A stretch of DNA of 64,000 nt from Verrucomicrobiota bacterium. Its GTDB lineage: Bacteria; Verrucomicrobiota; Verrucomicrobiia; Verrucomicrobiales; Akkermansiaceae. The stretch lies in the NCBI GenBank assembly GCA_004294095.1, contig RDZR01000026.1, positions 16,411 through 80,410 of the forward strand, in the 5' to 3' direction. Below the pieces are notes generated by a model. The model searched no databases. It was given only the letters and a program-made list of their open reading frames with translations, and had not been told where the DNA came from. The translations under genes and the position numbers were made by a program. Below are positions 1 through 64,000 of the stretch, piece after piece (the first letter of the stretch is position 1; the number at the start of each line of letters is the position of its first letter).

Positions 1-396
1 CATTTGCGCCAGCAGCTTGAGTTGCTTTCGCGCGCGAGGCTCGCTCATTCGCAGGCGCGGCTTGCACAACTCAGCTCTCGCCATCTCGCGCAACGTCCAG
101 ACCAAGTGCTTGATCGCAGAGAGCGAGCCTTCAACGACCTACGCCATCGCTTGCAGCGCAGTGCCCGCGATCGTCTAGCGGTCTATCAACAAACATTGCA
201 CCAGCAGCATGCCATATTGCGCGCACTAGGGCCCATTTCTGTTTTTCAACGTGGATTTTCTATTACCTTAGATCGTGAGGGGAAATTAATCCGTTCCGCC
301 AAGCAGCTCGCTTCAAATACCGAGATGATTACCCAATTCGCGGATGGGCGAGTCACGAGCCATGTGACCGATGTCTTTTTACAACATAAGCCCTAG
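1..396 (+). CDS. xseA: Exodeoxyribonuclease VII large subunit, C-terminal fragment (5' end lies outside the window)
   Basis: The frame is open from the window edge to TAG at 394-396. A Q/R/L-rich coiled-coil segment is followed by 'GPISVFQRGFSITLDREGKLIRSAKQL...ITQFADGRV', which is typical of XseA C-termini. Confidence 0.7.
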   Translation, partial: HLRQQLELLSRARLAHSQARLAQLSSRHLAQRPDQVLDRRERAFNDLRHRLQRSARDRLAVYQQTLHQQHAILRALGPISVFQRGFSITLDREGKLIRSAKQLASNTEMITQFADGRVTSHVTDVFLQHKP

Positions 397-766
397 TCGT
401 CTTAGGTCGTTTTTTATTAAATGATTTAATATCAACAATTTACATTATTTTTTAATTTATAAATATAAGTGGAAAATTTGCTTTATTTTTTTAATTTGTA
501 ATCGATGGCGGTGATTTTCTCTGGAAGTTCCGTTCGCAGCATGCATCAACATGCCAGAGGCAATTCAGGATCCAACTCTCTTCCGCTGCTAGCATCTCGT
601 TGGAGTGAGTCGAAGAAGGCGATCAGCTCGTTCAACGCACGCTCATTGTGTTCAAGCGATGCTTAGGTTGGCAGAAGGATTACCGACGGCGGCGGAAGAT
701 GGCTGCCACTTTGAATCCGCGTTTTGAGCCAATCAATCTCTGTGGATGCTTTTCAAAAAGCAGGAT

Positions 767-1468
767 TCAGCGTTGATCGATGCTGCGCAACAAAATGTCT
801 CCGACTTCTACGTGATCGGGCGCTTCGAGAATCGTGAGAATGGCGTGGGCAACGTCGATGGGCTGCAGCATTCGCATCGCCGAGCGGGTTTGGGCGAGAG
901 TTTCTTCGCGCCCGCGAAAGTAGCCATCTAACAGCGGGGTATCCACAAAACCGGGCGAAACTGAGGCGACTTGGATTGGCAAATTCGCTTCCTTGAGCTC
1001 CAAGCGCAGGGCATCGGTGATGGCGCGGACGGCAAATTTCGTCGGCGAATAGAATCCGCCAGAAGGAGGCACGCGGTGGCCGCTCATCGAGCTGACATTG
1101 ACGATGCGCCCGCCATGGTTGGGAAAATGTTTGAGCGAAAGTTGGCAGCATAAGCTCAGTGCCATCACGTTCACGCGGAACATTTCCTCCCAATCCGCTG
1201 GATTTCCGTCCATGATTCGCGAGAGGTATGCCACGCCCGCGCAATTGATGAGGCCATCGATTTTTCCTAACTGTTGGAAAATATTGTGGATTTCACTGCG
1301 CTGGGTGAGATCCGCTTCGATTGGGAAGATGGATGCCGGTAGCGCGGAGGGCCGCCTCGTGACTCCCAGCACGTGCGCCCCGCGGCCGACGAGCTCAATG
1401 CACAGCGCTCGCCCGATGCCGCTCGACGCGCCAGTGACGAGGAAAGTTTTATCATGCAAACGACTCAT
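767..1468 (-). CDS. Short-chain dehydrogenase/reductase (SDR) family oxidoreductase
   Basis: N-terminal 'TGASSGIGRA' Rossmann motif (TGxxxGxG), 'NCAG' motif and 'YSPTKFAV' (YxxxK catalytic motif); 233 aa. Confidence 0.85.
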   Translation of the reverse strand: MSRLHDKTFLVTGASSGIGRALCIELVGRGAHVLGVTRRPSALPASIFPIEADLTQRSEIHNIFQQLGKIDGLINCAGVAYLSRIMDGNPADWEEMFRVNVMALSLCCQLSLKHFPNHGGRIVNVSSMSGHRVPPSGGFYSPTKFAVRAITDALRLELKEANLPIQVASVSPGFVDTPLLDGYFRGREETLAQTRSAMRMLQPIDVAHAILTILEAPDHVEVGDILLRSIDQR

Positions 1469-2445
1469 GCAGAAACTGTTTCACCGCTCGTTGCTTCAGG
1501 CAATTTTACGAATAGCTCTTTGACGTTTGGGAGCTCGGCTGCTGAGCGCGCGCGTTGGCTGGAAATGATTTGACCATTGCGAAACAAAAATGCGCCTGGC
1601 ATCTGCAATCCATCCCCTGCGAGGTGTCCGACCCCGCAGCCTTGGATAATGGAAATCGCACCTCGCCACCAAACTTGCGGGCCAAATAACTCGAGAAAAC
1701 CACCTTTGCCGAGGCCGAAGGCACGGTAGAGCTCGCAGCGAGGATCTGCGATGCGTGGGATGCCGCTGCGCTCGCCAAGGTATTTCGTTTCCGCGCCGCG
1801 TTGGAGCATGTGCACCAGCACCAAGGTGGCACCATTTCGCTTCGCATCATTATCAATGGACTCGAGCCCACGCAGGATTTGCCGAGTGAATGTGCAGCCA
1901 AAATGACGGAGAAATACGATCGCAAGCGTTTTATTTTCCGACGCTTGGGCAAGTGTCTGGCCAGTCGAGAGCAAGTAAACTTGTGATGCCTCCGCCGGAC
2001 TATACGGCTCATTGCGCGATGGCGGCACGCCTGCATGCGCCTTCAAGCAAGCCCATGCAATCACGAAAAATGCGGGCAGCCAAATCAGCGAATCCGTGAC
2101 CAACCACCACAAGCACGAGGTGCAAATGAAGCCATTGACGATTTCTACGAAAAACAAAATCCCGCAGGCTAAAAATTTAAATAGGGTGATGATGACGACC
2201 GGCCAGTTTTTAATCGGATCTTTGGATCCCACGACCAAAATGATGCCGAGCACGCCGAAACCGATGCCAATCACTCGAATTAACAACAAATGATTCGGAG
2301 AATCCACACTCATCCACTGGAACCACATCGTCGGCCAACAATTGATCCACAGAGCGAGGGCGAGATGATACAATCCGGCGAGTAGCAGAACTTTCTTAAT
2401 CCACAGCGGTATTTTACATTCTCCATTCTCGCAACTTGAAAGCAT
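1465..2445 (-). CDS. Membrane-anchored peroxiredoxin-like (AhpC/TSA, thioredoxin-fold) protein
   Basis: The N-terminal ~140 aa are multi-TM hydrophobic. The C-terminal half ('LAIVFLRHFGCTFTRQ...MPGAFLFRNGQI') resembles the AhpC/TSA-like redox family. There is a 4-nt overlap with the downstream SDR gene. Confidence 0.6.
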   Translation of the reverse strand: MLSSCENGECKIPLWIKKVLLLAGLYHLALALWINCWPTMWFQWMSVDSPNHLLLIRVIGIGFGVLGIILVVGSKDPIKNWPVVIITLFKFLACGILFFVEIVNGFICTSCLWWLVTDSLIWLPAFFVIAWACLKAHAGVPPSRNEPYSPAEASQVYLLSTGQTLAQASENKTLAIVFLRHFGCTFTRQILRGLESIDNDAKRNGATLVLVHMLQRGAETKYLGERSGIPRIADPRCELYRAFGLGKGGFLELFGPQVWWRGAISIIQGCGVGHLAGDGLQMPGAFLFRNGQIISSQRARSAAELPNVKELFVKLPEATSGETVSA

Positions 2446-2496
2446 GGGAAAGAGTTTAGTGCCGCCAATCGATCGCGCAAGAGACGGAATTTCTGT

Positions 2497-3282
2497 TCAC
2501 TGTGGAAGGTGATCTTCGCAGTATTCCTTGCCATCCGCTGCGATTCGAAATTCCAAATGGCGATCTGTTAGTTCGGTGCGACCGCACACTTCGCAGCGGT
2601 GAAATGACGTTTCAGGAACCTCCGCATGTTTGCGCGAAATATTTTCCGAGAAATGCGTTCTATCAGATTGTTTGTATGAGCGCCACGCGGGCCATGCGGC
2701 AAATAACAGAAAATTTCCGAGAGCAAATGGCGCATAGAGCAAGAGCACTGGATTTCCGAGCGCTTGCAATACCATGAGTCCGCCAAGAACCAGCGCGATG
2801 ATACGAATTTGCACCGGGATAACGAGGAAAAGGTGCAGCTCAGTTCTCGGATAGAGCGTCGCGTAGGCGAAGAATGCGGAAAAATAAAGCGCGAGCCCGC
2901 CCATTCCAGCGCTGCTTGGGAAAATAAAATTTCCTAACAGAACCAACAGCATCCCGCTGTAGCAAAAGAGCGAAGTGCGGAATGCGCCCCATGCTTGTTC
3001 CAGCCCGTCGCTCATCATGAAGCAAAACTGCACCGCAAAAAAGAAAAACAGCAGACTGATGATTGAAGGTTTTCCAAAAATGGAATACGCAAAAAATCCA
3101 GTAATCACGCGCCAAACTTCACCTTGAAGGATTTTTCCTGTATCGAATTGCAGCACCTCGGCGAGCTCAGGCCTGATCCATAACAGCCCAAAAACCAAGG
3201 CATGCAGCAGCGAATAGTAGCGTAAAATTCCCGGAAATGCCAATGCGCCCACGCGGCGCTCGAGGCGGTCAATAAAAGTCAT
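2497..3282 (-). CDS. Polytopic membrane protein, rhomboid-like fold, with a C-terminal CxxC zinc-ribbon tail
   Basis: 'GEVWRVITGFF' resembles the rhomboid WR/loop-1 motif. A GxSG catalytic serine is not evident ('AGMGG' instead). The C-terminus reads 'CEVCGRT...CEDH'. Confidence 0.4.
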   Translation of the reverse strand: MTFIDRLERRVGALAFPGILRYYSLLHALVFGLLWIRPELAEVLQFDTGKILQGEVWRVITGFFAYSIFGKPSIISLLFFFFAVQFCFMMSDGLEQAWGAFRTSLFCYSGMLLVLLGNFIFPSSAGMGGLALYFSAFFAYATLYPRTELHLFLVIPVQIRIIALVLGGLMVLQALGNPVLLLYAPFALGNFLLFAAWPAWRSYKQSDRTHFSENISRKHAEVPETSFHRCEVCGRTELTDRHLEFRIAADGKEYCEDHLPQ

Positions 3283-3346
3283 GTGCTAGCTATCGCTCAT
3301 ATGCACAGATTGACAAGTGCACACAGCTTATTACTTTCCTCGCGTC

Positions 3347-4450
3347 ATGGAATTACTCAGGCATTCACCGCTCGAAGCTTCTCACCTCGCCCTCGGAGCA
3401 AAATTGACGAACTTCGCCGGTTGGCAAATGCCGATTCAATACACGTCGATCATGGATGAGCATGCGGCGGTGCGAAATGCCGTGGGTGTGTTCGATATTT
3501 CACATATGGGCCAATTCATCGTCAGCGGCAGCGGGGCCTGCGCATGGCTCGATGGCATGCTGACCAATTCCGTGGCAAGCTTGGCCGTTGGCGAAGGGCA
3601 ATACACGCTGTTGCTCAATGAAAGGGGAGGGGTGATTGACGATTTGATTTTGTATCGTTGGTTAGAAGACACCTATTTTCTCGTCGTCAATGCTTCCAAA
3701 ATCGATGAGGATTTCACGTGGCTTTCGCAGCATCTAGCAGCCGGCGTTTTACTGCGCAACGAGAGTGATGCGTGGGCTGGGCTCGCCGTGCAAGGGCCGC
3801 TCGCCGCAAGTCTCTATCAGAAAATTTATCCGCACGAATTACTTCCACCGCGCAATGGAATTCACGCCCTAGCTTCTGGAGAAATCGTCTGCCGCACTGG
3901 ATATACAGGCGAGGATGGATTTGAAATTTTCATCCCGGTGGGACATGCCGCAAGCGTCTGGCAAGCCATGCTCGATGGCGGTGCGAAACCATGCGCGTTG
4001 GGTGCGCGCGATACCTTGCGGCTCGAAATGGGCTACCCACTTAACGGCAATGATCTCTCACCAGACCGCACTCCGCTCGAAGCGGGTCTCGGGTTTTTCT
4101 GCGATCTAACCAAAAATGATTTCATCGGGCGCGAAGTGCTTTTACAGCAAAAAAGTGAGGGCCTTAGCGTTCGTCTAACAGCCATTGAAACCATCGAAAA
4201 AGGACCACCTCCTCGCGCTCACTATCCGGTGCTTGCTTCAGATGGAACGCAGCTCGGCGAGTTATCCAGCGGCGTGCTTTCGCCAACCTTGATGGCTGGC
4301 ATTGGCATGGCCTATTTGCCAACCGCGTTCTCAAAAATTGGCACGTCTTTGTTCGTTGAAGTCCGCGGAAAAAAAATCGCAGCCAAGGTTGTCAAAAAGC
4401 CATTTCTCACATCTCATCGTTCTCAATCCACTACCCCAACTCCACTCTAA
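3347..4450 (+). CDS. gcvT: Glycine cleavage system aminomethyltransferase T protein
   Basis: '[33 protein letters not shown]', '[14 protein letters not shown]' and '[18 protein letters not shown]' are classic GcvT motifs. I chose the ATG at 3347 over the upstream GTG at 3317. Confidence 0.92.
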
Positions 4451-4458
4451 CATCGATC

Positions 4459-4839
4459 ATGTCCACTCCTGCAGATCTTTACTACGCCACCAGCCACGAA
4501 TGGTTACGTCTTGAAAATGACATCGCCACCATTGGCATTTCCAACCATGCACAAGAAGAACTCACCGATGTCGTCTTTGTCGAATTGCCAGAAATCGGCC
4601 GCTCGGTAGATGCGGGAGATCCCACGGCCGTTGTCGAATCGGTCAAAGCGGCAAGTGATATTTATGCGCCCATCGGCGGCGAAGTATGCGGGGTGAATCC
4701 GGAAGTCTCGGCGGACCCGTCATTGGTCAATACCGATCCTTACGGCAGCGGTTGGATTTTTAAACTCAAAGTCAAAAATCCGGCGGAGTTAAGTTCTTTG
4801 TTAGATGCCGAAGCCTACGCCAAGCACATCGGTCATTGA
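4459..4839 (+). CDS. gcvH: Glycine cleavage system H protein (lipoyl carrier)
   Basis: 'YATSHEWLR', the lipoyl-lysine motif '[15 protein letters not shown]', and '[11 protein letters not shown]'; it lies directly after gcvT. Confidence 0.93.
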
Positions 4840-4883
4840 GCATTGCATCTCATCCGAGGTGGCTAACATGCAACTTTGATTTC

Positions 4884-5705
4884 ATGAAATCGCCACCGCC
4901 TCTTGCCATCACGATCGCTGGCTCAGATTGCTCTGCTGGCGCAGGTGCTCAGGCGGATTTGAAGACGTTCCAACACTTCGCTGTTCATGGTCTAACCGTT
5001 TTTACCTGCATCGTAGCGGAGACCGCGGACGAAGTGAGCGCGGTGCGTGTTCTTCCGGTGGAGTGGATGATCGAGCAGGCACAATTATTGTTAGAAAATT
5101 TTCACATCACGGCAATCAAGACCGGCATGCTTTGTTCTGCGGAGCATGTCATGGCTGTGGCGAAATTGTTAGACCAATCACCCCAAGTGAAATGCGTCGT
5201 AGATCCGGTGATGGTCGCATCTTGTGGCGCACGCTTGCTGGCGGATGACGCGCTTAGTGCGTATCAAAATTTCCTACTTCCCAGAGCATTTCTCATCACG
5301 CCAAATTTGCCAGAGGCCGAAGTTTTGTTAGGTGAAAAAATTTCTAACATCGATGCATTGAAGTTGGCAGCGTTGAGCTTATCGAACCGATACGGCACCG
5401 CGGTTCTGCTCAAAGGTGGGCACTTGGAGGGAGATGCATGTGTTGATTGCTTGGCCCATGATGGCACGTTGCAAGAATGGTCGGCAGCACGCATCGACGT
5501 CGCAGCCTCGCACGGCACTGGCTGCACTCTTTCTGCAGCGATCACCGCCGGTCTCGCTCATGGCCAAGATTTGCCAGCAGCCATCGGTGCTGCAAAGCAA
5601 TACCTCGGGCAATGCCTCATAGAAAGTTATGGCTTCCAACAATCCAGCGGGCAGCTCGGGCATTATTTAAATCAAGGAACCACCTGGGCGCGCGGAATCA
5701 GCTGA
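4884..5705 (+). CDS. thiD: Hydroxymethylpyrimidine/phosphomethylpyrimidine kinase
   Basis: 'ITIAGSDCSAGAGAQADLKTF', 'IKTGML', 'VVDPVM', 'ITPNLPEAEVL', 'VLLKGGH' and 'HGTGCTLSAAITA'. I chose the ATG at 4884; the track ORF begins at a TTG at 4836. Confidence 0.9.
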   Translation: MKSPPPLAITIAGSDCSAGAGAQADLKTFQHFAVHGLTVFTCIVAETADEVSAVRVLPVEWMIEQAQLLLENFHITAIKTGMLCSAEHVMAVAKLLDQSPQVKCVVDPVMVASCGARLLADDALSAYQNFLLPRAFLITPNLPEAEVLLGEKISNIDALKLAALSLSNRYGTAVLLKGGHLEGDACVDCLAHDGTLQEWSAARIDVAASHGTGCTLSAAITAGLAHGQDLPAAIGAAKQYLGQCLIESYGFQQSSGQLGHYLNQGTTWARGIS

Positions 5706-5719
5706 GGCTTTGCTAACCC

Positions 5720-6460
5720 ATGCTCGATTCGCCATGGACTTTTGCCCTCGCATGTTTCTGCGCATGCTTGATCGGCCTTTCCAAATCCGGCTTCACCGGC
5801 CTGTCGTGGATTTACATCATCGCCTTTGCGGAAATTTACGGAGCGAAGCAATCCGTTGGCCTGATTTTACCACTGCTCATCGCGGCAGACTGCATGGCTT
5901 ATCCGGCATTCCGCCAGCATGGCTCGTGGCGGCCAGTTTGGGCATTGATTGGTCCTGCGTGTGTGGGAGTTCTGTTAGGCTGGGCGAGCTTGGCTTATAT
6001 TTCAGATGAAATCGCGCGCAGTCTCATCGCCGCATGCGTGCTGCTGATGGTCGTGATTCATCTCGCGCGGCGATGGCAATTTTTGCCTTGGGACCGATGG
6101 CTCGAATCCTCTGGATTCCAATTTGGCAGCGGCCTCTTCGGCGGATTTGCGAGCATGTTGGCCAACGCTGCGGGGCCGATCATCCAACTTTACTTGCTGG
6201 CAAAACGTTTGCCTAAAATGGAGTTGTTAGGAATCAGCGCGAGATTTTTTCTGCTCCTCAATTTGATCAAATTACCGATCAGTGTGCGCTTGGATATGAT
6301 CCATACTGCCAGTTTGTTAGAAAATCTTAAACTGCTGCCATTCCTGCTGCTCGGTGTGGTCTGCGGCAAATGGCTCATCCAAAAAGTCCCTCAGCGTGCT
6401 TTCGAATGGATGCTGCTGGTCTTTGCCATCCTCGCCGCCGCTCGCATGCTTTTTTCATAA
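5720..6460 (+). CDS. TauE/SafE family sulfite/anion exporter-like membrane protein
   Basis: A 246-aa polytopic protein with the N-terminal 'GLSKSGFTG' and internal 'ANAAGPIIQLYLL' repeats typical of TauE/SafE (DUF81). Confidence 0.7.
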   Translation: MLDSPWTFALACFCACLIGLSKSGFTGLSWIYIIAFAEIYGAKQSVGLILPLLIAADCMAYPAFRQHGSWRPVWALIGPACVGVLLGWASLAYISDEIARSLIAACVLLMVVIHLARRWQFLPWDRWLESSGFQFGSGLFGGFASMLANAAGPIIQLYLLAKRLPKMELLGISARFFLLLNLIKLPISVRLDMIHTASLLENLKLLPFLLLGVVCGKWLIQKVPQRAFEWMLLVFAILAAARMLFS

Positions 6461-6467
6461 TCCACTC

Positions 6468-7106
6468 TCAGCGCCTGCCTTGTTCCTGCAGTGCTTGGAA
6501 TGATTGCCATGCGAACATGCCCAAGAAAATTGGGAATAAAATGGACCCCGTTTTCATAAAAATCAAGACTGCTGCGACCACTGCGGTGGCAATGCTAATT
6601 TGCAAGGTCATGCGGATTCGCTGTGGTCCCATCATCGCATTGAGCAAGTGCCCGCCATCTAACGGAAGCACTGGCAGCAAATTGAGAATCGCCCAGACGA
6701 AGCTAATGATGATCATCACCCTCAAAAAATGCAGCCCGTTTTCATTCGCTTGGCCATCGATTGCCAGAAAAAGAACATAAACCAGTGCTCCAAAAATCAT
6801 TTGAAATGCCGGACCTGCTGCGGTGATGGCAAATGACTGCTTGCGCGAAATTTTGGCACCCGTGTAGGCCGCATACCCGCCAAATGCTTCTAACACCACA
6901 TGCACTTGGGCCCCAAATTTTTTGGCTGTTAGAGCGTGGCCCATTTCGTGCACGAGGATCGAAATAAAACCTGCAATCACAAACAAGCCGAGCGCCAGTA
7001 GTTCTTGCTGGGTATCCGCTCTGAGTGCTCCGCCGATAAGTGCCATCGTCAGCCAGAAAAATGGATGCACCTGAATTGGAATCCCAAACATCGAAAATCG
7101 AATCAT
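6468..7106 (-). CDS. Site-2 protease (peptidase M50) family membrane metalloprotease
   Basis: 'HEMGHAL' HExxH sits in a TM helix and 'NLLPVLPLDGGH' is the second M50 motif. The start at 'MIRFSMFGIPIQVHP' (7106) matches family N-termini. The track ORF extends to 7178. Confidence 0.8.
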   Translation of the reverse strand: MIRFSMFGIPIQVHPFFWLTMALIGGALRADTQQELLALGLFVIAGFISILVHEMGHALTAKKFGAQVHVVLEAFGGYAAYTGAKISRKQSFAITAAGPAFQMIFGALVYVLFLAIDGQANENGLHFLRVMIIISFVWAILNLLPVLPLDGGHLLNAMMGPQRIRMTLQISIATAVVAAVLIFMKTGSILFPIFLGMFAWQSFQALQEQGRR

Positions 7107-7771
7107 CTGGCATCTGGTTAGCCGATCCATTTTCCGCTGGCAAGGCATTGACCAAAAAATGAGTGAGGATTCAGACACCTGCCGCAGAAGTCACGCTTGC
7201 GAGGTGTAATTTGCACGATGCGATTCCCGTTCAGGATCTCTCGTCGCCCATGGTTACGAATCTCTGAAATTTTTTGACTTCATAGCGTAGGAATCGTTCT
7301 TCATCACGCTTGAAAATAGTAATCATACGGGCGTGATAACTCTGGATGAATTATTTTAGAAATCGACCGTCGACGAACTTCGTTGTGTGATCATGGAATA
7401 TGTCGCCACTTTGGGGTTGGTGGACATCGCTTACAAAACTCCGGACGGATGTCGTAATGTCGAAAATTGGGGGATGGATTGGCATGGGCCGAGAATGGTG
7501 GTGCCGTGCGGCGCTCGGGTGGGGCGCTTCTTTTCGAGTGCTGCGATGCTCGCACCGCGGAGCTCATTTCCGCCTGCAAAGAGTTGTCGAGCATTTGTTA
7601 TCGCGTAGGAAATACCTCTCTCGTTATTCGCGAAGAGGGACTTCCTAAGTTCCAAAAACAGGTGCGGACGCTCGGTTTTGGCATTCGGTGAAGATGCCTT
7701 GCTCAGCAGTGGTCAATAAGAGTTGCCGCCAGAAGATTGACATGATCCCTAATCTTAAATAAAACACTGCT

Positions 7772-8566
7772 ATGGAAGAAAAGCCGCCTGCACCAGCACC
7801 GATTTCCGATCAATCTGACGCATGGTTTTACACTCTGAATGGGGAACAACATGGGCCTGTTGCCAAAAGCCATTTAGCGATCTTGGCAGAGCAAGGCTCA
7901 CTTCATCCACGCCAAGATATGGTTTGGAAATCGGGCATGAATGAGTGGCAGCCCGCGGGCGAAATCGAAGGGCTATTCAAGCGCCGGGAAATTGTTTTAC
8001 CGCCACCAAGTGCGGCGGCCACAGCGCCTGCGGCCAATCCATATTCACCGCCGGGCCATCGCTCGATTCACGATTCGATGCGCCAGCTTGGTGATTGGCC
8101 GGGAGCACGCCGCCGCAGTTATATTTTAGTGACGATTGTTTTCGCTTTGCTTTGGGCATTTGGCATCGGCTTAGCCACGCCATTTTTGATTCAAACATTC
8201 GGTGAAAAGATGGTGAATCAGGTGCTGCCTTTTAACTTCGTCGTTCCATTTCTGGTTTCCATATACGTCACGCTGCAACGCTTCACAAACCTTGGTATGT
8301 CGCGTTGGTGGATTTTAGGGAATTTCGTCCCGGTCCTAAATTTCTGGGTTGGCTACCGCCTATTTGCCTGCCCCGCTGGGTTTGCCTTGCATAAAAAACT
8401 GGATGGCAAAGGGATTTTCTTAGCCATCATTTATTGGTTAATGATCGCGTTTGTTATCCTCACGATCCTCGCGGTGATCGCTCTTTTATCAAATCTCATT
8501 GGCAGCCCTGAACTCCAAGAAGAAATCCGAAAAATTATTGAGCAGGCCCAAAGAGCGCAGCGCTAA
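7772..8566 (+). CDS. GYF_2-domain protein with a C-terminal multi-TM (DUF805-like) region
   Basis: 'WFYTLNGEQHGPVAKSHLAILAEQGSLHPRQDMVWKSGMNEWQPAGEIEGLF' fits the bacterial GYF_2 (DUF4339) pattern. The C-terminal half has 4 hydrophobic helices and 'RFTNLGMSRWW'. Confidence 0.6.
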   Translation: MEEKPPAPAPISDQSDAWFYTLNGEQHGPVAKSHLAILAEQGSLHPRQDMVWKSGMNEWQPAGEIEGLFKRREIVLPPPSAAATAPAANPYSPPGHRSIHDSMRQLGDWPGARRRSYILVTIVFALLWAFGIGLATPFLIQTFGEKMVNQVLPFNFVVPFLVSIYVTLQRFTNLGMSRWWILGNFVPVLNFWVGYRLFACPAGFALHKKLDGKGIFLAIIYWLMIAFVILTILAVIALLSNLIGSPELQEEIRKIIEQAQRAQR

Positions 8567-8617
8567 CTCTTGATTCAAATCCGTAAAGAAACCGACGAGC
8601 GGCAGGAAGCCGGCCCA

Positions 8618-9352
8618 ATGGAATGCTGGTGCCTGCATGGCTCAGTTGGCCTCGCATCCGATTGGCGAACCTTTGGAAAATCCCTCGCTGGCAATGGATT
8701 TAGCAGCCGCGCGGTGGATTTATGGAGGTTTCTTGCTTGCGAATCACTGCCATTAGGTGCGTTCGGCGCGGTGTTGAATGCAGAGGTGGGTGGCCAAGTT
8801 TTTCGTGGCAATGGCCGTGTGCTCATCGGCTATTCCATGGGCGGGCGGCTGGCTCTCCACTCGCTGTTAGAAAAAAATCATCCATGGCAAGCGGCAGTCA
8901 TCATTTCGGCTCATCCGGGCCTGGAGGATGCCGCGCAGCGCGCTGAGCGAAGAACCAAGGACGCAGAGTGGGCCGCGCGCGCGCTGACGCTGCCGTGGCA
9001 AGAATTTCTAACCGCATGGGAAGCACAGCCGGTGCTCGCGAATGCGAATGTTCGCGATGCCGCGGCGGCAGCTCGCTTGCAACAACAACGGCGGGAAATT
9101 GCGCGTAGTTTTGTCGATTGGTCGCTCGGTGCGCAGCAACCGTTATTGGCGCGCTTGGCATCGATTGACGTTCCAGTGCTATGGCTCGCGGGTGAAAATG
9201 ATCCAGTTGCTTGCGATCTCGGCAAACAGGCCGTGGCGAAGCTGCCAAAAGGAGTGTTAGAAATCGCGCCAGCCGCAGGCCATCGTTTGCCGTGGCAAGT
9301 GCCTGAATGGTTTGCACAGCGTGTCTGCCATTTTCTGCATCTAGGCGCATAA
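8618..9352 (+). CDS. menH: Alpha/beta hydrolase, probable SHCHC synthase
   Basis: 'HG' oxyanion motif, 'GYSMGGR' nucleophile elbow, C-terminal 'AGHRLPW', and a position directly upstream of menB-menA. Confidence 0.65.
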   Translation: MECWCLHGSVGLASDWRTFGKSLAGNGFSSRAVDLWRFLACESLPLGAFGAVLNAEVGGQVFRGNGRVLIGYSMGGRLALHSLLEKNHPWQAAVIISAHPGLEDAAQRAERRTKDAEWAARALTLPWQEFLTAWEAQPVLANANVRDAAAAARLQQQRREIARSFVDWSLGAQQPLLARLASIDVPVLWLAGENDPVACDLGKQAVAKLPKGVLEIAPAAGHRLPWQVPEWFAQRVCHFLHLGA

Positions 9353-9404
9353 GCGATAGATCAAGGGTTGCGGCAGCCGGAATCTGCATCCAGACTGCTC
9401 CGCC

Positions 9405-10220
9405 ATGTGGACTGAAGCTCGCACCTTTGAGGATATCCGATACGAAATAACCGACGATGGACAGATTGCAAAAATCACCATCAATCGCCCAGAAGTGCGC
9501 AATGCCTTCCGCCCGAAGACGGTGACGGAAATGTTAGAAGCCTTCGATCTTGCCCATCAGGATCCGAAAGTGGGCGTGATCATTCTAACAGGCGAAGGCG
9601 ACTTGGCATTTTGCTCCGGTGGCGATCAAAAAGTCCGCGGCCACGCTGGCTACATCGGCGATGACGGCGTGCCGCGCCTCAATGTGTTAGATTTGCAAAA
9701 AAAGATTCGTTCACTGCCGAAGCCCGTCGTCGCCATGGTCGCTGGCTATGCGATCGGCGGCGGGCACGTCTTGCATGTGGTGTGTGATCTCACGATTGCC
9801 GCGGATAACGCGCGTTTCGGGCAAACAGGCCCGCGAGTGGGATCATTTGATGGAGGTCTTGGATCGAGCTATTTAGCACGCATCGTCGGCCAGAAAAAAG
9901 CGCGGGAAATTTGGTATCTTTGCCGCCAATACGACGCGCAACAGGCATTGGCCATGGGCTTGGTCAACACCGTCGTGCCACTGGCGGATTTAGAAAAAGA
10001 AACGCTGCAATGGTGCCGAGAAATGTTAGCGCATTCACCACTCGCGCTGCGGTGTTTGAAGTCTGCCTTAAATGCGGATTGCGACGGGCAAATTGGCCTG
10101 TTAGATTTAGCGGGCAATGCGACGTTGCTTTACTACATGAGTGAAGAAGGGCGCGAAGGAAAGCAGGCGTTTCTGGAAAAACGTGCGCCGGATTTTTCTC
10201 AATTTCCACGCGTGCCCTAA
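9405..10220 (+). CDS. menB: 1,4-dihydroxy-2-naphthoyl-CoA synthase
   Basis: Crotonase fold with '[14 protein letters not shown]', '[11 protein letters not shown]' and '[20 protein letters not shown]...[13 protein letters not shown]', which is highly characteristic of MenB. Confidence 0.93.
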
Positions 10221-10227
10221 TGCCCAA

Positions 10228-11106
10228 ATGATCCGCGCTTGTTGGTTGGCAATTCGCCCAAAGACACTGCCCGCAGCCATCGTGCCGGTTTGGTGCGGTT
10301 GCGTTTTATCTTGGAAATTATCGGGTGAGTTCAATCAATCACTCGCATGGGCAACTCTGTTAGGCGCGATATTGATTCAAATGGCGACGAATTGCTTCAA
10401 CGATGCGATCGACGCACGCAGCGGAGCGGATACCGAAAAACGCCTTGGCCCGCGACGCGTCACTGCCTCGGGCATGCTTTCTTTCAAGCAAGTGATGGCG
10501 ATGGGCGCGGGCTTCGTTCTGTTAGCAACTTTATGCGGTGGCTATTTATATCTGCATCGCGGCTGGCCTGTGCTTGCCATCGGAGTGCCATCGTTGATCT
10601 TGGCCTATGCCTACACCGGCGGGCCATTTCCACTCGCATCGAATGGCTTGGGCGAGGTTTTTGTCCTGCTTTTTTTTGGTTGGGTGGCGGTGGCAGGAAC
10701 TGTCTTTATGCAGATGGGGACTTGGCCGATCGAAAGTTGGCTGTTAGGCGCGCAAGTAGGCTTGCTTTCTGCCGTGCTGATTTCCATCAATGCCTTTCGC
10801 GATCAAGCGGAGGATGCCGCTACTGGCAAGCGGACCTTGGCCGTGCGCTTGGGGCCGAAGTGGATGCTTCTGATTCTTTGGTTGGAAATTAAGCTCACGG
10901 TTTTCGTCGGTTTATTGTGGGCACCTCTTGGCTTTCCGATGTGGGTGCTGGCTGGCGGCGTGATCTGGTTGCTCGGCATTCGCATTTTATGGGGCGTGAT
11001 GACGCAGCCGCCCGGACCTTCGATGAATCGCCTGTTGGCACTCGCTGGGGTGCAGTTGATTCTCTTCGCGGCCGCATTTCATGGGCTCGCCCTGATTAAG
11101 ATGTGA
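10228..11106 (+). CDS. menA: 1,4-dihydroxy-2-naphthoate polyprenyltransferase
   Basis: UbiA-family membrane protein with 'NCFNDAIDARSGAD' (NDxxD motif). The ATG at 10228 gives the typical 'WLAIRPKTLPAA' N-terminus. It follows menB. Confidence 0.88.
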   Translation: MIRACWLAIRPKTLPAAIVPVWCGCVLSWKLSGEFNQSLAWATLLGAILIQMATNCFNDAIDARSGADTEKRLGPRRVTASGMLSFKQVMAMGAGFVLLATLCGGYLYLHRGWPVLAIGVPSLILAYAYTGGPFPLASNGLGEVFVLLFFGWVAVAGTVFMQMGTWPIESWLLGAQVGLLSAVLISINAFRDQAEDAATGKRTLAVRLGPKWMLLILWLEIKLTVFVGLLWAPLGFPMWVLAGGVIWLLGIRILWGVMTQPPGPSMNRLLALAGVQLILFAAAFHGLALIKM

Positions 11107-11180
11107 GTTGTTAGGCGCGCTGGGTGGAACTTCGCCTTGTCGAACGAGCGGCATCGACCTATGAACGACTCCACCGGATT

Positions 11181-12824
11181 ATGATTTTATCAACTCGTTT
11201 CTTCGCATCGCTCACGGTCATCATTTTGGCTCACTTGTTTTTTTTGGGTATTTCCACCGCGACTGACTTTAAGCCCGCCTATCCTGAGCTAGCAGATGGC
11301 TCCAAACAATATGCCACGATCCCAATTCCGTTAGAAAAGTATCCTGAAGTCGATGGTGGCCTGTTCGAGGTGCTCAAAGCACGGGCTGCAATGGATCCAT
11401 TTAATTTGGCGGCTTCAATCATTTTTTTACTCGCCATCGTGCATACCTTTCTTGCCGGATTTTTCAACAAGCTGGCGCACCATTATGAGCATGAGCATCA
11501 GCGCCGGATCGCCGAACACGGGCCAAAAGATGAGGCTCATCCAGATGGCGAGCCCGATGTTTCATTTCGCGCCACGCTATTCCATTTTCTTGGTGAGGTA
11601 GAAGCGATTTTCGGAATTTGGACGATCGCCCTCGCGGCCGTGGCAACTTATTATCACACTTGGTTGGATTTCGAATTATACGTGAGCAAAGACCGAGTTT
11701 ACACGGAACCTTTATTCGTCGTCGTGATCATGGCAATCGCGGCAAGTCGGCCTGTTCTACGCTTTGCTGAACGTTTGATGGCTGTGGCTGCTTCAATCGG
11801 TGGCGGCACTCCTGGCGCGTGGTGGTTGAGCGTGCTGATCATCGCGCCAACTCTCGGATCATTCATTACCGAGCCCGGGGCGATGACGATTGGGGCTTTG
11901 CTCTTGGCGAAAAAATTCTATCAATTCAAGCCATCTCCCAAGCTGGCTTATGCGACGCTTGGCTTGCTTTTTGTCAACATTTCTGTGGGTGGCACGCTCA
12001 CTCACTTCGCGGCGCCACCGGTGCTCATGGTCGCTGGCAAATGGGGCTGGGATATGCTATTTATGGTAGAGCATTTTGGCTGGAAGGCCTTCGTAGGGAT
12101 TTTAATCTCCAGCAGTCTTTACTGGATTTTCTTCAAAAAAGAATTGAGCAATCTGCGTCTCCACAACGCCAATGAAGAAGGCTCGCCGACCATGGTGCCA
12201 TGGACTGAACGCGAGACGGACATCCCGTGGTGGATCACCTTGGTGCACGTTTCATTTCTGGGATGGACCGTTTACACCGCCCATTTTCCGGCACTCTTCA
12301 TCGGTGGATTTTTGTTTTTCTTGGCCTTTCTCATGGCCACTCGTCACCACCAAAACTCGGTCTCGATGCGCAGCCCAATGCTCGTCGGCTTTTTCCTCGC
12401 CGGCTTAGTCATTCACGGTGGATTGCAAGCATGGTGGATCGCACCGGTCATTCAATCTCTCTCTGATCAATCACTGATGTTAGGAGCCACGATTCTAACA
12501 GCCTTCAACGACAATGCAGCCATTACTTACTTAGCATCACAAGTGGAAGGCATCTCGATTGGTGCCAAACATGCGGTGGTGGCAGGTGCCGTCACAGGTG
12601 GTGGCCTCACGGTGATTGCCAACGCCCCGAATCCCGCTGGGCAAAGCATTCTTAGCAAATACTTCAACAATGGTGTTTCACCGCTCGGATTGTTTTTAGG
12701 AGCGTTGATTCCGACGCTTGTGGTCTATGCATGTTTCGTTTTTCTGCCAAGCGGACCAGCCAAAGTGCATGATCCGCATGCTGCATCGCAGGCACCCGCC
12801 GCGCTGGAAATGACTAGCAAATAA
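11181..12824 (+). CDS. Large polytopic membrane transporter, putative Na+/H+ antiporter-like family (DUF1504-like)
   Basis: About 12 hydrophobic helices and a 'FNDNAAITYLA' motif that I associate with the putative Na+/H+ antiporter family. The family assignment is from memory and has not been searched. Confidence 0.5.
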   Translation: MILSTRFFASLTVIILAHLFFLGISTATDFKPAYPELADGSKQYATIPIPLEKYPEVDGGLFEVLKARAAMDPFNLAASIIFLLAIVHTFLAGFFNKLAHHYEHEHQRRIAEHGPKDEAHPDGEPDVSFRATLFHFLGEVEAIFGIWTIALAAVATYYHTWLDFELYVSKDRVYTEPLFVVVIMAIAASRPVLRFAERLMAVAASIGGGTPGAWWLSVLIIAPTLGSFITEPGAMTIGALLLAKKFYQFKPSPKLAYATLGLLFVNISVGGTLTHFAAPPVLMVAGKWGWDMLFMVEHFGWKAFVGILISSSLYWIFFKKELSNLRLHNANEEGSPTMVPWTERETDIPWWITLVHVSFLGWTVYTAHFPALFIGGFLFFLAFLMATRHHQNSVSMRSPMLVGFFLAGLVIHGGLQAWWIAPVIQSLSDQSLMLGATILTAFNDNAAITYLASQVEGISIGAKHAVVAGAVTGGGLTVIANAPNPAGQSILSKYFNNGVSPLGLFLGALIPTLVVYACFVFLPSGPAKVHDPHAASQAPAALEMTSK

Positions 12825-12829
12825 CCATT

Positions 12830-13447
12830 ATGTTTACCGGCCTCATCGAAGCCATTGGCGCGGTGCGTCACATCCAACAGTTAGGCGAGCAAGCAAAACT
12901 CAGCCTCGATTTACCATTCCGCGATGAACTCGCACTCGGTGATTCCGTCGCGATCAACGGCTGCTGTCTCACGGTAAGTCGTTTTGCCGAAGATGCCGTG
13001 GAGTTCGATTTGTTAGAGCAAACTTTGCGCGTGACTGCACTCGGATCTCTAACCGCTGGCTCTCACGTCAATCTCGAACGCGCCATGATTCTCGGCGGGC
13101 GCATGGGCGGCCACTTGGTGCAAGGACATGTCGATGGCGTTGGCATCATCGAGAAAATCGAAGCCCGCGGCCAAGATCACATCATCCATGTCCGCCTGCC
13201 GCATGAGATCGCTACCCTCTGCATCGAAAAAGGCTCACTCGCCGTCGATGGCATCTCCCTTACCATCGCCGAGCTCGCCGATACGCTCGCCACATTTTGG
13301 ATCACCCCCCACACATGGCAAATGACCCACCTCGCCCACACCCGCGAACAAAGCCAAGTCAACCTCGAAGCCGATATGCTCGCAAAAATGGTCTATCAAT
13401 TCATGACCGCCCGCCAACTCACGCCAGCGAAAGATCAGAACCCCTGA
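12830..13447 (+). CDS. ribE: Riboflavin synthase alpha chain
   Basis: 'MFTGLIEAIG', 'GDSVAINGCCLTV', 'NLERAM..GGRMGGHLVQGHVDG' and 'GSLAVDGISLTI' form the duplicated lumazine-binding repeats. Confidence 0.93.
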   Translation: MFTGLIEAIGAVRHIQQLGEQAKLSLDLPFRDELALGDSVAINGCCLTVSRFAEDAVEFDLLEQTLRVTALGSLTAGSHVNLERAMILGGRMGGHLVQGHVDGVGIIEKIEARGQDHIIHVRLPHEIATLCIEKGSLAVDGISLTIAELADTLATFWITPHTWQMTHLAHTREQSQVNLEADMLAKMVYQFMTARQLTPAKDQNP

Positions 13448-13768
13448 CCTCATGCGAGTCGGAACGCAGCGAATGTCTTTAAAATCAAGGGGTTTGATCC
13501 TCTGAGCGGTTGGAGATCAAATTTGGTGAAAATGATACCGAAGTCGGCTCGGTGAATGACGACCTCAGCATGCCCCCCAGAGTTACAGGATTGCGCAAGC
13601 CCGTGGCAGTGTGGCAGCTTTGCTCATGCCGAAGATGCAATTGCCCATTTTTCTCCAATGAATCCATCTCATCACGCCGCACCTCGGCTATCAGCGCGAT
13701 GGCATCGTTTACCTCCACGGCATGATGCCCGTTTTCCTTCACCACTGCAATTCGCGGCCTCTTTCAAA

Positions 13769-14032
13769 ATGATCGTCAGCCAGTTCTATATTAACGGCAA
13801 CGCAAAGCAGGCGGAGTTAGTCCGCATGTTCGGCATCCAACCTCTCGCCCTCAAACGTTGGGTAAAAAGATACCGCACCGATGGTCCCAAGGCGTTTTTT
13901 GAAACCTGCCGCAAACGACATCCAACGCCCAAAAAAAGTCTCTGGACCAAGCTCACTCGCCAGACCCAGTCACCGCCCAACCCGCCGCCCCGCGAGGCAT
14001 CGCCGCCACCGACGAAAACAGGCGAGTGCTAG
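13769..14032 (+). CDS. Transposase-type helix-turn-helix fragment (N-terminal DNA-binding part only, low-complexity P-rich tail)
   Basis: 'AELVRMFGIQPLALKRWVKRYRTDGPKAFFE' matches the HTH + 'W..RY...G' pattern of IS630/IS481-type transposase N-termini. No DDE domain follows. It sits at the left island edge. Confidence 0.45.
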   Translation: MIVSQFYINGNAKQAELVRMFGIQPLALKRWVKRYRTDGPKAFFETCRKRHPTPKKSLWTKLTRQTQSPPNPPPREASPPPTKTGEC

Positions 14033-14358
14033 CCAGTCTCGGCAAAATCGCCGACCCCCAATTCGGCAGATGGTATTAACCTAAAAAACTAACGGGGTAA
14101 CATGCGTTTCAAATCAGTATCATCTTAAAGTCACCCCAACTCTGCCGAGGTCAGGTGTTCTCAAAATGCCTAACATGCCATGGCTTTAGGCAAGAAATTA
14201 TGCGGCCAGTATTCGTTAGCTGTTTGAATTCACGGCAGATACAATGGCTTCCGCGGAATGTGATTGTTGATCCTCCCGACTAACTTGAATGTCATGCGGC
14301 GGTGGGACAGAACGATTAGTAAGGTGGTCATTCCGCGCAGGGAAGCATGACCCATTCC

Positions 14359-15609
14359 TCAATTCTGTTTGGCCACGTTTGCGTCGACAATTCGGAGAAC
14401 CACTCTCCGGTTTGCGGATGGCGAGCCCTCCTGTGGCCTCACATACAAAGGCCTGGAGGATCCATGACCGATCGCAGAGACGCGACTGGCGTCTACGCCA
14501 GAGCGAATCAAAGCGTCACGCACAGAACCCGCCCGTCTTTCAGAGAGCCGTTGGTTGTGTTGTGCAGTACCTTCCGCTGATGTGTGACCCTCCACCACAA
14601 ACTTTGTAAATTGATAGCTTGGGTCGCGGAGCGCGGCTGCCGCTGACTCCAGCAGGGGAGTGCTTTCCTCACGAATTTTGGCAGAATCGAGATCGAAAAT
14701 GATCAGTAACGATACCTCCCTCAACGCTTTGAGGGACTCTCTTATCCCATCGGTTTGCTTAGGTTCCGGGGCCGCAGGTGCCGACGGCATGCTTGGCTGT
14801 CTTACAACCCGCACTGATCTTGTCGGAGCAACCCGCATTTCGACGGTTGTGTCCTGAGAATCCAAAGCGACTGGGCGCTCTGTGGCAAGTGAGCCATACT
14901 GGATCGAGGCACCCTGCCCTTGTATCCAGGCCGTGACGAATCTACGCACTGACGCTCTGTGGATGTCGTTCATGAAATCTGCGTCCACCGAGGTGTCATT
15001 CCACACAACACTGACATTGGATAACAGATCTCCCCTCGTGGCGAACGGCGTCTCATTGATTGTGGCTTGAAGATGCCCATCACTGGGAAAACGGCCTTCG
15101 TTGAAGGAAAACGCGGGCTCCTCACTATCCTGATTGAGCGTAGAGGAAGTGATCATCACCCTGCGAGTGTCGCTAGACATGTTTTCCCTGATTAGCGTGA
15201 ACAATTTCGGCAGGCTAATGATGGGTGCTTGATCATTAGCTATGGCTTTGATCAATTTCATAGCCGCGGCGACTTCCTCGTTAGCGGAAGCAAGGTCAAC
15301 CCTGTTTTCACCCGACTGCAATGCGAGCTGAGGCGTAATTGTGAACGCCGCAGTGCTCGCCAAAGGACCAGAAATCAAGGTGATCGTATCTCCGGCACCA
15401 CCGTTAATCAGGCAATCTTTCCATTGTTTAAAACTGATCGCCCTTGGCACTGTCTCATTAAAGACCAGCAGAACACTTCCCTGTGCAGGAGTTGCCTTGG
15501 CGTTATCATGATCCTTGCCACCACAGGAAACCATGAAGAGTGACGCTGCGGCGATGAGCAATGTAGTGATGCTGGTTTTCATAGGGGTTGTGGTGGTTTG
15601 TTGATTCAT
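14359..15609 (-). CDS. OmpA-domain lipoprotein (peptidoglycan-binding C-terminus, unknown N-terminal domain)
   Basis: Lipobox-like 'LLIAAASLFMVSCGG'. The C-terminus 'FDLDSAKIREES...VEGHTSAEGTAQHNQRLSERRAGSVRDAL' is the canonical OmpA_C motif. The start is ambiguous (15582, 15609 or the TTG at 15627). Confidence 0.8.
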   Translation of the reverse strand: MNQQTTTTPMKTSITTLLIAAASLFMVSCGGKDHDNAKATPAQGSVLLVFNETVPRAISFKQWKDCLINGGAGDTITLISGPLASTAAFTITPQLALQSGENRVDLASANEEVAAAMKLIKAIANDQAPIISLPKLFTLIRENMSSDTRRVMITSSTLNQDSEEPAFSFNEGRFPSDGHLQATINETPFATRGDLLSNVSVVWNDTSVDADFMNDIHRASVRRFVTAWIQGQGASIQYGSLATERPVALDSQDTTVEMRVAPTRSVRVVRQPSMPSAPAAPEPKQTDGIRESLKALREVSLLIIFDLDSAKIREESTPLLESAAAALRDPSYQFTKFVVEGHTSAEGTAQHNQRLSERRAGSVRDALIRSGVDASRVSAIGHGSSRPLYVRPQEGSPSANRRVVLRIVDANVAKQN

Positions 15610-15648
15610 ATTGGCTATGCGTGACAAAAAGAGTCCTGCGCGTGATAA

Positions 15649-16740
15649 CTACGCACGCTCCTGAAGACCATAATGGTAGATGGTGATACCTTCAGAGATG
15701 AAAAGGTCTCGCTCATGCTGGATCATCTGAAGACGCCCCTCGGCACTACCATGCTGGTTTGCCCTATCATGGAAATCGACATGAAGTTTATCCAAATCTC
15801 TTTTTACATTACCGTGGTGAGGATTCTTGATTTTTCCACTGTGATACCGTTTTGTAAGCATGAGGATCACACAGGATAGCGAAAGGGCTCCGGCGCTCAG
15901 CTCAAACAAGATCCACTTTTGTGTCAAATTACCACCCCGCATCAATTCGGATACGGATTCTTCCGGTGCTATTGCCAGCTTTTGTTCGGCCGTTAGTCCG
16001 TTGCGGACAGTCATAACTCCAAGTCCAAGAATGAAATTGCCGAAAGCAAAAGCAAATGGGATCAAGATCAATACGAGCAGCAGTTTCTTGAACCGATTGC
16101 TGGTTACAATATGCAACAAAACCTCCCCAACCATTCCGGCGATTAACAGAATCGCTCCCATGCCGTAGGTAAGAAACGGGTGATTGGTAAAAAGTGGTGA
16201 GTGAGTACCCTCGAAATGGGCCTTCATCGTTAACGGCGATAAAATCACCAGAATCGCGAGTGCCACAGCAGGAATGACCAGCATTATCCAATCTCCCGGG
16301 GTGAATGGCTTCTTTTCTACGTCGTCATTCAAAAACTGCGGCGTATTTGCAAGCTCCTTTGAGACGCGGAGCAATTCCTTCCTTGTTGCCAAACAGTTGC
16401 TCTTTTTGACTTCAGTGATTCTTGTAAGCGGCCCGACTAGCGGTGCGTAGTGCCGGTCAAAGACGGAACTCACAATCGCTTTGACGTTTTCAACGCTTCC
16501 GCTCTTATTCACGACCTGTTGCTGGATCGCGGCATACGGCATCATCGGCTTTTCATAAGTCTGATAGAAACGCTCGAAAGTATCTTTGTCGGGGATGCTT
16601 GAAGGCAAATAATCGACTTCGATTTGATCATCATCCGTATCAACAGCATCAGATGCACCACCCACAGAGTTTGTGACTTCACTGAGATCTTCAGTATTGA
16701 GATCGGCTTCTTTGTTCGCGTTGTTTTTCTGAGTGCTCAT
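15649..16740 (-). CDS. Hypothetical 4-TM membrane protein (acidic N-terminal cytoplasmic domain, C-terminal helical tail)
   Basis: A 363-aa ATG-initiated ORF with four clear hydrophobic helices between about aa 150 and 290. I recognise no family. Confidence 0.6.
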   Translation of the reverse strand: MSTQKNNANKEADLNTEDLSEVTNSVGGASDAVDTDDDQIEVDYLPSSIPDKDTFERFYQTYEKPMMPYAAIQQQVVNKSGSVENVKAIVSSVFDRHYAPLVGPLTRITEVKKSNCLATRKELLRVSKELANTPQFLNDDVEKKPFTPGDWIMLVIPAVALAILVILSPLTMKAHFEGTHSPLFTNHPFLTYGMGAILLIAGMVGEVLLHIVTSNRFKKLLLVLILIPFAFAFGNFILGLGVMTVRNGLTAEQKLAIAPEESVSELMRGGNLTQKWILFELSAGALSLSCVILMLTKRYHSGKIKNPHHGNVKRDLDKLHVDFHDRANQHGSAEGRLQMIQHERDLFISEGITIYHYGLQERA

Positions 16741-16819
16741 GGTGTTGGTGTCTGGTTTCTGTAGTTAGTGCGTTCGATGATCGGTCTTGCTTGTGACGAA
16801 AGTTGTTTATGGAGATGGA

Positions 16820-16850
16820 GATTCTGTTGCCAGGCTCACAGTGCCCCGAT
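16820..16850 (-). repeat. Copy 1 of the conserved leader/promoter motif (minus-strand sense ATCGGGGCAC-N3-GAGCCTGGCAACAGAATC)
   Basis: The 18-nt core GATTCTGTTGCCAGGCTC is identical in all three copies, and GTGCCCCGAT is conserved. It lies 80 nt upstream of the ATG at 16740. Confidence 0.8.
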
Positions 16851-16873
16851 ACTTAGTAAGTCCCGTTGAACGG

Positions 16874-16891
16874 CTAGCCAAAGTCTCCCAT
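16874..16891 (-). CDS. Mini-ORF MGDFG* with its own Shine-Dalgarno (AAAGGAG at 16900-16906)
   Basis: Minus-strand sequence ATG GGA GAC TTT GGC TAG. Its paralog at 17981-18004 keeps the peptide while all four third positions differ. It overlaps the 3' end of the 108-aa ORF 16874-17200. Confidence 0.45.
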   Translation of the reverse strand: MGDFG

Positions 16892-17200
16892 AGTATTTTC
16901 TCCTTTCATAAGTATTGCATGACAGAATTGGGAACCACCGTGACGGAGTTCGTCTCGGGATTGCGAACCCGAAGTAACGAGCGGTTTGTTTCCAACTAGT
17001 TTCACGTCGAAGTGCTCGACGTGCCCATCCATGTGGTGGATCTCGGCGAACTCATCGGGCTTGGCTATGCAGAGCTTGACGCCGCTCCAATAAGCCTTTG
17101 CTGCTGGATTGCTACGAGTCATGGTGATGCTGGCTTTCATGGCAGAGGCTGACTGGATCTTCTTGCGAGAGTAGCTTTTGATTTTCACTCTGGTGCTCAA
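16874..17200 (-). CDS. Hypothetical 108-aa ORF (TTG start); reality uncertain
   Basis: An ORF sits at the position expected downstream of repeat copy 2, 76 nt from the motif. There is no family match and no convincing SD. Its last 5 codons coincide with the conserved mini-ORF. Confidence 0.35.
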   Translation of the reverse strand: MSTRVKIKSYSRKKIQSASAMKASITMTRSNPAAKAYWSGVKLCIAKPDEFAEIHHMDGHVEHFDVKLVGNKPLVTSGSQSRDELRHGGSQFCHAILMKGENTMGDFG

Positions 17201-17275
17201 TGTTTGATGTGTGACTGACTACCCCCCTTCCGTGACGACCTCTGTTTTGGTTCACTCCTCTTTATCGAGATTTTG

Positions 17276-17307
17276 GATTCTGTTGCCAGGCTCCTATGCG
17301 CCCCGAT
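17276..17307 (-). repeat. Copy 2 of the conserved leader/promoter motif
   Basis: The same 18-nt core is followed by CTATGCGCCCCGAT. It lies 76 nt upstream of the TTG at 17200. Confidence 0.8.
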
Positions 17308-17398
17308 GCTGGATTAGTTGATTCGTTATTAATTCTTTATTCTGTATTACCTCCGTTCTTATGATCACTGCGTGACGCTATCCGAGTTTTCCGTGACA

Positions 17399-17869
17399 TC
17401 ATTCGTTTATATGCTTCCATTCCGGTATCGTTAGGAAATGCTCAAATGCGATTGGCCACCCTCCTGATGCACATATCGCATAGTGATAATCTCGTATTTT
17501 CCCATCACGCACGATTGTCTCAGGAGTGTCATCGAGAAATTCGATGCATTCTTCTTGCTTCGAAACCGTTATTCCCAGAGCCGACAAGTTGATCATGCCA
17601 CATTGACAGCAGATTTGAGGTTTGTGCGGCGGAGTTGTATATTCATGCGCCGTGTGGTAATACACGTTAGCAAGTGAAGGCAGTGCGTGAATGCAATCTG
17701 ATGTTCTCGCAGACACATGCAACAAGTCTTTCTTCACTTGACGTAATGCAATGTCTAGTGATGCGCCTTCTATCAAACAGATGAAGTATTTATGCCAAGT
17801 AGGCCGCTCTGGCAGCGTGTAGGAAAATGACACGATCCATTTTTGGTTTCTTTCTGTATGGTTTTTCAT
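17399..17869 (-). CDS. Hypothetical 156-aa protein, paralog of 18089-18550
   Basis: Alignable blocks shared with the 153-aa neighbour: 'FICLIEGASLDIAL' vs 'FLSCLVQGTSLREAL', 'ALPSLANVYYH' vs 'SLPSGAKVYLH', and 'YAICASGG..IAFEHFLTIPE' vs 'YAIRNSDGRIIRLEPFLILPD'. Confidence 0.65.
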   Translation of the reverse strand: MKNHTERNQKWIVSFSYTLPERPTWHKYFICLIEGASLDIALRQVKKDLLHVSARTSDCIHALPSLANVYYHTAHEYTTPPHKPQICCQCGMINLSALGITVSKQEECIEFLDDTPETIVRDGKIRDYHYAICASGGWPIAFEHFLTIPEWKHINE

Positions 17870-17926
17870 ATAATTCTAGCGTAATAGAATATCGTTCATT
17901 CGAACGGATGATATTTGGTAAATTGA

Positions 17927-17958
17927 GATTCTGTTGCCAGGCTCTCTAGTGCCCCGAT
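17927..17958 (-). repeat. Copy 3 of the conserved leader/promoter motif
   Basis: The same 18-nt core is followed by TCTAGTGCCCCGAT. It lies 58 nt upstream of the ATG at 17869. Confidence 0.8.
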
Positions 17959-17980
17959 TCTTAATCAGTGTTTCAGCGTA

Positions 17981-18004
17981 TTAGTCGCCTCCGAAATCGC
18001 CCAT
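17981..18004 (-). CDS. Mini-ORF MGDFGGD* with a strong Shine-Dalgarno (AAAGGAGGA at 18012-18020)
   Basis: Minus-strand sequence ATG GGC GAT TTC GGA GGC GAC TAA, with a 7-nt spacer after the SD. It lies in a 220-bp stretch otherwise lacking any ORF. Confidence 0.45.
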   Translation of the reverse strand: MGDFGGD

Positions 18005-18053
18005 ATTGATGTCCTCCTTTCGTGTGTATTGCGTGACCTCTGGCGAGTTGATC

Positions 18054-18070
18054 GTGACAGCAAGTGTCAC
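18054..18070. promoter_or_regulatory. Inverted repeat GTGACA-N5-TGTCAC just after the stop of 18089-18550
   Basis: Perfect 6-bp arms that share the GTGAC core recurring in all intergenic regions of this sub-cluster. Confidence 0.4.
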
Positions 18071-18088
18071 GTTCCAAATATCCCCATC

Positions 18089-18550
18089 CTAACGAAGGTC
18101 CGGAAGTATGAGGAATGGTTCTAGGCGAATGATTCGACCATCGCTGTTTCGGATCGCGTAGGGATTATCCCGTTTCAACCCATCCGGGATGAGTGGTTCG
18201 GGACAAGTGAAAATCGGAATGATGTCTTCCTCGCAATCGGGAATATCGATGCCGATTGTCTTCATGTCCATAGTGCCACTCATGAATAGGCATGATGCAT
18301 CCGTCGTCATTGCTCCAATCTCGACTGTCTGATGGAGATACACTTTCGCTCCCGAAGGAAGTGAATGCTCATTTTCTTTATCCTCGATATACATCTTTCG
18401 GATCGTAGTCTTGAGCTCTAAGAGGGCTTCACGCAGAGAAGTCCCTTGAACAAGGCACGATAGGAACGTGTTTACCTTGGCATTGTCGGGAGCAACGAGT
18501 GCAAGTTGCGCTAGCCAAATTCTCGACGATTTCGTGGATGGTTTCTTCAT
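18089..18550 (-). CDS. Hypothetical 153-aa protein, paralog of 17399-17869
   Basis: See the paralog alignment blocks above. ATG start at 18550. Confidence 0.65.
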   Translation of the reverse strand: MKKPSTKSSRIWLAQLALVAPDNAKVNTFLSCLVQGTSLREALLELKTTIRKMYIEDKENEHSLPSGAKVYLHQTVEIGAMTTDASCLFMSGTMDMKTIGIDIPDCEEDIIPIFTCPEPLIPDGLKRDNPYAIRNSDGRIIRLEPFLILPDLR

Positions 18551-18582
18551 ACCTATAGTGCATGACAGGAACTCGTTGGCTT

Positions 18583-18599
18583 GTGACGATTCTCGTCAC
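18583..18599. promoter_or_regulatory. Perfect palindrome GTGACGA-TTC-TCGTCAC, 33 nt upstream of the ATG at 18550
   Basis: 7-bp perfect arms. The left arm is part of GCTTGTGACGA, which is also present at 16788-16798 upstream of 15649-16740. Confidence 0.5.
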
Positions 18600-18622
18600 T
18601 GTATTCATAACATATTTAGTAT

Positions 18623-18643
18623 TTAGCAGATGTCATCTGCTAA
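18623..18643 (-). terminator. Hairpin TTAGCAGAT-GTC-ATCTGCTAA downstream of the receiver gene (terminator or operator)
   Basis: A perfect 9-bp stem with a 3-nt loop lies about 30 nt after the stop at 18672. It is followed by AT-rich sequence but has no clean U-tract. Confidence 0.35.
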
Positions 18644-18671
18644 CCGTCATCTCTTTCTTGCTCAGATCAAG

Positions 18672-20021
18672 TTATGAAATAGTCCACTCCACTCCGCTTG
18701 GAGGGTGGTAGGACCAAGCACCGCTTGTGGATGAAAGATAAGCTTCGAGGTGTGCAGCAAAGGCGGCGAAACCATTCTCACGTAAGCAGTCTCTGCATCG
18801 ACTCATGCGGGCCCGGAATGCCATTGCCGTTGGCGAATCTTCGCCCCATCCTCCTTGTCTTGACGTGTAATTGCCACCTTGGGGGTGAAGATCATTCTGT
18901 GCCATTTTTGGGATGTCGACCGAAGAGTCCTCTGGTGCGTTCTCTTCGCTTTCATCCGTTGGCACCTCTACTGGCAAATCATTTGCTCCTGACATCCGTG
19001 AGTATTGTTTCTCCGCAATCGAGGCTAAAGGACCAAGCTCGCTAACAATCACAGCGAGCTCCTCTTCTTCATTCGCGGAGAGATCCTCCTCCTCTTCGAG
19101 TTCTCTGAGTTCGACATATCTGGTAAAGCGATGCGCTAGTGCAACCCGAATGAGATTCTCCTGGGCTTCCTCTGACATCTCGTTCCAAGGAACCCCTTTG
19201 GATACGAAGTAGTCCCTGACGGGATCTTCGACTTCCCCAGCATCGCCACTCCCAGCCTGATCGGGCTTTTCGTTTTTTGGTTCGAGGAACAAAGCTGCCT
19301 CTGGATTCAATGACTCGCCACGTTCCATTGACAAAATGTGATGCAACGTCTTGAAGCCGGTTTTGTGCGGAAGTGTCCGGATGTCCCCACAATCGAAGCG
19401 GATTTGCCAATGAAGCGACGTGGTCTCAATGAACTTTCGGGCTCCCTTTTTGTTCTTGTCTTCCTTTGCCGCCTTGACTCGTTCGAGGCTCTTCACTTCG
19501 ATCGGTCTGAAGATGTAACGCAACCTTCCCACCTCGCCGAAAACAAGAGCGATCTGCTCGATGCGATTGTGGAGAAGCGTCTGCGCCTCCTCCTGAGGTA
19601 GAAACCGTGAAGGCTTCTCGACCACCAACAGCCGCTCTGCCGGGAATTTCCGGTAGGCGGCGCTGCGTAAACTCTTCCTCAGCCTATCGCCCTCTTCCGC
19701 ACCCATAATCGTGTCGATACTGGCGTCGGTCTCTACACCAGTCAGCAAGGATACCATCCATGCGGATTGAAATCGTTTCAATGAGGCCAGGACATCGAGG
19801 CCCGACAGGTCGGCATCTCCAAGATTCACGTCCAAAGAGACCAGATCGTAAGGATGCGCTTGGGCCTGCCTGGCCAGATCACGAGCCTCTTCCACCGTGG
19901 ATGCGGTTTCGATCGTGATTGAGGTGTATCCCTGTGCAATGAAAACCTCGCGATAGGTCTTTTTTAAAAGAGCAAGCAAATCGGCTTCGTCTTCAACAAT
20001 GAGCATTCGGATGGATTTCAT
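18672..20021 (-). CDS. Orphan response-regulator receiver protein with a non-canonical output region (REC-A)
   Basis: Receiver signature 'LIVEDE' ... 'DLVSLDVNL' ... 'VSLLTGV' ... 'VVEKPS'. This is followed by 'WQIRFDCGDIRTLPHKTGFKTLHHIL', acidic linkers and a helical C-terminus. It is a paralog of 21995-23401. I chose the ATG at 20021; the track ORF runs to 20168. Confidence 0.8.
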   Translation of the reverse strand: MKSIRMLIVEDEADLLALLKKTYREVFIAQGYTSITIETASTVEEARDLARQAQAHPYDLVSLDVNLGDADLSGLDVLASLKRFQSAWMVSLLTGVETDASIDTIMGAEEGDRLRKSLRSAAYRKFPAERLLVVEKPSRFLPQEEAQTLLHNRIEQIALVFGEVGRLRYIFRPIEVKSLERVKAAKEDKNKKGARKFIETTSLHWQIRFDCGDIRTLPHKTGFKTLHHILSMERGESLNPEAALFLEPKNEKPDQAGSGDAGEVEDPVRDYFVSKGVPWNEMSEEAQENLIRVALAHRFTRYVELRELEEEEDLSANEEEELAVIVSELGPLASIAEKQYSRMSGANDLPVEVPTDESEENAPEDSSVDIPKMAQNDLHPQGGNYTSRQGGWGEDSPTAMAFRARMSRCRDCLRENGFAAFAAHLEAYLSSTSGAWSYHPPSGVEWTIS

Positions 20022-20041
20022 GGAGATTGGGTGGTTTGAAT

Positions 20042-20800
20042 TCAACGCAGCAGTGAGGGAATCTCCCCGCGCAGTGCCTCTGTAACTTCTTGCGTGACGC
20101 CTGTGGTCACAAGCAGTCGAAGGGTGGTTCTGAGCCGATTTCCAGTAGGGTGGCACGGTTGGGAACAAAACAGGTCGAGGTCGTATTCGTTGTCCTCAAA
20201 CACCTTCCGAACTTCCGTTGCAGCCGCAATCATTTCGCTCGCGCTGCCGGAGATTGCAGCCATTTTTAGAGCGGCCAGGGCAATCCGCCGCTTGTCAGCT
20301 CTCCGGCGGCCATTGAAGAAGACGAGATCCTTAGGCACAAGCTTCCCGAGCACCAAAAGCAAATCGGACAAAGACTCGGCTGAACGCCACACGCCATTGG
20401 CATTTGAAACAGGATCCAGAAAGTCCAAAGCCATTCCAGAAGCCAGAGAGGATTCAAATCCAGAGGGCGCGCCGGAAGGCAGGACGTGAATAAAGGCCAG
20501 TTGATGGCAGTCTCCGGCTGGAGAAAGCTTCTCCACCCACTTCCAAACCTCTTCGAAGCCGCTCAAATGATCCGAAGCGGACATCTTCAAGTCGGCCACC
20601 AAGAAGACATGAGTGAGTTCGTCCAGAGGCTTTTTCGAGAATACGCCACCGTCGCCCGGTTCCGGACCTGCCATAATCGACGGGTAGTCCAAGGTCGCGG
20701 CATCAAAAATCAAAGTCAGCGCCCTGGCCATAGGGCCGCTGCCAATCACCAAGGAATGAGGAGGAAAAAGTTCCCAGGATTGAGGAATTGCGGTGGGCAT
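20042..20800 (-). CDS. Hypothetical 'GSGP' protein, partner A (paralog of 23406-24107)
   Basis: 'LVIGSGPMARALTLIFDAA' and 'HVFLVADL' match 'IILGSGPVASVLAQVFDAL' and 'HVFQVATA' in partner B. I chose the ATG at 20800 over the TTG at 20836. No known family. Confidence 0.6.
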   Translation of the reverse strand: MPTAIPQSWELFPPHSLVIGSGPMARALTLIFDAATLDYPSIMAGPEPGDGGVFSKKPLDELTHVFLVADLKMSASDHLSGFEEVWKWVEKLSPAGDCHQLAFIHVLPSGAPSGFESSLASGMALDFLDPVSNANGVWRSAESLSDLLLVLGKLVPKDLVFFNGRRRADKRRIALAALKMAAISGSASEMIAAATEVRKVFEDNEYDLDLFCSQPCHPTGNRLRTTLRLLVTTGVTQEVTEALRGEIPSLLR

Positions 20801-20863
20801 GGGTCTCGGGCTTTTCGAGGAAGGAGTGCTGGGCAATGATGAAAGGAATGAACGTCGCCGTCA

Positions 20864-21457
20864 TCAAAGCACGGAATCAGGCACGGGAACTACCGCTTTT
20901 TTCCAAAAATCCATGGTCTTGGGCTCCAACAAGCCCTCTTCGTGGTCCCCAAACTCCAGGAGAGCATCAAGAAATGAAAGCGCGAGTTCGTGCCTTCCAA
21001 GGAGAGTCATTGACCGCAACATTCGGGTAATCCGCAGCTGATTGTGGTTACCCTTGCGAAGCCACGGATGGTAGTGAAGGGGCCAATTGTCCGATTCGTC
21101 ATATTGGCCAATCACCCTGAAGAGGACTTCTTTCACTTCGGGGCGGGCGGGATCGAGGCCAGGCATAAACCCAAAAAAATTCAGCATCTTGGAAATGGAT
21201 TTTTCGAAATTGTCCTGAAGCTTCGAATAACCAGCATGAGCTGGATCTAGGAAAATTTCCCTAATCTCGTCCGTAAGCACTGGAGCGTGGGGATTGAATC
21301 GACTGCTCACATAGAGCGGGAAAAGCCATTGGATGTAGTCGTGAGTTTCTTCAAGCCAAAGCTTATCCTTGGACAAAATCTCCTCAAGACTCCGCCCCAT
21401 GTGATCAGTGCCTGTGCCGAGGTAGAAATCGAGCAGCAACGTGTCTTCTTCGTTCAT
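20864..21457 (-). CDS. Opioid-growth-factor-receptor (OGFr_N)-like domain protein
   Basis: 'HDYIQWLFPLYVSSRFNPHAPVLTDEIREIF...MLNFFGF' matches the OGFr conserved-region signature (H.(Y/F)IQWLFPL...LT..EI..F). Confidence 0.75.
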   Translation of the reverse strand: MNEEDTLLLDFYLGTGTDHMGRSLEEILSKDKLWLEETHDYIQWLFPLYVSSRFNPHAPVLTDEIREIFLDPAHAGYSKLQDNFEKSISKMLNFFGFMPGLDPARPEVKEVLFRVIGQYDESDNWPLHYHPWLRKGNHNQLRITRMLRSMTLLGRHELALSFLDALLEFGDHEEGLLEPKTMDFWKKAVVPVPDSVL

Positions 21458-21990
21458 CTTAACTCATCCTCTCTGGCGAGAACTAATTCCATTTTGGCAT
21501 GGAGATCCGAAATCGAATCCATTCGGTCCAAAAACATTTTTCCGTCCAAGTGGTCGAGTTCGTGGAGGAAAACCCTTGCGGCGAGGTCGCGCAATTCACT
21601 TTCGATCAGCTCGCCATAACGATTCTGCCAACGGGCCAGAATTTTGGCAGGCCGAGTGATCAATGCTTTGTATCCGGGCATGCTGTAACAGGATTCCCAC
21701 GCCCGGTCGAGCTCTTCGGACTCCGAGAGAACTTCCGGATTGATAACCTCCATGGGCGGAACATCGGGAGCATTAGGGAAAAGTTCTCCTTTTCGCGACT
21801 GCATCACAAACAACCGGACGGATTCATTGACTTGAGGAGCGGCCAAACCGACGCCATTCACTCCGCCCATTGTTGCGAGGAGGTCATTGATAAGAATTTG
21901 AATCCGAGGATCTTCCGGATTGGGCACTTCGGGCGCACGTTCGCGAAGGATTGGATTTCCTATCAGAGCTACTTGGAGGATACGGGACAT
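21454..21990 (-). CDS. def: Peptide deformylase paralog
   Basis: All three PDF motifs are present: 'GVGLAAPQV', 'ESCYSMPG' (an EGCLS variant) and 'HELDHLDG'. There is an ATGA overlap with the OGFr-like gene. Confidence 0.85.
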   Translation of the reverse strand: MSRILQVALIGNPILRERAPEVPNPEDPRIQILINDLLATMGGVNGVGLAAPQVNESVRLFVMQSRKGELFPNAPDVPPMEVINPEVLSESEELDRAWESCYSMPGYKALITRPAKILARWQNRYGELIESELRDLAARVFLHELDHLDGKMFLDRMDSISDLHAKMELVLAREDELR

Positions 21991-21994
21991 TGGC

Positions 21995-23401
21995 TTAATA
22001 AGTGTTCCAGACAATGGATCCCTTTTCTACTGCATAGCAGAACTTGAAGTTACGTATCTTGATATTAGTGAATAGGTGGTCTGCCAACTCCACCTGCCCT
22101 GCCTCTCGGAGTTCGGCGATTGCTCTAGATTTATGTTGTTTGATCGTCTCGTGTGAACGGCCGCCCACGGTATTTCTGCGCACGTCGCCCAATGCCTTCC
22201 GAAGGGCTGCGATCTCGGTTTCGAGTATCGAGCGCAAGCGTCGATTGGCTGAGGCGAGCTGCGCCTCTTTTCGTTGAATTTCCCTTCGATACACGGCATG
22301 CGTTTCCTTAGCCGTGTCATCCGTATTCAGATTTTCCTGGATTGCTCGGTTGTTGTCGTAATCCCTACGATTCCCCCCATTTTCCCTTTGGAATGGATCC
22401 TCGTCGTCATCTTCGCCGTCCTCATCATCTTCGGCGTCTGACATGTCACCATCACCAGGGTTTTGATGAAGGAAGCCGACAGCCTCCTGGCCAATATCAG
22501 CAGCTTCACCACCAATCTGGTGTGCGGCAAACTCTTCATCTGGATGACGCAGCAACCACGCGATCGTTTCAAAATTCGGATTGTCCGGCAGGGAAATCAC
22601 TTCTCCACATCCGAAACTGATCTGCCATAGCGTGACTGTATCATCTGCCCATTGCGCGGGCGCAAGTTTGCTCCCATTCTTCTTCAACATGTCTAACTCT
22701 ATTTCCATTTCGTAGTCGCCTAGGCGTTTCGAATCGGAACAAGTAGAGGGACCTTTGGGGTACTTTTTGTTAAACGCTTTGACAAAATCCATGGCCTTTT
22801 TGGCCCGATTGAACTCTGGCGAGTTTCTTTTGATCCATTGTCCGTCAATCAACTCGTGAACAGCGATCTGGCAAGGCTCCTTCAAGCGACGGAAACGGTT
22901 GCGCCCGATACGACTCTGACGCAGGTACAGACAAACCTGGCGCAAGCGTTTGGCCAGCAGCTCCGTGTTGGATAGATCCGGCTTCTCCCTCACCATCAAT
23001 CGTTCCGGTGGAAAAGTCGCCGATGCACGAGAATGGAGCTCAAATTGGAGGAGTCGCGCCCGGTGCTCTCCGTAAGTGTCGTCCACGGTCGTGTCGCTTT
23101 CCACTCCGGTCAGAATCGAAACCAACCAAGCCGCCTTCCATTGACTAATGATGCCAAGAAGCGCGAGACCGTCGATGGGGTCTTCTGCCGCATCATTGCT
23201 AAAACTGATGTCGAGCGAAATCAGGTCGTAGGGAATCTCCGCTGCGCGACGGATCGCCTCCCGGCACTTCTGGATAGTGTCCGGGGCTTCAATGGTGCAG
23301 GGAAGCTTTAGATCATTGAAAATCTCCAAGAAGTTGCTTTTGATGGCTTGAGCCCATTTGGGTTCGTCTTCGACAATGAGGATGCGGAGAGGTTGTGACA
23401 T
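21995..23401 (-). CDS. Orphan response-regulator receiver protein with a non-canonical output region (REC-B)
   Basis: 'LIVEDEP' ... 'DLISLDISF' ... 'VSILTGV' ... 'MVREKPD'. This is followed by 'WQISFGCGEVISLPDNPNFETIAWLLRHPDEEF', a poly-acidic 'DAEDDEDGEDDDED' stretch, a coiled segment and 'ETIKQHKSRAIAELRE'. Confidence 0.8.
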   Translation of the reverse strand: MSQPLRILIVEDEPKWAQAIKSNFLEIFNDLKLPCTIEAPDTIQKCREAIRRAAEIPYDLISLDISFSNDAAEDPIDGLALLGIISQWKAAWLVSILTGVESDTTVDDTYGEHRARLLQFELHSRASATFPPERLMVREKPDLSNTELLAKRLRQVCLYLRQSRIGRNRFRRLKEPCQIAVHELIDGQWIKRNSPEFNRAKKAMDFVKAFNKKYPKGPSTCSDSKRLGDYEMEIELDMLKKNGSKLAPAQWADDTVTLWQISFGCGEVISLPDNPNFETIAWLLRHPDEEFAAHQIGGEAADIGQEAVGFLHQNPGDGDMSDAEDDEDGEDDDEDPFQRENGGNRRDYDNNRAIQENLNTDDTAKETHAVYRREIQRKEAQLASANRRLRSILETEIAALRKALGDVRRNTVGGRSHETIKQHKSRAIAELREAGQVELADHLFTNIKIRNFKFCYAVEKGSIVWNTY

Positions 23402-23405
23402 AGTC

Positions 23406-24107
23406 TTATGGAGTGAGGATGATCTGGCGAAGGAGCGATTCTCCTTCTACAAACCATTGCGTGACGGGGTCTGTATCCGGGGCGAGAAGCCACTCACGGA
23501 TGCGATTCGCCAACTCATGATCGGCCAGTGGGCAGTATCGCTCCCAGCGGAGTGGCAGTAAGTTGCTCGCAAGCTTCAAAATTCGACTCCGGTTCTCTTC
23601 GGTATGCTCGCCCTTGCAGACTAGCTGGAGAATTTCCTTCCTGAGCGCGACCTGTTCATCAGTGAGTTGGGAATTGAGCCATTCCGTGAACTGATGCGGG
23701 CGCGCCTCGTTGCAGGCTTCGAGAATACTGAATAGGCCTACCTCCACGGAAACTGGGAGGCAATACGGCGAGGGTGTGGCCCCGCATCCTCGGTCGCCAT
23801 GGTGGCAATCGAGAAGCAGCCACTTCAAGCCGGGGTCGCTTTTGATGTCTCTGCCACCCTTCGCGCCATAGAGCCGCCAGAACGCGTCATGCCGCCATCG
23901 CGTCTGCGCTGAAGACTCTGTGGCGGTAGCAACTTGAAAAACATGCCGACAGCCGATCAGTGGTGATTCGAAAGGGGTGGATAGCCCCCACTTCTGCCTG
24001 ATCAGCCGCTCGTCAGGAATCGGCAATGCGTCAAAAACCTGCGCCAGTACGCTCGCCACCGGGCCGGAGCCAAGGATGATTCGTTGTCGATGCGGGCTTG
24101 CGGGCAT
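23406..24107 (-). CDS. Hypothetical 'GSGP' protein, partner B (paralog of 20042-20800)
   Basis: See partner A. 233 aa, with a 4-nt gap to REC-B and a 3-nt gap to the 875-aa gene. Confidence 0.6.
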   Translation of the reverse strand: MPASPHRQRIILGSGPVASVLAQVFDALPIPDERLIRQKWGLSTPFESPLIGCRHVFQVATATESSAQTRWRHDAFWRLYGAKGGRDIKSDPGLKWLLLDCHHGDRGCGATPSPYCLPVSVEVGLFSILEACNEARPHQFTEWLNSQLTDEQVALRKEILQLVCKGEHTEENRSRILKLASNLLPLRWERYCPLADHELANRIREWLLAPDTDPVTQWFVEGESLLRQIILTP

Positions 24108-24110
24108 GAC

Positions 24111-26738
24111 TTAGAAAAGCCGCTTAAACTCTGATCCCGTCAGACACTCATCCCACTTGCTGGCACTTTTACGAAGAAAACGTTCTGCAAGATAGCTGGT
24201 CGCAAGCCTATCGACTGGAGTCAACGAAACGCCACGCATGTGATTGATCGCTTCGACATTGTCTTTCATTGCGCAAGCCCGGAACAAAGAATTGAATGGC
24301 TCCTGAACTACTTGAATATAGCCACTACTAAACCATTCATTTGCCGATGCAGGAAGATCGTTCGGTCGATACAGAGCAATACGAGCTACCCAATCGGCCA
24401 GATAATGGATCTGCTTGGGATCAACCCGGTTTGGGGCAAAAAGCTGATTGCGGACACGCTGCAACATTTGTGGCCCTCGTCGGAAATTGTTGATAATATC
24501 CTCAAAATCGTTCAAAACCGCGCCTCTTGCAGTTCTCACATCTGGTCTTCCATCCAGAACCCCCCGATCTTTCAAGATTCCTCGCACAATCCTGTGAACG
24601 CCATCGCAATCTAAACTAGTATAGTTCCAATTGCCGGCTCGCTCTTTAAACTCTATACCGTAGGCAGCGTGCCAAGTGCTTCGCGTTGCAAAGTCGGCTA
24701 GCTTTTGCTGCCGTGTGGCGGCATGAACATAAACAGCATCAACAGATATATTAATCCATGGGTGCTCAAACAACAGCATCTCAAGGTTCTGCCTTAGCAG
24801 CGTGTGGTAGATGTTGTCCAACGCATTTTCATCGAAGAGAATCGCGCTGTCGATCACCCTGTCGCGGCTGAACCTAAGCAACTCGGGATCAAGAATGGAA
24901 AAGGCTGCAATTCGACTTCCGCTACCCCTCGCAGCATCAATTGCAAGCTGGAAACCCGCGACTTCGTCCTCCGAACCGGGAACTGGTTTTTTAGGAAAGT
25001 AACAAATACTATTGAGTCGATTCTCTCCACCAGGCCGGATTTGGTCAGGTCCGTAGTCCGAGACACCCCATTTTCTGGGCGCATGATTGACGGACCGATG
25101 GAATGCTTCCATGGCATCTTTGTTCTCATGTGACACAACAATGCCGCCCACGGAAAAGCCCGGATCCCTTTGATTGAACGGGTCTCCAGACTCGTCGATG
25201 TAGATCTCGATAAACCGCTTTGGACGTCCTGTATTTTCGTTCTCGCAAATCGCCCGATCCAGCCGAAACGAGGCCAAGGCTTTTCGCGTGTCCATAATCT
25301 TGCAAGCATGATCGACAGCCGAGGAAAAATCCGACCTAATCTCGCCCACCATCTCGCTCCATGAACTACATAGTCCAGCGAGAATCGGCTTACGGAAGGT
25401 GGTGATGATATTTCCATAATCACGGAAAGGGGCAATCAATTCGCTGCGGTGGGTAGATGAAAAAACGATGATTGGCAGCGTTGGATCAATCAGTGCGACC
25501 AATCGTGGCAATAGCGTTTCGTCGGTGTTGGCCGCGTTAAGTTCGGCCAACAATGCCTGTTTTCCCTCTATCGTCACCCAAGGAAGATTCCTAGTTGAGT
25601 TCAAGAGAGTCCGGCCTAAGTCCTCAAGTTGAGATTGGAACTCCCTACCTAACTCCAAGCGAAGATCCAACAGAAGAACGAAATTCGAGTCGGCATGATG
25701 TGGTTCGCCAGTCAAATCAGACGGGTTGAGTGGTTTTTCGCTGGCTATCACAGCCGTGAGACGTTCGCAGAGGTTGCCCATTTTTGCGGGAAACTCTCGT
25801 GAGGGGATAGTGATGAATTCCGAGCTCCCCTCCCTGATCAGTCCGAAGGCAAACTGAACAAACCAGCTCCAAAGATCGGCCATATCGTCAATCATGACAA
25901 TCGAGGAAAACGCTTGCTGTTGTTGCTCAGAGATCCACCACTGAGAATTAGCATCGTTGTCATCTGCGAGCCTATTCGTGTTGGATTTGACTCCGCAAGC
26001 CGTAGCCAACTCCAAGAGGTAAGGAGCGATGGGGAAGTGCGTATTGAGTTGATTGACAAATTCAGAAATACACCCCGGAGCGGCTTGAAAGGGCAGTAAG
26101 AAAGCCCCAAGAACATTGCTCAAGGCGTGATGCTGCTCGCGGTTGGAGGTGAGTTCGCTCCAGATGGTGGATTTAAGGAGGCCACAGAGATGGGGCGTGT
26201 CTTTGAACATACTGCGCTTATCTAATTTGGAATCAGAAAGCCACTTGCAGATCGCTTCCAAGCCGGGAGCATTCAAGACTGCGGCACGGGGGACGAGGGG
26301 CTGGCCCAAGACGTTGCGGGCACCAAGGATCGTCTGCAGCGCACGCGCCGTGCCGCTGGCGGGGCACAGCTCCTGAGGGTCGATGACAGCGATAGCAGCT
26401 TTAGCATCAGGAAACTTCACTTTCCAGGCGGCAAGCCAAGAGGTGGCGGTGAAGTGATCGCGGAAGTTTATCTTCGTGAGGCTGGGAACATCCGTTTCAA
26501 AGACTCCATCCGGCGGATGGTTGCCTATGATCAGGATTTGCTTATACGCATCAGTGAGGTCAATTTCTCGTCCACAAATGGTTGACTTGCCAGTTTCGAG
26601 AGCCTGTATCCAGAGGGCAGAGAAGGTAATCGTGTCGTTGTAGTCGAGAAGAGAGATAGCTGGATTCGCTGTCTTCCCGGGGCCGTGTAGGATCCGCCCG
26701 AGAGCCTCGAAGAATGGTGATGTCTCGATGTTCTTCAT
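24111..26738 (-). CDS. 875-aa multidomain protein: unknown N-terminal domain + receiver-like domain + DUF3800-like C-terminal domain
   Basis: The central region carries 'VMIDDMAD' ... 'VLLLDLRLE' ... 'IIVFSSTH' ... 'TTFRKP', the receiver D-D/D/S-T/K-P pattern. The C-terminal region starts with 'IEIYIDESGDPF' and contains 'QIHYLADWVA', like DUF3800 (from memory). Confidence 0.6.
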   Translation of the reverse strand: MKNIETSPFFEALGRILHGPGKTANPAISLLDYNDTITFSALWIQALETGKSTICGREIDLTDAYKQILIIGNHPPDGVFETDVPSLTKINFRDHFTATSWLAAWKVKFPDAKAAIAVIDPQELCPASGTARALQTILGARNVLGQPLVPRAAVLNAPGLEAICKWLSDSKLDKRSMFKDTPHLCGLLKSTIWSELTSNREQHHALSNVLGAFLLPFQAAPGCISEFVNQLNTHFPIAPYLLELATACGVKSNTNRLADDNDANSQWWISEQQQQAFSSIVMIDDMADLWSWFVQFAFGLIREGSSEFITIPSREFPAKMGNLCERLTAVIASEKPLNPSDLTGEPHHADSNFVLLLDLRLELGREFQSQLEDLGRTLLNSTRNLPWVTIEGKQALLAELNAANTDETLLPRLVALIDPTLPIIVFSSTHRSELIAPFRDYGNIITTFRKPILAGLCSSWSEMVGEIRSDFSSAVDHACKIMDTRKALASFRLDRAICENENTGRPKRFIEIYIDESGDPFNQRDPGFSVGGIVVSHENKDAMEAFHRSVNHAPRKWGVSDYGPDQIRPGGENRLNSICYFPKKPVPGSEDEVAGFQLAIDAARGSGSRIAAFSILDPELLRFSRDRVIDSAILFDENALDNIYHTLLRQNLEMLLFEHPWINISVDAVYVHAATRQQKLADFATRSTWHAAYGIEFKERAGNWNYTSLDCDGVHRIVRGILKDRGVLDGRPDVRTARGAVLNDFEDIINNFRRGPQMLQRVRNQLFAPNRVDPKQIHYLADWVARIALYRPNDLPASANEWFSSGYIQVVQEPFNSLFRACAMKDNVEAINHMRGVSLTPVDRLATSYLAERFLRKSASKWDECLTGSEFKRLF

Positions 26739-27466
26739 GGCCGAAGTGTATTAAGGAAATCCAGTTTCTCGGAGAGCGCCTTGGATGCGGATACCAGATT
26801 TTGCCCGCTCTTTGACGCTTTTACGACCTCCGCCGCCAATTTGGTGAGATCGTCCGGTGGTTTAACAATCGTGATGCGGTTGCATTCTTCTGTCTCGATT
26901 CCAGACGCCTCCATCAAAAGCCTTGCAGCCATAACTACCTCGTTGAGCCATGCGATGTCGGTTGATGCGCATGCACCTGCCTCGTCCCGAAGTGTCCGGA
27001 GCACTTGAAGCTCTTGATTCACAACTTGTTTTAGGAAATCCGCGTCGCATCGAGGAGGCAGAACGCCTGCATAAAATCTGACACGTAAAGACGGATAGCC
27101 TTCCAGTGGTCCTCCTTTACCAGTTGCGGCTAAACACCACTCGCTTCTTGTTGCCAATTTTGTGTCGCCCCCAGAGTAAAGAATAACGTAAGGCTCGGAA
27201 CCCGCCGGGCAATTCCTCAGGCACTTTATAAACCCTTGAATCTGGACAGAGTGCGAGTACTCGTTCTCCCAGTTCGTTAGAGTAAGGTCAGGATGTTCAC
27301 CTCGCTCATGCTCGTGTGTATGAGCGAAGACAAGATCAACTGGATCGAATGTTGGTGGGAAACTGCTGTCATGCTCGTGTGCAAAAACAATCTCAGTCAG
27401 ACCACCAGTGGGAAATGCATTCTTCCACGCTTCAACGCGACAGGTATCAATAATGTAGATCTTCAT
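26735..27466 (-). CDS. Hypothetical 243-aa protein (possible degenerate flavodoxin/receiver-like N-terminus)
   Basis: An ATG ORF with an ATGA overlap onto the 875-aa gene. The strand pattern 'KIYIIDT', 'DLVFAH', 'YVILYSGG' is suggestive only, and there is no K-P. Confidence 0.5.
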   Translation of the reverse strand: MKIYIIDTCRVEAWKNAFPTGGLTEIVFAHEHDSSFPPTFDPVDLVFAHTHEHERGEHPDLTLTNWENEYSHSVQIQGFIKCLRNCPAGSEPYVILYSGGDTKLATRSEWCLAATGKGGPLEGYPSLRVRFYAGVLPPRCDADFLKQVVNQELQVLRTLRDEAGACASTDIAWLNEVVMAARLLMEASGIETEECNRITIVKPPDDLTKLAAEVVKASKSGQNLVSASKALSEKLDFLNTLRP

Positions 27467-27470
27467 GTTT

Positions 27471-30335
27471 CTATTTTTTATCGAATGTAATTGTCTGTTC
27501 GTCTCTGTTCACCGTGAATTTGAAAGCTAGCTCTAAATGCCCATACAAAGATATTGGGGCCGTAGTCTCAAATTCGGTGATTTTGCAGAATGCATCCAGC
27601 AGGACTGATGCTTCTTCGCACTTATTGCCGCCCACTTTCTCCGAAAGCGATTTTTTCAGCTTCAGTGTTACACTGAAGCTCTTACTGTTAAAGTTACCTT
27701 CATAATTCAGTATGATCTTTTCTAGCAACGATTGACTTCGCAAACTGTGCGCGAGCTCGGCAAGAACGATGGAAGGGTCTTTGTCGCTGAAAAACGCACT
27801 CGATGGAAAATCGGCAGGCTCATCAAACTCTTCATTCCCAGATACAACAATAATCGGGATTTCCGTATTCATCCCACTCTCAGTCATCTTTACTGTGGCC
27901 GCCTGCAGCAGCCTATGTAGTCGTCCTGAGGTAAACCGAACTCCAACTCCCTTGTTAGCTCGCGTCTTGCAGAAAACAGCTTTCAGATTGGCAAAGGGGC
28001 CTTTTGTGCGCGGGCAGGCTTGTGCAAAATTTGGATCGCAATCGACATTTCTCTTCAAGCAGTCTGATTGGACATCGTTTAGCTGAGACAATTGCGCGAT
28101 CATCCAAACAAAAAGAAAATGATCAAGGGTGCTCTGCCCGAAGTAATCGCAGACAACTTTCGATGATGACTTTTTTCCATTTCTCAGAAATGCCAAAGCT
28201 GCGGGAAGCCATGATTCATCAATTCCGCTTTTCAGATCGCCAGAATAACCAAGGATTCGGAACATAGCCCGAAGACGATCCAAGTGATGATTGCAAAACC
28301 AAGCTTCGTGACCACTCACACCTCCAGGAACGTCTTCGAAAAATCTGCCCTCCTCAAACCACAGCGAGATTCGAAGTGCTGAATCGAGAATAGCGACTTT
28401 CTTCTCCTTTTCCCAAATAGATCGCAAGCGTGAGTTCATAGCTTTGACAGCAGCCATCTCTTTGATGGGATAAGAAGGAAGTCCCAGAACCCATGATTTC
28501 CATTCGCGTCCGAGAACTCCGCCGGTGCGCTGTGTTGAATCGCCCAGCCAATAATCCTGGGGAGTAGACTCAGTTTTTTCCCGGCCAAACAAATATCGGT
28601 CAACGATTTCCAGCTTGGAGCTGACATCCCTATACCTGGGGAAATTGGACCAATCAGCTTCCAAACAGGCTTGGATCCAGGGACGAACAATCGTTATTCT
28701 CACAGATTCGTCAGTTAGCAGAACAAGGATGTCGTCGTGAAGGGACTTGAGGGTTGAGTAAAAGACATCAAAGGAAGTAGTTTTGGGATCAAATGGCTTC
28801 GGAAACTTGAGCGCGAGGCAAAACAATGGCAGACTGCCAAAATAGATGGGAAGCATGAAGTAACTCGGATAGTCCGTCTCATCTCCCCAGCACCCCCGTT
28901 TAAGCTTTTTGTTCTTACTGTCTGAGGAATTCAGTCCAAAGACTTCTAATTCAAGTTCTTCAAGAGCAATATCGACAGCGGTTAACTGGTAGTCCGAAGC
29001 CCATTGCGTAGCAAAGGCCTGAACGCTGCTGGATCGGGCGAAGCATGTCTGAAAAACGCCATTTGCACTTGGATAATGAGTTTGCGCACGACTGGGATGC
29101 TCAATCAGCATGGGGTGCGTGGAGATAGTGGTATCAAGCCCTCGGAACAACGGCACGATCCGGGCAAACACAAGGCAAGGGTCGAAAGGAAGAATAACCA
29201 ATGCCTCTCTGCTCCCGGACGTAGATCCTTTTTGGTTTTTCGGATCATCGAACAATGAAATCATCATTGAGATTCGTTCGGAGTTCGAAACCACCGATTC
29301 GTTGATCGAACCTTCTATTACTGAAAAAAATGCATCGTTTAGAATTCCCGCCAAGGGATCGCGAGAGACAAGCACATGGCAGTCCATGGCTCCCCATCCC
29401 GTCTCATGATGTAGGGACAATTGCCGAATGTAACTGACGTCTTTGTTCTCCCCATCCTTCCGAACAAGCATTCCATTTGTTCGCCCCTCCTTTAGTACCT
29501 TATCGGCTTGTTCGCGGGTGAATCTAAGCCCGGATGGCATACCCTCAACGCCGCCAAATAGCTCGGTGGTTGTGTACGCCGCCTGGGTAGATTTAAAGAA
29601 CCATCCATCCTTTCGATTTGCGGGTGGCGGCTCTTCCCAAATTCCTCGTCTAAGTAGCCTATCTGCGATCTTCTCCGTCTTGAGCCATAAGGTTTTACCG
29701 TCCTCCGGAGGCCGTCCATGTTCTAAATAAATGGCACCCACTTTGCTAAGATTACTAACAACTGAGTCCCATGTAGAATAGACATCGACCAGAAGAATTG
29801 AAGGGCGAAGATCCAGAATAGCGTTAGTCAAGCATTGCTGGTCAAAGTGAAACCAGGTGTGAGCCATGATCAGAAGAGCCGTTGTCCCCCAAGCGTCCTC
29901 ATTATCTTCCTTATCGAATAGACTTCTCAATGCATGATCGGGGCATGGATCACATACACTGAATTGAGCTTTAGACTTGGCAGTTTTGGCGCTACGATTC
30001 GCCTGCTCAATTGCAGCTGGAGAACAATCCAGCCCGTAGAACTCCAATTTTGTTTTTGATGCGAATTTCGTGAGGTGATTCAGGAAACTTCCCTCTCCAC
30101 ATCCGTAATCGACGACCCGCGTGATATGAGGCAGGGCGGGATCACTGCCACATCTAGATAAAACTCGACACCATATCTGCTCTGCAGATTGTTTTTGCTT
30201 GTCTTCGAAATCGGGGAAAAGCTTGCTGAACATCTTCTGTGCATAAAGCATCTTCCCATAGTCATGGGGTTCGTCCCTTTCAAGTGTTAGAGTATCACAC
30301 ATAATATTATTTAAATAGATGTAGGGATGCTTCAC
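27471..30335 (-). CDS. 954-aa protein: N-terminal class-I SAM-dependent methyltransferase fused to ~750 aa of unknown function
   Basis: 'VVDYGCGEGSFLNHL' (motif I) is followed by 'LEFYGLDCSPAAIEQA' (motif II acidic residue). I recognise nothing in the remainder. The GTG at 30335 overlaps the upstream gene by 29 nt. The alternative ATG at 30302 leaves a 4-nt gap. Confidence 0.65.
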   Translation of the reverse strand: MKHPYIYLNNIMCDTLTLERDEPHDYGKMLYAQKMFSKLFPDFEDKQKQSAEQIWCRVLSRCGSDPALPHITRVVDYGCGEGSFLNHLTKFASKTKLEFYGLDCSPAAIEQANRSAKTAKSKAQFSVCDPCPDHALRSLFDKEDNEDAWGTTALLIMAHTWFHFDQQCLTNAILDLRPSILLVDVYSTWDSVVSNLSKVGAIYLEHGRPPEDGKTLWLKTEKIADRLLRRGIWEEPPPANRKDGWFFKSTQAAYTTTELFGGVEGMPSGLRFTREQADKVLKEGRTNGMLVRKDGENKDVSYIRQLSLHHETGWGAMDCHVLVSRDPLAGILNDAFFSVIEGSINESVVSNSERISMMISLFDDPKNQKGSTSGSREALVILPFDPCLVFARIVPLFRGLDTTISTHPMLIEHPSRAQTHYPSANGVFQTCFARSSSVQAFATQWASDYQLTAVDIALEELELEVFGLNSSDSKNKKLKRGCWGDETDYPSYFMLPIYFGSLPLFCLALKFPKPFDPKTTSFDVFYSTLKSLHDDILVLLTDESVRITIVRPWIQACLEADWSNFPRYRDVSSKLEIVDRYLFGREKTESTPQDYWLGDSTQRTGGVLGREWKSWVLGLPSYPIKEMAAVKAMNSRLRSIWEKEKKVAILDSALRISLWFEEGRFFEDVPGGVSGHEAWFCNHHLDRLRAMFRILGYSGDLKSGIDESWLPAALAFLRNGKKSSSKVVCDYFGQSTLDHFLFVWMIAQLSQLNDVQSDCLKRNVDCDPNFAQACPRTKGPFANLKAVFCKTRANKGVGVRFTSGRLHRLLQAATVKMTESGMNTEIPIIVVSGNEEFDEPADFPSSAFFSDKDPSIVLAELAHSLRSQSLLEKIILNYEGNFNSKSFSVTLKLKKSLSEKVGGNKCEEASVLLDAFCKITEFETTAPISLYGHLELAFKFTVNRDEQTITFDKK

Positions 30336-31170
30336 ATTCCGCTATAAGAGTTGCCTCACTTTCGACTCCGGCAGAAGGGAATCCAAGATTCAAAATGGAC
30401 GTGGTCCTGGCCCCAAAAATTTCAACGGCGCGCATTGATCCCAATTCAACGTAATGCCTACAAACAGATGGAAAAAGGCTAACAAAGGCAGTGGCGCCTG
30501 TTCGAGTGGTTGCCTCGTATATCATTTCTGCAACTTCTCCTGTGCAATCCGCTGACTTTCCCGTGCAATACGCTTCCTGCAATGCTCCGGAAAGATCCGG
30601 AAGTAAACAGACGACATTCCCATTTGACTCCTCTATCCGTGCAGATGGAGGAAGCTTGCCGTCCGCAATCAACTGTGCCATGCGATTTTTGTGACGATTT
30701 CGTAAGTTCATTTCACCATAAAACGGTGCGGTCGATACGGCGTTCGATACAGGAGGCTTCGGCTCTAGCAACGCAACGCTGTCAGAGTGTAAAGCGAGCG
30801 TTTCAGAATAGACCTGTGGTAACCCTATTTGGCCCGTATAGAAGCTGGACCGATTCACGTCTTTCGGGACGTATTGCCAATCGTTTACCGCAATCATCAC
30901 ATGCTTTTGTGGGGTCTCAAGTTCCGCCATCAGTTTCAACGCGAGTTTCCAAGTAAGAATGGGAAAGTGACCATAAGCCTCGAAAAATGGTTCTATAACC
31001 GGGGTTATGGGCTCACCTTGAACGCAGGAAACGAGGCAACCTTTTGACTTGTCATACATCAGCAGAAAATGCCCTGCCTGGAAAACAACGGATTGCGCAT
31101 CCCCTACAGCCGCGATCGTCAAATCGCGAAGAGCTTCGTAGTCTTTAGGAAAATGGTGCGTAAGATTCAT
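30307..31170 (-). CDS. Hypothetical 287-aa protein translationally coupled to the cysteine desulfurase
   Basis: An ATG ORF with an ATGA overlap onto the desulfurase stop. It contains a Cys pair, 'CTGKSADCTGE'. No known family and no PP-loop SGGxDS. Confidence 0.55.
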   Translation of the reverse strand: MNLTHHFPKDYEALRDLTIAAVGDAQSVVFQAGHFLLMYDKSKGCLVSCVQGEPITPVIEPFFEAYGHFPILTWKLALKLMAELETPQKHVMIAVNDWQYVPKDVNRSSFYTGQIGLPQVYSETLALHSDSVALLEPKPPVSNAVSTAPFYGEMNLRNRHKNRMAQLIADGKLPPSARIEESNGNVVCLLPDLSGALQEAYCTGKSADCTGEVAEMIYEATTRTGATAFVSLFPSVCRHYVELGSMRAVEIFGARTTSILNLGFPSAGVESEATLIAECEASLHLFK

Positions 31171-32303
31171 TGGCTGGTGGCTGGAGTGAGATTAAACGCC
31201 TGCTCCACCATTGTGGCGGCAGCGACAATCTCTTCTGAGGTGGTATGGCAACTGAGGCTGAAACGCAAAGTGCCGTTGGCACGTTCCTCCGAAAAGCCCA
31301 TCAATCTGATAACATGTGAGGACTTCCCCCCACTGGAACAGGCGGCCCCTGCCGAAACTGCCACACCAAAACGGTTGAGAGCGGCGACTAGATCCGCAGC
31401 GTTGCGTCCGGGACAGTAGAGGCTAATGGTATTTGAAAGGCGAAGGCTGAGACGGCCATGGACCTCAGAGCCGGGGATTTTCTCCAATAGATTGATCTCC
31501 AGCTGATTTCGGAGCGATTCTACACGAGACCCTGCTTCGAGACTTCGCTGGAGCAGGCTTGCGGCAACACCGCAACCGACAATGGAAGGTAGGTTCTCGG
31601 TCCCGGCCCGAAGTCCCTGTTGTTGATGGCCTGGAGCGGGAATGCGGCGGTGGAAATCACCAACGGGGCGCTGTTTCAGGAAGAGGATTCCGCAGCCTGG
31701 GGGTCCGTGAAACTTGTGAGCTGACAAGCTGGCCGCAGCACAGTCGAGGCTATCAAGATGCAATGGTAATTTTCCCACTGCCTGGATCGCATCCACGTGG
31801 AGTAGCGATCCGGCCTCACGGCAAATTGCTGAAACGGATGCGATGTCGGCAATGACACCTGTTTCATTATTGGCGAATCCGACGGAAACCAAAGAAGGCA
31901 GTTTGCTTGCCGCCCATCTCAAATAATCTAGATCGAGGGCACCCTCGGCATCAACTGGCACGCACAACACTTTTCTCCCATCTGCCCAACGCTCGGCCGC
32001 CCGAAGGACAGCACTGTGCTCCACTGAGGAAATTAGAATTTGGCGGATGTCGGGCGACAACAAACATGAAAAACCCAAGTTGATGGACTCTGTGCCGGAT
32101 GCCGTGAATACCAGACTGGCTGGTGAGGCAATACCGCATGCGGAAGCGGTGGTGTAGCGCGCACTCTCAAGGGCTTCCCTTGCGTTCCGGCCCATTTCGT
32201 GGGCGCTGGAGGGGTTGCCCCAGTTCTGACTGAGCGTATTCGTAACTGCGTCGATAACCTCGGGCAGCGGTGCGGTCGTTGAATTGTTGTCCAAGTAAAT
32301 CAT
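31167..32303 (-). CDS. Cysteine desulfurase (NifS/IscS-type class-V aminotransferase)
   Basis: 'IYLDNNSTTAP', 'GNPSSAH', 'FTASGTESIN', PLP-lysine 'SAHKFHGPPGCG', and the active-site loop 'SAGAACSSGG'. I chose the ATG at 32303. Confidence 0.88.
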   Translation of the reverse strand: MIYLDNNSTTAPLPEVIDAVTNTLSQNWGNPSSAHEMGRNAREALESARYTTASACGIASPASLVFTASGTESINLGFSCLLSPDIRQILISSVEHSAVLRAAERWADGRKVLCVPVDAEGALDLDYLRWAASKLPSLVSVGFANNETGVIADIASVSAICREAGSLLHVDAIQAVGKLPLHLDSLDCAAASLSAHKFHGPPGCGILFLKQRPVGDFHRRIPAPGHQQQGLRAGTENLPSIVGCGVAASLLQRSLEAGSRVESLRNQLEINLLEKIPGSEVHGRLSLRLSNTISLYCPGRNAADLVAALNRFGVAVSAGAACSSGGKSSHVIRLMGFSEERANGTLRFSLSCHTTSEEIVAAATMVEQAFNLTPATSQ

Positions 32304-32968
32304 TTTTGATGCAAAAAAGCCAGAGTGTGTTTCCGAATCGAATCTCGGTAGCTGATTTCGTCTGCGCGTTTGTCTGGGATTTGGTGGAAAATTGCTGAGG
32401 GAAAGCAGCACGCTAAGTGTTTAGAGAATGAGATTGGATGAAGTTCATCATTTGGCATTCCCAAGATCATTACGGGTTGTTGAATAGACCGCAGTTCGGT
32501 AAGGCTAAACCCCGGATCGAGGCCCAATAGAGAATGAAGCTGTTTGGGAATCTCTGATTTAGCGGAGGCAAAATCCACACTACATTCAGGCGTAGGCCAT
32601 GCGGGCCTGAGAAGTATGAGTTTGGTTACCATTGAAATGCTGGCTAAAGCGAGTTTGACGGCTACAAGGGCTCCGAGTGAAAGGCCACCCATTGCATGCG
32701 GTTGTTGAACCACCTGTTTGGAGAACCAAACTTGATCTTCAAGTAATTGAGATAACGTTGGCGATGTACAATCAGTCATTTCGGTGCTTCCATGCCCCCG
32801 GAAATTCATACTGTAGAGACATATTCCCGGCAGCGGCGAGAGAACTTCGAACACCTGATTTGCTGATCCACCCAATCCATGCTGAAAGACTAACGGATTT
32901 CCTTTACCTTCTTGGAGATACCTATGCGCATCACCAAATTCATGTTTTGTAGATTTCCAGGAAGGCAT
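32300..32968 (-). CDS. Alpha/beta-fold hydrolase
   Basis: 'LVFQHGLGGS' (HG oxyanion), 'GGLSLGALVA' (GxSxG), and a C-terminal Asp/His region 'NDELHP'. There is an ATGA overlap with the desulfurase. Confidence 0.7.
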   Translation of the reverse strand: MPSWKSTKHEFGDAHRYLQEGKGNPLVFQHGLGGSANQVFEVLSPLPGICLYSMNFRGHGSTEMTDCTSPTLSQLLEDQVWFSKQVVQQPHAMGGLSLGALVAVKLALASISMVTKLILLRPAWPTPECSVDFASAKSEIPKQLHSLLGLDPGFSLTELRSIQQPVMILGMPNDELHPISFSKHLACCFPSAIFHQIPDKRADEISYRDSIRKHTLAFLHQK

Positions 32969-32999
32969 TTTCAGAACTGACTGTATCGAACAACATCAA

Positions 33000-33122
33000 C
33001 TACTTATCTATTACCTTGGAATCTTCATGGAGGTATTTCACGAAGCGGATCACAGAGACAAGACTTGCTACTCCACTGATAATGGCGATCAACGGAAAGA
33101 GATAGATTGAGATTTGGAGCAT
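33000..33122 (-). CDS. 40-aa single-TM peptide downstream of the symporter (possible symporter small accessory protein)
   Basis: Minus-strand ATG at 33122 to TAG at 33000 gives MLQISIYLFPLIAIISGVASLVSVIRFVKYLHEDSKVIDK. It begins 12 nt after the symporter stop. It is absent from the ORF track, which lists no ORF shorter than 60 aa. Confidence 0.4.
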   Translation of the reverse strand: MLQISIYLFPLIAIISGVASLVSVIRFVKYLHEDSKVIDK

Positions 33123-33134
33123 TGATGAGTTTGG

Positions 33135-34535
33135 TTAAATTGGTTGACTCTCGGTTGTGGTCACTTTCGATCTGCCTAGCAATTGCCCTATCCCAAAGCA
33201 GACTAGCGAGGCCGCAATCCCAATTAGGATAGCTGGCACTGCACCCGGCTCCTTAGCTGCCTGCCACGCCCACGATGCTGCGCCGCCCCCAAGGATGGAT
33301 AGCCACCCTGCAAGGGGCTTAGCTTTATCGAGATAAAGCGCTGCGATTAACGGAACAATCATGCATGGAGCCCATATCGCATACAGGAAGAGGAGCCCAT
33401 CAATTATTGAGGGAGCGAATTGAGCCACGAAAATGGCCAAGGCAGCAAGCACGAGCGTTCCGCCCTTCGCAAGCAGCAATGACCATTTTTCTCCAGGGTG
33501 AATGAAAATGCTGATGATGTCGCGAACCAGTGAACTGGCGGCGGCATTCAGGCAAGCTTCCTGACTCGACATAACGACCGCCACAATCGTGGCGAGTAGC
33601 AGGCCGAACACACCAACCGGCAGAATAGCCTGTCCAGCTTTTACAAAGACGTCATCTGGGGCTGTGTCCGCAGGCAGTATGCCGTGCGCAACGATTCCAA
33701 AGGCTGCAACTATGGCCAGCCAGACTACCACGAAAACCCCAGCCATTAGAAACCCTGATTTGGATGCTGCTTGGGTTTTTGCCGAAAGAGCCCGGTTGGC
33801 ATACGGTGGAATTAGGACTTCACCCAACATGAAAGAGATGGCGATGCCAAACATCTGCCATGCAGTCATGCCTTTGAAGCTAGCAGAGGTAAGTTCAGAT
33901 GCTTTGTCGGAGAGTTCCGCCATACTCAGTGAGGACTGTCCGACTCCTAGCAGCAGTGTAATAGGAATTACAATGGCGATCATGGAAAACTGCATCCCTT
34001 CGGTGGCAATGGTTGCGCGCAAGCCTCCAGCGAAAGTCAACAGGGCGGTGGTTCCGGTGACGGCAATTAGGCAATACATCAACGGCCATCCAGTGATCAT
34101 GTGCAGCATCGAGCCGCCCACTTTGCCCATTATTGCGGTGAAGCCAACACACAAGCCGACTGAGAGAATTCCGGTGAGCAAATGGCTGAATGCGCCATAG
34201 CGTTTCCTCATGACATCACCCAGCGTGTTGCAATCCCGGTGTTGAGCGAGGCGAGGCGCGAATAGAAGGCCAGTAATAAGAATCTGGATCGAGAAAGTGA
34301 CCGCGAGGAAGTAAAATAAAAAGCCTTGGTCCCAGCTTTTGCTGCTGACGCCCACCGAAAAGCCCGGCCCAACAATGGTCGCTGCAAGGCTCGCGAAAAC
34401 CATAACCGCTGGAACCGAGTGCTTGCCCGTGGCAAATTCGCTGAAGGTCCTCGTTCGTCGTGTAAAATATCCCAGCACTCCCATGAGGACGAAGTATCCG
34501 GCTACGGCTGCGAGATCGAGAGGATGAAGGGACAT
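33135..34535 (-). CDS. Sodium:solute symporter (SSS) family transporter
   Basis: About 13 TM helices, and the N-terminus 'LDLAAVAGYFVLMGVLGYFTRR' is typical of the SSS family. I chose the ATG at 34535. The longer GTG ORF would swallow the palindrome at 34563-34587. Confidence 0.8.
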   Translation of the reverse strand: MSLHPLDLAAVAGYFVLMGVLGYFTRRTRTFSEFATGKHSVPAVMVFASLAATIVGPGFSVGVSSKSWDQGFLFYFLAVTFSIQILITGLLFAPRLAQHRDCNTLGDVMRKRYGAFSHLLTGILSVGLCVGFTAIMGKVGGSMLHMITGWPLMYCLIAVTGTTALLTFAGGLRATIATEGMQFSMIAIVIPITLLLGVGQSSLSMAELSDKASELTSASFKGMTAWQMFGIAISFMLGEVLIPPYANRALSAKTQAASKSGFLMAGVFVVVWLAIVAAFGIVAHGILPADTAPDDVFVKAGQAILPVGVFGLLLATIVAVVMSSQEACLNAAASSLVRDIISIFIHPGEKWSLLLAKGGTLVLAALAIFVAQFAPSIIDGLLFLYAIWAPCMIVPLIAALYLDKAKPLAGWLSILGGGAASWAWQAAKEPGAVPAILIGIAASLVCFGIGQLLGRSKVTTTESQPI

Positions 34536-34562
34536 TGGAGAACAGGCTATGTGTTGATTATT

Positions 34563-34587
34563 GGGCGTGACAGGATCGGTCACGCCC
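34563..34587. promoter_or_regulatory. Perfect palindrome GGGCGTGAC-N7-GTCACGCCC, 28 nt upstream of the symporter ATG
   Basis: 9-bp perfect arms with the same CGTGAC core seen upstream of the other island transcription units. Confidence 0.55.
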
Positions 34588-34780
34588 ACATTTGGGATCT
34601 TCGCGACAGAGCCTTTTACACGGCAATTCGTTGATATTCAAGCTTTCTTACCCGCTTTGGAACACACGGAAGGGAGAGGGAATTCAGCGTAAATTGGAAA
34701 CTCAAGGTGTTTTTTCCATCCACGATGCTTTCGATGATCTCAATTTTGTCGTGTGTTGCGGCGATCCCGCAGGAGAAAAT

Positions 34781-35377
34781 TTAGGTATTCAGTCGATCAA
34801 GTGCCCGGCGGAGTTCCTCGGTTAACTCGTGTTTGAAAAACCAATCGCGGAGTGCCTCATCGCCGACTTCGGTGGAGAGATTTTCAGCAGCGCCCACTTG
34901 TTCGGGGTAGCACTCTCCCGCCTTGAATCCATGGAGTCCATCCGCCGCACGGATGGTGAAATGCTCGGTGACTCCTTCATAGAGATCACGGAGGGATTCG
35001 TTCGCATGGACTTCGCGGAGCGTCTCCGGGTGGGTCATCCGGTGAAGATCTTCATGGATGAGGGTGGCGATTTCCTGGCCGACATCTGCTTTCAGAACGT
35101 GGGCGGGGTCTTCAAGATAGGTCGAATACCCGAGAATGCCTTCTGTCGATTTGATCCCGGCCTCGCGGGCGCTCTCGACGAAATCGTCTCGTTTTTCGAG
35201 GAGATCGGGGATTTCCCGGAGTTTTTCGAATTTCTCGGGGGCTATTGAGTTCGCATACTCTGCATGAAGCCGTCTTTCCGCGATTTCACGCGGGATGTCG
35301 TCCAGCGTTTCAAGCCGACGATCCGACATTTGAGATTCGCTGGCTTCGGAACTGAGTTCGCTGGACTGGGTTTTCAT
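34781..35377 (-). CDS. Hypothetical HExxH protein (putative zincin-like metallopeptidase/effector)
   Basis: 'TLIHEDLHRMTHP' with a downstream 'EGVTEHF'. There is an ATGA overlap with the HerA-like ATPase stop. I chose the ATG at 35377. Confidence 0.55.
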   Translation of the reverse strand: MKTQSSELSSEASESQMSDRRLETLDDIPREIAERRLHAEYANSIAPEKFEKLREIPDLLEKRDDFVESAREAGIKSTEGILGYSTYLEDPAHVLKADVGQEIATLIHEDLHRMTHPETLREVHANESLRDLYEGVTEHFTIRAADGLHGFKAGECYPEQVGAAENLSTEVGDEALRDWFFKHELTEELRRALDRLNT

Positions 35378-37839
35378 GGTTTCGGTTTGTAGGCGTGGGT
35401 TTGAAACGCTTCCCGGAGACGAGTCAACGTGCCGCGACTCAGGCCGGCAGCCGTTCCAAGAGAGATCAGAAAACACAAGGGGCCAGCGGGAAGTGATGAA
35501 ATCATTCCCGGTTGATCGCAGATCTCACGAGTAGCCCAGTCCCAAGTGGCGGACTCGCTTTCCTGGAGAACGCGCTGAAGCTCGGCGAGGCGGCGTTGCA
35601 GGTGGGCGGGGTTGGCTCCCGAGAGTTGGGCGGAACAATTTACGGTGGTGCAGACCGGGCAGGCTGAGATTTTACACACCGGATTTTCCACAGAAGGCAG
35701 CGGCAAATGAGGCAAGGGAAGCCTCCCGTAGGTGATGGCTGGATTTGGCAGGCGCAGGCGGAATGGGCGAGTCCTGCGATCCGAGCGGAGGATGGCATCA
35801 CCCACAGGCAGAGCACCGAGTAGGTCGATCTGGTTGGCTGGGAGTCCGGCGGCCCGTCCGGCGAGTTCGCGGTCGGCGGGATGGTCAAGGCGATGAAGAA
35901 TCTTCGTGCCGGTATTGGCAATTACAGATGGAACAAGTGCCGACGGGGTTTGATCGACGATGATCATGCCGACGCCCAGACCGCGCATTTCGGCAAGCAT
36001 GTTGGCCAAGCTTTCGACGGCTTGATTGCGGGAGGCGTTGGCGGCGGTTTCGGGCACGGCTTTCAAGAGGCGGTGAGCTTCCTCAATCAGGAGGGCGTGA
36101 CGAAGTGAGTCACTCTGCCCCTCAAGCCTCCAATGATGCCGCAATTGCAGAGTGATCAATCCCATGATCAGGGCTTGGGACGGCGCATCCGTGAGGGCTG
36201 ACAACTCGATAATGGTGGGACGTTTCACCAAGCTGGCGATGTCGAGCCCCAGAGATGATTTAAGTTCGGGAGCCAACGGCCCTTCGAGCAACCGACGCAT
36301 ACGAAGCAGTAAACCGGCACGAATATTTCCCGTGATTTCAGCGCCGTATCCAAATTTTGACGCACTGCGGTCAATTTCATCGACCAGATCAGCGAGAGTG
36401 GGCGGCGGTCCATGGGGAACCAACCCGGCGAGGTTCCAGCCATGGTTTCGATAGGTCTGCTCAATCGCGGTGGCCAATACCTCCGGCATGGGAGCAACCA
36501 ACTCGAAAGCGGATGCAAACACCGTGAAGAGGGCGGTCGTGTGCTCAGCAAGTCCGACGCCGGGGGGCAAGGCCATCGGGTTCAACGAGAGGCGTCGGGA
36601 CTTCGGATCGCCGATGGCCCACACGTCAAGGTCTGCTCCAATCTCGCTATTCAGAAGCCGGCGATAGCCGGTTTTCAATCCGGGTTCGATGACCAGCCAT
36701 GGGATCTGGTGTTCACGCCATAATTCAAGCAACAGGTGTTCGCAGGTCACACTCTTGCCGGATCCCGTCATGCCGGCCACGAGCAAATGGCGACAAAGTT
36801 CATCAACGCCGATTTCAAGCCAAGCTCCAGGCTTACCTTGATCGTTGAGGATTTTGCCGGAAACGATGGTCCGACTCTCGGTTCCCGGAACTGTGGCTGT
36901 CGCGAATATGGCCTGCATCACAGGACCGTGTGGAGAACTGGTCTCTCTGATGCTTGTTTCCACGACAAAGCCGGGCATCTCCCGACGAGGTGGACGAGTG
37001 AGTGCAGCGGCCTCAGATGTCCGAAGGAAAGTCAAAGACCTTGGGTCACTGGCATTCTGCCATCTGATCGGCTCCGGTTGTCCTCCATCCGCTGAGTAGC
37101 AACCATGAATGAGTGAGCATGCCTGATTAAAGACTCTCTGGTCGGACGCCGCGACCAGAGTGCGCACCAGCCAACCGCCTTCCTGAAAGGATGAGGTGGC
37201 CCGGGACTTAGCCGCCTCCACAAGTTTAAGGTAGCGACTCGATCCAGTATGATTGTCCTTCTCCAAACCGCCTCGTGACAGATACTCGTCCCGGATATAC
37301 TGCTCATCGCGGCACAAGCGACTCCACTCGGCTTCAATCGAAGTTCTGGGTAACGCTTTAGCAATCACAAGAACCATGAATTCATGGCCTAAAAGCGTGC
37401 GTATGACAGGCTCAAGTCTGGCCGAAGGCCCGAGACCTGAATGCCCACCCATGGCACCACGAAAGGTAAGCGCATTGATTCGCTTGTCCAAACTGGAAAA
37501 ATCACCAGAAGGTTCAAGAATGGCACCCGTTATGTGAGTGCCAACCGATTCGGAAGCACCTAAGACAAGATCTGGCAGAACCAGTTTCCACGAAACTCCA
37601 TCTTCTTCTGCAACGGCGCAAACTCCCCAAGTCAGGCCAAGAGCCCACCATGAGCGCACCACTGACTCCCATGCCAGATCCGAGTCAAGTTCAGCATGTC
37701 CTGGGGCTGCGGCGAGTCCTCTCAACCGCCATGCAGACAAGCCATCGACCGGAAAGAAATTGGGCCAAATGTTAGACGGAATTTCACCTCGCAGCATGGA
37801 GGTGGCATCGGCAAGAGATTGGTTCAAAAGCAGGCTCAT
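35374..37839 (-). CDS. HerA/FtsK-like (DUF87-type) P-loop ATPase, 821 aa
   Basis: Walker A 'VAGMTGSGKS', Walker B-like 'HALLIEEAHRLL', and 'GMIIVDQTPSAL...TKILHRL'. A long N-terminal non-ATPase region and a Cys-rich C-terminus 'CKISACPVCTTVNC' flank the ATPase core. Confidence 0.75.
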   Translation of the reverse strand: MSLLLNQSLADATSMLRGEIPSNIWPNFFPVDGLSAWRLRGLAAAPGHAELDSDLAWESVVRSWWALGLTWGVCAVAEEDGVSWKLVLPDLVLGASESVGTHITGAILEPSGDFSSLDKRINALTFRGAMGGHSGLGPSARLEPVIRTLLGHEFMVLVIAKALPRTSIEAEWSRLCRDEQYIRDEYLSRGGLEKDNHTGSSRYLKLVEAAKSRATSSFQEGGWLVRTLVAASDQRVFNQACSLIHGCYSADGGQPEPIRWQNASDPRSLTFLRTSEAAALTRPPRREMPGFVVETSIRETSSPHGPVMQAIFATATVPGTESRTIVSGKILNDQGKPGAWLEIGVDELCRHLLVAGMTGSGKSVTCEHLLLELWREHQIPWLVIEPGLKTGYRRLLNSEIGADLDVWAIGDPKSRRLSLNPMALPPGVGLAEHTTALFTVFASAFELVAPMPEVLATAIEQTYRNHGWNLAGLVPHGPPPTLADLVDEIDRSASKFGYGAEITGNIRAGLLLRMRRLLEGPLAPELKSSLGLDIASLVKRPTIIELSALTDAPSQALIMGLITLQLRHHWRLEGQSDSLRHALLIEEAHRLLKAVPETAANASRNQAVESLANMLAEMRGLGVGMIIVDQTPSALVPSVIANTGTKILHRLDHPADRELAGRAAGLPANQIDLLGALPVGDAILRSDRRTRPFRLRLPNPAITYGRLPLPHLPLPSVENPVCKISACPVCTTVNCSAQLSGANPAHLQRRLAELQRVLQESESATWDWATREICDQPGMISSLPAGPLCFLISLGTAAGLSRGTLTRLREAFQTHAYKPKP

Positions 37840-38726
37840 GGTGATTGGGGGTCAATGATGGTTTGAAAATGCGGTTGGTGCAGAGAATCACGAACTTTAT
37901 TGAGTTCACGATTCACCCAGGGAACACCGGCAAAGTATAGCCAGAGAACAGCAAATAAAAGAGAGCAGGATCCAATGATCGCCAAGCGGCGTGCATTGGG
38001 CTGACAGGGACAAATCGAGGCTCCAGTTCGCTGACAAACAATCGCATTCACGAGGAAGACTCCCCTGCGCCAAGATCCGATCGCACGGATCCGGTCGCCC
38101 TCCATCAAAGAGCCACCGTGCAGGTGCCCTTTCAATCTGAGTTGAGTTTCGCGCTCGTCGATTTCCCGCAGTCTCGCCATCACTACAGGCATCGGTTCTA
38201 CGACGTGACGCCCGTTGAGCGCCGCAGTGAGGTGCCAACTCTGCATCAAACGGTTTGAAAAAATGAAGCGAAGCACCATTAACGCAACTACAGAAAAGCC
38301 TAGTGCCATTAAAAATCCATAAGTCTGCCACACCACGATAGCTATCGCACAAGGAGTGGTCAAAAGTGCTAGACCCCAAACCGGGATCGCAAGCCAACGC
38401 CACGGATCAAAGTCCATCGGTTCGTGCGGAGCTTGACGGACAATGATTACTCGCCCCTCGATTTCTGCTGACTGAAGAAAAGATCCACTCTTTCTGCTGC
38501 GCGACGATCCAAGAGCCAGAGTGGTCGGTGGCTGAGTAGCAGTCAAAGCCTGCGATTCGCTGGGAAAGAGCGAATTTCTTAGGTTTCCAGCCGCGTCAGG
38601 TGACCTTGTTAGGCTGTCCAGCGGAACGTGTGAGTCATGGCCACACTCCGAGCACAATCCTTCGATGGCCGACCGTCGCCCACAAGAGGAACACCGGATT
38701 GCGATGCGTGGACGATCAGTGGTCAT
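37836..38726 (-). CDS. Zinc-ribbon membrane protein (296 aa)
   Basis: A strong SD (GAAGGAGGGG) lies 5 nt before the ATG at 38726. It has 'CSSCGRR...CSECGH' and 3 TM helices. There is an ATGA overlap with the ATPase start. Confidence 0.6.
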   Translation of the reverse strand: MTTDRPRIAIRCSSCGRRSAIEGLCSECGHDSHVPLDSLTRSPDAAGNLRNSLFPSESQALTATQPPTTLALGSSRSRKSGSFLQSAEIEGRVIIVRQAPHEPMDFDPWRWLAIPVWGLALLTTPCAIAIVVWQTYGFLMALGFSVVALMVLRFIFSNRLMQSWHLTAALNGRHVVEPMPVVMARLREIDERETQLRLKGHLHGGSLMEGDRIRAIGSWRRGVFLVNAIVCQRTGASICPCQPNARRLAIIGSCSLLFAVLWLYFAGVPWVNRELNKVRDSLHQPHFQTIIDPQSP

Positions 38727-39033
38727 ACCTGCCCCTCCTTCTATTTCGACGATCATGATGCGGAGGCCATGGCTCGGACGAGCTACAGTCCTGGTATCTG
38801 ATATTTGATCTTCCAAAGATGCCACGCCAAAGAATAGAAAGACCCAAAAAACTTATAGCCAGTGCCAACAGAGGGACTGAAATCTCGTCGAGCATCGACA
38901 ATGCGACTAATCCCAACGGATGACTCGACGTTAGCAGAACCATCAGCAATACCGTTGGCCAACGCATAAAACGCGGACCACGACCGAGCCAACACCAGCA
39001 GGAAAGAGAGATAGTAAGGATGATTGGGAGCAT
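38716..39033 (-). CDS. Small hydrophobic protein (105 aa), first ORF of the HerA module
   Basis: An ATG ORF with 2-3 hydrophobic helices. It overlaps the next gene by 11 nt. A GGCGTGACGGG site sits ~24 nt upstream of its ATG. Confidence 0.4.
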   Translation of the reverse strand: MLPIILTISLSCWCWLGRGPRFMRWPTVLLMVLLTSSHPLGLVALSMLDEISVPLLALAISFLGLSILWRGIFGRSNIRYQDCSSSEPWPPHHDRRNRRRGRYDH

Positions 39034-39083
39034 AAATATTTCTGGTTCGATATTAAGGCGTGACGGGAATTGTAATCGGGTAA

Positions 39084-39359
39084 ATTATTAACTCGCGCAG
39101 TATTTACTATGCGCATGGCATAAGAATTGCTGGATATACTTTTCTATGGAAAAACGAGACGCGAGGAAACCGCGGTCCAGATCTCAATCCTGACGAATAT
39201 TTCAACCGCGACGTGAAGACCGAACTCGCCAAACGCCCGGAACGTCGAACCAAAGGAAAGTGGCGGGAGAGTGTGGAGGGCGCGCTCGAAAGTATCGCAA
39301 ATCAGCCTGAGCGGATAGTCAGCTACTTCAAGTCCAGACATATAAAATATGCCATTTAA
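39084..39359 (+). mobile_element. 3' remnant of an IS630/Tc1-mariner-type DDE transposase gene
   Basis: The frame ending in TAA at 39357-39359 translates as '...RGNRGPDLNPDEYFNRDVKTELAKRPERRTKGKWRESVEGALESIANQPERIVSYFKSRHIKYA'. This matches the conserved C-terminal 'P.LNP.E' block of IS630-family transposases. There is no start codon and no upstream DDE part. Confidence 0.6.
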
Positions 39360-39361
39360 AT

Positions 39362-40240
39362 ATTGCGCGGGTTAATATCAGGCAGTGTTTCTCCGCGCGA
39401 ATCATTCAAGGCAATAGCGAGAGTCTAGCTGGACGGGTTGCAACTTTGGAAATCGGAGGGTTCGATTTGGATGAAACAGGAACCGAAAATTGGGAACGCC
39501 TCTGGCTACGTGGAGGGCACCCGCCCTCTTTCTTGGACGTTACCGACGAGGGCGCGATGGAGTGGAGAGCCAACTATCTGGAACGGTTATTCGGACGGGA
39601 TCTTCGGATTTGGTCAAATCTGAGCCTTCACCCCGCACAAACTCGGAAGTTGATGACTCTGATAGCGGACTGCACAGGCAGGGCGTGGAACCATTCCGCC
39701 GCAGCGAAGATCCTAGATTTGGATGTGAAGACGATCCAACGCTATGTGGATATTTTGGAAGCCGCCTATCTGGTGAGACTCTTGCCTCTGTTAGAAGTCA
39801 ATATACGCAAACGCCTTCGTAAAGCTCCTACCATCCATGTCCGCGACAGTGGAATCGCTCATGCCATGCTTGCAATTCAAACCCGCGAACGTTTGGAAAT
39901 TCATCCGCGTATGGGCCAAACATGGGATAGTTTCTGCATTGATCAGATCATACGGCTCACAGAAACGCGGCCTGAATACTGTCACACCTTTTCGGTTCAA
40001 AGCGGATCTGAGATCGATTTGATTTTGGATCGACCGGACGGACGCTATGGATTTGAAATTAAAAGTTCGGAGCACAGTCGTCCAAAAGCGGCAGACAAAG
40101 AGTGGATCAATCTGTTAGATCTCTGCTGTCTTCACCAAGTGAGACGCGGAAAGGGCAGCTACGATTTGGGCGATGGATTGTTTTCAACAGGAATAGAGCA
40201 AATACCTCAGATCGCGGCGAAAATTCGCGGAGGAATTTAG
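39362..40240 (+). pseudogene. N-terminally truncated DUF4143/COG1373 AAA+ ATPase gene (P-loop domain missing)
   Basis: The open frame begins mid-domain with 'SESLAGRVATLEIGGFDL...RANYLERLFGRDL...TIQRYVDILEAAYLV...GSEIDLIL'. The AAA+ N-terminal half is absent, and homology starts immediately after the transposase remnant. Confidence 0.6.
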
Positions 40241-40243
40241 AAC

Positions 40244-42022
40244 TCACGCAGCAGGCAGCTGGAGGATAAAAACGGCCCCGTTGTTTGGTTGAGATGGGGC
40301 TTGGCAAGTGAGGTCTCCGCCTTGTTCGCGGGCGAGGCGGCGTGAAAGTGCGAGGCCGAGGCCGACGCCGGGCCGAGTCTCGGCTGCGTCTCTTGCCGAT
40401 TTGTGGAAGGCGCGGAAAATCCGAAATCGCTCGCTCTCGGCAATGCCTGGCCCGTGGTCTCGGATGAGCAGAAATATGGATTTGCTGTTAGATTTCGTAT
40501 CGATTTGAATGGTCACCATCGGCGGCTGGCCTTGGCTTGCGTATTTGGCTGCGTTATCGATCAGATTGAAAAGAATATGCTCGGTGGCGGCGGTATCCAC
40601 GCGAACTTGCAAGTCCAATAGGCCATCCATGTGTAACGTCATGCCAGCAGTGGCGAGGCGGGCTTCGAGGCGTTCACGCGATTGATCTAACAATTCACTA
40701 ACAGAAATAGTGCAGACATTCGAGCGCGCGTTGCCCCGCTCAATACGGGAAAATGCGAGCACGTTTTCCACCAAGTGGGACAAACGATCCGCTTCGCGGG
40801 AAAGCACGCGCAGATAGTCTCCGCGCTTTTCAGGTTTTACCGCGCCGCTTTCGAGCATGTCTGAATACAAGCGAAAGGTGGTGAGCGGTGTGCGCAGCTC
40901 GTGAGTCACGGCGGAGACAAATGAAGCACGCCGCTCGCTCAGGCGGATGATGCCGTGAGCGAGCAACGTGGTGGCAACTACCGCAAGAATCACGGCGGCC
41001 CATGCGACGAGCAATGGAATATTCAATAGCAGTCCCACTGTGAATGGCACGGCTGCGGCTTGTGCAATGGCCTCATTTCTTTGCAGGCGAAATGGAAAGG
41101 AGACCATGATCAGCGGATCATCGACAGCGCGTTGACCTTCTGCCGGGCTGAGCGTTGCATGCGGGAGTAGATCGCGTATTTCTTCTAACAGGCGTTGGCT
41201 TAACGCATCTCGATTCAGCCACACACCTTGCACGGCGATTGGTGTTTTCGCGTTTGTTTGAGTTTGAGAATCAAAAATTTGCCTCAGTAGAAATAGCTCC
41301 TTGCCGAACCATCGGGAGCGCATTTCTCCTATGTCTAATATCTCGTTAGATGTTTCATCCGCTAAATGATCTACTGTTGCCAAATCTGCCAATTCCGCTG
41401 TTGGCGGCGATCCACTCGAAAAGTTTTCAACGCTTTTCTGAACGGCTGCGGCGCGTTTGCTGCGCTCGATGATATTACTACTTTTCTGGTAGGTATCTTC
41501 TCGCTGGCGGTTGGCCGGTTTGCTGGGCGGTTCAATCTCGATTTTGGGAATGGCATTCCATGCATTTTCCTCGTTTTGGATAGCGATGTTGAGTTGATTC
41601 CAAAAATCTTCGGGCGATGCATTATCTAACAAATGACGTTTTAATTGAATCATCTCATTGGTTAGAGATTCTGATTTGTTAGATAATACCTGCGGTGATT
41701 TTAGGGCCGAGTATTGATCAATTTCAAAATACAGGCGGATTTCCGGTTGGAGAGGTTGCTCAGTTGGTTTCTGATAGAAATCGATGGGCATCCGATTCTC
41801 CCGAGAAATGATGGCGGCCCCTGCCGCATCCATGCGCCACAGCGCGAGACGGGTGCGTTCTTCCAAAAACGCGCGGCTTTCAGCAGCATTCCGCTCGACT
41901 TCAGCGGCGATTCTAAAATGTTCTGCGGCGACCACGCCTTGGGTCATCCACGCCATGGCGCCGAGCACCATTGCGGCGCATAAAACCAAGCCACACCAGA
42001 CCCAGATGACGCTCGGCTTCAC
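40244..42022 (-). CDS. Sensor histidine kinase
   Basis: Two TM helices, HisKA 'FVSAVTHELRTPLT', and HATPase_c N/G boxes 'NLIDNAAKY', 'RDHGPGI' and 'GVGLGLA'. Confidence 0.9.
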   Translation of the reverse strand: MKPSVIWVWCGLVLCAAMVLGAMAWMTQGVVAAEHFRIAAEVERNAAESRAFLEERTRLALWRMDAAGAAIISRENRMPIDFYQKPTEQPLQPEIRLYFEIDQYSALKSPQVLSNKSESLTNEMIQLKRHLLDNASPEDFWNQLNIAIQNEENAWNAIPKIEIEPPSKPANRQREDTYQKSSNIIERSKRAAAVQKSVENFSSGSPPTAELADLATVDHLADETSNEILDIGEMRSRWFGKELFLLRQIFDSQTQTNAKTPIAVQGVWLNRDALSQRLLEEIRDLLPHATLSPAEGQRAVDDPLIMVSFPFRLQRNEAIAQAAAVPFTVGLLLNIPLLVAWAAVILAVVATTLLAHGIIRLSERRASFVSAVTHELRTPLTTFRLYSDMLESGAVKPEKRGDYLRVLSREADRLSHLVENVLAFSRIERGNARSNVCTISVSELLDQSRERLEARLATAGMTLHMDGLLDLQVRVDTAATEHILFNLIDNAAKYASQGQPPMVTIQIDTKSNSKSIFLLIRDHGPGIAESERFRIFRAFHKSARDAAETRPGVGLGLALSRRLAREQGGDLTCQAPSQPNNGAVFILQLPAA

Positions 42023-42717
42023 GCCACACCTCCAGCGTGTAACTGGTAGCCCTTGCCGCGGATGGTCGTCAGAAGGGATTGGTTTTGTTGGCCTAACTTA
42101 GTGCGCAGATGCATGATGTGCATGTCGATCGTGCGTGTCTGAGTGCGATCTGGATCCAGATTCCAAAGATTGCGCAAAATTTCCTCACGCGTCACTATTC
42201 GTCCGTTAGAATCTAACAGATACTTCAAAAGCTGGGCCTCTTTTTCTGAAAGTTCCTGAGTTGTGCCATCGTCATGGGCGATCGTATTGAGACGAAAGTC
42301 CACCTGCGCATTTGGCAAGCGGCGCTCGTCCGCTGGTGCCGCGCGCTCGCAGGTGCGGCGGAGCACGGCATCCACGCGGGCGAGCAGCTCTTTCATGCTG
42401 AATGGCTTGACCACATAATCGTCAGCACCGTGAACGAGGCCGCGGACGCGATCATTCTCCTCGCCTCGTGCGGAGAGAATGATCACGGCTTGGCCCGGGC
42501 GTTTGCGTTTGAGTGCCGCGAGAATTTCAAATCCCGATGGCCCAGGCATGACCAAATCTAACAGGATAAGCCGATAATGTGCCTTGAGTGCCATTTCCAT
42601 GCCGATATGCCCGTCTGCCGCTTCGAGGGTTTGGTAGCCGGCATATTCGAGCACATCGACGATGCCTCGGCGCACGGCGGGATCGTCTTCGATGACGAGG
42701 ATAACAGGGCCATTCAT
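42019..42717 (-). CDS. OmpR-family response regulator
   Basis: 'ILVIEDDP' ... 'LILLDLVMPG' ... 'KPF' receiver plus the winged-helix output 'TRTIDMHIMHLRTKL...IRGKGY'. I chose the ATG at 42717. It overlaps the HK start (GTGA). Confidence 0.9.
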   Translation of the reverse strand: MNGPVILVIEDDPAVRRGIVDVLEYAGYQTLEAADGHIGMEMALKAHYRLILLDLVMPGPSGFEILAALKRKRPGQAVIILSARGEENDRVRGLVHGADDYVVKPFSMKELLARVDAVLRRTCERAAPADERRLPNAQVDFRLNTIAHDDGTTQELSEKEAQLLKYLLDSNGRIVTREEILRNLWNLDPDRTQTRTIDMHIMHLRTKLGQQNQSLLTTIRGKGYQLHAGGVA

Positions 42718-42769
42718 GTCGTTCAAATTATCGGGATTTGTTGGAAAAGGCAAATGGCGAAACAGCTTC

Positions 42770-43927
42770 TCAGTTCTCGAAGGTGTAGCCGAGTTTGATC
42801 GCTTGCTTGCGAGTGGTTTCGACCATGACTTGATCCAGTGTTTTGTCTCCGGACTTCGCTTGTTTTTGCTGCTCGGCTTCGACAAAGGCGGTGCGCTCTG
42901 CGTTGAGCGTGTTGATTTGTGATTGAATTTCTAACCGTTTTCTAGCAGCTTCATCTACGCGTTGTTGAATCTCTTCTGGCTTCAAATTTTTCAGCTCCGC
43001 TGGTAACTCGCTGGCGGGGAGTTTGCTAAGATCCACCTTTTTTTCGCGCACGGCATCCACCAGATCCCAGCCACTATTATGGTAGTTTCTGCTAGATTTC
43101 GAGATCGCCCGTTCCACCGCAGCACCAGCTTCGCTTTCGAGAGCGGCGGCTTCATCGGCTTGTCTTTGCTTGGCTGCACCAGCTTTGAAGTGAACTCCGT
43201 AACCGAGGTATGTTTTATTGAGCTCTAGGCCAAGATCGCTGATTTTTTGATCTTGTGGAGCGACGATGTGACAAACGGCGCGGTCTTGATCGATGATCAT
43301 GAAGTCGCCATTTGCGAGTGCAGCACCATCATGCCATGAGCCGGAAATGCCCTCATCGCGCGGTCCACAGTGAATGGTATTGATGATAACTCCTTTGGAA
43401 AATCCTTCTTTGCAAGCATCTCTAACATCGACTGAACCTTGGGTAAATTCCTCATTACCGGCGATGAAAATGGCTTTGTAAGTCTTTGCGTCTTGATCCC
43501 ATTTTAGATCCGTGATGGCACGCTGAATCACCGCACCGCAGTATTCTTCACCACCGTTGGTGGAAAGGGCATTGAGTTGCTTGCTCACTTCATCGAGGTC
43601 TCGTGTGAGTGGTTGCACTTGCCGGATGTATTGGCTGCGGGCGGATTGATTATTATTTCCATATTCATACAATGCCACCTCTACGAAGGGCGCTTCCCCA
43701 TCGCGGCGTGCATCGATGAAGGTGTTGACGACTTTCCATAATTGCGATTTCGCTTGATCGATGAGTCCGTCCATACTGTTAGAAGTATCTAACAAAAGGG
43801 CAATTTGCACTTTATGATTGGCGGCCGGTGTGTCCACCGTTGGTTGATCCACTGGAGCTTTGGCAACCAATGATTGAGTGAGGGTGATGATGCTGATGAT
43901 ACCTAACAGAGTTGTTTTTGTTTTCAT
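42770..43927 (-). CDS. Secreted von Willebrand factor type A (vWA) domain protein
   Basis: A signal peptide, the MIDAS motif 'LLLDTSNSMDG', and a C-terminal coiled region. Confidence 0.8.
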   Translation of the reverse strand: MKTKTTLLGIISIITLTQSLVAKAPVDQPTVDTPAANHKVQIALLLDTSNSMDGLIDQAKSQLWKVVNTFIDARRDGEAPFVEVALYEYGNNNQSARSQYIRQVQPLTRDLDEVSKQLNALSTNGGEEYCGAVIQRAITDLKWDQDAKTYKAIFIAGNEEFTQGSVDVRDACKEGFSKGVIINTIHCGPRDEGISGSWHDGAALANGDFMIIDQDRAVCHIVAPQDQKISDLGLELNKTYLGYGVHFKAGAAKQRQADEAAALESEAGAAVERAISKSSRNYHNSGWDLVDAVREKKVDLSKLPASELPAELKNLKPEEIQQRVDEAARKRLEIQSQINTLNAERTAFVEAEQQKQAKSGDKTLDQVMVETTRKQAIKLGYTFEN

Positions 43928-44022
43928 AACACCTCTCTTTTAACCCGTGATTTCGCAGCGGTCTGTAAAGGCTCGGTAAATTTTCTTTTTGAGATTATGG
44001 AAACCACTCTTAAAATGGATTA

Positions 44023-44643
44023 ATGAAGCGATATTTCTTTTGTTTCTTTTGCCTGCTCGTTTCCGCTTTTGCGGATGAGAATGGGCGTCCTGCGACGCTC
44101 AAGCCTGAGCAATTGCGAAGTTTTTTCCTGCTACCGATGGAGCGGCAGATTCTTTTGCGGCAGGCATTGGAACTGAGCCAACCGCCGAGGTGGCTGAAAT
44201 ATGTGGAAGGAGGTGCCGATCCTGCTGCGGGTGGCTTTGATTGTTCCGGAGCGATGGTTTTTGTGATGAAATCTGCCAAACTCGACCCACCGCGGACATC
44301 GCAAGATCAGTGGGACTGGCTGAAGCGCGAGGGGCGTTTGAATCTCGTTTCTAACAGCGTCAAAACACTCGATGATCCATGTTTTTCAAAACTAAGGCCC
44401 GGCGATTTACTTTTCTGGGCGATTGGCGATCGAGTTCATCATGTGGCAATGTTTCTTGGCAACGAAGCGGGCGATAACCACGCGGTGGCGCTTCATTCGA
44501 CCGATGGACGATCCTACCGCGGTGTGAAAGCGAATGGTTACGGAGTTTTTGATTTGAAAGTTCCATCAGAGAAAAGTGAATCCAAGCTCGTCGGCTATGG
44601 CACGCCGCCTGGATTGTCATTGATGGCGGAAAAATTGCCTTGA
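44023..44643 (+). CDS. NlpC/P60 (C40) family peptidase
   Basis: A signal peptide, the catalytic Cys motif 'GGFDCSGAMVFV', and the 'HHVAMFLG' His motif. Confidence 0.8.
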   Translation: MKRYFFCFFCLLVSAFADENGRPATLKPEQLRSFFLLPMERQILLRQALELSQPPRWLKYVEGGADPAAGGFDCSGAMVFVMKSAKLDPPRTSQDQWDWLKREGRLNLVSNSVKTLDDPCFSKLRPGDLLFWAIGDRVHHVAMFLGNEAGDNHAVALHSTDGRSYRGVKANGYGVFDLKVPSEKSESKLVGYGTPPGLSLMAEKLP

Positions 44644-44854
44644 GGGTTGCGTTTCTTTTTTCGAGACGTTAAAAAAATCCCGCGATGAAGTGGTCCTTTG
44701 TATTTTTTATAGTTGCGGTAATTGGAAATGTGTCGTGTGAGCGCCATGAATTTGAGGGCCCAAATGGCACCAAGCAGCTGCACATCAAGCATACGAAAGC
44801 TCACGGTGATGCACACGCTGAGGGCGATCATGCCGAGGATAAATCAGAAGCTGC

Positions 44855-45502
44855 TCATTGAGCTGGATCAGCCGCGGCGCGTTGATAGTGCAAAAAGCAC
44901 TCGCTTTCGTCTTGCATGATTTGGCACTCGCGTAATTGAAAGACCAATTTGCTCGGCAAAAAATCGCTGAGCAGCCCAGTCAACGTCGGCGCTTGGCCAC
45001 CACTGAATAATGTGTGACCGGCAAGTGTTAGAAAAATTTCGTCGATCGCATCCAACTCTGCCAGCGCGCGGACGAGCCCGCCGCCACCTTCGCAGTGCAG
45101 CGTTTGCACGTTGTAAGAATCGAAGAGCGTGGTGAGAAAATCAGCCAGTGATTCATAATGCAGTGCCGCGCCGGGAATGCCTTGGCTTTGCGTTTTTGAC
45201 TCCGTCACCAATAAATGAATCGGGCCGCCGCGCTTGGAAAATAGCGGGTGCTTCTCATTCCACCCCCCACGCCGCGAGACGATGCAGCGCAGGGGCTGAA
45301 TTTTTTGTCCGGGCACGGTGAGCGTCATTTGATCACTTTCCAGCGTGCCACGGCCGATCAGCAATGCGTCTTTTCCCGCACGCAAATCCAGCAATCGCCT
45401 CGAATCGGCTTGGCTCGTCCAACGGCTCGGAATGTGCCCGGCAGAGGAAATTTTTCCATCCGCAGAAATTGCCAAATTGACGGATATGTGTGGCCTCCGC
45501 AT
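44855..45502 (-). CDS. RibD C-terminal domain / DHFR-like reductase family protein
   Basis: 'RPHISVNLAISADGKIS', 'RAGKDALLIGRGT' and 'TLHCEGGGGL'. I chose the ATG at 45502. Confidence 0.75.
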   Translation of the reverse strand: MRRPHISVNLAISADGKISSAGHIPSRWTSQADSRRLLDLRAGKDALLIGRGTLESDQMTLTVPGQKIQPLRCIVSRRGGWNEKHPLFSKRGGPIHLLVTESKTQSQGIPGAALHYESLADFLTTLFDSYNVQTLHCEGGGGLVRALAELDAIDEIFLTLAGHTLFSGGQAPTLTGLLSDFLPSKLVFQLRECQIMQDESECFLHYQRAAADPAQ

Positions 45503-45627
45503 GTGGCGATGATTCAAAATCGATTCACCCAAGAAGCAAGTATCGATTCGTCATGCACTCTTTTACCTCTTACGCTTGCCATCCTATCTCAACTGGTTCA
45601 TTTCCGTCGTGAGCCTTTAGCCACATT

Positions 45628-47460
45628 ATGAATCTGGAAATTGCACTGACTCTTTTAGTGATCGCGATCACCTTGGTCGCCTTCATTCGAGAGTGGGCCG
45701 CACCGGACGTGCTAGCACTTTCAATTTTGTGCTTGGTCGTGGTCCTTGGCTTGGTGGACATGAAGGACATGTCCAGCGTCTTCCGCAATGAGGCGCCGCT
45801 GACAATTGCCGCGCTGTTTGTCATTGGAGGAGCGTTAGAATCCTCTGGTGCGATTGATCACATCGGGCGTTTATTGCGGGATCGGCTTTCGGGAAATGTG
45901 CGATGGGCGATTCTCGCTTTTTCGGTGATGACGGCCTTTTTCAGCGCATGGATGAATAACACCGCCATCGTCGCCATTTTATTGCCAGTCACACTTGGCT
46001 TTGCGCGCTCCAAGGAAATCCCGGCATCGCGACTTTTGATGCCGCTTTCCTATGCATCGATTTTAGGCGGCTGCTGCACGATGATTGGCACATCGACCAA
46101 TCTGTTAGTCAACGGCGCGTTGCGCGATCTTGGGGAAAAGCCGATGACGATGTTTGAACTCGCTCCGCTGGGCATCCCAATGGCGATTGCAGGGATTGGA
46201 TATCTCGCAATTTTTGGGCCAAAGTTGATCCCCGCGCGGGCATCGATCACGGGCAGTCTGGAAATTTCCAATCGGACTTCACCATTGCATCATTTGTTGA
46301 TCGGAGAAGGCTCGCCAATCATTGGGAAAAAATTGTTAGAAACACCACTTGCGGATCACGCCAATGGCTCCCACATCATGGAAATTCGTCGCTCGGGTGC
46401 TCGCTTGATGTCATCGCTCAGCCAGATTGTGGTGCAAAAAAACGATCGCTTTCTAGTGGCCTTGCATCGGCGGCGTGGCGGAGCGGTGAAATCAGATGCT
46501 TTTTTCCAAGAGCTTGGCGCGCAGGAATTATCCACCGTCGATGGCATCGTTTCGGAGCTCGTCATCCGCGATGAATCATCCTTGGTCGGCCGCAGTTTGG
46601 CTAAATCTGATTTCCGCCAGCACTACAATTGCGTGGTGCTTGCGGTTCACCGCGGCGGCGTGAACATCACCAGCCAAATTGCCAACATCGCCCTCGAGCC
46701 TGGCGATACATTGCTGGTGATCACTGCATTGAATAACTTGGAATCACTGGCCGCGACGCGTGATTTTATCCTCACCGATACCACCGAGGATACGACTCCG
46801 GGTGCGAAATTCAAAAAACCCAAGGCCCACGTCATTCTAGCGTGGACCTCATTGATCGGCGTGATTGCGGTGGCGACGCTGAGCGATGCGCTCAATCGTG
46901 TCTATCCTGCGATTCCCGAGGTGCCGATTCACTTCGCGGCAATCGTCGGAGCGCTGGCACTTTTGTGGCTAAAAGTCGTCACTCCGCGCGAGGCGTATAG
47001 CAGCATCGATTGGCAAGTATTGATCATGCTTTACGGGCTGTTAGGGCTTGGCATGGCGATGCAAAATACTGGCACGGCGACTTATTTGGCCCAAGAAATG
47101 GTCGCTCTATCAGAAAAATTTTTACCGCGCGAGTATCTTCCCATGGTGTTGCTTTGGTTGTTATTTTTGCTCACGCTACTGCTCACCGAAGTTCTATCTA
47201 ACAATGCGACGGCTGTGATGATGGTGCCAATCGCACTCAATTTGGCTCACACGCTCGGCATTGATTCGCGCGGTTACATCATGGCGGTGACGGTTGCGGC
47301 ATCCACCGCTTTTGCACTGCCGATGGGCTACCAAACGCACATGATGGTCTATGGCCCAGGAGGTTATAAATTTAATGATTTCCTGCGCGTCGGCATCCCA
47401 CTGAATGTGATTTGTTGGGTGACTTCCTGTTTGTTGATCCCACTGATTTGGCCATTTTGA
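45628..47460 (+). CDS. SLC13/DASS-family permease with two central TrkA-C domains
   Basis: The N- and C-terminal transporter halves carry 'SAWMNNTA' and 'SNNATAVMMVPI' hairpin motifs. The central ~200 aa show TrkA_C-like repeats. Confidence 0.85.
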   Translation: MNLEIALTLLVIAITLVAFIREWAAPDVLALSILCLVVVLGLVDMKDMSSVFRNEAPLTIAALFVIGGALESSGAIDHIGRLLRDRLSGNVRWAILAFSVMTAFFSAWMNNTAIVAILLPVTLGFARSKEIPASRLLMPLSYASILGGCCTMIGTSTNLLVNGALRDLGEKPMTMFELAPLGIPMAIAGIGYLAIFGPKLIPARASITGSLEISNRTSPLHHLLIGEGSPIIGKKLLETPLADHANGSHIMEIRRSGARLMSSLSQIVVQKNDRFLVALHRRRGGAVKSDAFFQELGAQELSTVDGIVSELVIRDESSLVGRSLAKSDFRQHYNCVVLAVHRGGVNITSQIANIALEPGDTLLVITALNNLESLAATRDFILTDTTEDTTPGAKFKKPKAHVILAWTSLIGVIAVATLSDALNRVYPAIPEVPIHFAAIVGALALLWLKVVTPREAYSSIDWQVLIMLYGLLGLGMAMQNTGTATYLAQEMVALSEKFLPREYLPMVLLWLLFLLTLLLTEVLSNNATAVMMVPIALNLAHTLGIDSRGYIMAVTVAASTAFALPMGYQTHMMVYGPGGYKFNDFLRVGIPLNVICWVTSCLLIPLIWPF

Positions 47461-47549
47461 GTAAAAAGAGGCTCGGGAAAAATCGGCTCAGCATTCTGTG
47501 CATTCCTTGTCTTGCTTGATCGCGCATCTCGCGTCATGATCTGCGCATC

Positions 47550-47843
47550 ATGCAAGCAATGACTGAGCAGTTAAAAAATTTGCTGCAATATTTAGCTCTC
47601 CAATTGATCGACGATCCGAAAGTCGCTCAGCTCAAAGTAGCCGAATTGGGGCCGAAGCGATTGCGCTTCAAATTGATTTTATCCAAGCCGGACGTGGCGA
47701 TGTTGATCGGGCGCAATGGATTCACCGCCTCGGCGATTCGCAATTTACTCAAAGCCGCGGCGGATAAGGAAGACGTGCAAATTTCCCTCCACATTCATTC
47801 CCACGAGGAAGAGGATGAGATGCTCAAGAGCGGCGATTCCTGA
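47550..47843 (+). CDS. KH-domain RNA-binding protein (UPF0109/YlqC-like)
   Basis: 'LIDDPKVAQLKV...LSKPDVAMLIGRNGFTASAIRNLLKAA', the GxxG-type KH core. Confidence 0.7.
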   Translation: MQAMTEQLKNLLQYLALQLIDDPKVAQLKVAELGPKRLRFKLILSKPDVAMLIGRNGFTASAIRNLLKAAADKEDVQISLHIHSHEEEDEMLKSGDS

Positions 47844-47911
47844 AGATTTTTTGATTTTTTCTGAGGAGATACCGCTTGGATGTTGCGGATTCCTGCTTCA
47901 TGATTTGCCTC

Positions 47912-48796
47912 ATGCATTTCTCGGGCACACACACCGCTTTGATCACCCCATTTCGCGATGGGAAAATTGATACGATTGCTTTCAAAGCCCTCATCGATAG
48001 GCAAATCGCGGGCGGAATCGATGGAATCGTCCCCGTCGGCACCACGGGAGAATCGCCCACGTTAGATACCGCGGAGCACATTGAAGTGATCCGCTTGGCG
48101 GTTGAGTTTGCCGCTGGGCGTTGCCAAGTCATCGCTGGCACGGGCGCGAATTCGACGACGGAAGCCATCGAGCTCACCCAAGCCGCGGAGAAGCTGGGTG
48201 CCACTGCTTCGTTGCAAGTTTGCCCGTATTACAACAAGCCATCGCAAGAAGGCCTGTATCTTCATTACAGAAAAATTGCCGAAGAAACGTCGCTGCCGAT
48301 CATGCTTTACAGTGTGCCGGGTCGCTCAGTCGTTGAGATCGCCGTGGAGACTGCGGCGCGGCTCGCTGCGGATTGCCCGAATGTGGTCGCGATCAAAGAA
48401 GCGGGCGGATCAGTCGATCGCGTCAATCAGCTCGTGCAGGCACTTCCTGCGGATTTTGGGATCTTATGCGGCGATGATCCACTGACATTGCCGTTCATGG
48501 CGAGCGGGGCGATTGGCCTCGTTTCCGTGGCCTCGAATTTGATTCCTGAAATCATGGTCAAACTGGTGCAAGCATGCGCGAAGGGCGAATTTGCCGAAGC
48601 ACTGGCGATGCAGAAAAAATTCTACCCGCTGATGCGTGGGCTGATGACGCTCGATGTCAATCCGGTGCCGATTAAATCAGCCGTTGCGATGCAAGGCCAC
48701 TGCTCCGGCGAGTTCCGTCTGCCACTCGCTCCTCTAACAGATGACGCCTCACAAAAGCTCGGCTCGCTACTGCGCTCCTATCAGCTCCTCGCATGA
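47912..48796 (+). CDS. dapA: 4-hydroxy-tetrahydrodipicolinate synthase
   Basis: 'GTHTALITPF', 'GIVPVGTTGESPTL', 'VIAGTGANST', 'YYNKPSQEG' and 'VAIKEAGG' (Schiff-base Lys). Confidence 0.93.
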   Translation: MHFSGTHTALITPFRDGKIDTIAFKALIDRQIAGGIDGIVPVGTTGESPTLDTAEHIEVIRLAVEFAAGRCQVIAGTGANSTTEAIELTQAAEKLGATASLQVCPYYNKPSQEGLYLHYRKIAEETSLPIMLYSVPGRSVVEIAVETAARLAADCPNVVAIKEAGGSVDRVNQLVQALPADFGILCGDDPLTLPFMASGAIGLVSVASNLIPEIMVKLVQACAKGEFAEALAMQKKFYPLMRGLMTLDVNPVPIKSAVAMQGHCSGEFRLPLAPLTDDASQKLGSLLRSYQLLA

Positions 48797-48841
48797 TGCG
48801 TCTTTGATGAAAAAATTTCTAACCTGCTTCTAACATCTAAC

Positions 48842-49915
48842 ATGCCATATCCAAAACTCTTTAATCCAGGCCCAGTGGATGTCTCACCGGAGACATTTGC
48901 AGCCATGTCCCAAACCATGATCGGCCACCGCGGTGGTGATTTTGAGGTTCTATACGCATCCATGCAGCCGGGACTTCAGGAAATTTTCGGGACCGCGCGG
49001 CCAGTTTTTCTATCCACCTCATCGGCTTGGGGCGTGATGGAAGGCGCACTGCGCAACCTCGCTCGTAAAAAAGTGCTCTGCCTCTGCTGCGGCGCGTTTT
49101 CGGATAAGTGGCTCGATGTCGCCCGCAAGTGCGGCTACGAGGCGGATGCGGTGCAAGCCGAGTGGGGGATGCCGATCGATGCTCAAGAGGTGCAAAGCAA
49201 ACTCGCAGAAGGTGGCTATGATACGGTGACGTTTATCCACTCGGAGACGTCCACCGGCGTGCTCAATGATCTTGCGGCGATTTCCAAAGTAGTGAAATCA
49301 TTTCCAGATACGATGTTTATCGTAGATACTGTTTCTTCGCTTTCCACGGTGCCTGTTGAGATGGATGCGCATGGAGTGGATGTGATGCTCGCCGGCGTGC
49401 AAAAGGCGCTCGCGTTGCCTCCGGGCTTGGCCTTGTTTGCCGTTTCTGAAGCAGCGATGGAGCGCGCGAAGACGATTCCTAACCGAGGCTATTATTTTGA
49501 TTTCATCGAGTTTGCTAAAAATGCGGCGGTCAATAATACACCTTCCACACCGGCGATTTCGCTGCTTTTCGGCCTGCAATACATGTTGCAGCAAATTGCC
49601 AAGGAAGGATTTCTCGCTCGCCAAGCTCGCCATGCGCAGACCAATGCAATGATCGCCGCTTGGGGCGCCAAGCACGGCTTCCAACACTTTGCGCCGGATG
49701 GATTCCGCTCGCGTGCGCTCACCTGCTTCGCAACGCCAGACGGATTTGATTTATCCTCCTTCATCAAGCGATTGAAAAATGAACATCACTTTTTAATCAA
49801 TGGGGGATACGGAAAAATTAAGGGGAAAACCTTCCGTATTTCTAACATGGGCAATGAAACTCCAGAGACGATGCAGGCACTTATCGAGGCGATGGATGCG
49901 GTGCTAGCAAGCTGA
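48842..49915 (+). CDS. Class-V PLP-dependent aminotransferase (serine-pyruvate/alanine-glyoxylate or SerC-like family)
   Basis: 'LFNPGPVDV', 'IHSETSTGV', 'DTVSS' and 'GVQKALALPPGL' (PLP Lys). Confidence 0.8.
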   Translation: MPYPKLFNPGPVDVSPETFAAMSQTMIGHRGGDFEVLYASMQPGLQEIFGTARPVFLSTSSAWGVMEGALRNLARKKVLCLCCGAFSDKWLDVARKCGYEADAVQAEWGMPIDAQEVQSKLAEGGYDTVTFIHSETSTGVLNDLAAISKVVKSFPDTMFIVDTVSSLSTVPVEMDAHGVDVMLAGVQKALALPPGLALFAVSEAAMERAKTIPNRGYYFDFIEFAKNAAVNNTPSTPAISLLFGLQYMLQQIAKEGFLARQARHAQTNAMIAAWGAKHGFQHFAPDGFRSRALTCFATPDGFDLSSFIKRLKNEHHFLINGGYGKIKGKTFRISNMGNETPETMQALIEAMDAVLAS

Positions 49916-49995
49916 GCGGGTGTTTTATCCCGCTCTGAGATTGAGAGTTGGCAAAGCTCATTGGCTTGGTGCATAGTGCAGCTCTTCGATGAGTC

Positions 49996-50709
49996 ATGAG
50001 TTTAGCCCTGCTATTTAGTTGCGAGAATGCAACGTGCGCCATCCCCGAGGCGTATCGTGAATTTTTTGTTGGATCAGAAGAGGTGGTGACATCGACTCAG
50101 GGCTGGGAACCAGGTGCCTTGAATCTTGCGCAGGCATGTGCGATGCGCTTCCGCACGCCGCTCGTGCATGGCGAAGTCACGCGTTTGTTGCTCAATTATG
50201 AAGAGCCGGCTGATGACCACTGGAGCGAGATTGCAATGAAGCTGCCGGAGGCAACTCGAAAAAAATTGATCGATCGCCACTGGCGGACTTACCGCCAACT
50301 ACTGCGCAACCGCATCGCAGAAGATCTCCGCCGCCATACGATTCTGTTGCATTGCATGATTCATACTTCGCCTCACGAGGAAGGTTTGATTCTGTTAGAA
50401 AGCGGACGCTCAGCGCCACTCGCAGAGGCCATCGCTGCGGCATGGGTCAAACAAATGAGTTCGCTTGATTTGGATATTCGCGCCGTTCCAAATTCGGATT
50501 TATCCGATCTTTCAAATGATCTATTTAAAGATCAATCAGCCACTCGCTACGCCCAAATTCACCTGCGTGTGGCGCAATCATTTTTTCTGGAAGGCAAGCC
50601 GTGGCGATGGGAAACACTCAAGAAAAAATTGCTCGATGCGTTGGCGACCATCACTCAGGATCCCGAGTCGTTCAGCGGCCTAACAGCCCCTTCGTCTGAT
50701 CCACGCTGA
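49996..50709 (+). CDS. N-formylglutamate amidohydrolase (FGase) family protein
   Basis: The N-terminal 'LLFSCENATCAIPEAY' resembles the family's 'TCEH..n.iP' start, and the size of ~237 aa fits. Assigned from memory. Confidence 0.5.
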   Translation: MSLALLFSCENATCAIPEAYREFFVGSEEVVTSTQGWEPGALNLAQACAMRFRTPLVHGEVTRLLLNYEEPADDHWSEIAMKLPEATRKKLIDRHWRTYRQLLRNRIAEDLRRHTILLHCMIHTSPHEEGLILLESGRSAPLAEAIAAAWVKQMSSLDLDIRAVPNSDLSDLSNDLFKDQSATRYAQIHLRVAQSFFLEGKPWRWETLKKKLLDALATITQDPESFSGLTAPSSDPR

Positions 50710-51265
50710 GCTTGCGCTGCTCTTGCCAATCGATGATGTCAGGTTGCACAAAACTGGCCCGTTCATTTTCGATCAGAGCGTTATTCTTGCGCTCAATTCC
50801 GCTTCGGCGCGTCTCATTTGCAGCATTGGTGGCAAATTCAGGGGTGTCGTAGTTGTTCGGTAAATCCATGTTTTTTCCAGCTTCACGAGAGCGGAGCTGG
50901 CCTAACTTAGATGGTTTTTGAAAACGACTGCCGTCCGTATCACCCTGGAAAGCTTTCTTCTCGTAATCCGTCTTTCCCCACCAAGATTCTTTTTTGAAAT
51001 CGCCAGTGCGGTATTCTTTTTTATCCGCTTTTTTGCTGAAGTAGGCACTCTCGCCCTGTCCTTCAAATGAACTGCGGCGGTCCACCTTCGGCATCCATTT
51101 GCCATCGGCATCTTGCTTGAATCCAGCTTGCTCATTGACGCGCTCGCTCAAGCTGAGGCGTTTCTCTGGTTGAGCGCTGTTAGAAGAAGATTGTTTATCA
51201 TCTAACAGCGAACACGAGCTGAGGCCTAACAGCAAAATTGCTATGATGGATGAGCCTAATTTCAT
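50672..51265 (-). CDS. Hypothetical lipoprotein
   Basis: Lipobox 'LLLGLSSCS' and a lysine/acid-rich mature part. There is a 4-nt overlap with the upstream TPR gene. Confidence 0.6.
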   Translation of the reverse strand: MKLGSSIIAILLLGLSSCSLLDDKQSSSNSAQPEKRLSLSERVNEQAGFKQDADGKWMPKVDRRSSFEGQGESAYFSKKADKKEYRTGDFKKESWWGKTDYEKKAFQGDTDGSRFQKPSKLGQLRSREAGKNMDLPNNYDTPEFATNAANETRRSGIERKNNALIENERASFVQPDIIDWQEQRKLSVDQTKGLLGR

Positions 51266-53451
51266 GGTTGGTGGATTTTTTCTTCAAGCGCGGTATCTGG
51301 CATCGCGCCGCGCTCGAGGGCTTGTTGATAATAGCTGCGTGCTTCCTCAAGCCTGCGATCGTTGGCGCATAGAAGCGCTAAATTGAAATACGGCTCGCTG
51401 AGCATTGGATCCGCGGCAATCGAAGATTTGTAGAACTGCTCCGCATCGCCTAAGCGGCCCATGCGGTAGCTGAGAGTGGCGAGCAGCGTATAGCTCAACG
51501 CATCGGATGGATTCAGTTCGATGGCGCGGCGCAGTGCCTCTTCCGCCGGCGGATATTCACCGATGCTCATTTGCGCAAAGCCTAACATACGATGCGCAAA
51601 CGGATTATCGCGTTCCATTTCGGTGGCGCGGCGGAACATATCAATTGCTGAAATGGGATCCTCGAGCTTCAGGTGAATCACGCCTAATTTACACATGGCT
51701 GATGTGCGGCCGGGATTTTCCTCAACGACCATTTGCATCAACTCGCGCGCGGGTGCGAATCGACCTGTTAGAAACGCCTTATCCGCGGTGCGCTCAAAAA
51801 CGGCGATGTCTCGGTTCAGCTCGCGTGTATTGCGGCCCACCGTTTCTCGATCTTGCGCGAATGGGGAAATGAACTCGCCATCGACATCGCGGCTTGCAAG
51901 AAGCCGTTGCTCTTCGGGCGACATTTCAATTTCCAATCCATCAAATAGTTTCATCGCCTGTGCCAATGGTTCATTTTCTTGGCTTAAATTTTTCACTGCC
52001 TTGACTAGCAGATCTCGCGCTTGCAGGCGGCGCTTCTGGACCAGTTGCTGGCGTTTGATGATGTCGCGCAGCACTTCGACTTCTGCGGCGCTGACCGCGC
52101 TTTTGCCTTGCACGAGATGATCTTCTTCGCGCTTTAGCTGAGCTTTGTATTCTTCGATGCGTTGGTCTTGCTCGCGTTTTTCTTGGTGCAGGCGATTGAT
52201 TTGGGATTTGGCGATGGCCATGTTGCGCATGGCGAGGGCGAGGTCATCTTTGGTTGCGTTGTTATCGCGATTCAGGCGGTCGAGCTTTTCCGAAGATTCG
52301 CGCAAGTCTTTGGCGAGTCCGATGTTTTGCTCGACGAGTTGTTGGATGCGGCCCTCTTCGTTGAGTTTGAGCAGCGCACTCATTTGGTCGCGCTCTAACA
52401 AAAGTGCATCGTGCTCTTGCCGGAGTTGGCCAAACGCTTCGCGGCTTTGATCAAGCTCGGTGATGAGTTGGGTTATTTTTTGGTTGGCTTGATTGAGTGC
52501 CGCACTTTTTTCAGCCAATTCCTTTTCGAGTGTTTGCAGTTGGCTGCGCTGTCCGGCGACGACGGCGTTGGCCACGTTGCGCTCGGCTTTTAAATCCCGA
52601 TCTAGATCGGCATATTGCTGGCGCATTTTGGCGAGTTCCGTTTCCAATGCATCGCTGCGTTCTTTGGCATCTTGATGCGACCCGCGGCTTTGCTCGAGGG
52701 CTGCGGACATGGCGCGGCGTTCTTGCTCGAGGGTTTGAATTTTTTGATTCAGAGCGGTGACCTCGGAGGCGACCGGCTGGCTGGCCATGCGGGAACGCAG
52801 CGCTTCGAGCTTGGCCTCGGCTGCTTGAAGTTGGGCATTTGCACTATCGCGTTGCTTTGCGATGTCCTCCACGCGCGATGCATTGCGAGACGCTTCATTG
52901 GCATTCGTGGGATTGCGACTAAGCTGCTCGCGGAGTCTTTCGACTTCGGCTCGGGCATCCGCGAGGCGGCGAGCTTGCAGTGGATCGACTTGTAGGATGC
53001 CGGGTGTGAGTGGAGTCACGCCCTGCGTAGGATCGATGAGATTCCCAGAAACTTGCGCCCCGCCTTCGAGTTCGGCAATCGCGCGGCGGTCTTTATTGAG
53101 TTTTTCAGTGGCCAACGGCTCGATGCGTGCGATGGTTTCATTGTTTTTTCGCGTGCGCGTTTGCAGCATTTCCGGTTTCCACTCCGGATAAAACTGAGCG
53201 ATGGCATCGAGCATTTTGCGTGCGCTGCGAAGTTTTTCCAAGGCCCCAACGTGATCGCCTTTGGCCTCAAGATCTTCGGCGGCACGAGTGGCTAAGTAGC
53301 CTTGGAAATAGACATCCGAGGGATCAAATTGCGATGGTTGCAATGGCGGGGACGATGTTTGTGCATCTGCGCGCGGTGAGCTAACCCAAAACAACGCGAC
53401 CCCGAGCATTAGCGCGGCGAGTCGAAATGAAGTGGCGATCAATCGTTGCAT
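51262..53451 (-). CDS. Secreted/anchored coiled-coil + TPR-repeat protein
   Basis: An N-terminal hydrophobic helix, ~350 aa of heptad-rich Q/E/R/L sequence, and C-terminal TPR-like repeats ('AEEALRRAIELNPSDALSY...'). I chose the ATG at 53451. Confidence 0.7.
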   Translation of the reverse strand: MQRLIATSFRLAALMLGVALFWVSSPRADAQTSSPPLQPSQFDPSDVYFQGYLATRAAEDLEAKGDHVGALEKLRSARKMLDAIAQFYPEWKPEMLQTRTRKNNETIARIEPLATEKLNKDRRAIAELEGGAQVSGNLIDPTQGVTPLTPGILQVDPLQARRLADARAEVERLREQLSRNPTNANEASRNASRVEDIAKQRDSANAQLQAAEAKLEALRSRMASQPVASEVTALNQKIQTLEQERRAMSAALEQSRGSHQDAKERSDALETELAKMRQQYADLDRDLKAERNVANAVVAGQRSQLQTLEKELAEKSAALNQANQKITQLITELDQSREAFGQLRQEHDALLLERDQMSALLKLNEEGRIQQLVEQNIGLAKDLRESSEKLDRLNRDNNATKDDLALAMRNMAIAKSQINRLHQEKREQDQRIEEYKAQLKREEDHLVQGKSAVSAAEVEVLRDIIKRQQLVQKRRLQARDLLVKAVKNLSQENEPLAQAMKLFDGLEIEMSPEEQRLLASRDVDGEFISPFAQDRETVGRNTRELNRDIAVFERTADKAFLTGRFAPARELMQMVVEENPGRTSAMCKLGVIHLKLEDPISAIDMFRRATEMERDNPFAHRMLGFAQMSIGEYPPAEEALRRAIELNPSDALSYTLLATLSYRMGRLGDAEQFYKSSIAADPMLSEPYFNLALLCANDRRLEEARSYYQQALERGAMPDTALEEKIHQP

Positions 53452-53571
53452 CGGGACCAGCAAGCTAGCCGCATCTCGATGGCTCGGCAAGCGAGGAATC
53501 ATCCATCGCAAACGGGGATTGACGCTGCGGAAGATGCGCACGAATACTCGGCACAGAAACATCTAATCTTC

Positions 53572-54498
53572 ATGGAACAAGTTATCATCATCGGCACCGG
53601 CTGCGCAGGATACACAGCAGCCATTTACACCGCGCGGGCCAATCTCCAACCCCTTCTCCTCTCTGGCACACAACCCGGTGGCCAATTGACAACCACCACC
53701 GAGGTAGAAAATTTTCCAGGCCATCCAGACGGCATCATGGGTCCGGAACTCATGATGCGCATGCAAGCGCAAGCTGAAAAATTTGGCTCGCGCATCGCCT
53801 TCGCACAAGTCGATTCCGTGCAACACATGGACGATGGAACATTCACTCTAACCGCTGGCTCGGAGACCTATCAAACACAGACGCTCATTGTCGCGACGGG
53901 TGCTGCACCACGCCATCTTGGCCTGCCGAATGAAAAAAGTTTGATCGGGCATGGTCTCACATCGTGTGCGACGTGTGATGGGGCTTTTTATCGCAACGTG
54001 CCGGTCTGCGTGATCGGCGGCGGGGACAGCGCGTGCGAAGAGGCGAGTTTCCTCACCCGCTTCGCCAGCAAAGTGTATTTGATCCACCGCCGAGAGGAAC
54101 TCCGCGCGTCCAAAATCATGGCGGACCGAGCTCTTGCGAATCCCAAAATCGAGCCAATCTGGAACTCGACTGTTAGAGAATACCTCACCGATGAGCGAGG
54201 AGAAATGCGCGCCGTTTTGTTAGAAAATTTGATCAATGGTGAGACTCGCGAGCTCGAAGTCGCCTGCGTCTTCGTTGCCATCGGCCACGTGCCTAACAGC
54301 AAGTTTTTAGGCGAGTTGGTAGATCTTGATGAAAATGGCTACATCATCCAGCATGCTGGGCGCACAGCCACCAAAACACCTGGGCTTTTTGCTGCGGGCG
54401 ATGTCGCAGATCACTACTACCGCCAAGCAATCACTGCGGCAGGGCAAGGCTGCGCCGCAGCACTCGAAGCTGAGCGCTACTTGGCGGATATGGAATGA
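53572..54498 (+). CDS. trxB: Thioredoxin-disulfide reductase
   Basis: 'IIIGTGCAGYTAAIY', redox-active 'SCATCDG', 'VIGGGDSACEEA' and 'GLFAAGDV'. Confidence 0.93.
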   Translation: MEQVIIIGTGCAGYTAAIYTARANLQPLLLSGTQPGGQLTTTTEVENFPGHPDGIMGPELMMRMQAQAEKFGSRIAFAQVDSVQHMDDGTFTLTAGSETYQTQTLIVATGAAPRHLGLPNEKSLIGHGLTSCATCDGAFYRNVPVCVIGGGDSACEEASFLTRFASKVYLIHRREELRASKIMADRALANPKIEPIWNSTVREYLTDERGEMRAVLLENLINGETRELEVACVFVAIGHVPNSKFLGELVDLDENGYIIQHAGRTATKTPGLFAAGDVADHYYRQAITAAGQGCAAALEAERYLADME

Positions 54499-54682
54499 CC
54501 GATACCTAACTTTATCTTTTAGGGATCGTGGCACTGCCGCGTGCAATTCTCAACGCGGAGTGCTGCTTATTTGCTTATTATTTCTTTAAAAAGCATCATG
54601 CATTTTCTTTAGCAAGTTTTACAAAGCGGTTCTGGACAGAATGGCAACTCAACCCTAATTTACCCCTCAATTCCTATAAACT

Positions 54683-55507
54683 ATGATTCAAAAATTGATT
54701 CCTTTCGCATTAACTGCAAGCTTCGTGGTTTGCTCCCCAATCCTTCATGCAGAAGCTGAAGCCGAGACCAGTGGGCAACCAGAAACTCCTACTTCTGTTG
54801 CAGAAACCCCACCTCCACTCGATCCTGAAGTTGTCAAAACCAATGCTTCTTACGCCCTCGGCTATCAGACAGCAAAGCGCTTAGGAGATCAGTTTGGCAT
54901 TACGGCCGATGACATCTATGCAACCCATTTTATCAAAGGATTTAATGGGGCGTTGAACGGGGACGACACGGCCATTCCGAAAGAAGATCTTGATAAGGCG
55001 ATGAACGCTCTCGGTGATTCGCTCCAAATGCGCGAACAGGAAAAGGCAAAGAAAAATCTGGAGGAGGGTGAAAAATTTCTAGCAGAAAATGCCAAGCGCG
55101 AGGGCGTGACTACCACCGCGAGTGGTCTTCAATACGAGATCATCAATAAAGGTGGCGAAGAAAAATATGTGGCTCCTAAAGAAGGGGAAAAGGACAATAA
55201 GCAATTTCTCGTCAATTACAAAGGGACCTTGATCAATGGCAAACAGTTTGATGCTTCACCAGAAGGCAAACCCGTTCCGATGACGCTGCAAGTAGTTCCG
55301 GGATTTAAAGAAGCGTTGACCATCATGCCAGTGGGCGCGAAGTGGAAACTTTTTATCCCTAGCAAATTGGCATACGGGGAAACACGCCGCAGTGCAGACA
55401 TCGCGCCGAACACTGCGTTGATCTTCGAGCTGGAGTTGGTGAAAATCGAAGAAGGCCCTGAAATGCCGGACATGCCGATGCCAATGCCTGTGCCGCAAGG
55501 ACAATAA
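54683..55507 (+). CDS. FKBP-type peptidyl-prolyl cis-trans isomerase (FkpA/Mip-like, secreted)
   Basis: A signal peptide, an N-terminal dimerisation helix region, and the FKBP core 'YKGTLINGKQFD...VPGFKEAL..MPVGAKWKLFIPSKLAYG'. Confidence 0.88.
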   Translation: MIQKLIPFALTASFVVCSPILHAEAEAETSGQPETPTSVAETPPPLDPEVVKTNASYALGYQTAKRLGDQFGITADDIYATHFIKGFNGALNGDDTAIPKEDLDKAMNALGDSLQMREQEKAKKNLEEGEKFLAENAKREGVTTTASGLQYEIINKGGEEKYVAPKEGEKDNKQFLVNYKGTLINGKQFDASPEGKPVPMTLQVVPGFKEALTIMPVGAKWKLFIPSKLAYGETRRSADIAPNTALIFELELVKIEEGPEMPDMPMPMPVPQGQ

Positions 55508-55532
55508 TCCGGCTGATCTAACTGATTTCTAA

Positions 55533-55566
55533 CCACCAACTTGCTTCGTGCAGTTGGTGGTTTTTT
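55533..55566 (+). terminator. Rho-independent terminator after the FKBP gene
   Basis: CCACCAACT-N10-AGTTGGTGG is followed by TTTTTT. It overlaps the stop codon of the convergent DUF1501 gene. Confidence 0.75.
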
Positions 55567-57040
55567 ATGCAATCAAAGCGCCAATCACCTTGCTTCCCGG
55601 TTTGGTGATGTTCGTTAGCCGTTGATTCGCACCTTGCGAGGGATAGGTTAGCTTTTCATGATCGAAGCCTAACAGCTTGAGAGTAGTCGCATGAAAATCA
55701 TGCACGCTCACCGGATCTTTGACGACTTGGTAGCCCATCGCATCCGTCTCTCCGTAGGCCAAACCTGCTTTCACGCCGCCGCCGGCCATCCATAAGGTAA
55801 AAGCACCCGGATTGTGATCGCGCCCGACAAAATCCATGACCACGCCGCCGCGATTTTCCCTCATCGGAGTGCGCCCAAATTCGCCACCCCAGATGACCAG
55901 AGTTTCTTCTAACAGGCCGCGTTGCTTGAGGTCTTTGAGCAACGCCATGATGGGACGATCGATCTGCCGGCATTTATCGACAAATCCTTGTTTGAGATCG
56001 GTCTTTGCATCAGTTCCGTGCGAGTCCCAGCCCCAATCGAATAATTGAATAAAGCGCACCCCGCGCTCAGCGAGGCGGCGGGCTAACAGACAGTTGTTGG
56101 CGAAGGATTCTTTGCCCGGCTCGGTGCCGTAAAGCTCGTGCATGGCGGCGGGCTCAGACTCGATTTTGAATGCATCTGAGGCATGAATTTGCATGCGGTA
56201 TGCCATCTCATATTGAGCAATACGCGTCACGGTCTCAGCATCTCCCATCCATTGCGATGTCTCGTGATTGATCTTTGAAATAGCATCTAAAGTGCGCCTT
56301 CTAACAGATGATGAAACGCCGGATGGATTGGTTAGATAAAGCACGGGATCTCCCTCAGAGCGGCATTGCACGCCTTGATAAACGGAGGGTAAATAACCGG
56401 CGCCCCAAACGGATTTTCCCGCATCTGGATTGCTCCCACCCGATGTTAGAACGATGAAGCCGGGTAAATTTTGGTTCTCAGATCCTAAGCCGTAAGTGGC
56501 CCATGAGCCCATCGATGGATGGCCAAGATTTTGGCTGCCCGTATGCAGTAACAACTGCGCTGGGCCATGATTGAATTGGTCGGTAAACATCGATTTGACG
56601 ATGCACAGCTCATCGATCACAGACTCCAGGTGAGGCAAACGGTCCGAGATCCATTGGCCACTTTCACCCGTTTGATGAAATGGAAATAACGAGCCTAACA
56701 TTTTTGGCACCCCTTGAATGAATGCGAATTGTTTTCCGGCCAAGAATTCGGGTGGGCAATCTTGACCATCAAGGCGCTTCAAGTCTGGCTTGTAATCGAA
56801 CATCTCAAGTTGGCTCGGTGAGCCGGCCATGTGCAGGTAAATCACGCGCTTTGCCTTTGGTGCAAAGGCAGGTAAATCCGGTGCCAGTGGATTGGCTGGA
56901 TCTTTGGTCAGCAGTCGAGTGGCAGCCTGACTTTGCGAAGCGAGCCAGATCCCGCCGAGACCCATGGCACAGCGTTGCAAAAAATGCCTGCGAGTGCTGA
57001 GCTGCGCACGATCTAGGAAAAGTTGTTCGTAGAGATTCAT
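55565..57040 (-). CDS. DUF1501 domain protein (sulfatase-like fold, Tat signal)
   Basis: The twin-arginine leader 'STRRHFLQRCAMGLGG', 'WDSHG', 'GGEFGRTP' and 'GRDHNP' are characteristic of PVC DUF1501 proteins. Confidence 0.85.
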   Translation of the reverse strand: MNLYEQLFLDRAQLSTRRHFLQRCAMGLGGIWLASQSQAATRLLTKDPANPLAPDLPAFAPKAKRVIYLHMAGSPSQLEMFDYKPDLKRLDGQDCPPEFLAGKQFAFIQGVPKMLGSLFPFHQTGESGQWISDRLPHLESVIDELCIVKSMFTDQFNHGPAQLLLHTGSQNLGHPSMGSWATYGLGSENQNLPGFIVLTSGGSNPDAGKSVWGAGYLPSVYQGVQCRSEGDPVLYLTNPSGVSSSVRRRTLDAISKINHETSQWMGDAETVTRIAQYEMAYRMQIHASDAFKIESEPAAMHELYGTEPGKESFANNCLLARRLAERGVRFIQLFDWGWDSHGTDAKTDLKQGFVDKCRQIDRPIMALLKDLKQRGLLEETLVIWGGEFGRTPMRENRGGVVMDFVGRDHNPGAFTLWMAGGGVKAGLAYGETDAMGYQVVKDPVSVHDFHATTLKLLGFDHEKLTYPSQGANQRLTNITKPGSKVIGALIA

Positions 57041-59922
57041 CGCGTTAAATTGGCATCCAAGTTGAGCAACGTGTTCGCAACCAATACCCAGGCGACGTGC
57101 TCTGCATCGTTGGATAATTTGGCAGCATTTTCTGGATCAGCAAGATAGGCGTGTTGCAAATCATCTAACAGACTTTTTAGGTTTTCCAAAGTTTGTTGGC
57201 TCGGCTCGCGCAAGCGTAACATGCGATAGCCAGCTCTCAATCGTTCATCAGAATCAGCGGAGCTTTGAATCATGCGTTGCGCATAGGCTTGGGCAAATTC
57301 AATCTGCGCTGGATCATTTAACGTCACCAACGCTTGCAGTGGCGTATTGGTCACCATTCGTCGTGCGCTGCATAAATCGCGTGTTGTTCCGTCAAAGGTA
57401 AGCATCGCCGGATGGCCACTGGTGCGCTTGACATAGGTGTAAATTGCGCGGCGATAGCGGTCCGCTCCCGTAGATGTCTGCCATGCAAGCTGGCCAAATG
57501 CTTGCTTCCAAATCCCCTCCGGCTGCGGTGGAAAAACCGGCGGCCCGTAGAGGCGTGGCGTCAGCAATTGGGCAACTAACAGTCCTTGATCTCGGGTCAT
57601 TTCCGCAGTGAGACGCTGGCGTGGCCCGCGCGCTAACCATCGATTTTTCGGATCGCGCTCGCCCAACTCCGGAGAGGTTTTGGCAGTTTGCCGATAGGTT
57701 GCGGATAAAACGATCTCGCGTAAAAATGGTTTTAAATGCCACCGGTGATGTTGAGAAAAACGGATGGCTAAATGATCTAACAGTTTTTGATTACTCGGAA
57801 CGGATCCGGAGGTGCCGAAATCTTCCAATGTTTCCACAATGCCCAGCCCAAATAATTCTGCCCACAGCCGATTTGCCATCACGCGCGCCGCCATCGGATT
57901 CGCATCGCTCATCAGCCATTGAGCAAGATCGAGGCGATTCATCCGGCGCTCAATCACAGGAGGGTTCACAATTTCCGGAATGCCCGGTAGCACAGATTGC
58001 TCGGGAGTCATTCGGTTGCCGCGAGCAAACATGCGCGTGTCTCGCTGGGCACTCGGAGCGCGCTCAATGAGCGTTGGCACCATCGTTCCCAAAATTTTCT
58101 CATACTCTTGCTGCGTCTCTTCATAGCGCCGCCAGTTGGTTGCACGCTCATCATTCGCAAACCACGCGGGCAGCGTAGGATCATGAATCGCGCGAATACG
58201 GAATTTTCTAACAATGCAATTTTGTTGATCTCCGTGGCAGCGTTTGCCGTGCTTCAGACGAATTTCAAGCCGTTCCCCAGCTTGCGGCACCAAGGGTTGT
58301 TTGAAAATAATCCACGATTGATGAGGCCCTCGCAGCATCGGATAGCTGCCAAAACCTCCTAAATTTTCAGATCCTTCCTTCGGCTCTTTGATCGCATCAT
58401 TTGGCTCAAGCGGTCCAGCCAGTGAATCACTCAACACTTCCCGTAAATCGATGCGGCTTCGCTGCCCAGATGGCTTGATCAAATCCACTTCGATGCCCGT
58501 GATCACCGCGCCAATCTCTAACCACTTTTTGCGATCATCGCTCTGTGGCAGTATTTCGATGGAAAGGGCACCCATGGCCGTTGCCTCGCCAATAACGCGA
58601 AAGACCGTGTCCTTTGGATGCGTGCCGTGCGCGACGATGATGCCGTCATCAAGTTGCTCAAGGCGGCTCTCCGGCCCTGATGAATCCAATGTGTGTGAAT
58701 GAATAATGGAGGATTCATTGGACTTCCTCACACGCTCCAACGCTCGCTCATTGATTGAAGTGCGCTGTGATCTAACAGATTTTTCTAACTGATATGCACG
58801 TTCGCGTTGTGATGGTTCATGAGCCCATTTTGTTTTCGGAAAATCTGAGCTTAGATCATTATCTTCGGTTTGATCAAAAAATGCCATAAACCGGTAGTAA
58901 TCTTCATGCGGAATCGGATCGTATGGGTGAGAATGGCATTGCACGCAGCTAAACGTCGTCGCTTGCCATGCTGTCCACGTCGTGCTCACGCGATCCATCA
59001 CCGCCGCAACGCGAAATTCTTCATCGTCAGTGCCGCCTTCCGTATTGGTCTGAGTGTTGCGATGAAATGCCGTCGCCAATTGATCATCCGCAGTTGGATT
59101 TTCTAACAAATCACCGGCGAGTTGTTTGATCGAAAATGCATCATAGGGCATATCTTGGTTGAATGCACGAATCACCCAATCACGATACGGCCAAGCATCG
59201 CGATGAAGGTCTTTTTCAAAACCCGTGCTATCCGCATAACGCGCCAAATCTAACCAAACGCTCGCCCACCTCTCGCCGTAACTCTCCGAGGCGAGCAAAT
59301 GATCGACGATTTTTTCCATCGCCGCCTTGCGATCGACTTTTGCGTCACGCTCCAGTGCCTCGAGTTGTGCGGTCGTCGCAGGCAAACCTGTTAGATCGAG
59401 AGAAACGCGGCGCAGCCACTCAGCCAAGTCAGCTTCATCTGCTGGCTTCAGACCATGATCTCGATGGGCGATTTCCACCCAAGCATCAAGCGGAGTTAGA
59501 CTCCAATCGCTCGCAGGCGGCACCGGCACATTTTCCGGCAAAACAAAAGACCAATGCTCCTGCCATTTTGCGCCTTGAGCAATCCACTCGCGAATGGTCT
59601 CAACTTCTCTATCAGATAGTTTAGGCCCGTGTTTTGGTTTTGGCATGACCTCGTCAGGATCATCGCTGGTGATGCGCGCCACCATTTCAGAAAGCTCAGG
59701 ATGCCCTGGCACAACCGCGCGTTTTCCAGATTCGGTCTCACCCAATACCCGCTCGCGGAAAATGAGAGAAAGCCCGCCCGCTTCTTTGACTCCACCATGG
59801 CAGGCGGTGCAGTGCTGCGTGAAAATCGGGCGGATATGGCGATTAAATTCAATAGGCGATTCTGCCCTCGCCCAAAGAGCGAGTGCGATCAATGACACAT
59901 AGATTCTCAAGCAAGTGGGCAT
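57037..59922 (-). CDS. PSCyt1/DUF1549/DUF1553 (PSD1) planctomycete-type cytochrome-c domain protein
   Basis: The N-terminal 'CTACHGGVKEAGGLSL' heme-binding CxxCH motif, 'VRITSDDPDEVMPP'-like block, and large DUF1549/DUF1553-type regions. There is an ATGA overlap with the DUF1501 gene. Confidence 0.85.
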   Translation of the reverse strand: MPTCLRIYVSLIALALWARAESPIEFNRHIRPIFTQHCTACHGGVKEAGGLSLIFRERVLGETESGKRAVVPGHPELSEMVARITSDDPDEVMPKPKHGPKLSDREVETIREWIAQGAKWQEHWSFVLPENVPVPPASDWSLTPLDAWVEIAHRDHGLKPADEADLAEWLRRVSLDLTGLPATTAQLEALERDAKVDRKAAMEKIVDHLLASESYGERWASVWLDLARYADSTGFEKDLHRDAWPYRDWVIRAFNQDMPYDAFSIKQLAGDLLENPTADDQLATAFHRNTQTNTEGGTDDEEFRVAAVMDRVSTTWTAWQATTFSCVQCHSHPYDPIPHEDYYRFMAFFDQTEDNDLSSDFPKTKWAHEPSQRERAYQLEKSVRSQRTSINERALERVRKSNESSIIHSHTLDSSGPESRLEQLDDGIIVAHGTHPKDTVFRVIGEATAMGALSIEILPQSDDRKKWLEIGAVITGIEVDLIKPSGQRSRIDLREVLSDSLAGPLEPNDAIKEPKEGSENLGGFGSYPMLRGPHQSWIIFKQPLVPQAGERLEIRLKHGKRCHGDQQNCIVRKFRIRAIHDPTLPAWFANDERATNWRRYEETQQEYEKILGTMVPTLIERAPSAQRDTRMFARGNRMTPEQSVLPGIPEIVNPPVIERRMNRLDLAQWLMSDANPMAARVMANRLWAELFGLGIVETLEDFGTSGSVPSNQKLLDHLAIRFSQHHRWHLKPFLREIVLSATYRQTAKTSPELGERDPKNRWLARGPRQRLTAEMTRDQGLLVAQLLTPRLYGPPVFPPQPEGIWKQAFGQLAWQTSTGADRYRRAIYTYVKRTSGHPAMLTFDGTTRDLCSARRMVTNTPLQALVTLNDPAQIEFAQAYAQRMIQSSADSDERLRAGYRMLRLREPSQQTLENLKSLLDDLQHAYLADPENAAKLSNDAEHVAWVLVANTLLNLDANLTR

Positions 59923-60128
59923 GTTCTTGGCTCAATACGCTAGGGTATTCCGACACCTATCAGAAATCCAACTTTCTTTCGGATGCCGCGATGGGGGATA
60001 TGTGTATGTGTAAGAAACTTTGAATATCTAACAAAACAGTATTATGATCATTTAACATGTAAAAACGGGCGAATTCTATCATCGCGAGCTAGATTGACGC
60101 GCATAAAATTTCGCGGCACGCTTTGCGC

Positions 60129-60638
60129 ATGCAGCAAGAGCCACAAATCGGAATCATCATGGGTAGCACATCAGATTGGGCGACCATGGAGCACGCAGCG
60201 CGTATTTTGAGTGATTTTGAGATTCTGTGGGAAGCGGAGGTGGTGAGCGCTCATCGCACGCCAGACAAATTAGTCTCATACGCACGGGCGGCCAAAGGGC
60301 GCGGCATGCAATGTGTGATTGCTGGTGCCGGCGGAGCAGCGCACTTACCGGGGATGACGGCCGCACTCACCGAATTACCCGTGCTTGGCGTGCCGGTGGA
60401 GTCGAAGACACTACATGGTGTGGATTCGCTGCTATCGATTGTGCAGATGCCGGCTGGCGTGCCGACCGCGACCTTTGCAATCGGCAAAGCAGGCGCGATC
60501 AACGCCGCGCTGTTTGCCGTTTCCATTTTAGCCCTCAATGATGAAAAATTAGCAGAGAAGTGGGAAAAATACCGCACCGAGCAAACGGAAACGGTCAACC
60601 GTGCGAAGTTGCCACCTTTGATGGATGGTCCGGTGTGA
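60129..60638 (+). CDS. purE: N5-carboxyaminoimidazole ribonucleotide mutase
   Basis: '[11 protein letters not shown]', '[10 protein letters not shown]', '[13 protein letters not shown]' and 'VLGVPV'. Confidence 0.93.
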
Positions 60639-60710
60639 TTCGGGGTTGAAACGTAAGCCACGACCGTGTATTGCCTGCGCCCCGCGTTGCGGGATGTGAT
60701 TTATTTTCCC

Positions 60711-61865
60711 ATGTCATCCATCATTCCACTTCATTTTCCCGGCTGCGCGATCGGCGTGATCGGTGGTGGCCAATTAGGCCGCATGTTGGCACTTGCGGCG
60801 CGTCGTCTGGGCGTGCGCGTGGTCGTTTGGACAGGTGGTCTGGAGGCTCCGGCGGTGGAAGTGGCCAATGAGGTGATCGACCGCGGCTTCGACGATCCAG
60901 AAGCGATGCGTGATTTTTGTGAACGCGTCACGGTGGCGACGGTGGAGTTTGAAAATATTCCCTACCAGACGCTCAGCCAAGTGGCCAGCCTGGTGCCGGT
61001 GCATCCTTCGCCCCATGCCATTTCAATTTGCCAAAATCGCGAACGGGAAAAAAAGTTTTTGCGCGAACATCAAATCCCTCACGCAGCGAATTGGGTGGTC
61101 GCGAATGCCGCAGAGCTGACGCAAGCGATGCGCGAGTTGGGCGGCGCTGGCGTGCTGAAAACGGCGGACTTCGGCTACGATGGAAAAGGCCAAATCAAGC
61201 TTCGCGGAGATGAAAATCCTGCGGAAATCTGGCAGAAATTTGATTCTGCGCGTGGAGTGTTAGAAGCATGGGTGCCATTTATCAAAGAACTTTCCATCAT
61301 CGTTGCCCGTGGCGCAGATGGCCAGATGGTGACGTTTGACGTGGCGGAAAATCGTCACCGCGAGCATATCCTCGATGTCTCGATCGTGCCAGCAAGCGTC
61401 GCGCAGGAGATCGCCGAGCAAGCGGCGAGCATGGCAAGCCGCATCGCGCTGGCGTTGGATTATCGTGGGGTGTTTGGCGTGGAATTTTTTCTCAAAGCGG
61501 ATGGCGAATTGTTGGTCAACGAAATCGCCCCGCGCCCGCACAACTCCGGGCATCACACACTGGATGCATGTGTAACTTGCCAATTCGAGCAACAACTTCG
61601 AGCAGTGCTCGGAATGCCGCTGGGCTCGACTCGTCTGATGAGCCCGGTAGTCATGCTCAATTTGTTAGGCGATTTTTGGCCGGAAGAGACGACGCCACCC
61701 GACTGGGCGCTTCTTCTAGCAGATGGAGAAACCAAACTTCATTTGTATGGCAAGCGGCATGCTCGCGGGCGTCGTAAAATGGGCCATGCAAATTTCTTGG
61801 GAACCACGGTGGAAGACGCCTTGGAACGTGCCGAAGCGTTTAAGGCAAGTTGTCTCCAAAAGTAA
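60711..61865 (+). CDS. purK: N5-carboxyaminoimidazole ribonucleotide synthase
   Basis: ATP-grasp with 'IGVIGGGQLGRM', 'TVEFENI', 'VLKTADFGYDGKGQ', 'NEIAPRPHNSGH' and 'GKRHARGRRKMGH'. Confidence 0.9.
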   Translation: MSSIIPLHFPGCAIGVIGGGQLGRMLALAARRLGVRVVVWTGGLEAPAVEVANEVIDRGFDDPEAMRDFCERVTVATVEFENIPYQTLSQVASLVPVHPSPHAISICQNREREKKFLREHQIPHAANWVVANAAELTQAMRELGGAGVLKTADFGYDGKGQIKLRGDENPAEIWQKFDSARGVLEAWVPFIKELSIIVARGADGQMVTFDVAENRHREHILDVSIVPASVAQEIAEQAASMASRIALALDYRGVFGVEFFLKADGELLVNEIAPRPHNSGHHTLDACVTCQFEQQLRAVLGMPLGSTRLMSPVVMLNLLGDFWPEETTPPDWALLLADGETKLHLYGKRHARGRRKMGHANFLGTTVEDALERAEAFKASCLQK

Positions 61866-61937
61866 TCGCGGGATTTGCCATTTTTTTGCAGACAAACACA
61901 TGGCCCATCGGTTTTTTAACAAGCAGAATACAAACAC

Positions 61938-63650
61938 ATGACGGAATTGTTGATCGAACCTGCCCGCCGCAGTGGATGTGCTGACCTTGGTCCTGTGGAG
62001 GAAGTTCTGCGTTCGGCATCGCAGCGCCAGTGCTCACCGATCGAAGATTTGTTAGACTCGAGTTTGATCGATGAGGAAAGTTATTTGCGAGAAATTGCTT
62101 ACGACCTTGGGCTTGAGTGGATTGATGTGATTCCGGTGGCCGAAGTGCCGTTGCCACTGCGCCAAGCGTGTGGCCCGCGGTTGGCACTGCGGCATCGTTT
62201 GTTGCCGATCGAGATCAAAGAAGTGGGTGGTGCCAAGTGCTTAAAATTGGCGACGTTTGATCCGCTCAATCTCATTGCGCGCCAAGCGGCGGCACAAGAA
62301 CTTGAGCTACCCATCGAGTGGTGCATGACCTCGCGCAAGCGCTTACACGAGGCGCTGCGGCGTTTGTATGGAGTTGGCGCGGATACGTTTGAACAAATTT
62401 TGGAAGGTCGTGATTTTGATTACGATCATCTTGATTCAAGAGAAGACGAGGCCAACGTCATCGACCAAGATGATGATGAAGAGGCGAGTGTGGTGAAATT
62501 CGTCAACCAAATCATTCGCGAAGCATTGGATCAGCGGGCGACGGATATTCACGTCGAGCCGTTGAGCACGAACCTCCGGATTCGCTACCGCATCGATGGC
62601 CGCTTAATTGAAATTGCCGTGCCGGAAAACATCAAGGCACTGCAAAGCTCGGTCATCGCACGGCTTAAAATCATGGCGCGTCTGGACATTGCAGAGCGCC
62701 GCGTGCCTCAAGATGGCCGCATCAATTTACAATTCGAAGGTGCCACCATCGACGTCCGGGTGGCAACGGTGCCGACCGTCGAGGGTGAAAGTGTTTCGCT
62801 GCGTTTGCTCAACCAAGAGCGCTTCAACATCGCCAAACTCGGGATGGAGCCGTTTGTGCAGAAAAAAATTGAATCGCTGCTGCACCTATCTAACGGAATT
62901 ATCCTCATCACTGGGCCCACAGGCTCTGGTAAATCCACCAGTCTTTATTCTTTCCTCAGCGAGATCAATCACCCGGAGCGGCGCATCGTCACCGTGGAGG
63001 ATCCGGTGGAAAATAAACTCACCGGCGTCATGCAAATCGCGGTGAAAAATGAAATCGGCCTTACCTTCGCCGCGGCGTTGCGCTCGATCCTGCGGGCCGA
63101 TCCAAACATCGTCATGATCGGGGAAATTCGCGATTTGGAAACAGCGGAAATCGCGATTCGCGCATCACTTACTGGACATTTAGTATTTTCAACACTCCAC
63201 ACCAATGATGCGCTCGGTGGCATCAGCCGCCTCGTCGATATGGGAGTCGAGCCTTTCCTCGTCTCTGCCGCAGTGCGCGCGTTCTTGGCACAGCGCTTGG
63301 TGCGGAAACTTTGCACAAGTTGCAAAACCCCAAGAGTAGTGACCGACCAAGACCGCCGTGATTTCCAAATCCCACTCCATCTCACAGGCCAAGCGTATTC
63401 TCCGGGTAGTTGCGATCGCTGCCGTGGCACGGGATACAGTGGCCGCCTCGCAATTTACGAAGTGATTTTACTAACTCAAGCGATGCAAGAACTCGTCGCC
63501 CATCGTGCGCAGTCCAACGATTTGAAAGCCCAAGCAATACTCGACGGCTACGTCTCGATGCGGGATTACGGTTGGTTCAAAGTGATGAGTGGTGAGACCA
63601 CGATTGAGGAAGTGATTTCGGTGACGACTTCAGACATTGGCGGAATGTAA
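61938..63650 (+). CDS. gspE: GspE/PilB-family type II secretion / type IV pilus assembly ATPase
   Basis: N-terminal T2SSE_N-like domain, 'ASDIH'-like 'RATDIHVEP', Walker A 'GPTGSGKST', 'DPNIVMIGEIRD', and the tetracysteine motif 'CTSC...CDRC'. Confidence 0.88.
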   Translation: MTELLIEPARRSGCADLGPVEEVLRSASQRQCSPIEDLLDSSLIDEESYLREIAYDLGLEWIDVIPVAEVPLPLRQACGPRLALRHRLLPIEIKEVGGAKCLKLATFDPLNLIARQAAAQELELPIEWCMTSRKRLHEALRRLYGVGADTFEQILEGRDFDYDHLDSREDEANVIDQDDDEEASVVKFVNQIIREALDQRATDIHVEPLSTNLRIRYRIDGRLIEIAVPENIKALQSSVIARLKIMARLDIAERRVPQDGRINLQFEGATIDVRVATVPTVEGESVSLRLLNQERFNIAKLGMEPFVQKKIESLLHLSNGIILITGPTGSGKSTSLYSFLSEINHPERRIVTVEDPVENKLTGVMQIAVKNEIGLTFAAALRSILRADPNIVMIGEIRDLETAEIAIRASLTGHLVFSTLHTNDALGGISRLVDMGVEPFLVSAAVRAFLAQRLVRKLCTSCKTPRVVTDQDRRDFQIPLHLTGQAYSPGSCDRCRGTGYSGRLAIYEVILLTQAMQELVAHRAQSNDLKAQAILDGYVSMRDYGWFKVMSGETTIEEVISVTTSDIGGM

Positions 63651-63659
63651 CCTAAGCCC

Positions 63660-64000
63660 ATGCCGATCTTTTCCTACAAAGCTCTATCTGCTCGAGGCGC
63701 CGTTTCTACTGGCGAATTGGACGCGGCGGACCGTCCAGAAGCCTTGCGGGTGTTAGATCGAAAAGGACTGCAACCCGTGCAACTCCGCGAGCAAGCAGCA
63801 CCTAACAAATCCAAGCCTGCTGCCACTTCGATCACGGCTGATGCGAATGACAAGAATGCCATTCCAGATGGGCCAATCAAACTCAAGCGGGCGGAAGTCG
63901 TGCTCTTCACCGAAGAACTTGCCGATATGTTAGGCGCAGGTTTGCAGTTAGAGCCAGCTCTCAAATCAATGGAGATGCGCCAGGAGCTCGGAAATCTCAA
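63660..64000 (+). CDS. gspF: GspF/PilC-family platform protein, N-terminal fragment (runs off the window)
   Basis: The ATG at 63660 is followed by an open frame to the window end: 'MPIFSYKALSARGAVSTGELDAADRPEALRVLDRKGLQPVQL...FTEELADMLGAGLQLEPAL', the typical GspF/PilC N-terminus. The minus-strand track ORF 63674-64000 is its shadow. Confidence 0.8.
   Translation, partial: MPIFSYKALSARGAVSTGELDAADRPEALRVLDRKGLQPVQLREQAAPNKSKPAATSITADANDKNAIPDGPIKLKRAEVVLFTEELADMLGAGLQLEPALKSMEMRQELGNL

Follow-up and report, generated by a model that had tools for sequence, protein, structure and literature searches.

A long run of genes on one strand lies between ribE and a histidine-kinase/OmpR operon in the 64,000-nucleotide stretch of Verrucomicrobiota DNA analyzed here (the window). 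A preliminary description of the letters alone had proposed that this run is a horizontally acquired island and the place where an undescribed system would reside, which raises the questions of how the block arrived, what it encodes, and what its products might do together.

A strain-specific insert between ribE and the histidine-kinase/OmpR operon

The site comparison is based on one close relative, a sister genome (GCA_013297845.1, locus L019) with 97.5–98.8% nucleotide identity over 18.5 kb of flanks. Homology in blastn stops at 13435 and restarts at 40243; the 26,807 bp at 13436–40242 are present in the window only. The sister gene order is antiporter–ribE–588 bp–histidine kinase–OmpR, so that the uninterrupted arrangement to be looked for in a relative does exist, and its 588-bp spacer shows no relation to the window sequence occupying the same site. 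The island placed earlier at 13448–40240 therefore stands, with its limits against the sister genome corrected to 13436–40242; the insert thus takes in the truncated DUF4143 gene as well as the two transposase fragments at its edges.

Composition also distinguishes the block. The tetranucleotide correlation to the flanks is 0.93–0.96 in every flank window and 0.58–0.77 within 14–38 kb. The hexamer TCTAAC/GTTAGA, described before as dense in the flanks and nearly missing from the island, has 86 copies in the window, where base composition predicts ~28 in all; four of the 86 lie between 13049 and 39789, and the extended motif TCTAACA has 57 copies in the flanks vs 2 in the island. Both the hexamer distribution and the tetranucleotide contrast are far beyond chance. 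GC alone gives no separation (0.46–0.58 in the island vs ~0.52); the compositional argument thus holds for k-mers and tetranucleotides, which are clearly foreign, but not for GC.

Because of the empty site in the sister genome, the foreign k-mers and tetranucleotides, the IS630 fragment at the right edge, and a 95.3% nucleotide identity of 34781–39087 to an ENA scaffold (L020) that bears a different cassette, 13436–40242 is a recent, horizontally acquired insertion, as the preliminary description had proposed. The insert arrived on a mobile element; its core (14319–39087; 24.8 kb), flanked at present by decayed transposase fragments, represents part of a larger such element from Verrucomicrobiota-type bacteria. 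That the block is instead ancestral and was lost by the sister genome, with no acquisition, is very improbable: the reliance on a single relative and the unrelated 588-bp replacement, which makes this other than a clean insertion, speak for it, but the block has a foreign tetranucleotide profile, lacks the host oligomer, is bordered by transposase fragments, and in parts is 79–95% identical to an unrelated metagenome scaffold with other neighbors.

Edges of the insert

The mobility traces at both edges are as first read. HTH_28 is the sole domain of the left fragment, whose tblastn matches are weak and to HTH/IS21-type ORFs; the right fragment, with 'GPDLNPDEYFN...' in its translation, is a C-terminal remnant matching annotated IS630 transposases. 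The IS630 label fits the right fragment only. The match to the L020 element ends at 39087, inside this fragment. The adjoining DUF4143 gene begins mid-domain, covering profile positions 12–160 only, with the AAA_14 part and its P-loop missing; it contains two host hexamers (at 39790 and 40114) and is not present in the sister genome. A search for terminal repeats and target duplications gave none, and the island has neither a tRNA nor an integrase. The insert is thus similar to IS-flanked islands and composite transposons in being a strain-specific block of foreign composition with transposase remnants at both ends, and differs from them in having transposase fragments only, the left one not assignable to IS630, and in having none of the four features just named.

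Gene layout and block structure

Between 39033 and 14359 every credible ORF is on the minus strand; 22 ORFs in this run reach 100 aa or more, close to the ~23 first counted, although two (105 and 108 aa) are doubtful. When distances are computed with the best start codons, 11 consecutive junctions from the alpha/beta-hydrolase (32968) to C1 (18672) are ATGA overlaps (−4) or gaps of 3–63 nt. The eleven tight junctions had been said to begin at 34535, which is not the case because 166 nt separate the SSF symporter gene from the hydrolase gene and 245 nt separate the HExxH gene from the SSF gene. The disputed GTG decides between a 954-aa and a 943-aa product, and the ATG start leaves a 4-nt gap.

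The island is not one operon but a mosaic composed of three blocks (Table 1). Block 1 consists of the zinc-ribbon membrane protein, the HerA-type ATPase and the HExxH protein. Block 2 ('variant II') runs from the SSF symporter through the hydrolase, cysteine desulfurase, Cys-rich 287-aa protein, 954-aa methyltransferase fusion and 243-aa protein to C0–C2'–C1'. Block 3 holds the peptide deformylase, the OGFr_N protein, a second C2–C1 pair, the small proteins, the membrane protein and the OmpA lipoprotein. The majority of island proteins have no assignment in Pfam, NCBIfam, PADLOC or the PDB, in agreement with the original impression that most fall outside characterized families.

Table 1. Coordinates of the insert and its features in the window
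Feature	Coordinates	Strand	Basis
Strain-specific insert	13436..40242	.	blastn vs L019; foreign tetranucleotide profile; host oligomer missing
Transposase-type N-terminal HTH fragment	13556..14032	+	Pfam HTH_28 1.7e-6, aa 70-113
Lipoprotein with C-terminal OmpA peptidoglycan-binding domain	14359..15627	-	Pfam OmpA 2e-19
363-aa multi-pass membrane protein, conserved OmpA-lipoprotein partner	15649..16740	-	no family match
Two paralogous small proteins	17399..18550	-	156 aa 17399-17869; 153 aa 18089-18550; no family
C1, canonical copy	18672..20021	-	Pfam Response_reg 2.2e-8, 34.7 bits vs 30.2 cutoff
C2, canonical copy, 252 aa	20042..20800	-	no known family; clusters with C2 of every related locus
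OGFr_N-domain protein	20864..21457	-	Pfam OGFr_N 9.1e-14
Peptide deformylase, extra island copy	21454..22014	-	Pfam Pep_deformylase 3e-43
C1', divergent receiver-domain regulator, variant-II block	21995..23401	-	28% identical to C1
C2', divergent C2, variant-II block	23406..24107	-	C2-profile hmmsearch E 2.2e-17
C0, 875 aa	24111..26738	-	N-terminal a/b domain + helical domain, receiver domain, putative DUF3800/RNase-H-fold nuclease domain
243-aa protein, place of C5 in other loci	26735..27466	-	no family; 238-aa counterpart in L018
954-aa (or 943-aa) protein	27471..30335	-	Pfam Methyltransf_31/25
287-aa protein, six conserved cysteines	30307..31170	-	alignment with L018; no family, no PDB match
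NifS/IscS-type cysteine desulfurase (class-V aminotransferase)	31167..32303	-	Pfam Aminotran_5 3.6e-61
Alpha/beta-hydrolase	32300..32968	-	Pfam Hydrolase_4, Abhydrolase_1
Sodium:solute symporter (SSF), variant-II cassette importer	33135..34535	-	Pfam SSF 1.6e-30
Small HEDLH (HExxH) metallopeptidase-like-motif protein	34781..35476	-	motif in alignment A10
821-aa HerA/FtsK-superfamily ATPase	35374..37839	-	Pfam DUF87, HerA_C
Zinc-ribbon (CxxC..CxxC) membrane protein	37836..38825	-	read in sequence
IS630-family transposase, C-terminal fragment	39084..39359	+	tblastn, 40-42% identity, E 2e-9
5'-truncated AAA_14/DUF4143 ATPase gene	39362..40240	+	Pfam DUF4143 3.9e-30

An invariant trio with a putative nuclease

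The order C0–C2–C1 is kept, with the genes side by side, in every one of the 13 examined related loci whose contigs extend beyond C0 (a DUF4143 ATPase gene intervenes in one and a small 103-aa ORF in another), from Verrucomicrobiales, Chthoniobacter, Brevifollis, Phycisphaerales, Hydrogenedentes and metagenome contigs. The trio is thus the invariant core of a gene neighborhood present in several phyla. No PADLOC model matches any core protein, and neither the island nor any related locus encodes a histidine kinase (HisKA/HATPase_c).

In C0, the helical domain has invariant H204 and N208, and the receiver carries D284 D285, D358, S428 and K450-P451; the receiver signature is invariant in C0 as well as in C1. 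D515, E516, D641, H778 and D782, a D-E-D-(H)-D set, are conserved over 41 diverse members, and in the AF2 model (pLDDT 85) these putative active-site residues lie on strand 509–517 and helices 640–658 and 776–790. Among viral proteins the top fold match is a phage DUF3800 protein (prob 1.00); weak fold matches also exist to receiver domains and to PIWI/RNase H2, and the Pfam DUF3800 match is sub-threshold (18.1 bits vs 21). A published report describes DUF3800 as having an RNase H fold with catalytic rearrangement (PMC10910872). The 80 C0 homologues are every one annotated 'hypothetical', the family comprises 843 representative clusters at 50% identity, and some relatives carry fused RNA-binding domains (S1, KH (KH_5), CSD). 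Because of the conserved residue set, the confident model, the phage DUF3800 fold match and the RNA-binding fusions, C0 is read as a putative receiver-gated nuclease, with nuclease activity, RNA specificity and phosphorylation all predicted from sequence and model. C0 and C1 are both absent from the phage and plasmid collections searched.

C1 is composed of a receiver domain with invariant acidic residue, phospho-acceptor Asp, Thr and Lys-Pro, a winged-helix-like 'WQIRFxCGEIRTLP..GFxTLHxLL' segment and a conserved C-terminal module; it looks like a transcription factor, and is 50–59% identical to homologues from Verrucomicrobiota, Phycisphaerales and Hydrogenedentes. C2 has invariant G20, G22, C212 and H217 (alignment A7), and the copy in L017 is 91% identical. 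The divergent C1' and C2' have counterparts of 467 aa and 234 aa in L018, C1' being aligned with the C1 family in A6. The 243-aa protein matches the C5 alignment in hhalign at E 3.5e-4, with a probability of only 37%.

The surroundings of the trio vary. In L014 a minimal trio without cassette lies between AbiEi/Fic and a methyltransferase-helicase on a contig with TrbI/ParA, and the trio also occurs on long chromosomal contigs without visible transfer genes. In four contexts the core is followed closely downstream by a divergent RpoB-RpoC fusion, and an archaeal-type AdoMet synthetase adjoins the core in L005; among the neighbors elsewhere are mad8/HerA-like ATPases, RihC-like nucleoside hydrolases, a PRTase-like protein and a TCAD9 protein, one region of which is nucleoside-phosphorylase-like. 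The cargo matches no described system and forms a conserved gene set built around a switch-controlled putative nuclease, consistent with the expectation that an undescribed system would be found here.

A swappable cassette and its flanking blocks

Upstream of the trio lies a cassette of importer, sulfur/SAM enzymes and giant protein whose content differs between loci: elsewhere the importer is either an ABC transporter of Opp type, accompanied by a radical-SAM/SPASM enzyme, or one of branched-chain type, accompanied by a methyltransferase and a Cys/Met PLP enzyme, and different cassettes sit between near-identical flanks. The SSF symporter has the equivalent position in L018 and the P0003 contig. 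In PADLOC the cysteine desulfurase scores 5e-95 for SspA and 8e-94 for DndA, and its NCBIfam matches are all under equivalog cutoffs; the Cys-rich 287-aa protein is translationally coupled to it by an ATGA overlap. The 954-aa protein, with only 15 homologues among 5.8e9 proteins (AF2 pLDDT 76), consists of an N-terminal class-I SAM methyltransferase of ~310 aa and ~630 aa without recognized fold. Foldseek matches cover the N-terminal part only (1wzn, YunM, AzeJ, CcbJ, NmbA, METTL6), and the PADLOC mad2 match is weak (7.5e-4).

Block 1 lies upstream of the cassette. Its 821-aa ATPase matches mad8 (3.1e-18), HerA models and, at the P-loop only, SspH in PADLOC, and the CedD DNA-translocating ATPase model of NCBIfam (3.3e-16). 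The closest PDB matches of this ATPase, each of them weak, are to anti-phage HerA proteins, and the HerA assignment is itself weak at 37.8 bits vs an NCBIfam cutoff of 800. The zinc-ribbon protein is coupled to the ATPase by an ATGA overlap and has a 296-aa homologue in L020 and L021; the HExxH protein, which has no Pfam or PDB match, always follows the HerA-like ATPase (homologues in L005 and L020). Upstream of the near-identical block in L020 is a T4CP-like (TrwB/TraG) gene.

In block 3, the peptide deformylase has the equivalent position in L017 and a homologue near the system in L011, and the OGFr_N protein is also present in L017, in L022 and on the P0082 contig. The small proteins are paralogous (blastp 28% identity, 7e-20) in a region with an 86.6% nucleotide match to L022; hhalign gives no link between them and C9. 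Membrane homologues of 362/363 aa precede OmpA in L017 and L022, where the OmpA lipoprotein (lipobox 'MVSCGG' read in sequence) has collinear homologues; it is the conserved end of the element.

Possible function and rival explanations

The reading preferred here, which is tentative, is that of a receiver-gated conflict (defense or element-maintenance) system, probably directed against phages or other mobile DNA. A signal made or sensed by the importer and sulfur/SAM enzyme cassette and/or the HerA ATPase would lead to phosphorylation of the receiver Asp in C0 (D358) and in C1; phosphorylation of C0 would unleash a DEDDh-like nuclease of RNase H fold, whose target is most likely RNA, and phosphorylation of C1 would alter transcription. 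C2, with its invariant Cys and His, and the C0 helix bearing His204/Asn208 may relay the phosphoryl group. This reading is suggested by the swapping of the cassette between near-identical flanks, by the minimal core beside AbiEi/Fic and methyltransferase-helicase on the TrbI/ParA contig, by the TCAD9, RihC-like, PRTase-like and mad8/HerA-like neighbors, and by the anti-phage HerA proteins as solved structures nearest to the ATPase. Against it count the missing kinase, the lack of PADLOC core matches, the absence of C0/C1 from phage and plasmid collections and the weak HerA match. Moreover, importers, PLP and radical-SAM/SAM enzymes, deformylase and envelope proteins are unusual for known defense systems, and fit a metabolic or biosynthetic island at least as well. 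Such an island, the main rival and on balance unlikely, would import or make a sulfur-/SAM-derived small molecule or modified peptide under the control of C0–C2–C1, and the extra deformylase could be a self-resistance copy. The occurrence of an importer together with SAM, PLP or sulfur enzymes in three different cassettes, the tight translational coupling of these enzymes, the likeness of the methyltransferase domain to the small-molecule enzymes YunM, AzeJ, CcbJ and NmbA, the adjoining AdoMet synthetase of L005 and the transcription-factor-like C1 all favor it; however, the trio also occurs cassette-free, next to AbiEi and Fic on a contig of conjugative type, the conserved nuclease-type site and RNA-binding fusions of C0 would be odd in a pathway regulator, transporters of the SBP-dependent ABC and SSF kinds bring in rather than export a product, and no NRPS, PKS or precursor peptide was seen.

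Housekeeping of an integrative/conjugative element is a decidedly unlikely explanation, in which the HerA/FtsK-like ATPase and membrane partners would move DNA, C0–C2–C1 would control the element life cycle, and the fused beta-beta' RNA polymerase of relatives would transcribe element genes. The T4CP-like ATPase in L020, TrbI and ParA near the minimal core, the four RpoB-RpoC contexts and the CedD match are consistent with this, but the window copy has intact, tightly coupled ORFs and no integrase, relaxase, T4SS or polymerase, the long chromosomal contigs carry the trio without visible transfer genes, and the enzyme cassettes have no obvious transfer role. Nucleic-acid modification (DNA/RNA thiolation and methylation) of Dnd/Ssp or MADS type, with HerA as restriction-side motor, has little chance of being correct. 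The SspA/DndA scores, the mad8, P-loop-only SspH and weak mad2 matches, and a methyltransferase fold also near METTL6 and cap-N7 methyltransferase point to it; yet PADLOC finds no DndB/C/D/E, SspB/C/D, mad1 or mad3-7 homologue in the island, the desulfurase is a generic NifS/IscS enzyme, the methyltransferase is not of DNA N6/N4/C5 type, and other system variants have entirely different enzymes in place of these.

Relation to known systems

Among described systems, Detocs comprises the DtcA kinase, the DtcB receiver and the DtcC receiver-PNP effector (bioRxiv 10.1101/2023.01.24.525353). As in Detocs, a receiver is fused to a potentially toxic effector (in C0, to the putative nuclease domain), a second receiver protein is present in the operon, and effector and sensor sides are modular; unlike Detocs, no recognizable sensor histidine kinase is encoded in the island or related loci, the effector is an RNase-H-fold (DUF3800) domain instead of PNP, the second receiver protein carries a winged-helix-like output of its own, and extra invariant partners occur (C2, usually C5 and C9), with no sequence homology detected. 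The ATPase shares its mad8/HerA matches and nearest solved structures with SIR2-HerA, DUF4297-HerA and MADS (mad8), but only parts of its core are similar, far under NCBIfam cutoffs, and its partners are the zinc-ribbon membrane and HExxH proteins, with no SIR2, DUF4297, NurA, mad1 or mad3-7. With Dnd/Ssp phosphorothioation the island has in common a DndA/SspA-like cysteine desulfurase translationally coupled to downstream genes; it differs in lacking DndBCDE and SspBCD, and its generic desulfurase is missing from other system variants. DUF3800 proteins have also been associated with conflict-system contexts, namely Cas12a2 (TPR-DUF3800) and retrons (PMC10910872). These share with C0 the predicted RNase-H-type nuclease fold, whereas no CRISPR array, reverse transcriptase or ncRNA was found here, and in C0 the domain makes up the C-terminal third, behind a receiver, of a protein with three parts.

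Insertion site and borders

The preliminary description had taken the DNA between ribE and the HK/OmpR pair for a horizontally acquired insert bounded by transposase debris, and alignment with a close relative bears this out: the sister genome GCA_013297845.1 (locus L019), a second NCBI assembly reached through the 90% cluster of the ribE protein, has ribE-588 bp-HK at the same locus without the insert. The two DNAs are 97.5% identical over window 7491-13435 and 98.8% identical over window 40243-49659, with breakpoints at 13435/13436 and 40242/40243, and the 588 bp are unrelated to the 26,807 bp that the window carries at that site. This empty-site comparison covers one close relative, in which the gene order is UbiA, Na/H antiporter, ribE, an 88-aa ORF, HK, OmpR-type regulator and VWA. 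Relative to it the insert takes in the transposase fragment at either edge as well as the truncated DUF4143 gene, and the adjoining HK, present in both genomes, is host DNA. At a separate position ~1.4 kb, part of a 544-aa Helicase_C_3-like gene, is found in the sister genome only.

Coordinates of features in the window and in related loci
Feature	Sequence	Positions	Strand	Length	Remark
Sister-only segment	window / L019	7386-7491 / 3129-4661		~1.4 kb	
Insert relative to L019	window	13436-40242		26,807 bp	
Conserved extent of island	window	14319-39087			
Left-edge transposase fragment	window	13556-14032	+		HTH_28
108-aa ORF	window	16874-17200	-	108 aa	probably not a gene
C1, canonical	window	18672-20021	-		
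C2, canonical	window	20042-20800	-		
OGFr_N protein	window	20864-21457	-		
Peptide deformylase	window	21454-22014	-		
C1, divergent	window	21995-23401	-		variant-II block
C2, divergent	window	23406-24107	-		variant-II block
C0	window	24111-26738	-	875 aa	
HExxH protein	window	34781-35476	-	231 aa	
Block shared with L020	window	34781-39087			
105-aa ORF	window	38716-39033	-	105 aa	probably not a gene
Right-edge IS630 fragment	window	39084-39359	+		
Truncated DUF4143 frame	window	39362-40240			
HK	window	40244-42022			host DNA
Deformylase/OGFr_N pair	L017	830-1956			
Deformylase/OGFr_N pair	L022	9487-10591			
Fused RpoB-RpoC-like ORF	L002	20341-23066			locus cut off
Fused RpoB-RpoC-like ORF	L013	18735-22682			locus cut off
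Fused RpoB-RpoC-like ORF	L005	22118-22690			locus cut off
Fused RpoB-RpoC-like ORF	P0003 contig				locus cut off

The borders are built as had been proposed. The left one holds an HTH_28 domain only; the right one encodes 'GPDLNPDEYFN...', which matches IS630-family transposases at 40-42% identity (E 2e-9), and is abutted by a DUF4143 frame that spans positions 12-160 of the profile, without the AAA_14 P-loop part. The transposase pieces at both borders are remnants only, that on the right being an IS630-family C-terminal fragment; the idea that they are halves of one IS630 was rejected, as only the right piece is assignable to IS630 and ~180 aa of the transposase would be absent. Two IS630 copies with terminal inverted repeats, as in a composite transposon, were not found (just ~90-aa fragments), and there is no second copy of either edge fragment elsewhere in the window, no tRNA in the window, no integrase among its ORFs and no direct or inverted repeat at the island borders. 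Nor does any frame of 13436-13768 encode a P-loop, which would have marked the lost AAA_14 part of the DUF4143 gene. The truncated DUF4143 gene, absent from the sister genome, contains two host-type hexamers (39790 and 40114) and may therefore be an older resident of this lineage.

Composition likewise sets the island apart. Its tetranucleotide profile correlates with the flank average at r = 0.58-0.77 (14-38 kb) versus 0.93-0.96 for flank windows; GC alone does not discriminate the island from its flanks. The hexamer TCTAAC/GTTAGA, reported as almost absent here, occurs 86 times in the window and just 4 times within 13049-39789; the fuller motif is approximately (W)TCTAACA(G/A), with TCTAACA counted 57 times in the flanks and twice in the island, and looks like a genome-wide signature, e.g. 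an uptake-signal-type repeat. Window 1-13048 and 39790-64000 together contain 82 of the hexamers in ~37 kb (2.2 per kb, ~5 times the composition expectation), and over the window the two orientations are even (45/41).

Gene content and mosaic structure

From 39033 down to 14359 the ORFs form an unbroken minus-strand run (ORF list and translations), as first described. The tight gene packing claimed within it was recovered in part: with the most plausible starts, the genes from the alpha/beta-hydrolase (start 32968) through the last receiver gene (stop 18672) are joined by eleven junctions in a row that either overlap as ATGA or leave 3-63 nt, and the claim that this run begins at the symporter did not stand, because 166 nt separate symporter and hydrolase. 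Families could be assigned to an OmpA-domain lipoprotein, two receiver-domain proteins, an OGFr_N protein, a peptide deformylase, a NifS/IscS-type cysteine desulfurase, the alpha/beta-hydrolase, the SSF symporter, a HerA/FtsK-superfamily ATPase and a 954-aa protein with a class-I SAM methyltransferase domain at its N-terminus; in agreement with the view that the island's proteins are mostly unassignable, ~ten others have no Pfam, NCBIfam or PADLOC family. Among the latter is the protein after the HerA-like ATPase, without a Pfam or PDB match, which has a conserved HEDLH...H motif of the HExxH type typical of zinc metallopeptidases, is always found in this position and has a homologue in L005; the 329-aa protein before the ATPase has a CxxC..CxxC zinc ribbon and membrane helices, as read from the sequence. 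Two ORFs, of 105 and 108 aa, are unlikely to be genes: the related locus L020 has no gene call at the matching places, and the 105-aa ORF overlaps the next by 110 nt. Rfam yields no RNA family in the island, and promoter and terminator scans of it return hits at or below shuffle expectation.

The island matches different relatives in different parts. The block comprising the zinc-ribbon membrane protein, HerA-like ATPase and HExxH protein is 95.3% identical in DNA to L020 (an ENA metagenome scaffold), the homology beginning exactly at the IS630 fragment and ending exactly at the HExxH gene stop codon. In L020 a T4CP-like (DUF87/TrwB/TraG) gene precedes this block, which is followed by a cassette other than that of the window: an ABC ATPase, a radical SAM protein, SBP_bac_5, two permeases, 786-aa and 586-aa proteins, the small partner protein C5, and C0, C2 and C1, the conserved core treated below; beyond C1 lie a 175-aa ORF, OGFr_N, small ORFs, a 362-aa membrane protein and an OmpA lipoprotein, and from the OGFr_N gene through the tail the DNA once more matches the window, at 79-88%. 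L018 has the middle block of the window, its own copy running SSF, cysteine desulfurase, then proteins of 287, 938 and 238 aa, C0, and proteins of 234 and 467 aa, and L017 is collinear with window 22806-14359 at 72-89%. These block-wise matches show the island to be a mosaic of three blocks recombining at gene boundaries, with 14319-39087 as its conserved extent. As a genomic island it is ordinary. Between the variable block and the element tail the genes for an extra peptide deformylase and for OGFr_N travel together, joined by an ATGA overlap, and the pair recurs in L017 and L022; the literature searched assigns no role to bacterial OGFr_N proteins.

A conserved core of C0, C2 and C1

The largest protein of the core, C0 (receiver plus DUF3800/RNase-H-fold), has 80 word-index homologues, all 'hypothetical' and, where named, nearly all from Verrucomicrobiota MAGs; in an exhaustive profile search, 843 of 1.84 billion representative clusters passed E <= 1e-3 and 781 of them E <= 1e-10. 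C0, C2 and C1 follow one another in this order in 13/13 loci with contigs extending past C0, which come from Verrucomicrobiales, Chthoniobacter, Brevifollis, Phycisphaerales, Hydrogenedentes and metagenome contigs, a small sample against ~840 clusters. C0 is sometimes split in two, and strict adjacency has two exceptions, a DUF4143 ATPase gene between C0 and C2 in one locus and a small 103-aa ORF. The window carries two C2-C1 pairs, a divergent one within the variant-II cassette block and a canonical one after OGFr_N. Neither C0 nor C1 was found in the phage or plasmid collections searched.

The AlphaFold model of C0 is a confident one, with a pLDDT of 85 and a pTM of 0.80. Across 41 diverse members, H204 and N208 are conserved on one helix of the N-terminal region, the receiver signature D284, D285, D358, S428 and K450-P451 is kept, and the C-terminal domain has invariant E516, D641 and D782 along with the almost invariant D515 and H778, this last set lying in the model on the first strand and two helices. 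An adjacent D-E pair and an H-x3-D motif belong to the DEDDh-type RNase-H-fold layout of the DnaQ-like family, and the C-terminal residue layout of C0, as modelled, is that of these nucleases. Whole-chain Foldseek against the PDB finds nothing below E 0.1; weak domain-level matches are to receiver domains (NtrX, PorX, DctD) and PIWI/RNase H2, and the best match among viral models (BFVD) is a phage 'DUF3800 domain-containing protein' (prob 1.00, TM 0.43). The DUF3800 profile (PF12686) scores 18.1 bits on window C0 against a gathering score of 21; among relatives 1/41 matches at 1.6e-4, and the related protein P0003 has a precomputed match. DUF3800 has been described as an RNase H fold with catalytic rearrangement (PMC10910872). 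Longer C0 family members are fused to CSD (3), KH_5 (2) or S1 (1) domains, which points to RNA as the substrate of the predicted nuclease.

The best conserved member of the core is C1 (~430-470 aa; 50-59% identity across phyla), which lies above the Pfam receiver threshold and keeps the acidic residue, phospho-acceptor Asp, Thr and Lys-Pro. We read the segment past its receiver, to which no database model matches, as patterned like OmpR/SARP-type winged helices. Behind it lies a conserved C-terminal module, and PDB profile matches are confined to the receiver. C2 (~250 aa) has invariant G20, G22, C212 and H217; no relative with a known function could be detected, and its word-index search returned 2 close relatives only. 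In PDB profile searches C0, C1 and the 954-aa, 287-aa and HExxH proteins gave SAM-motif and receiver matches only. Frequent small partners in relatives are C5 before C0 and C9 after C1, C9 being at times fused to a ~860-aa protein; the 243-aa protein of the window may be a divergent C5. The 153/156-aa paralogues were tried as C9 and rejected (hhalign probability 0.06%).

Exchangeable cassettes and neighbouring genes

Upstream of C0 three kinds of importer-plus-enzyme cassette are found. Variant I has an Opp/Nik-type ABC importer, a radical-SAM/SPASM enzyme and large proteins without known family; variant II, that of the window, has the SSF importer, hydrolase, cysteine desulfurase, a Cys-rich 287-aa protein, the 954-aa methyltransferase fusion and the 243-aa protein; variant III has a branched-chain-type ABC importer, a methyltransferase and a Cys/Met-family PLP enzyme. 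The variant-I proteins C4, 'mid' and C6 have no sequence link to the 954-, 287- and 243-aa proteins of the window. A minimal core without cassette lies on a TrbI/ParA contig, between AbiEi/Fic and a methyltransferase-helicase; in this minimal locus (L014-L016) an intact AAA_14/DUF4143 ATPase sits between C0 and C2. The 954-aa family numbers 15 proteins among 5.8 billion; its first ~310 residues model as a class-I methyltransferase of small-molecule or RNA type (fold neighbours 1wzn, YunM, AzeJ, CcbJ, NmbA and METTL6), and the remainder gives no confident fold match.

HerA/mad8-like ATPases stand beside the system in the window, L020/L021, the P0003 contig and L007. On the 3' side of C1, relatives carry a TCAD9 protein with a nucleoside-phosphorylase-like stretch, RihC-like nucleoside hydrolases, a PRTase-like protein and an archaeal-type AdoMet synthetase. 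Four contexts also have, immediately 3' of the core, a divergent fused RpoB-RpoC (>1850 to 2134 aa), often after a C9-fused ~855-aa protein and a RihC-like nucleoside hydrolase; it scores ~170 bits only against bacterial beta subunits in the PDB, and the window has no such gene. A search of the literature on rpoB-rpoC paralogues found nothing useful.

Comparison with known systems and rival readings

Detocs (bioRxiv 10.1101/2023.01.24.525353) resembles the cargo in that a receiver domain with phospho-acceptor Asp is fused to an effector, as in C0; however, HisKA/HATPase_c is absent from every island ORF and from the related-locus gene tables (DtcA is missing), and the C0 output is DUF3800/RNase-H-fold rather than PNP, with no PNP_UDP match. 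That the cargo is a Dnd/Ssp/MADS-like modification system is very improbable. Its desulfurase matches the PADLOC models SspA (5e-95) and DndA (8e-94) and reaches 231 bits against a cutoff of 480 with NCBIfam DNA_S_dndA, which NifS outscores, and no neighbouring ORF matches DndB/C/D/E or SspB/C/D in PADLOC. PADLOC mad8, one of a set of models without curated cutoff here, matches the ATPase over aa 350-695 (3.1e-18). Beyond this, MADS models match only the SAM-binding motif in the 954-aa protein (mad2, 7.5e-4) and none of the remaining island ORFs. The same ATPase is only distantly HerA-like (37.8 bits with NCBIfam HerA_antiphage, whose cutoff is 800; PDB E 4e-7), and, unlike in SIR2-HerA and DUF4297-HerA, its partners are without SIR2, DUF4297 or NurA domains. 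A radical-SAM/SPASM RiPP cluster differs in that the window has no radical-SAM gene, such genes occurring only in the variant-I cassette of relatives. Each of these systems thus fails at least one defining feature; as a system the cargo is absent from PADLOC, Pfam and NCBIfam, and no paper describing it was found in the literature searched. We file it as a kind of receiver-domain-gated conflict module with its own undescribed parts.

Two further explanations were weighed. A metabolic or biosynthetic island with dedicated regulators, of which the importers and enzymes of the cassettes would be the working part and the receiver proteins the regulators, is unlikely; the minimal core occurs with no cassette at all. 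Housekeeping of the mobile element itself, for which the T4CP-like and TrbI/ParA neighbours in relatives speak, is more improbable still. We regard a receiver-gated conflict module working as set out below, at a little short of an even chance, as the most likely reading of the cargo. The window encodes two receiver domains with intact phospho-acceptor sites and, behind one of them, a conserved active site of nuclease type; relatives have RNA-binding fusions, the cassettes are exchanged as modules and the whole is carried on mobile DNA. For function, the basis is sequence, models and gene context only.

Proposed mechanism

In the receiver-gated reading, a signal that originates in the cassette and/or HerA module would lead to phosphorylation of C0 and C1, which would then gate an RNase-type activity and a transcriptional response; the signalling logic would be the same as that of Detocs, with unrelated parts. 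The weakest link of this mechanism is the phosphate source. The conserved histidines of C0 and C2 are candidate relay residues. The C0 stretch 'EQHHALSNVL' recalls the HisKA_2 H-box 'EIHHRVKNNL', a likeness at motif level with no database match. A hidden histidine kinase in the C-terminal 630 aa of the 954-aa protein, for which there is one loose bacteriophytochrome fold match, is rejected for now; hhalign to the window HK and Pfam scans of 15 members gave no support.

A stronger proposal, rather doubtful as it stands, is that C0-C2-C1 represents a new class: an RNA-centred, phosphorylation-gated His/Asp relay without a kinase, sharing no common descent with described defence, toxin-antitoxin or two-component systems. 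The relay would run through C0 His204, C2 His217 and the two receiver Asp; its other parts would be a swappable importer and SAM/sulfur cassette and a HerA-type ATPase, joined in several relatives by a fused beta-beta' RNA polymerase of the system's own and by enzymes that break down nucleosides. What is sensed would be a small molecule, either imported or produced by the system itself, and the response would be RNA degradation and dedicated transcription.

The cargo pairs receiver domains with a nuclease-type effector, and no kinase is visible. It defines a multi-phylum protein family (~840 clusters at 50% identity) that is unnamed, is without a solved relative and is missing from defence-system catalogues. 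Were the cargo's role defence or element maintenance, two-component-style immune signalling would extend beyond Detocs, and the case would illustrate the exchange of entire enzyme and transport cassettes ahead of an unchanging signalling core. The fused beta-beta' RNA polymerase paralogue linked to the core in relatives is itself unexplored, and for experiments the island and the isogenic-like empty site offer a natural comparison of presence and absence.

Follow-up and report, generated by a model that had tools for sequence, protein, structure and literature searches.

Three copies of an identical 18-nt sequence beside three small genes of a verrucomicrobial contig raise the question of whether the sequence belongs to the genes that follow it or to those that precede it. 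The 18-mer, GATTCTGTTGCCAGGCTC, occurs without mismatch at positions 16820, 17276 and 17927 (plus strand) of the window, by which is meant the whole 64-kb stretch of the contig that was analysed. No fourth site was found in the window even when up to 3 mismatches were allowed, and three matches were reached in 0 of 100 shuffles. A second conserved half, G(T/C)GCCCCGAT, accompanies each copy (16841-16850, 17298-17307 and 17949-17958) and is separated from the 18-mer by 3-4 nt. The genes next to the repeats are on the minus strand and the motif is oriented with them; read on the gene strand, it is CUGAnUAAGAnUCGGGGx-stem-yCCUGGCAACAGAA-stem'.

The initial annotation had already described the threefold repeat with 18/18 identity, the presence of the second half at all three copies, the absence of the motif elsewhere in the window, and start codons 58-80 nt away. 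These observations stand, except that the gap between the halves had been put at 3-6 nt; the ORF starts at 16740 (ATG), 17200 (TTG) and 17869 (ATG) lie 80, 76 and 58 nt from the 18-mer, respectively. A covariance model (R1) built solely from phage and metagenome copies, with the window sequence left out, recovers the same three sites and no others (Table 1); the next match in the window has E = 2.7.

Table 1. Coordinates of the features discussed (positions in the window)
Feature	Position	Strand	Remarks
Motif copy 1	16810..16862	-	core 16820-16850 intact; R1 33.4 bits, E = 3e-8
Motif copy 2	17266..17328	-	core 17276-17307 intact; R1 27.3 bits, E = 2e-6
Motif copy 3	17917..17970	-	best copy; R1 57.3 bits, E = 1e-15
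Conserved block	17971..18075	-	upstream of copy 3; alignments A3, A4
Terminator-like hairpin	17883..17906	-	CGUUCGAAUGAACG then AUAUUCUAUU; 20 nt after copy 3; weak match
363-aa ORF	15649..16740	-	downstream of copy 1; no family assignment
108-aa ORF	16874..17200	-	last ~85 nt form a copy of the conserved block
156-aa ORF	17399..17869	-	cassette between copies 3 and 2
153-aa ORF	18089..18550	-	upstream of copy 3; no family assignment
Island holding the array	13436..40242		26.8 kb; strain-specific

The repeats as members of an RNA family

Contig scans uncovered more than 140 distinct isolated copies of the motif, unaccompanied by tmRNA, in viral and metagenome contigs, and covariation among these copies backs three helices: a hairpin (P0), a pseudoknot helix (S1) and a variable stem (S2). 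P0 is 92% paired and S1 96% paired, both with double changes. The closing pair of S1 is paired in 138 of 149 copies (93%), against a shuffle mean of 90 (60%) and a shuffle maximum of 104, and is found as C:G (67 copies), U:A (47), U:G (10), G:C (7) and A:U (5). S2 reaches at least 5 bp in 65% of the family copies, compared with 10% in a null set whose mean is 2.5 bp. One U:G pair in P0 is nearly invariant (49/52). Counts of G:U and A:C in S2 (11 versus 10) show no strand asymmetry.

Within the window, copy 3 is the most complete. Its P0 hairpin, CUGAUU-AAG-AAUCGG, occupies 17968-17954; S1 pairs GGC (17953-17951) with GCC (17942-17940), S2 pairs GAGA (17946-17943) with UCUC (17928-17925), and positions 17941-17929 carry the invariant CCUGGCAACAGAA. 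Folding of this copy with RNAfold (z = -2.0) returns P0 and S2. The invariant UCGGGG ... CCUGGCAACAGAA arrangement appears in all three copies as GGGGC ... GCCUGG, with C:G as the closing pair. In copy 1, P0 is broken by two substitutions relative to the orthologous copies of the related loci L393-L396, which score 52 bits and have P0 intact. In copy 2, P0 is degenerate and S2 is reduced to GGA/UCC, where related locus L394 has UAGGA/UCCUA; comparison with the near-identical contig L120 reveals a G-to-A difference in P0 of this copy. Because copies 1 and 2 have a degenerate P0, an S2 of only 2-3 bp and scores below those of their counterparts in relatives, the full fold may not form there. The flank pairing pointed out in the initial annotation (GAGA/UCUC, GGA/UCC) corresponds to S2 and is well supported in relatives, although it amounts to only 4, 3 and 2 contiguous bp in the window copies.

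The motif defines a candidate RNA family that is widespread and has no entry in Rfam 15. No Rfam 15 family other than tmRNA matches at the gathering score, either in the window or among isolated copies in 10 phage-like loci. Literature searches on tmRNA-like elements and on the motif sequence returned no description of isolated copies, and BLAST against GenBank phages returned nothing but one phage tmRNA.

Kinship with the closing pseudoknot of alpha tmRNA

Among the matches listed, more than 100 genomes have the 18-mer at the 3' end of an alpha tmRNA gene. A chance match was rejected because the similarity continues as far as CGGGGC, with unchanged spacing, and the stem beside it shows covariation. 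On sequence comparison, the module is homologous to PK2, the closing pseudoknot of the coding piece of the alpha-type two-piece tmRNA. Like alphaproteobacterial PK2 (the 3' part of RF01849), it carries the invariant CCUGGCAACAGAA in its loop and a preceding (C)GGGG; in both, the fifth base of this run covaries with the base before CCU, and the enclosing stem covaries as well. Both also lie a few to tens of nucleotides past a stop codon (the tag stop in tmRNA), often with a terminator next, and the same invariant bases recur after the stop at the same spacing. The P0 of the window and family copies (GnnU-AAG-AnnC) stands where tmRNA has a helix before PK2.

The rest of tmRNA is missing from the window. 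ARAGORN found no tmRNA or tRNA in the 64-kb window, and an Rfam scan of the window gave nothing at the gathering score; copy 2 has a partial match to alpha_tmRNA (RF01849), confined to the 3' end of the model and scoring 21.4 bits (E = 0.003) where the gathering score is 50. The window lacks PK1 and the tRNA-like domain (acceptor stem, T arm, CCA) of two-piece tmRNA (RF01849 / RF04321). A tag frame with resume codon and degron (...ALAA) is absent too; the frames upstream of the motif are ordinary ORFs or the SD-led mini-ORF MGDFG. Also unlike tmRNA, there are several copies per locus. The phyla named as having two-piece tmRNA do not include the host phylum (PMC3985003, PMC9004378).

Two other RNA candidates were tried. 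An HDV-like ribozyme threading (resemblance at CUGGGCAACA) was rejected on inspection, since the needed P1 partner is unconserved among alpha tmRNAs. A glutamine riboswitch has been reported at the 3' end of phage ssrA (PMC9004378), and it was set aside because neither a glnA nor a Downstream-peptide riboswitch match was found on the window or the related loci scanned.

Gene context and competing readings

The position of the family copies follows the upstream gene. Among 85 copies with enough flanking sequence, 76 (89%) have an upstream neighbour on the same strand, with its stop codon a median of 27 nt away, and a same-strand ORF ends within 260 nt upstream of 124 of 145 copies. Stop-to-motif distances have modes at 5, 9 and 24-28 nt, and some stop codons fall inside the motif. 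The upstream proteins, 126 in number, form 89 clusters. The next gene is convergent in 30 of the 85 copies (35%), and the distance from the motif to the next start is broad (median 90 nt, IQR 50-229 nt). A terminator-like hairpin is found downstream of 40 of 108 copies, compared with 7-15 of 108 in controls (3-5 fold enrichment), and in contig L272 the unit of ORF, motif, terminator and next ORF occurs four times. In the window, the motif marks the ends of three small genes, which argues against its being the promoter of the gene that follows. The initial annotation had proposed a shared promoter/operator or a structured 5' leader RNA; the structured RNA is borne out by three covarying helices in more than 140 copies, but the tie to the stop codon speaks against both the promoter/operator and the 5' leader.

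The window fits this pattern in part. The 108-aa ORF has its stop codon 26 nt ahead of the GGGG in copy 1, and a mini-ORF (MGDFGGD, 17981-18004) has its stop 25 nt ahead of the GGGG in copy 3, both at the modal family distance. Measured from the long ORFs, the distances are 92 nt for copy 2 and 131 nt for copy 3, and these exceed the family mode unless the mini-ORF is the frame that matters. Copy 3 alone among the window copies has a terminator-like hairpin after it, and the number of terminator-like sites in the region is not above shuffle expectation.

Upstream of the window repeats, the homology between copies continues for about 100 nt and enters the preceding ORF's 3' end; downstream it is lost within about 10 nt. 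The genes downstream of the three repeats are unrelated to each other. With the homology running upstream rather than downstream, and with so many convergent next genes in the family, the promoter or 5' leader that had been proposed is not supported. The conserved block upstream of copy 3 contains two GTCACG boxes, GGAGG and the mini-ORF, and it shares homology with the coding sequence at the 3' end of genes of the 108-aa family; the 108-aa ORF itself ends in GTCACG..GTCATGCA..GGAG..ATG GGA GAC TTT GGC TAG. Only two clusters of homologs of this ORF were found, and the motif stands after both. The GGAGG, an ATG and an ORF of 5-7 codons are present in 6 of 7 verrucomicrobial copies, with differences largely at third codon positions; the start codon is lost in copy 2. 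The core of the motif is identical at 24-26 of 26 positions in all pairs among 7 copies (3 genomes), compared with 44-69% for the rest of the block. Judged from this pattern, the core is under selective constraint.

One might nevertheless read the motif as the 5' leader or attenuator of the downstream genes, with a promoter in the GTCACG block, the mini-ORF as leader peptide, and the pseudoknot, with or without the hairpin, governing read-through via a ligand or via translation of the mini-ORF. Small H-type pseudoknots with invariant loops are typical of aptamers, and the preQ1, SAM-II and guanidine-III riboswitch aptamers resemble the module in their comparable size, invariant loop nucleotides and covarying stems. 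The wide occurrence of the SD-led mini-ORF with its third-position changes, the location of the motifs 58-80 nt before the next start, and the terminator-like hairpins that often come after the family copies, much like riboswitch expression platforms, all agree with such a leader. However, those aptamers lie in 5' leaders of functionally related genes, whereas the module lies past the stops of unrelated genes and ends a non-coding RNA: its tmRNA homolog closes an RNA 3' end, with nothing after it. The mutually unrelated downstream genes, the absence of a start codon in copy 2, the convergent next genes and the broad distances to the next start also count against a leader. Given the homology of the block to the 3' part of the 108-aa coding sequence, its boxes and mini-ORF may descend from coding DNA. 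A search of the block for sigma-70-like promoters found none, although promoters in this phylum may be of another form. A leader or attenuator is unlikely on this evidence.

It is quite unlikely that the copies are decaying relics of phage-derived cassettes, duplicated along with genes and now devoid of function here. The degraded P0 and S2 of copies 1 and 2 relative to their L393 and L394 counterparts, the lost mini-ORF start of copy 2, and the G-to-A change in its P0 would all fit such decay. Against this, the near-identity of the 26 core positions persists in a block that has diverged and among paralogous proteins (the 156-aa and 153-aa ORFs) that are 28% identical, a pattern that would call for either selection or ongoing gene conversion.

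Another reading is a role as a DNA recombination site. The motif would then be an att- or attC-like site, derived from the tmRNA 3' end that integrases target, and cassettes would be swapped in integron fashion. The tmRNA segment is indeed duplicated by island integration in alphaproteobacteria, and tandem copies occur in L031, L090, L063 and L076. The array also lies in a mobile island: a close relative (GCA_013297845.1) has 588 nt where the island sits, between flanks that are 97.5-98.8% identical, and the island is horizontally acquired. The array consists of ORF-plus-repeat units in one orientation. Missing from loci L394-L396 are precisely the 156-aa gene and one repeat, the junction falling within the motif, and L393 carries a different cassette upstream. 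In these respects the array recalls integron cassette arrays (ORF plus attC), in which small co-oriented ORFs differ in presence between strains and the structured repeat can overlap a stop codon.

The differences are nonetheless substantial. No integrase or recombinase, including intI or any tyrosine recombinase, was found among the island ORFs scanned. The attC core or R/L box consensus (GTTRRRY, or a GTTRRRY/RYYYAAC pair) is absent from the repeats on inspection, and the fold is a pseudoknot rather than an imperfect hairpin. In the phage contigs, unlike integron cassettes, terminators come after the copies and every gene has an SD of its own. The covariation of the X-Y pseudoknot pair and the nearly invariant U:G of P0 fit a sense-strand RNA better than duplex DNA, and in 89% of cases the motif points the same way as the upstream ORF. 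A 16-nt loop is too long for the overlap region of a tyrosine recombinase. The insertion/deletion is equally explained by homologous recombination between repeats of 50-150 nt. The tmRNA 3'-end duplications left as att scars of islands or prophages in L031, L090, L063 and L076 are, like the window repeats, direct repeats of a tmRNA segment in mobile DNA. However, they begin inside the motif, between GG and GAGCC, they lack CGGGGC and P0, and they are identical to the adjoining intact tmRNA end; the window copies span the whole module, although P0 and S2 are degenerate in copies 1 and 2, they vary among themselves in spacer and stems, and there is no tmRNA in the window. An attP-only origin of the viral copies was rejected, given that the contigs carry 2-4 copies, each past an ORF and ahead of a terminator. 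The MITE or IS terminal repeat, which the initial annotation had weighed against its own proposal, is likewise not what is found. A recombination site as the basis of the motif is very unlikely.

That the motif serves as promoter or operator, whether as a DNA site bound by a protein or (because it contains TGGCAA) as a sigma-54-type promoter, is hardly credible: the motif contains TGGCA and is repeated before three starts at similar distances, but there is no fit to TGGCAC-N5-TTGC (TGGCAACAGAAUC lacks GC at -12), the spacing of GGGGCAC-N-GAGCC is wrong and variable, the conserved halves lie 3-4 nt apart in the window with up to ~8 nt variation in the family, the helices covary, and the position follows the upstream stop codon, so that both sigma-54 and sigma-70 promoters were ruled out on spacing and position.

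A 3'-UTR module and its possible role

On balance, the repeats are probably structured RNA modules, homologous to PK2, in the 3' UTRs of the upstream small genes of the horizontally acquired island. Each repeat would encode a structured RNA of about 55 nt on the minus-strand transcript, in which P0, a short hairpin (CUGAnU-AAG-AnUCGG), stacks on an H-type pseudoknot. GGGx would pair with yCCU as S1, and the variable S2 would enclose the invariant CCUGGCAACAGAA. Copies of the family trail the stops of a diverse set of phage-like genes, most of them small, often before an intrinsic terminator, and in the window the module would be the 3'-UTR element of three small-gene cassettes. The module presumably acts in cis on the upstream mRNA, and the stop-to-motif distances would set the terminating ribosome against the fold. 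By analogy with tmRNA, and from its position, the fold may define or protect the 3' end of the transcript, possibly through the conserved partner by which PK2 is recognised in tmRNA. The repeats would also serve as recombination joints for the gain and loss of cassettes, perhaps incidentally.

A bolder and more tentative proposal, which we regard as rather unlikely, is that PK2, more than a scaffold of tmRNA, is a portable module that binds the ribosome or a decay factor and that phages and islands have put right after stop codons, where the terminating ribosome or a conserved partner such as RNase R, S1 or SmpB would meet it at the mRNA 3' end; in a second version, it would be the recombination site of an integron-like cassette system that arose from tmRNA-targeting integrases. 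If the proposal is correct, a portable PK2 would decide what becomes of an mRNA, or keep trans-translation and exonucleases away from phage messages.

The literature on two-piece tmRNA that was searched does not address the role of the extremely conserved PK2 loop. Here the module is found detached from tmRNA and under selection, past the stops of unrelated genes in many phage-like contigs and in a verrucomicrobial island, which suggests that it can function autonomously. This makes for a simple test system, in which about 55 nt can be inserted or deleted after a stop codon. The family can also cause spurious partial tmRNA calls, and it may mark the boundaries of gene cassettes in phage genomes.

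Likeness of the repeats to the 3' end of two-piece tmRNA

The initial annotation reported an 18-mer in triplicate that is absent from the rest of the window, and this proved exact: GATTCTGTTGCCAGGCTC occurs on the + strand at 16820, 17276 and 17927, no fourth site exists in the window with up to 3 mismatches allowed, and three matches were reached in 0 of 100 shuffles. The second half-motif, G(T/C)GCCCCGAT, does follow each 18-mer, at a gap of 3-4 nt and not the 3-6 nt originally given. In gene sense the motif reads AUCGGGGC(A/G)C-N3-4-GAGCCUGGCAACAGAAUC, with one copy in each of three consecutive intergenic regions; the - strand carries every substantial ORF of the repeat region (see table). 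The 153-, 156-, 108- and 363-aa proteins have no match in Pfam, PHROGs or PADLOC.

A genome scan with one genome per species found the exact 18-mer at more than 119 loci, nearly all in Alphaproteobacteria and, among the matches listed, mostly one per genome. In every alphaproteobacterial locus checked, it is the 3' end of a permuted (two-piece) tmRNA gene (Rfam RF01849). The tmRNA segment 3' of the tag stop codon is PK2, the pseudoknot that ends the coding piece. It reads GGCGGGGCC-stem-GAGCCUGGCAACAGAAUC-stem'-ACC with CGGGGC spaced as in the window, so that the likeness exceeds the 18-mer. The stem around the loop covaries between genomes (CGCAG/CUGC, CGCCG/CGGC, UGUCGG/CCGGCG, CGGAG/CUCC, CGGGGG/CCCCC); the RF01849 model shows the PK2 segment as unpaired.

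No tmRNA or tRNA was found in the window, and its RF01849 match is partial, covering only the model's 3' end (21.4 bits). Housekeeping proteins point to a Verrucomicrobiota host, the best named matches of riboflavin synthase (~65% identical) being from Verrucomicrobiales, Akkermansiaceae and Luteolibacter. Reports of two-piece tmRNA concern other phyla: Alphaproteobacteria with some Beta- and Gammaproteobacteria, and also Cyanobacteria (PMC3985003, PMC9004378). It is therefore unlikely that the window motif copies the host's own tmRNA end.

A cultured Rhizobium phage has a tmRNA in which PK2 comes after the tag stop codon and a separate terminator after PK2, an order shared with the isolated motif units described below. 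Permuted tmRNA genes adjoin tRNA arrays in viral contigs L185, L170, L189, L230 and L123 and in the cultured Rhizobium phage RHph_I1_18 (L397), whose GenBank record does not annotate the tmRNA (locus 1258-1581) as such. Tandem duplications of tmRNA 3' ends with a 70-80-nt period occur in Bosea and Hyphomicrobiales MAGs (L031 2037-2194, L090, L063, L076); such duplications are what islands classically leave behind when they integrate repeatedly at ssrA.

A pseudoknot family outside tmRNA

PK2-like modules are also found in contigs without tmRNA (isolated copies). At least 120 loci in viral contigs match CCTGGCAACAGAAT, about half of those listed with (C/A)GGGG and a complementary stem; many are part of complete permuted tmRNAs, some next to tRNA arrays, and others have no tmRNA. 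The tmRNA-less copies have the prefix (C)UGAnUAAGAnUC in common, and the pattern with this prefix recovers at least 34 viral and more than 120 metagenome loci. Removal of duplicates leaves about 145 distinct isolated copies, with two to four copies on each of at least 10 contigs; because these scans matched exact patterns, the size of the family and its range of hosts are lower bounds biased to the variants searched. Rfam has no family for these copies at gathering score (10 phage-like loci scanned), and a literature search aimed at them found no description.

The genome scan gave two non-alphaproteobacterial matches with the full module. One, L053 (QMRG01000041.1, in a MAG labelled Thermoprotei), holds at 1-780 a CRISPR array with a ~35-nt repeat, CTCTCAATTCTTTTTTAATTAAGATTTTTTGTGTG, and one spacer is a complete PK2-like motif (CCGGGGCUUGGGAGGAGCCUGGCAACAGAAUCCUCC); this contig may be mis-binned. 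The other, L110 (CAZQSC010000201.1), is an AT-rich 4-kb contig with three GC-rich motif copies (2676-3626) between small co-oriented ORFs. High GC content extends beyond each copy on that contig, which may mean that the RNA there is larger than the module. A phage-like contig with the motif after a DUF2828/DUF7788 gene also carries a Pistol ribozyme (L370 272-340, 55.8 bits).

Pairing across isolated copies supports a hairpin (P0) and two pseudoknot stems (S1 and S2), which bears out the earlier idea of a structured RNA. S1 joins the base 3' of GGGG to the base 5' of CCU; the two can pair in 138 of 149 copies (shuffles: mean 90, maximum 104), by C:G in 67, U:A in 47, U:G in 10, G:C in 7, A:U in 5 and G:U in 2, and tmRNA copies follow the same pattern. 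In a MAFFT alignment of 52 isolated copies, S1 is 96% paired and P0 (CUGAnU-AAG-AnUCGG) 92% paired, with a variable pair that is A:U in 24, G:C in 10 and C:G in 6; the joint score of the three named helices exceeds all 500 shuffles and all slid controls. The register of S2 varies, so it could not be scored on this alignment and was assessed by a separate permutation test: at least 5 contiguous pairs form in 65% of 93 copies unselected for S2, versus 10% with permuted 3' flanks. Since the invariant CCUGGCAACAGAA covers both the 3' strand of S1 and the long loop, the predicted fold is a hairpin stacked on an H-type pseudoknot.

Position relative to genes and the copies in the window

A same-strand ORF of at least 50 aa ends within 260 nt upstream of 124 of the 145 isolated copies. 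Stop-to-motif distances peak at 5 nt, 9 nt and 24-28 nt, and at the first two peaks the stop codon is a UAA or UGA within P0. Of the 85 copies flanked by 600 nt or more, 76 share their strand with the nearest upstream neighbour (stop codon to GGGG, median 27 nt) and 30 have a convergent downstream neighbour; distances to a co-directional downstream start are broad (median 90 nt, IQR 50-229 nt). A terminator-like hairpin with a U-run follows within 90 nt in 40/108 copies, versus 7-15/108 at control positions. At L272 the order ORF stop, P0/pseudoknot, canonical terminator, palindrome, SD, next ORF is repeated four times in a row. On these grounds of stop-codon position, orientation, neighbours and terminators, the module is assigned to the reading frame before it, as part of that frame's 3' end, and not to the next gene, and the promoter or operator first proposed is rejected. 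The motif is not tied to any one gene family, since the 126 upstream proteins form 89 clusters.

A covariance model built from 52 foreign copies only (R1) finds exactly three matches in the 64-kb window, the next having E = 2.7 (E-values are rough, from a short calibration). Copy 3 has P0 and S1 intact and an S2 of 4 bp. Copies 1 and 2 keep all invariant bases, with P0 broken and S2 only 2-3 bp; their counterparts in the related metagenomic loci L393-L396 are better formed (39-52 bits).

Features of the repeat region and its island (window positions unless marked)
Feature	Position	Strand	Source or score	Context
153-aa ORF	18089-18550	-	ORF call	
156-aa ORF	17399-17869	-	ORF call	
108-aa ORF	16874-17200	-	ORF call	
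363-aa ORF	15649-16740	-	ORF call	
Motif copy 3	17917-17970	-	R1, 57.3 bits	
Motif copy 2	17266-17328	-	R1, 27.3 bits	
Motif copy 1	16810-16862	-	R1, 33.4 bits	
Mini-ORF site	17981-18004	-	sequence	
Mini-ORF site	16874-16891	-	sequence	
Mini-ORF site	183-203 (L393)		sequence	
954-aa methyltransferase-domain protein	27471-30335			island
HerA-like ATPase	35374-37839		mad8/HerA matches	island

Homology among the window repeats reaches ~100 nt upstream, and downstream likeness is gone within ~10 nt. The shared stretch contains two GTCACG boxes, GGAGG, and ATG GGN GAY TTY GG followed by a stop codon. In the 108-aa gene family this stretch forms the 3' end of the coding sequence; behind the 153-aa and 156-aa genes only a fragment or mini-ORF of it is left. 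From stop to GGGG is 26 nt for the 108-aa ORF and 25 nt for the mini-ORF MGDFGGD, the modal family distance. In 6 of 7 verrucomicrobial copies the motif is preceded, at 22-27 nt, by an SD-led mini-ORF (MGDFGGD, MGDFG, MRDFGN, MGDMG), and most differences between copies are at third codon positions. Translation of the mini-ORF is one possibility, inheritance from the C-terminus of the 108-aa family another. With this mini-ORF as leader peptide, the motif could be an attenuator for the next gene; this is judged unlikely, and the three downstream genes bear no relation to one another. The 108-family paralog that precedes motif copy A in L393 (100-146) has the C-terminus ...SVTLAA*. The 12-mer that encodes this ending, CTCGCAGCCTAA, also closes the tag in some tmRNAs (e.g. 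L172), which could be chance or could reflect a natural ssrA-like degron.

The broken helices of copies 1 and 2 might suggest that the window copies are dead relics. This is quite improbable, because the 26 core positions are 24-26/26 identical in every pair (seven copies, three genomes), while paralogous copies share only 44-69% identity over the remainder of the block and the 153-aa protein shares just 28% with the 156-aa one. Such core conservation fits selection on, or gene conversion of, the bases invariant in tmRNA and phage copies.

The array lies within a 26.8-kb strain-specific island, since the close relative GCA_013297845.1, with flanks 97.5-98.8% identical, has 588 nt in place of window 13436-40242. 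Besides the products in the table, the island encodes a peptide deformylase, two receiver-domain proteins, DUF4143, an OGFr_N-like protein and an 875-aa protein with a weak DUF3800 match. No integrase was found among the island ORFs scanned; the island may be one for defence or a mobile one. GTGAC/GTCACAAGC-type palindromes recur at 18579-18599 upstream of the 153-aa gene, at 16788-16802 upstream of the 363-aa gene and at 20094-20114 upstream of a receiver-domain gene (498-aa ORF). They may be operators or promoters, perhaps for receiver-domain proteins of the island. At a second strain indel (window 7386-7491 versus L392 3129-4661), the relative has an extra 1.5-kb segment encoding a 544-aa Helicase_C_3 protein, which the window does not have.

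Loci L394-L396 (77-86% identical) are without exactly the 156-aa gene and one repeat (window 17310-17927), with the junction inside the motif, and L393 has a different 108-aa-family paralog upstream instead; the repeats therefore bound cassette-level variation. That the motif itself is an att/attC-like recombination joint is nonetheless very unlikely.

Possible role at mRNA 3' ends

The window repeats belong to a widespread RNA motif that is structured and strand-specific, shares homology with tmRNA PK2, follows stop codons and often precedes terminators. The motif would presumably work in cis, its target being the upstream transcript. Given the size of a ribosome footprint, termination at a stop codon that lies 5-9 nt ahead of S1, or 11-14 nt ahead of P0, would bring the ribosome up against the fold. 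Since the same invariant loop is found in tmRNAs across Alphaproteobacteria, the analogy suggests a conserved partner. The reading we favour is that the motif may help to define the 3' end of the mRNA or to protect it.

Follow-up and report, generated by a model that had tools for sequence, protein, structure and literature searches.

The minus strand of this locus carries two minute open reading frames, each preceded by a strong Shine-Dalgarno (SD) sequence and each beginning with the same five residues, which raises the question of whether a conserved micro-peptide or some other element is being maintained. Within the window, the whole 64,000-nt stretch that was analysed, both mini-ORFs have the arrangement AAAGGAG(G)-N7/8-ATG. 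Copy 1 (ATG GGA GAC TTT GGC TAG, 16874..16891) encodes MGDFG* and copy 2 (ATG GGC GAT TTC GGA GGC GAC TAA, 17981..18004) encodes MGDFGGD*. Their SD sequences, AAAGGAG (16900..16906) and AAAGGAGG (18013..18020, conserved across the cassettes described below), each lie 8 nt before the ATG. The first-pass annotation had described both elements, and its coordinates were confirmed, as was the claim that the differences are confined to synonymous third positions: codons 2-5 of the two copies differ four times, with 4/4 at third positions and 4/4 synonymous. The chance of this all-synonymous pattern is about 1/495 x 1/9, roughly 2e-4, by our own arithmetic and for a pair picked post hoc. The reported upstream likeness, GTCA(C/T)GCAATAC, and the 1-nt difference in SD-to-ATG length are both real, and copy 2 is indeed in phase with the TAG of gene A (18091-18089), with no stop between. 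Since any SD-like 4-mer was found at just 7 of the 52 gene starts in the window, the host genome, Verrucomicrobiota-like as judged by its GcvT relatives, is SD-poor and the SD sequences of the mini-ORFs are exceptional.

The mini-ORFs are part of an intergenic cassette of approximately 150 nt that occurs three times in the window. Seventeen further cassettes were identified in the same operon at nine related metagenomic loci (L001, L007, L017, L018, L021, L032, L035, L037 and L038). The parts are ordered as two GTCAC boxes 21 nt apart, the SD, the AUG and a further 4-7 codons, with the stop at a hairpin, and then a second hairpin with stops in the other frames, followed by a PK2-type H-type pseudoknot. 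The boxes, SD, AUG, codons 2-5, hairpin and pseudoknot are conserved and the spacers are not, and this patchy conservation is as expected for a functional element. In L018, three cassettes stand in tandem with no genes between them and no upstream ORF. In cassette 1, which contains copy 2, box 1 (GTCACG, 18058-18053) falls within a small hairpin, CGTGACA-CTTGC-TGTCACG (18053..18071), whose closing R-Y pair covaries across cassettes (A-U in nine, G-U in three and G-C in two), and box 2 (GTCACGCA, 18030..18037) follows 21 nt after box 1. Cassette 2 (17274..17397) lies after gene B, with box 1 at 17397-17392, box 2 at 17376-17369 and its pseudoknot at 17305-17274. Its SD-like ACGGAGG (17356-17350) is followed by ATA instead of ATG, so that this cassette lacks a start codon, as had been reported. 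Cassette 3, which contains copy 1, has box 1 (GTCACG) at 16939..16944 and box 2 (GTCATGCA) at 16916..16923. All of these features are on the minus strand. A scan of the genome contigs with the cassette pattern gave seven matches, equal to the chance expectation, and none of the seven carried a cassette.

Downstream of the mini-ORFs, the first-pass annotation had pointed to a repeated 32-nt motif. The repeat is real, with GAGCCTGGCAACAGAATC present as an exact copy at 16820-16837, 17276-17293 and 17927-17944, always on the minus strand, against 0.1 occurrences expected from shuffles, but its nature had been missed: it is a pseudoknot of the tmRNA PK2 type. The cassette pseudoknot is of the H type, with stems GGGC/GCCU and GRGA/UCYC and an invariant loop, GGCAACAGAA. 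In cassette 1 (17925..17956), stem 1 pairs GGGC (17954-17951) with GCCU (17942-17939), stem 2 pairs GAGA (17946-17943) with UCUC (17928-17925), and loop 3 (GGCAACAGAA) occupies 17938-17929. In cassette 3 (16818..16848), the corresponding elements are GGGC (16846-16843) with GCCU (16835-16832), GUGA (16839-16836) with UCUC (16821-16818), and loop 3 at 16831-16822. When a covariance model (R1) built solely from the PK2 of 36 ARAGORN-verified tmRNAs was run over the 64 kb, it retrieved exactly the three cassettes at 31-37 bits, and the next match scored 8.7 bits. The individual scores were 34.3 bits (E about 1e-6) for cassette 1, 37.2 bits (E about 2e-7) for cassette 2 and 31.4 bits (E about 8e-6) for cassette 3. 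The cassette pseudoknot is indistinguishable from tmRNA PK2. In its stems, 92.9% of cells are paired, compared with 27-46% when the partners were slid, and stem covariation exceeded that of all 500 shuffles, including when phage copies were added. Every cassette gave a partial match, at 14-25 bits, to the 3' end of RF01849 (alpha_tmRNA), whose gathering score is 50; in the window, Rfam 15 yielded zero matches at the gathering score. The cassette module is a family not catalogued in Rfam, and literature on the loop sequence and on 'tmRNA-like' elements provided no description of such mRNA elements.

Hairpins accompany the pseudoknot on both sides. Cassette 1 contains a hairpin resembling helix 5 of tmRNA, CUGAUU-AAG-AAUCGG (17954..17968), which covaries with the phage copies and places an out-of-frame UGA and UAA 8 and 4 nt before the pseudoknot. 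In cassette 3, the hairpin CCGU-UCA-ACGG (16863..16873) lies immediately 3' of the stop codon. L007, L001, L032 and L037 each have a hairpin there too, and in L001 a C-G pair is replaced by U-G. Most cassettes have a hairpin (CCGU-NNN-ACGG or AUAGC-loop-GCUAU) that begins at the mini-ORF stop; it varies in shape, and support for helix 1, 70% paired in the alignment, is modest. Counting stop codons 4-25 nt upstream of the pseudoknot, about half of the cassettes are closed in all three frames, and most of the rest in two. On the 3' side, a weak terminator-like hairpin, CGTTC-GAAT-GAACG followed by ATATTCTATT (17883..17906), lies 18 nt after pseudoknot 1. Its stem covaries in L007 and L001, and at the corresponding site a true terminator is present in the phage copies; within the window it follows cassette 1 only, and cassettes 2 and 3 have no terminator. 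In the minimum-energy folds of three of six cassettes, GGAG runs of the SD or ORF paired with the 3' strand of stem 2. These folds were no more stable than shuffles (z -0.9 to +1.2), and folding of the alignment gave no consistent alternative structure and no upstream pseudoknot.

The mini-ORF is conserved at the homologous loci, in that an SD-like purine-rich box, a gap of 5-8 nt, an AUG, 2-8 codons and a stop are kept in 17 of the 20 cassettes. In 14 of these 17 the box is AAAGGAGG or a one-base variant, and in three it is more degenerate. Conservation of the peptide was only partly borne out. The consensus is M-[G/N]-D-[F/W/M]-G, Asp3 (GAC/GAT) and Gly5 (GGA/GGC) vary synonymously only, and residue 4 switches among F, W and M, bulky hydrophobics with the unrelated codons TTY, TGG and ATG. 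Overall, however, conservation was loose, with a pN/pS of about 0.67 and variants that include MGDFG, MNDFGGN, MGDWGEE, MGDMGD, MNDGG, MGDGD, MGDDWRSK, MPD and MNH. The C-terminal residues are altered through compensated frameshifts, neither length nor C-terminus is conserved, and the peptides end in G, D, E, N or K. The mini-ORF is absent from three cassettes, all of the type located after gene B and from three species, and in L001 a cassette of this type stands directly before the membrane protein gene. Because this type has no usable ORF in three species, the mini-ORF is not indispensable. Its Gly codons double as SD-like GGAG motifs, several of which occur in each cassette, and selection on the mini-ORF could thus be at the RNA level. 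No regulatory codon runs and no arrest motif were found among the mini-ORF peptides. Nothing supported the suggestion of a signalling pentapeptide.

The cassettes lie in an operon that encodes a peptide deformylase (Def), an OGFr_N protein, a response-regulator-like protein, small variable genes, a 36x-aa membrane protein and OmpA, and in several loci the cassettes keep their synteny with def and OGFr_N. Gene A (153 aa, 18089..18550, minus strand), which matches no Pfam family, is upstream of cassette 1. Gene B (156 aa, 17399..17869, minus strand), a paralogue of gene A with 29% identity, lies between cassettes 1 and 2; its AlphaFold model (pLDDT 42) was unusable. The 363-aa membrane protein gene (15649..16740, minus strand) has no SD, and a cassette precedes it in every related locus. 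In the window, gene B and the 363-aa gene each have an SD-AUG mini-ORF some 130-150 nt upstream. The flanking membrane protein is only 63-70% identical across the cassette lineages. Homologue searches returned two proteins for gene B and six for the 363-aa protein, so the phylogenetic depth is small. The first-pass annotation had allowed that a 108-aa ORF with a TTG start (16874..17200, minus strand) might explain copy 1 as its C-terminus. The ORF does enter copy 1 in frame, both in the window and in L007 and L032, but this alternative failed. No family was found for the ORF, its substitutions at codon positions 1/2/3 numbered 7/13/11, with no codon-position bias and hence no purifying selection, and mini-ORF cassettes also occur without an upstream ORF. 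On these substitution counts, the 108-aa ORF is probably not a conserved protein.

To our knowledge, PK2 has hitherto been seen as an accessory structural element that belongs to tmRNA alone. The likeness between tmRNA and the cassette extends to their layout: a short ORF is followed by a hairpin with stop codons, of variable shape and modest support in the cassettes, and then by an H-type pseudoknot. The pseudoknots agree in their stems, GGGG(C/U)/(G/A)CCU plus a stem 2 that varies, and in their loop, GGCAACAGAA. In tmRNAs, the resume codon lies 41-110 nt (median 52) and the stop 2-48 nt (median 12) from PK2, and the AUG-to-pseudoknot distance in the cassettes, 35-52 nt, matches the 41-56 nt between resume codon and PK2 in short-tag tmRNAs. 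The start of the peptide, x-N-D-(F/W), resembles many tmRNA tags, A-N-D-(N)-F/Y (23 of 61 tags start with A-N-D), but the likeness of M-N-D-F to tag starts is suggestive only. The cassette differs from tmRNA in having no tRNA-like domain, PK1, PK3, PK4 or CCA end; ARAGORN found no tRNA or tmRNA in the window, and no PK1 was found upstream of the mini-ORF, where only 7-8 nt separate SD from AUG. Whereas tmRNA is a stable stand-alone RNA whose tag ORF has no start codon, begins at a resume codon, usually Ala, and ends in a hydrophobic (L/A)AA degron, the cassette occurs three times in the intergenic regions of an operon, and its ORF of 5-8 codons has an AUG behind a strong SD and no such degron. 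An HMM that spanned the tmRNA resume codon to PK2 aligned the pseudoknot and not the mini-ORF part, and at the sequence level homology to tmRNA is demonstrable for the pseudoknot only. Permuted tmRNA genes have PK2 near the 3' end of the gene model, in the last ~40 positions of RF01849. Loop nucleotides C183-A186 of tmRNA PK2 touch the KH2 domain of uS3, and helix 5 rests on uS3/uS4/uS5 (PMC8363625). In E. coli ssrA, C183-A186 correspond to CAAA of the equivalent loop; the PK2 seen in contact with uS3 is this E. coli one, which is diverged and larger.

The hairpin and pseudoknot, without a tRNA-like part, were also found 3' of ORF stops in more than 30 phage contigs (IMG/VR). The phage module lies 4-13 nt after the stop of ordinary ORFs of 30-166 codons, sometimes in two copies per contig 300-730 nt apart, and at several loci a canonical terminator is present 12-20 nt downstream. 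Neither ARAGORN nor Rfam detected a tmRNA at the phage loci with the module, with zero Rfam matches in 16 loci, and no name or description was found for this hairpin and PK2-like element. Phage copies and cassettes share a stop-loop hairpin, C(Y)GAnU-AAG-AnUCGG, fused to the same pseudoknot. Over the 18-mer that covers hairpin and stem 1 (CUGAUUAAGAUUCGGGGC in L082), cassette 1 and phage locus L082 are one base apart. The hairpin recurs in other phage copies, where its inner pairs covary (CCGAAU/AUUCGG, GACU/AGUC, GAGU/ACUC). In contrast to the cassettes, the phage copies have no SD or mini-ORF and no GTCAC boxes; an ordinary gene lies upstream and runs into the hairpin, where it ends, with an intrinsic terminator next. 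The location of the phage module after ordinary ORFs and before terminators fits a role in 3'-end formation or termination better than a leader role.

Our preferred reading, which we hold tentatively and at somewhat less than even confidence, is that the cassette is a translated cis module, like the mRNA domain of tmRNA, that engages conventionally initiated ribosomes. We infer its mechanism, including translation and uS3 docking, as follows. Ribosomes would load at the cassette SD and AUG in an SD-poor organism, translate a few codons and terminate just upstream of the pseudoknot, which would be shielded by stops in most frames and, by analogy with tmRNA, would contact uS3 at the mRNA entrance. 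Loading, termination and uS3 contact would together make the cassette a ribosome-engaging module in cis, a leader or insulator for the SD-less gene B and 363-aa membrane protein gene. Its effect could be to retain ribosomes or pass them on, to make the transcript more stable, or both. The GGAG runs of SD and ORF may pair alternatively with the 3' strand of stem 2, so that folding of the pseudoknot may depend on translation; the peptide would probably be secondary. It is possible, although we would sooner doubt than assert it, that the element represents a stand-alone mimic of the tmRNA mRNA domain (ORF end, stop-loop hairpin and PK2) that docks on uS3 in bacterial and phage mRNAs, and that here, with its own SD and AUG, has become a self-contained device for ribosome capture with a tag-like product of 5-8 residues. 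If so, cis-acting RNA elements that bind ribosomes would gain a new class, and the mimic might connect tmRNA with ordinary mRNAs in evolution. The occurrence of PK2 and a stop hairpin outside tmRNA, in an operon of uncultivated Verrucomicrobiota and in dozens of phage genomes, means that PK2 function can be studied apart from trans-translation, with uS3 docking, termination control and mRNA protection as candidates. A conserved 'micro-peptide' signal can also be the by-product of a ribosome-handling RNA, which calls for caution in small-ORF discovery.

Among the alternatives, we consider an RNA-only explanation unlikely but far from negligible: the module, 3' of ORFs, would be a barrier to exonucleases, an element for processing or stability, or a roadblock in termination, working in the same way in phage mRNAs, tmRNA and the operon. 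The SD and mini-ORF would then be accessory, keeping a ribosome nearby or providing GGAG sites for a protein or anti-SD, and the peptide sequence would be irrelevant. Consistent with this are the more than 30 phage loci with the module after ordinary ORF stops, several with a terminator, the position of PK2 near the 3' end in permuted tmRNA genes, the three cassettes without an ORF, the pN/pS of only 0.67 and the several GGAG motifs per cassette; moreover, stops close most frames before the pseudoknot, so ribosomes would seldom unwind it. A pure decay barrier has no need of a start codon, however, and the SD-like box, AUG and in-frame stop are kept in 17 of 20 cassettes across diverged lineages, in an SD-poor genome, with solely synonymous variation at Asp3 and Gly5 and a residue 4 that alternates among bulky hydrophobics with unrelated codons. 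At the other extreme, absence of any function is very improbable. The region would consist of decaying tandem duplications, of tmRNA-gene fragments left by island integration or of the C-terminus of the 108-aa ORF. Genes A and B are paralogues, which indicates that the region arose by duplication, copy 1 is read through by the 108-aa ORF in the window as in L007 and L032, and islands often integrate at ssrA (PMC11915505). Yet feature-specific patchy conservation with covariation extends over ten loci, the window contains no tmRNA or tRNA-like part and no integrase, the 'islands' would be of one small gene each, the 108-aa ORF lacks codon-position bias, and the frames upstream of the SD differ between cassettes.

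An RNA or peptide product as the functional part of the cassette appears improbable. Each cassette could be its own transcription unit, with the GTCAC boxes as a promoter or response-regulator site. The product would be a tmRNA-like small RNA of ~130 nt with a tiny ORF, active in trans, for example to titrate ribosomes, SmpB, RNase R or uS3-directed factors as a decoy or sponge. Box 1-box 2 dyads, GTCAC[G/A]-N15-GTCAYRCA, occur five times in 2 kb with an exact 21-nt period and hold 9 of the 32 minus-strand GTCAC[AG] sites of the window. Two of them, both on the minus strand, lie before start codons without a cassette: GTCACA-N15-GTCATGCA (18559..18587), whose box 2 ends 8 nt before the gene A ATG, and GTCACG-N15-GTCACACA (17208..17236), whose box 2 stops 7 nt short of the TTG that starts the 108-aa ORF. 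Two response-regulator-like genes in the operon, the tandem trio of L018 and the weak terminator-like hairpin 3' of pseudoknot 1 also agree with an independent small RNA. No sigma-70-like promoter was found at the dyads, however, and a terminator is missing from cassettes 2 and 3. That box 1 forms the 3' strand of the covarying small hairpin suggests that it is transcribed, and the retention at every locus of a cassette immediately before the membrane protein gene argues for action in cis. We consider it more doubtful still that the product is a formyl-Met penta- to octapeptide, M-[G/N]-D-[F/W/M]-G..., acting as a signal, a cofactor or a nascent-peptide sensor in cis and possibly tied to Def and OGFr_N. 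The conservation of the first five residues, the synonymous variation at Asp3 and Gly5 and the synteny of def and OGFr_N in several loci speak for such a peptide. Against it stand the variants MPD*, MNH*, MNDGG*, MGDGD* and MGDDWRSK*, the loss of the ORF in three cassettes, the unconserved length and C-terminus, and the lack of an export, processing or modification gene, of regulatory codon runs and of an alternative terminator; a peptide would also leave the invariant pseudoknot unexplained.

Other identities were considered and rejected. An integron attC or gene-cassette array does not fit, since there was no long palindrome, no GTTRRRY core (by eye) and no neighbouring integrase, and synteny is conserved. 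MITEs or att remnants of ssrA-integrating islands were dismissed on the absence of an integrase and a tRNA-like part, the conserved synteny and the several copies per locus. A sigma-54 or sigma-70 promoter in the 32-nt motif was excluded by unfit spacing and consensus and by a scan that was blank there. With respect to a self-cleaving ribozyme or known riboswitch, there was no Rfam match to E 10 except the partial alpha_tmRNA.

Three other known systems share features with the cassette. In leader peptides and attenuators (ermCL, cat-86/cmlA, tnaC, pheL), as in the cassette, a short SD-driven ORF lies upstream of controllable genes, with RNA structure overlapping or 3' of its stop. The translated leader or attenuator proposed in the first-pass annotation survived as to the leader, which is reasonable because the cassettes are upstream of SD-less genes, while the case for classical attenuation weakened: apart from the GGAG pairing with stem 2 in three of six folds, no mutually exclusive terminator and antiterminator and no regulatory codon runs were found in the cassettes, the peptide is poorly conserved past five residues, and the downstream structure is a tmRNA-type pseudoknot. 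Recoding pseudoknots include those of MuLV read-through and the stimulators of -1 frameshifting (PMC5009743). Like the cassette pseudoknot, they are of the H type, with an A-rich loop 3, and lie a few nt 3' of a stop. The cassette differs in having no slippery site, most frames stopped before the pseudoknot and no extended ORF beyond it. The STAB-SD of the Bacillus thuringiensis cry3A 5' UTR is an mRNA stabiliser with no start codon or ORF and no pseudoknot. Both it and the cassette present a perfect GAAAGGAGG away from a real gene start that could bind 30S subunits and protect the transcript, but in the cassette the SD is followed by an AUG at optimal spacing.

The cassettes lie in an operon on the minus strand of the window. 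In the listed order, a gene for a 498-aa response-regulator-like protein (20168-18672) is followed by gene A (18089-18550; 153 aa), which directly precedes cassette 1; gene B (17399-17869; 156 aa), a paralogue of gene A with 29% identity, between cassettes 1 and 2; a 108-aa ORF (16874-17200) after cassette 2 that overlaps cassette 3; the gene for a 363-aa membrane protein (15649-16740); and an OmpA-domain lipoprotein gene. Farther upstream in the operon are genes for a peptide deformylase, an OGFr_N protein and a second receiver-domain protein. By the relatives of its GcvT, the organism falls near Luteolibacter within the Verrucomicrobiota. Upstream of the cassette region is a long block of co-directional minus-strand genes (20864-38825), in which the peptide deformylase adjoins the OGFr_N-domain protein. 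The block also encodes two receiver-domain proteins without recognised output domains, a 954-aa methyltransferase-domain protein, an 821-aa HerA/CedD-like ATPase and an 875-aa protein with a weak DUF3800 match; PADLOC identified no matching system in it.

Reading of the minus strand confirmed the two Shine-Dalgarno (SD)-driven mini-ORFs of the first-pass annotation, which differ only at synonymous third positions. Copy 1, in cassette 3 (16891-16874), reads AAAGGAG-N8-ATG GGA GAC TTT GGC TAG, and copy 2, in cassette 1 (18004-17981), reads AAAGGAGG-N8-ATG GGC GAT TTC GGA GGC GAC TAA. All 4 differing sites in codons 2-5 were third positions and all 4 were synonymous, a pattern with a chance probability of about 2e-4 by our own arithmetic for a pair chosen post hoc. 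Cassette 2 (17274-17397) carries ACGGAGG followed by ATA in place of ATG, as had been described, and the reading frames before the SD do differ from cassette to cassette. Alignment of the three intergenic regions resolved a common anatomy, which is well supported: a small hairpin whose end is box 1 (YGTCACG), 15 nt, box 2 (GTCAYGCA), GAAAGGAGG, 7-8 nt, an AUG with a few codons, a stop codon with a hairpin and, in the 3' part, ACUGAYURAG, CGGGGC, 5-6 nt and GAGCCUGGCAACAGAAUC, in that order. The repeated 32-nt motif noted beside the mini-ORFs is also real, with an 18-nt core present in three exact copies on the minus strand only, compared to 0.1 expected in the window; its identity is that of a PK2-type pseudoknot.

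In this pseudoknot, pairings that fit all copies join GGGC with GCCU (stem S1) and (G/A)(G/A)GA with UC(U/C)C (stem S2), the 5' strand of S2 lies immediately before the 3' strand of S1, and the 10-nt loop GGCAACAGAA between the stems is invariant. In an alignment of 14 sequences, the stems were paired in 92.9% of cells, compared to 27-46% with slid partners. Compensatory changes were found in S1 of the metagenomic locus L001 (G-C to A-U) and in S2 (A-U to G-C), and covariation was higher than in 500 of 500 shuffles, with the same picture when phage copies were added. Because alignment depth was modest, covariation taken alone is only suggestive of a pseudoknot. All cassettes also matched the last ~40 positions of RF01849 (alpha_tmRNA; E-value mode), the 3' consensus of which (GGCGgGGUUCGGAGgcACCuGGCAACAGAAacCucC) shares both stems and the loop with the cassettes. 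A scan of IMG/VR with CGGGGC-N5-9-GCCYGGCAACAGAA recovered 54 loci, and a U/A-paired variant recovered more than 120. ARAGORN placed the motif of these scan loci within standard or permuted tmRNA genes in 68 cases, directly after the tag stop codon; since that position defines PK2, the motif is PK2 in these tmRNAs. Its stem 2 covaries freely from one tmRNA to another. A covariance model built from 36 ARAGORN-verified tmRNA PK2s only, run over the whole window with filters off, recovered the three cassettes at 37.2, 34.3 and 31.4 bits (rough E-values of about 1e-7 to 1e-5) and nothing above 8.7 bits elsewhere in the window. By these matches, the cassette pseudoknot is tmRNA PK2.

The cassette itself was rejected as a tmRNA: Rfam and ARAGORN found no tRNA-like domain in the window, the PK1 that precedes the tag ORF in tmRNA is absent, and the cassette ORF, unlike a tmRNA tag, starts with AUG behind an SD and does not end in ...LAA. 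Its layout nevertheless parallels that of the mRNA-like domain of tmRNA. The distance to PK2 in tmRNAs that carry this version is 41-110 nt (median 52) from the resume codon and 2-48 nt (median 12) from the tag stop; in the cassettes the AUG lies 35-52 nt and the mini-ORF stop 23-29 nt before the pseudoknot. Extra stops occur 4 and 8 nt before the pseudoknot, within a CUGAUU-AAG-AAUCGG-type hairpin; with these stops, about half of the cassettes have every frame closed, and most of the others have two. The tmRNA tags start with A-N-D in 23 of 61 cases, an aromatic residue following in 16; a start of M-N-D-(F/W) was counted in half of the mini-ORFs. Homology of the ORF part to tmRNA is a lead rather than a result, because an HMM spanning resume codon to PK2 aligned the pseudoknot only. 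In E. coli ssrA (L039 128-490), the PK4 region (tmRNA nt ~270-310; GCUGGCAAGCGAAUGUAAAGACUGACUAAGCAU) resembles the cassette loop (CCUGGCAACAGAAU) and linker (ACUGACUGAGCAU) in reversed order, a likeness that may reflect common ancestry of tmRNA pseudoknots or chance.

Homologue searches recovered few relatives (2 proteins for gene B and 6 for the membrane protein), and their contigs carried the same operon and the same cassettes. With 4 further metagenomic contigs from a DNA pattern scan, the set comprised 20 distinct cassettes, the window included; L028 and L029 come from the window's own strain. The mini-ORFs encode MGDFGGD and MGDFG in the window, MNDGG and MNDFGGN in L007, MGDDWRSK in L001, MGDWG in L017, MGDWGEE and MNDWGE in L021, MNH, MGDGD and MPD in L018, MGDMGD and MGDMG in L032, MGDMGGDP in L035, MNDFGGD in L037, and MNDWGEE and MNDGGSK in L038. 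The cassette type after gene B (window, L007 and L001) has no usable mini-ORF. By this comparison, the conserved elements are the start codon, an SD-like box rich in purines (in most copies a strong SD of the AAAGGAGG type), the stop at the hairpin and the pattern M-[G/N]-D-[F/W/M]-G. Conservation does not extend to the rest of the peptide. Between L001 and L021, a compensated frameshift leaves the stop position unchanged. The proposed purifying selection on the peptide held in part: in the 11 copies that could be aligned over codons 2-5, Asp3 and Gly5 varied only synonymously, but codon 2 alternates GGA/AAC, codon 4 takes the unrelated codons TTY/TGG/ATG, and overall pN/pS was about 0.67. Since the Gly codons also create GGAG runs, selection may act on the RNA. 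The mini-ORF is a real finding, more interesting than first proposed and for another reason: the best reading of it is as the translated core of a module like the mRNA domain of tmRNA, not as a signalling pentapeptide.

The first-pass annotation had also considered that copy 1 is the C-terminus of a conserved 108-aa protein. This was rejected, as substitutions in the orthologous stretches were spread flatly over codon positions 1/2/3 (7/13/11 of 31 in L007; 2/3/3 of 8 in L032), the ORF matched no protein family, and mini-ORF cassettes also occur without upstream coding sequence, three of them in tandem within 0.5 kb in L018. Copy 2 is indeed in phase with the gene A TAG (18089-18091), with no stop in between. 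In L021 (3526-4248), the gene A homologue lacks that stop and reads through the cassette to ...MGDWGEE*; in L007, the two frames do not match. The shared frame may be coincidence or occasional read-through.

The stop-loop hairpin was found fused to the pseudoknot in more than 30 IMG/VR loci in which ARAGORN detected no tmRNA; an Rfam scan of 16 of them gave no family match at gathering score. There, the pseudoknot comes 4-13 nt after the end of an ordinary ORF of 30-166 codons, the ORFs sharing no function, and in several loci it is followed at 12-20 nt by an intrinsic terminator. Two copies, 300-730 nt apart, occur in some phages. The inner hairpin pairs covary (GAAU/AUUC, GACU/AGUC, GAGU/ACUC), and cassette 1 of the window differs from phage locus L082 by one base in an 18-mer. 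In eight of the IMG/VR loci (L040, L047, L059, L071, L082, L087, L092 and L131), the pseudoknot and a strong intrinsic terminator are followed by a conserved string, TTT(A/C)TGGGTAG or TATGCCTAG-like, and the whole block, sometimes repeated at ~300-nt intervals around small ORFs, has the look of a gene-end cassette reused within one phage group.

In cryo-EM of E. coli tmRNA, nucleotides C183-A186 contact the uS3 KH2 domain, and helix 5 lies on uS3, uS4 and uS5 at the mRNA entrance (PMC8363625); in the E. coli gene, C183-A186 are the CAAA of the loop corresponding to GGCAACAGAA. The last codons of the tag ORF affect RNase R recruitment (PMC4176180). By analogy, we infer a mechanism in which the cassette would engage a ribosome at both ends, contacting its platform side through the SD and its entrance through the hairpin and pseudoknot; the few codons would be translated, with termination just upstream of a pseudoknot that ribosomes are not meant to unwind. 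GGAG runs of the SD or ORF paired with the S2 3' strand in 3 of 6 single-sequence folds, so translation of the mini-ORF could govern pseudoknot folding. The cassette SD is conspicuous because an SD-like 4-mer lies within 20 nt upstream of only 7 of 52 candidate gene starts in the window, a rough count with starts taken from longest ORFs, from which the organism seems to initiate translation largely without SD; genes A and B and the membrane gene have no such 4-mer. A cassette precedes the SD-less membrane gene in all related loci, so the favoured role is in cis, as a leader that would load ribosomes, insulate or stabilise. The main rival, a role of the module in termination or 3' protection, draws on the phage setting, where an ORF end comes before the pseudoknot and a terminator after it.

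Within the 2 kb around the cassettes fall 9 of the 32 minus-strand GTCAC[AG] sites of the window. Five direct-repeat dyads, GTCAC[G/A]-N15-GTCA[C/T][G/A]CA, with an exact 21-nt period, occupy 16916-18587 on the minus strand (box 1/box 2 at 18587/18566, 18058/18037, 17397/17376, 17236/17215 and 16944/16923). Three are inside cassettes, where box 1 doubles as the 3' strand of the small covarying hairpin; of the two without a cassette, one stops 8 nt short of the ATG of gene A and the other 7 nt short of the TTG of the 108-aa ORF. The dyads could be binding sites of the operon's response-regulator-like proteins, or promoter parts.

A CRISPR-DR16 match in L007 (1-29; 26.7 bits compared to a gathering score of 35, E 0.007), at the extreme contig end and within a called response-regulator-like gene, is probably chance. 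What lies between two cassettes varies among relatives, with unrelated small genes occupying this slot: gene B in the window, L007 and L001, and the gene for a 196-207-aa protein in L021 (2828-3451) and L038 (3034-3624). The slot is empty in L035 and L037, and the three cassettes of L018 have no genes with them. Small genes may be exchanged by recombination for which the cassettes act as anchors.
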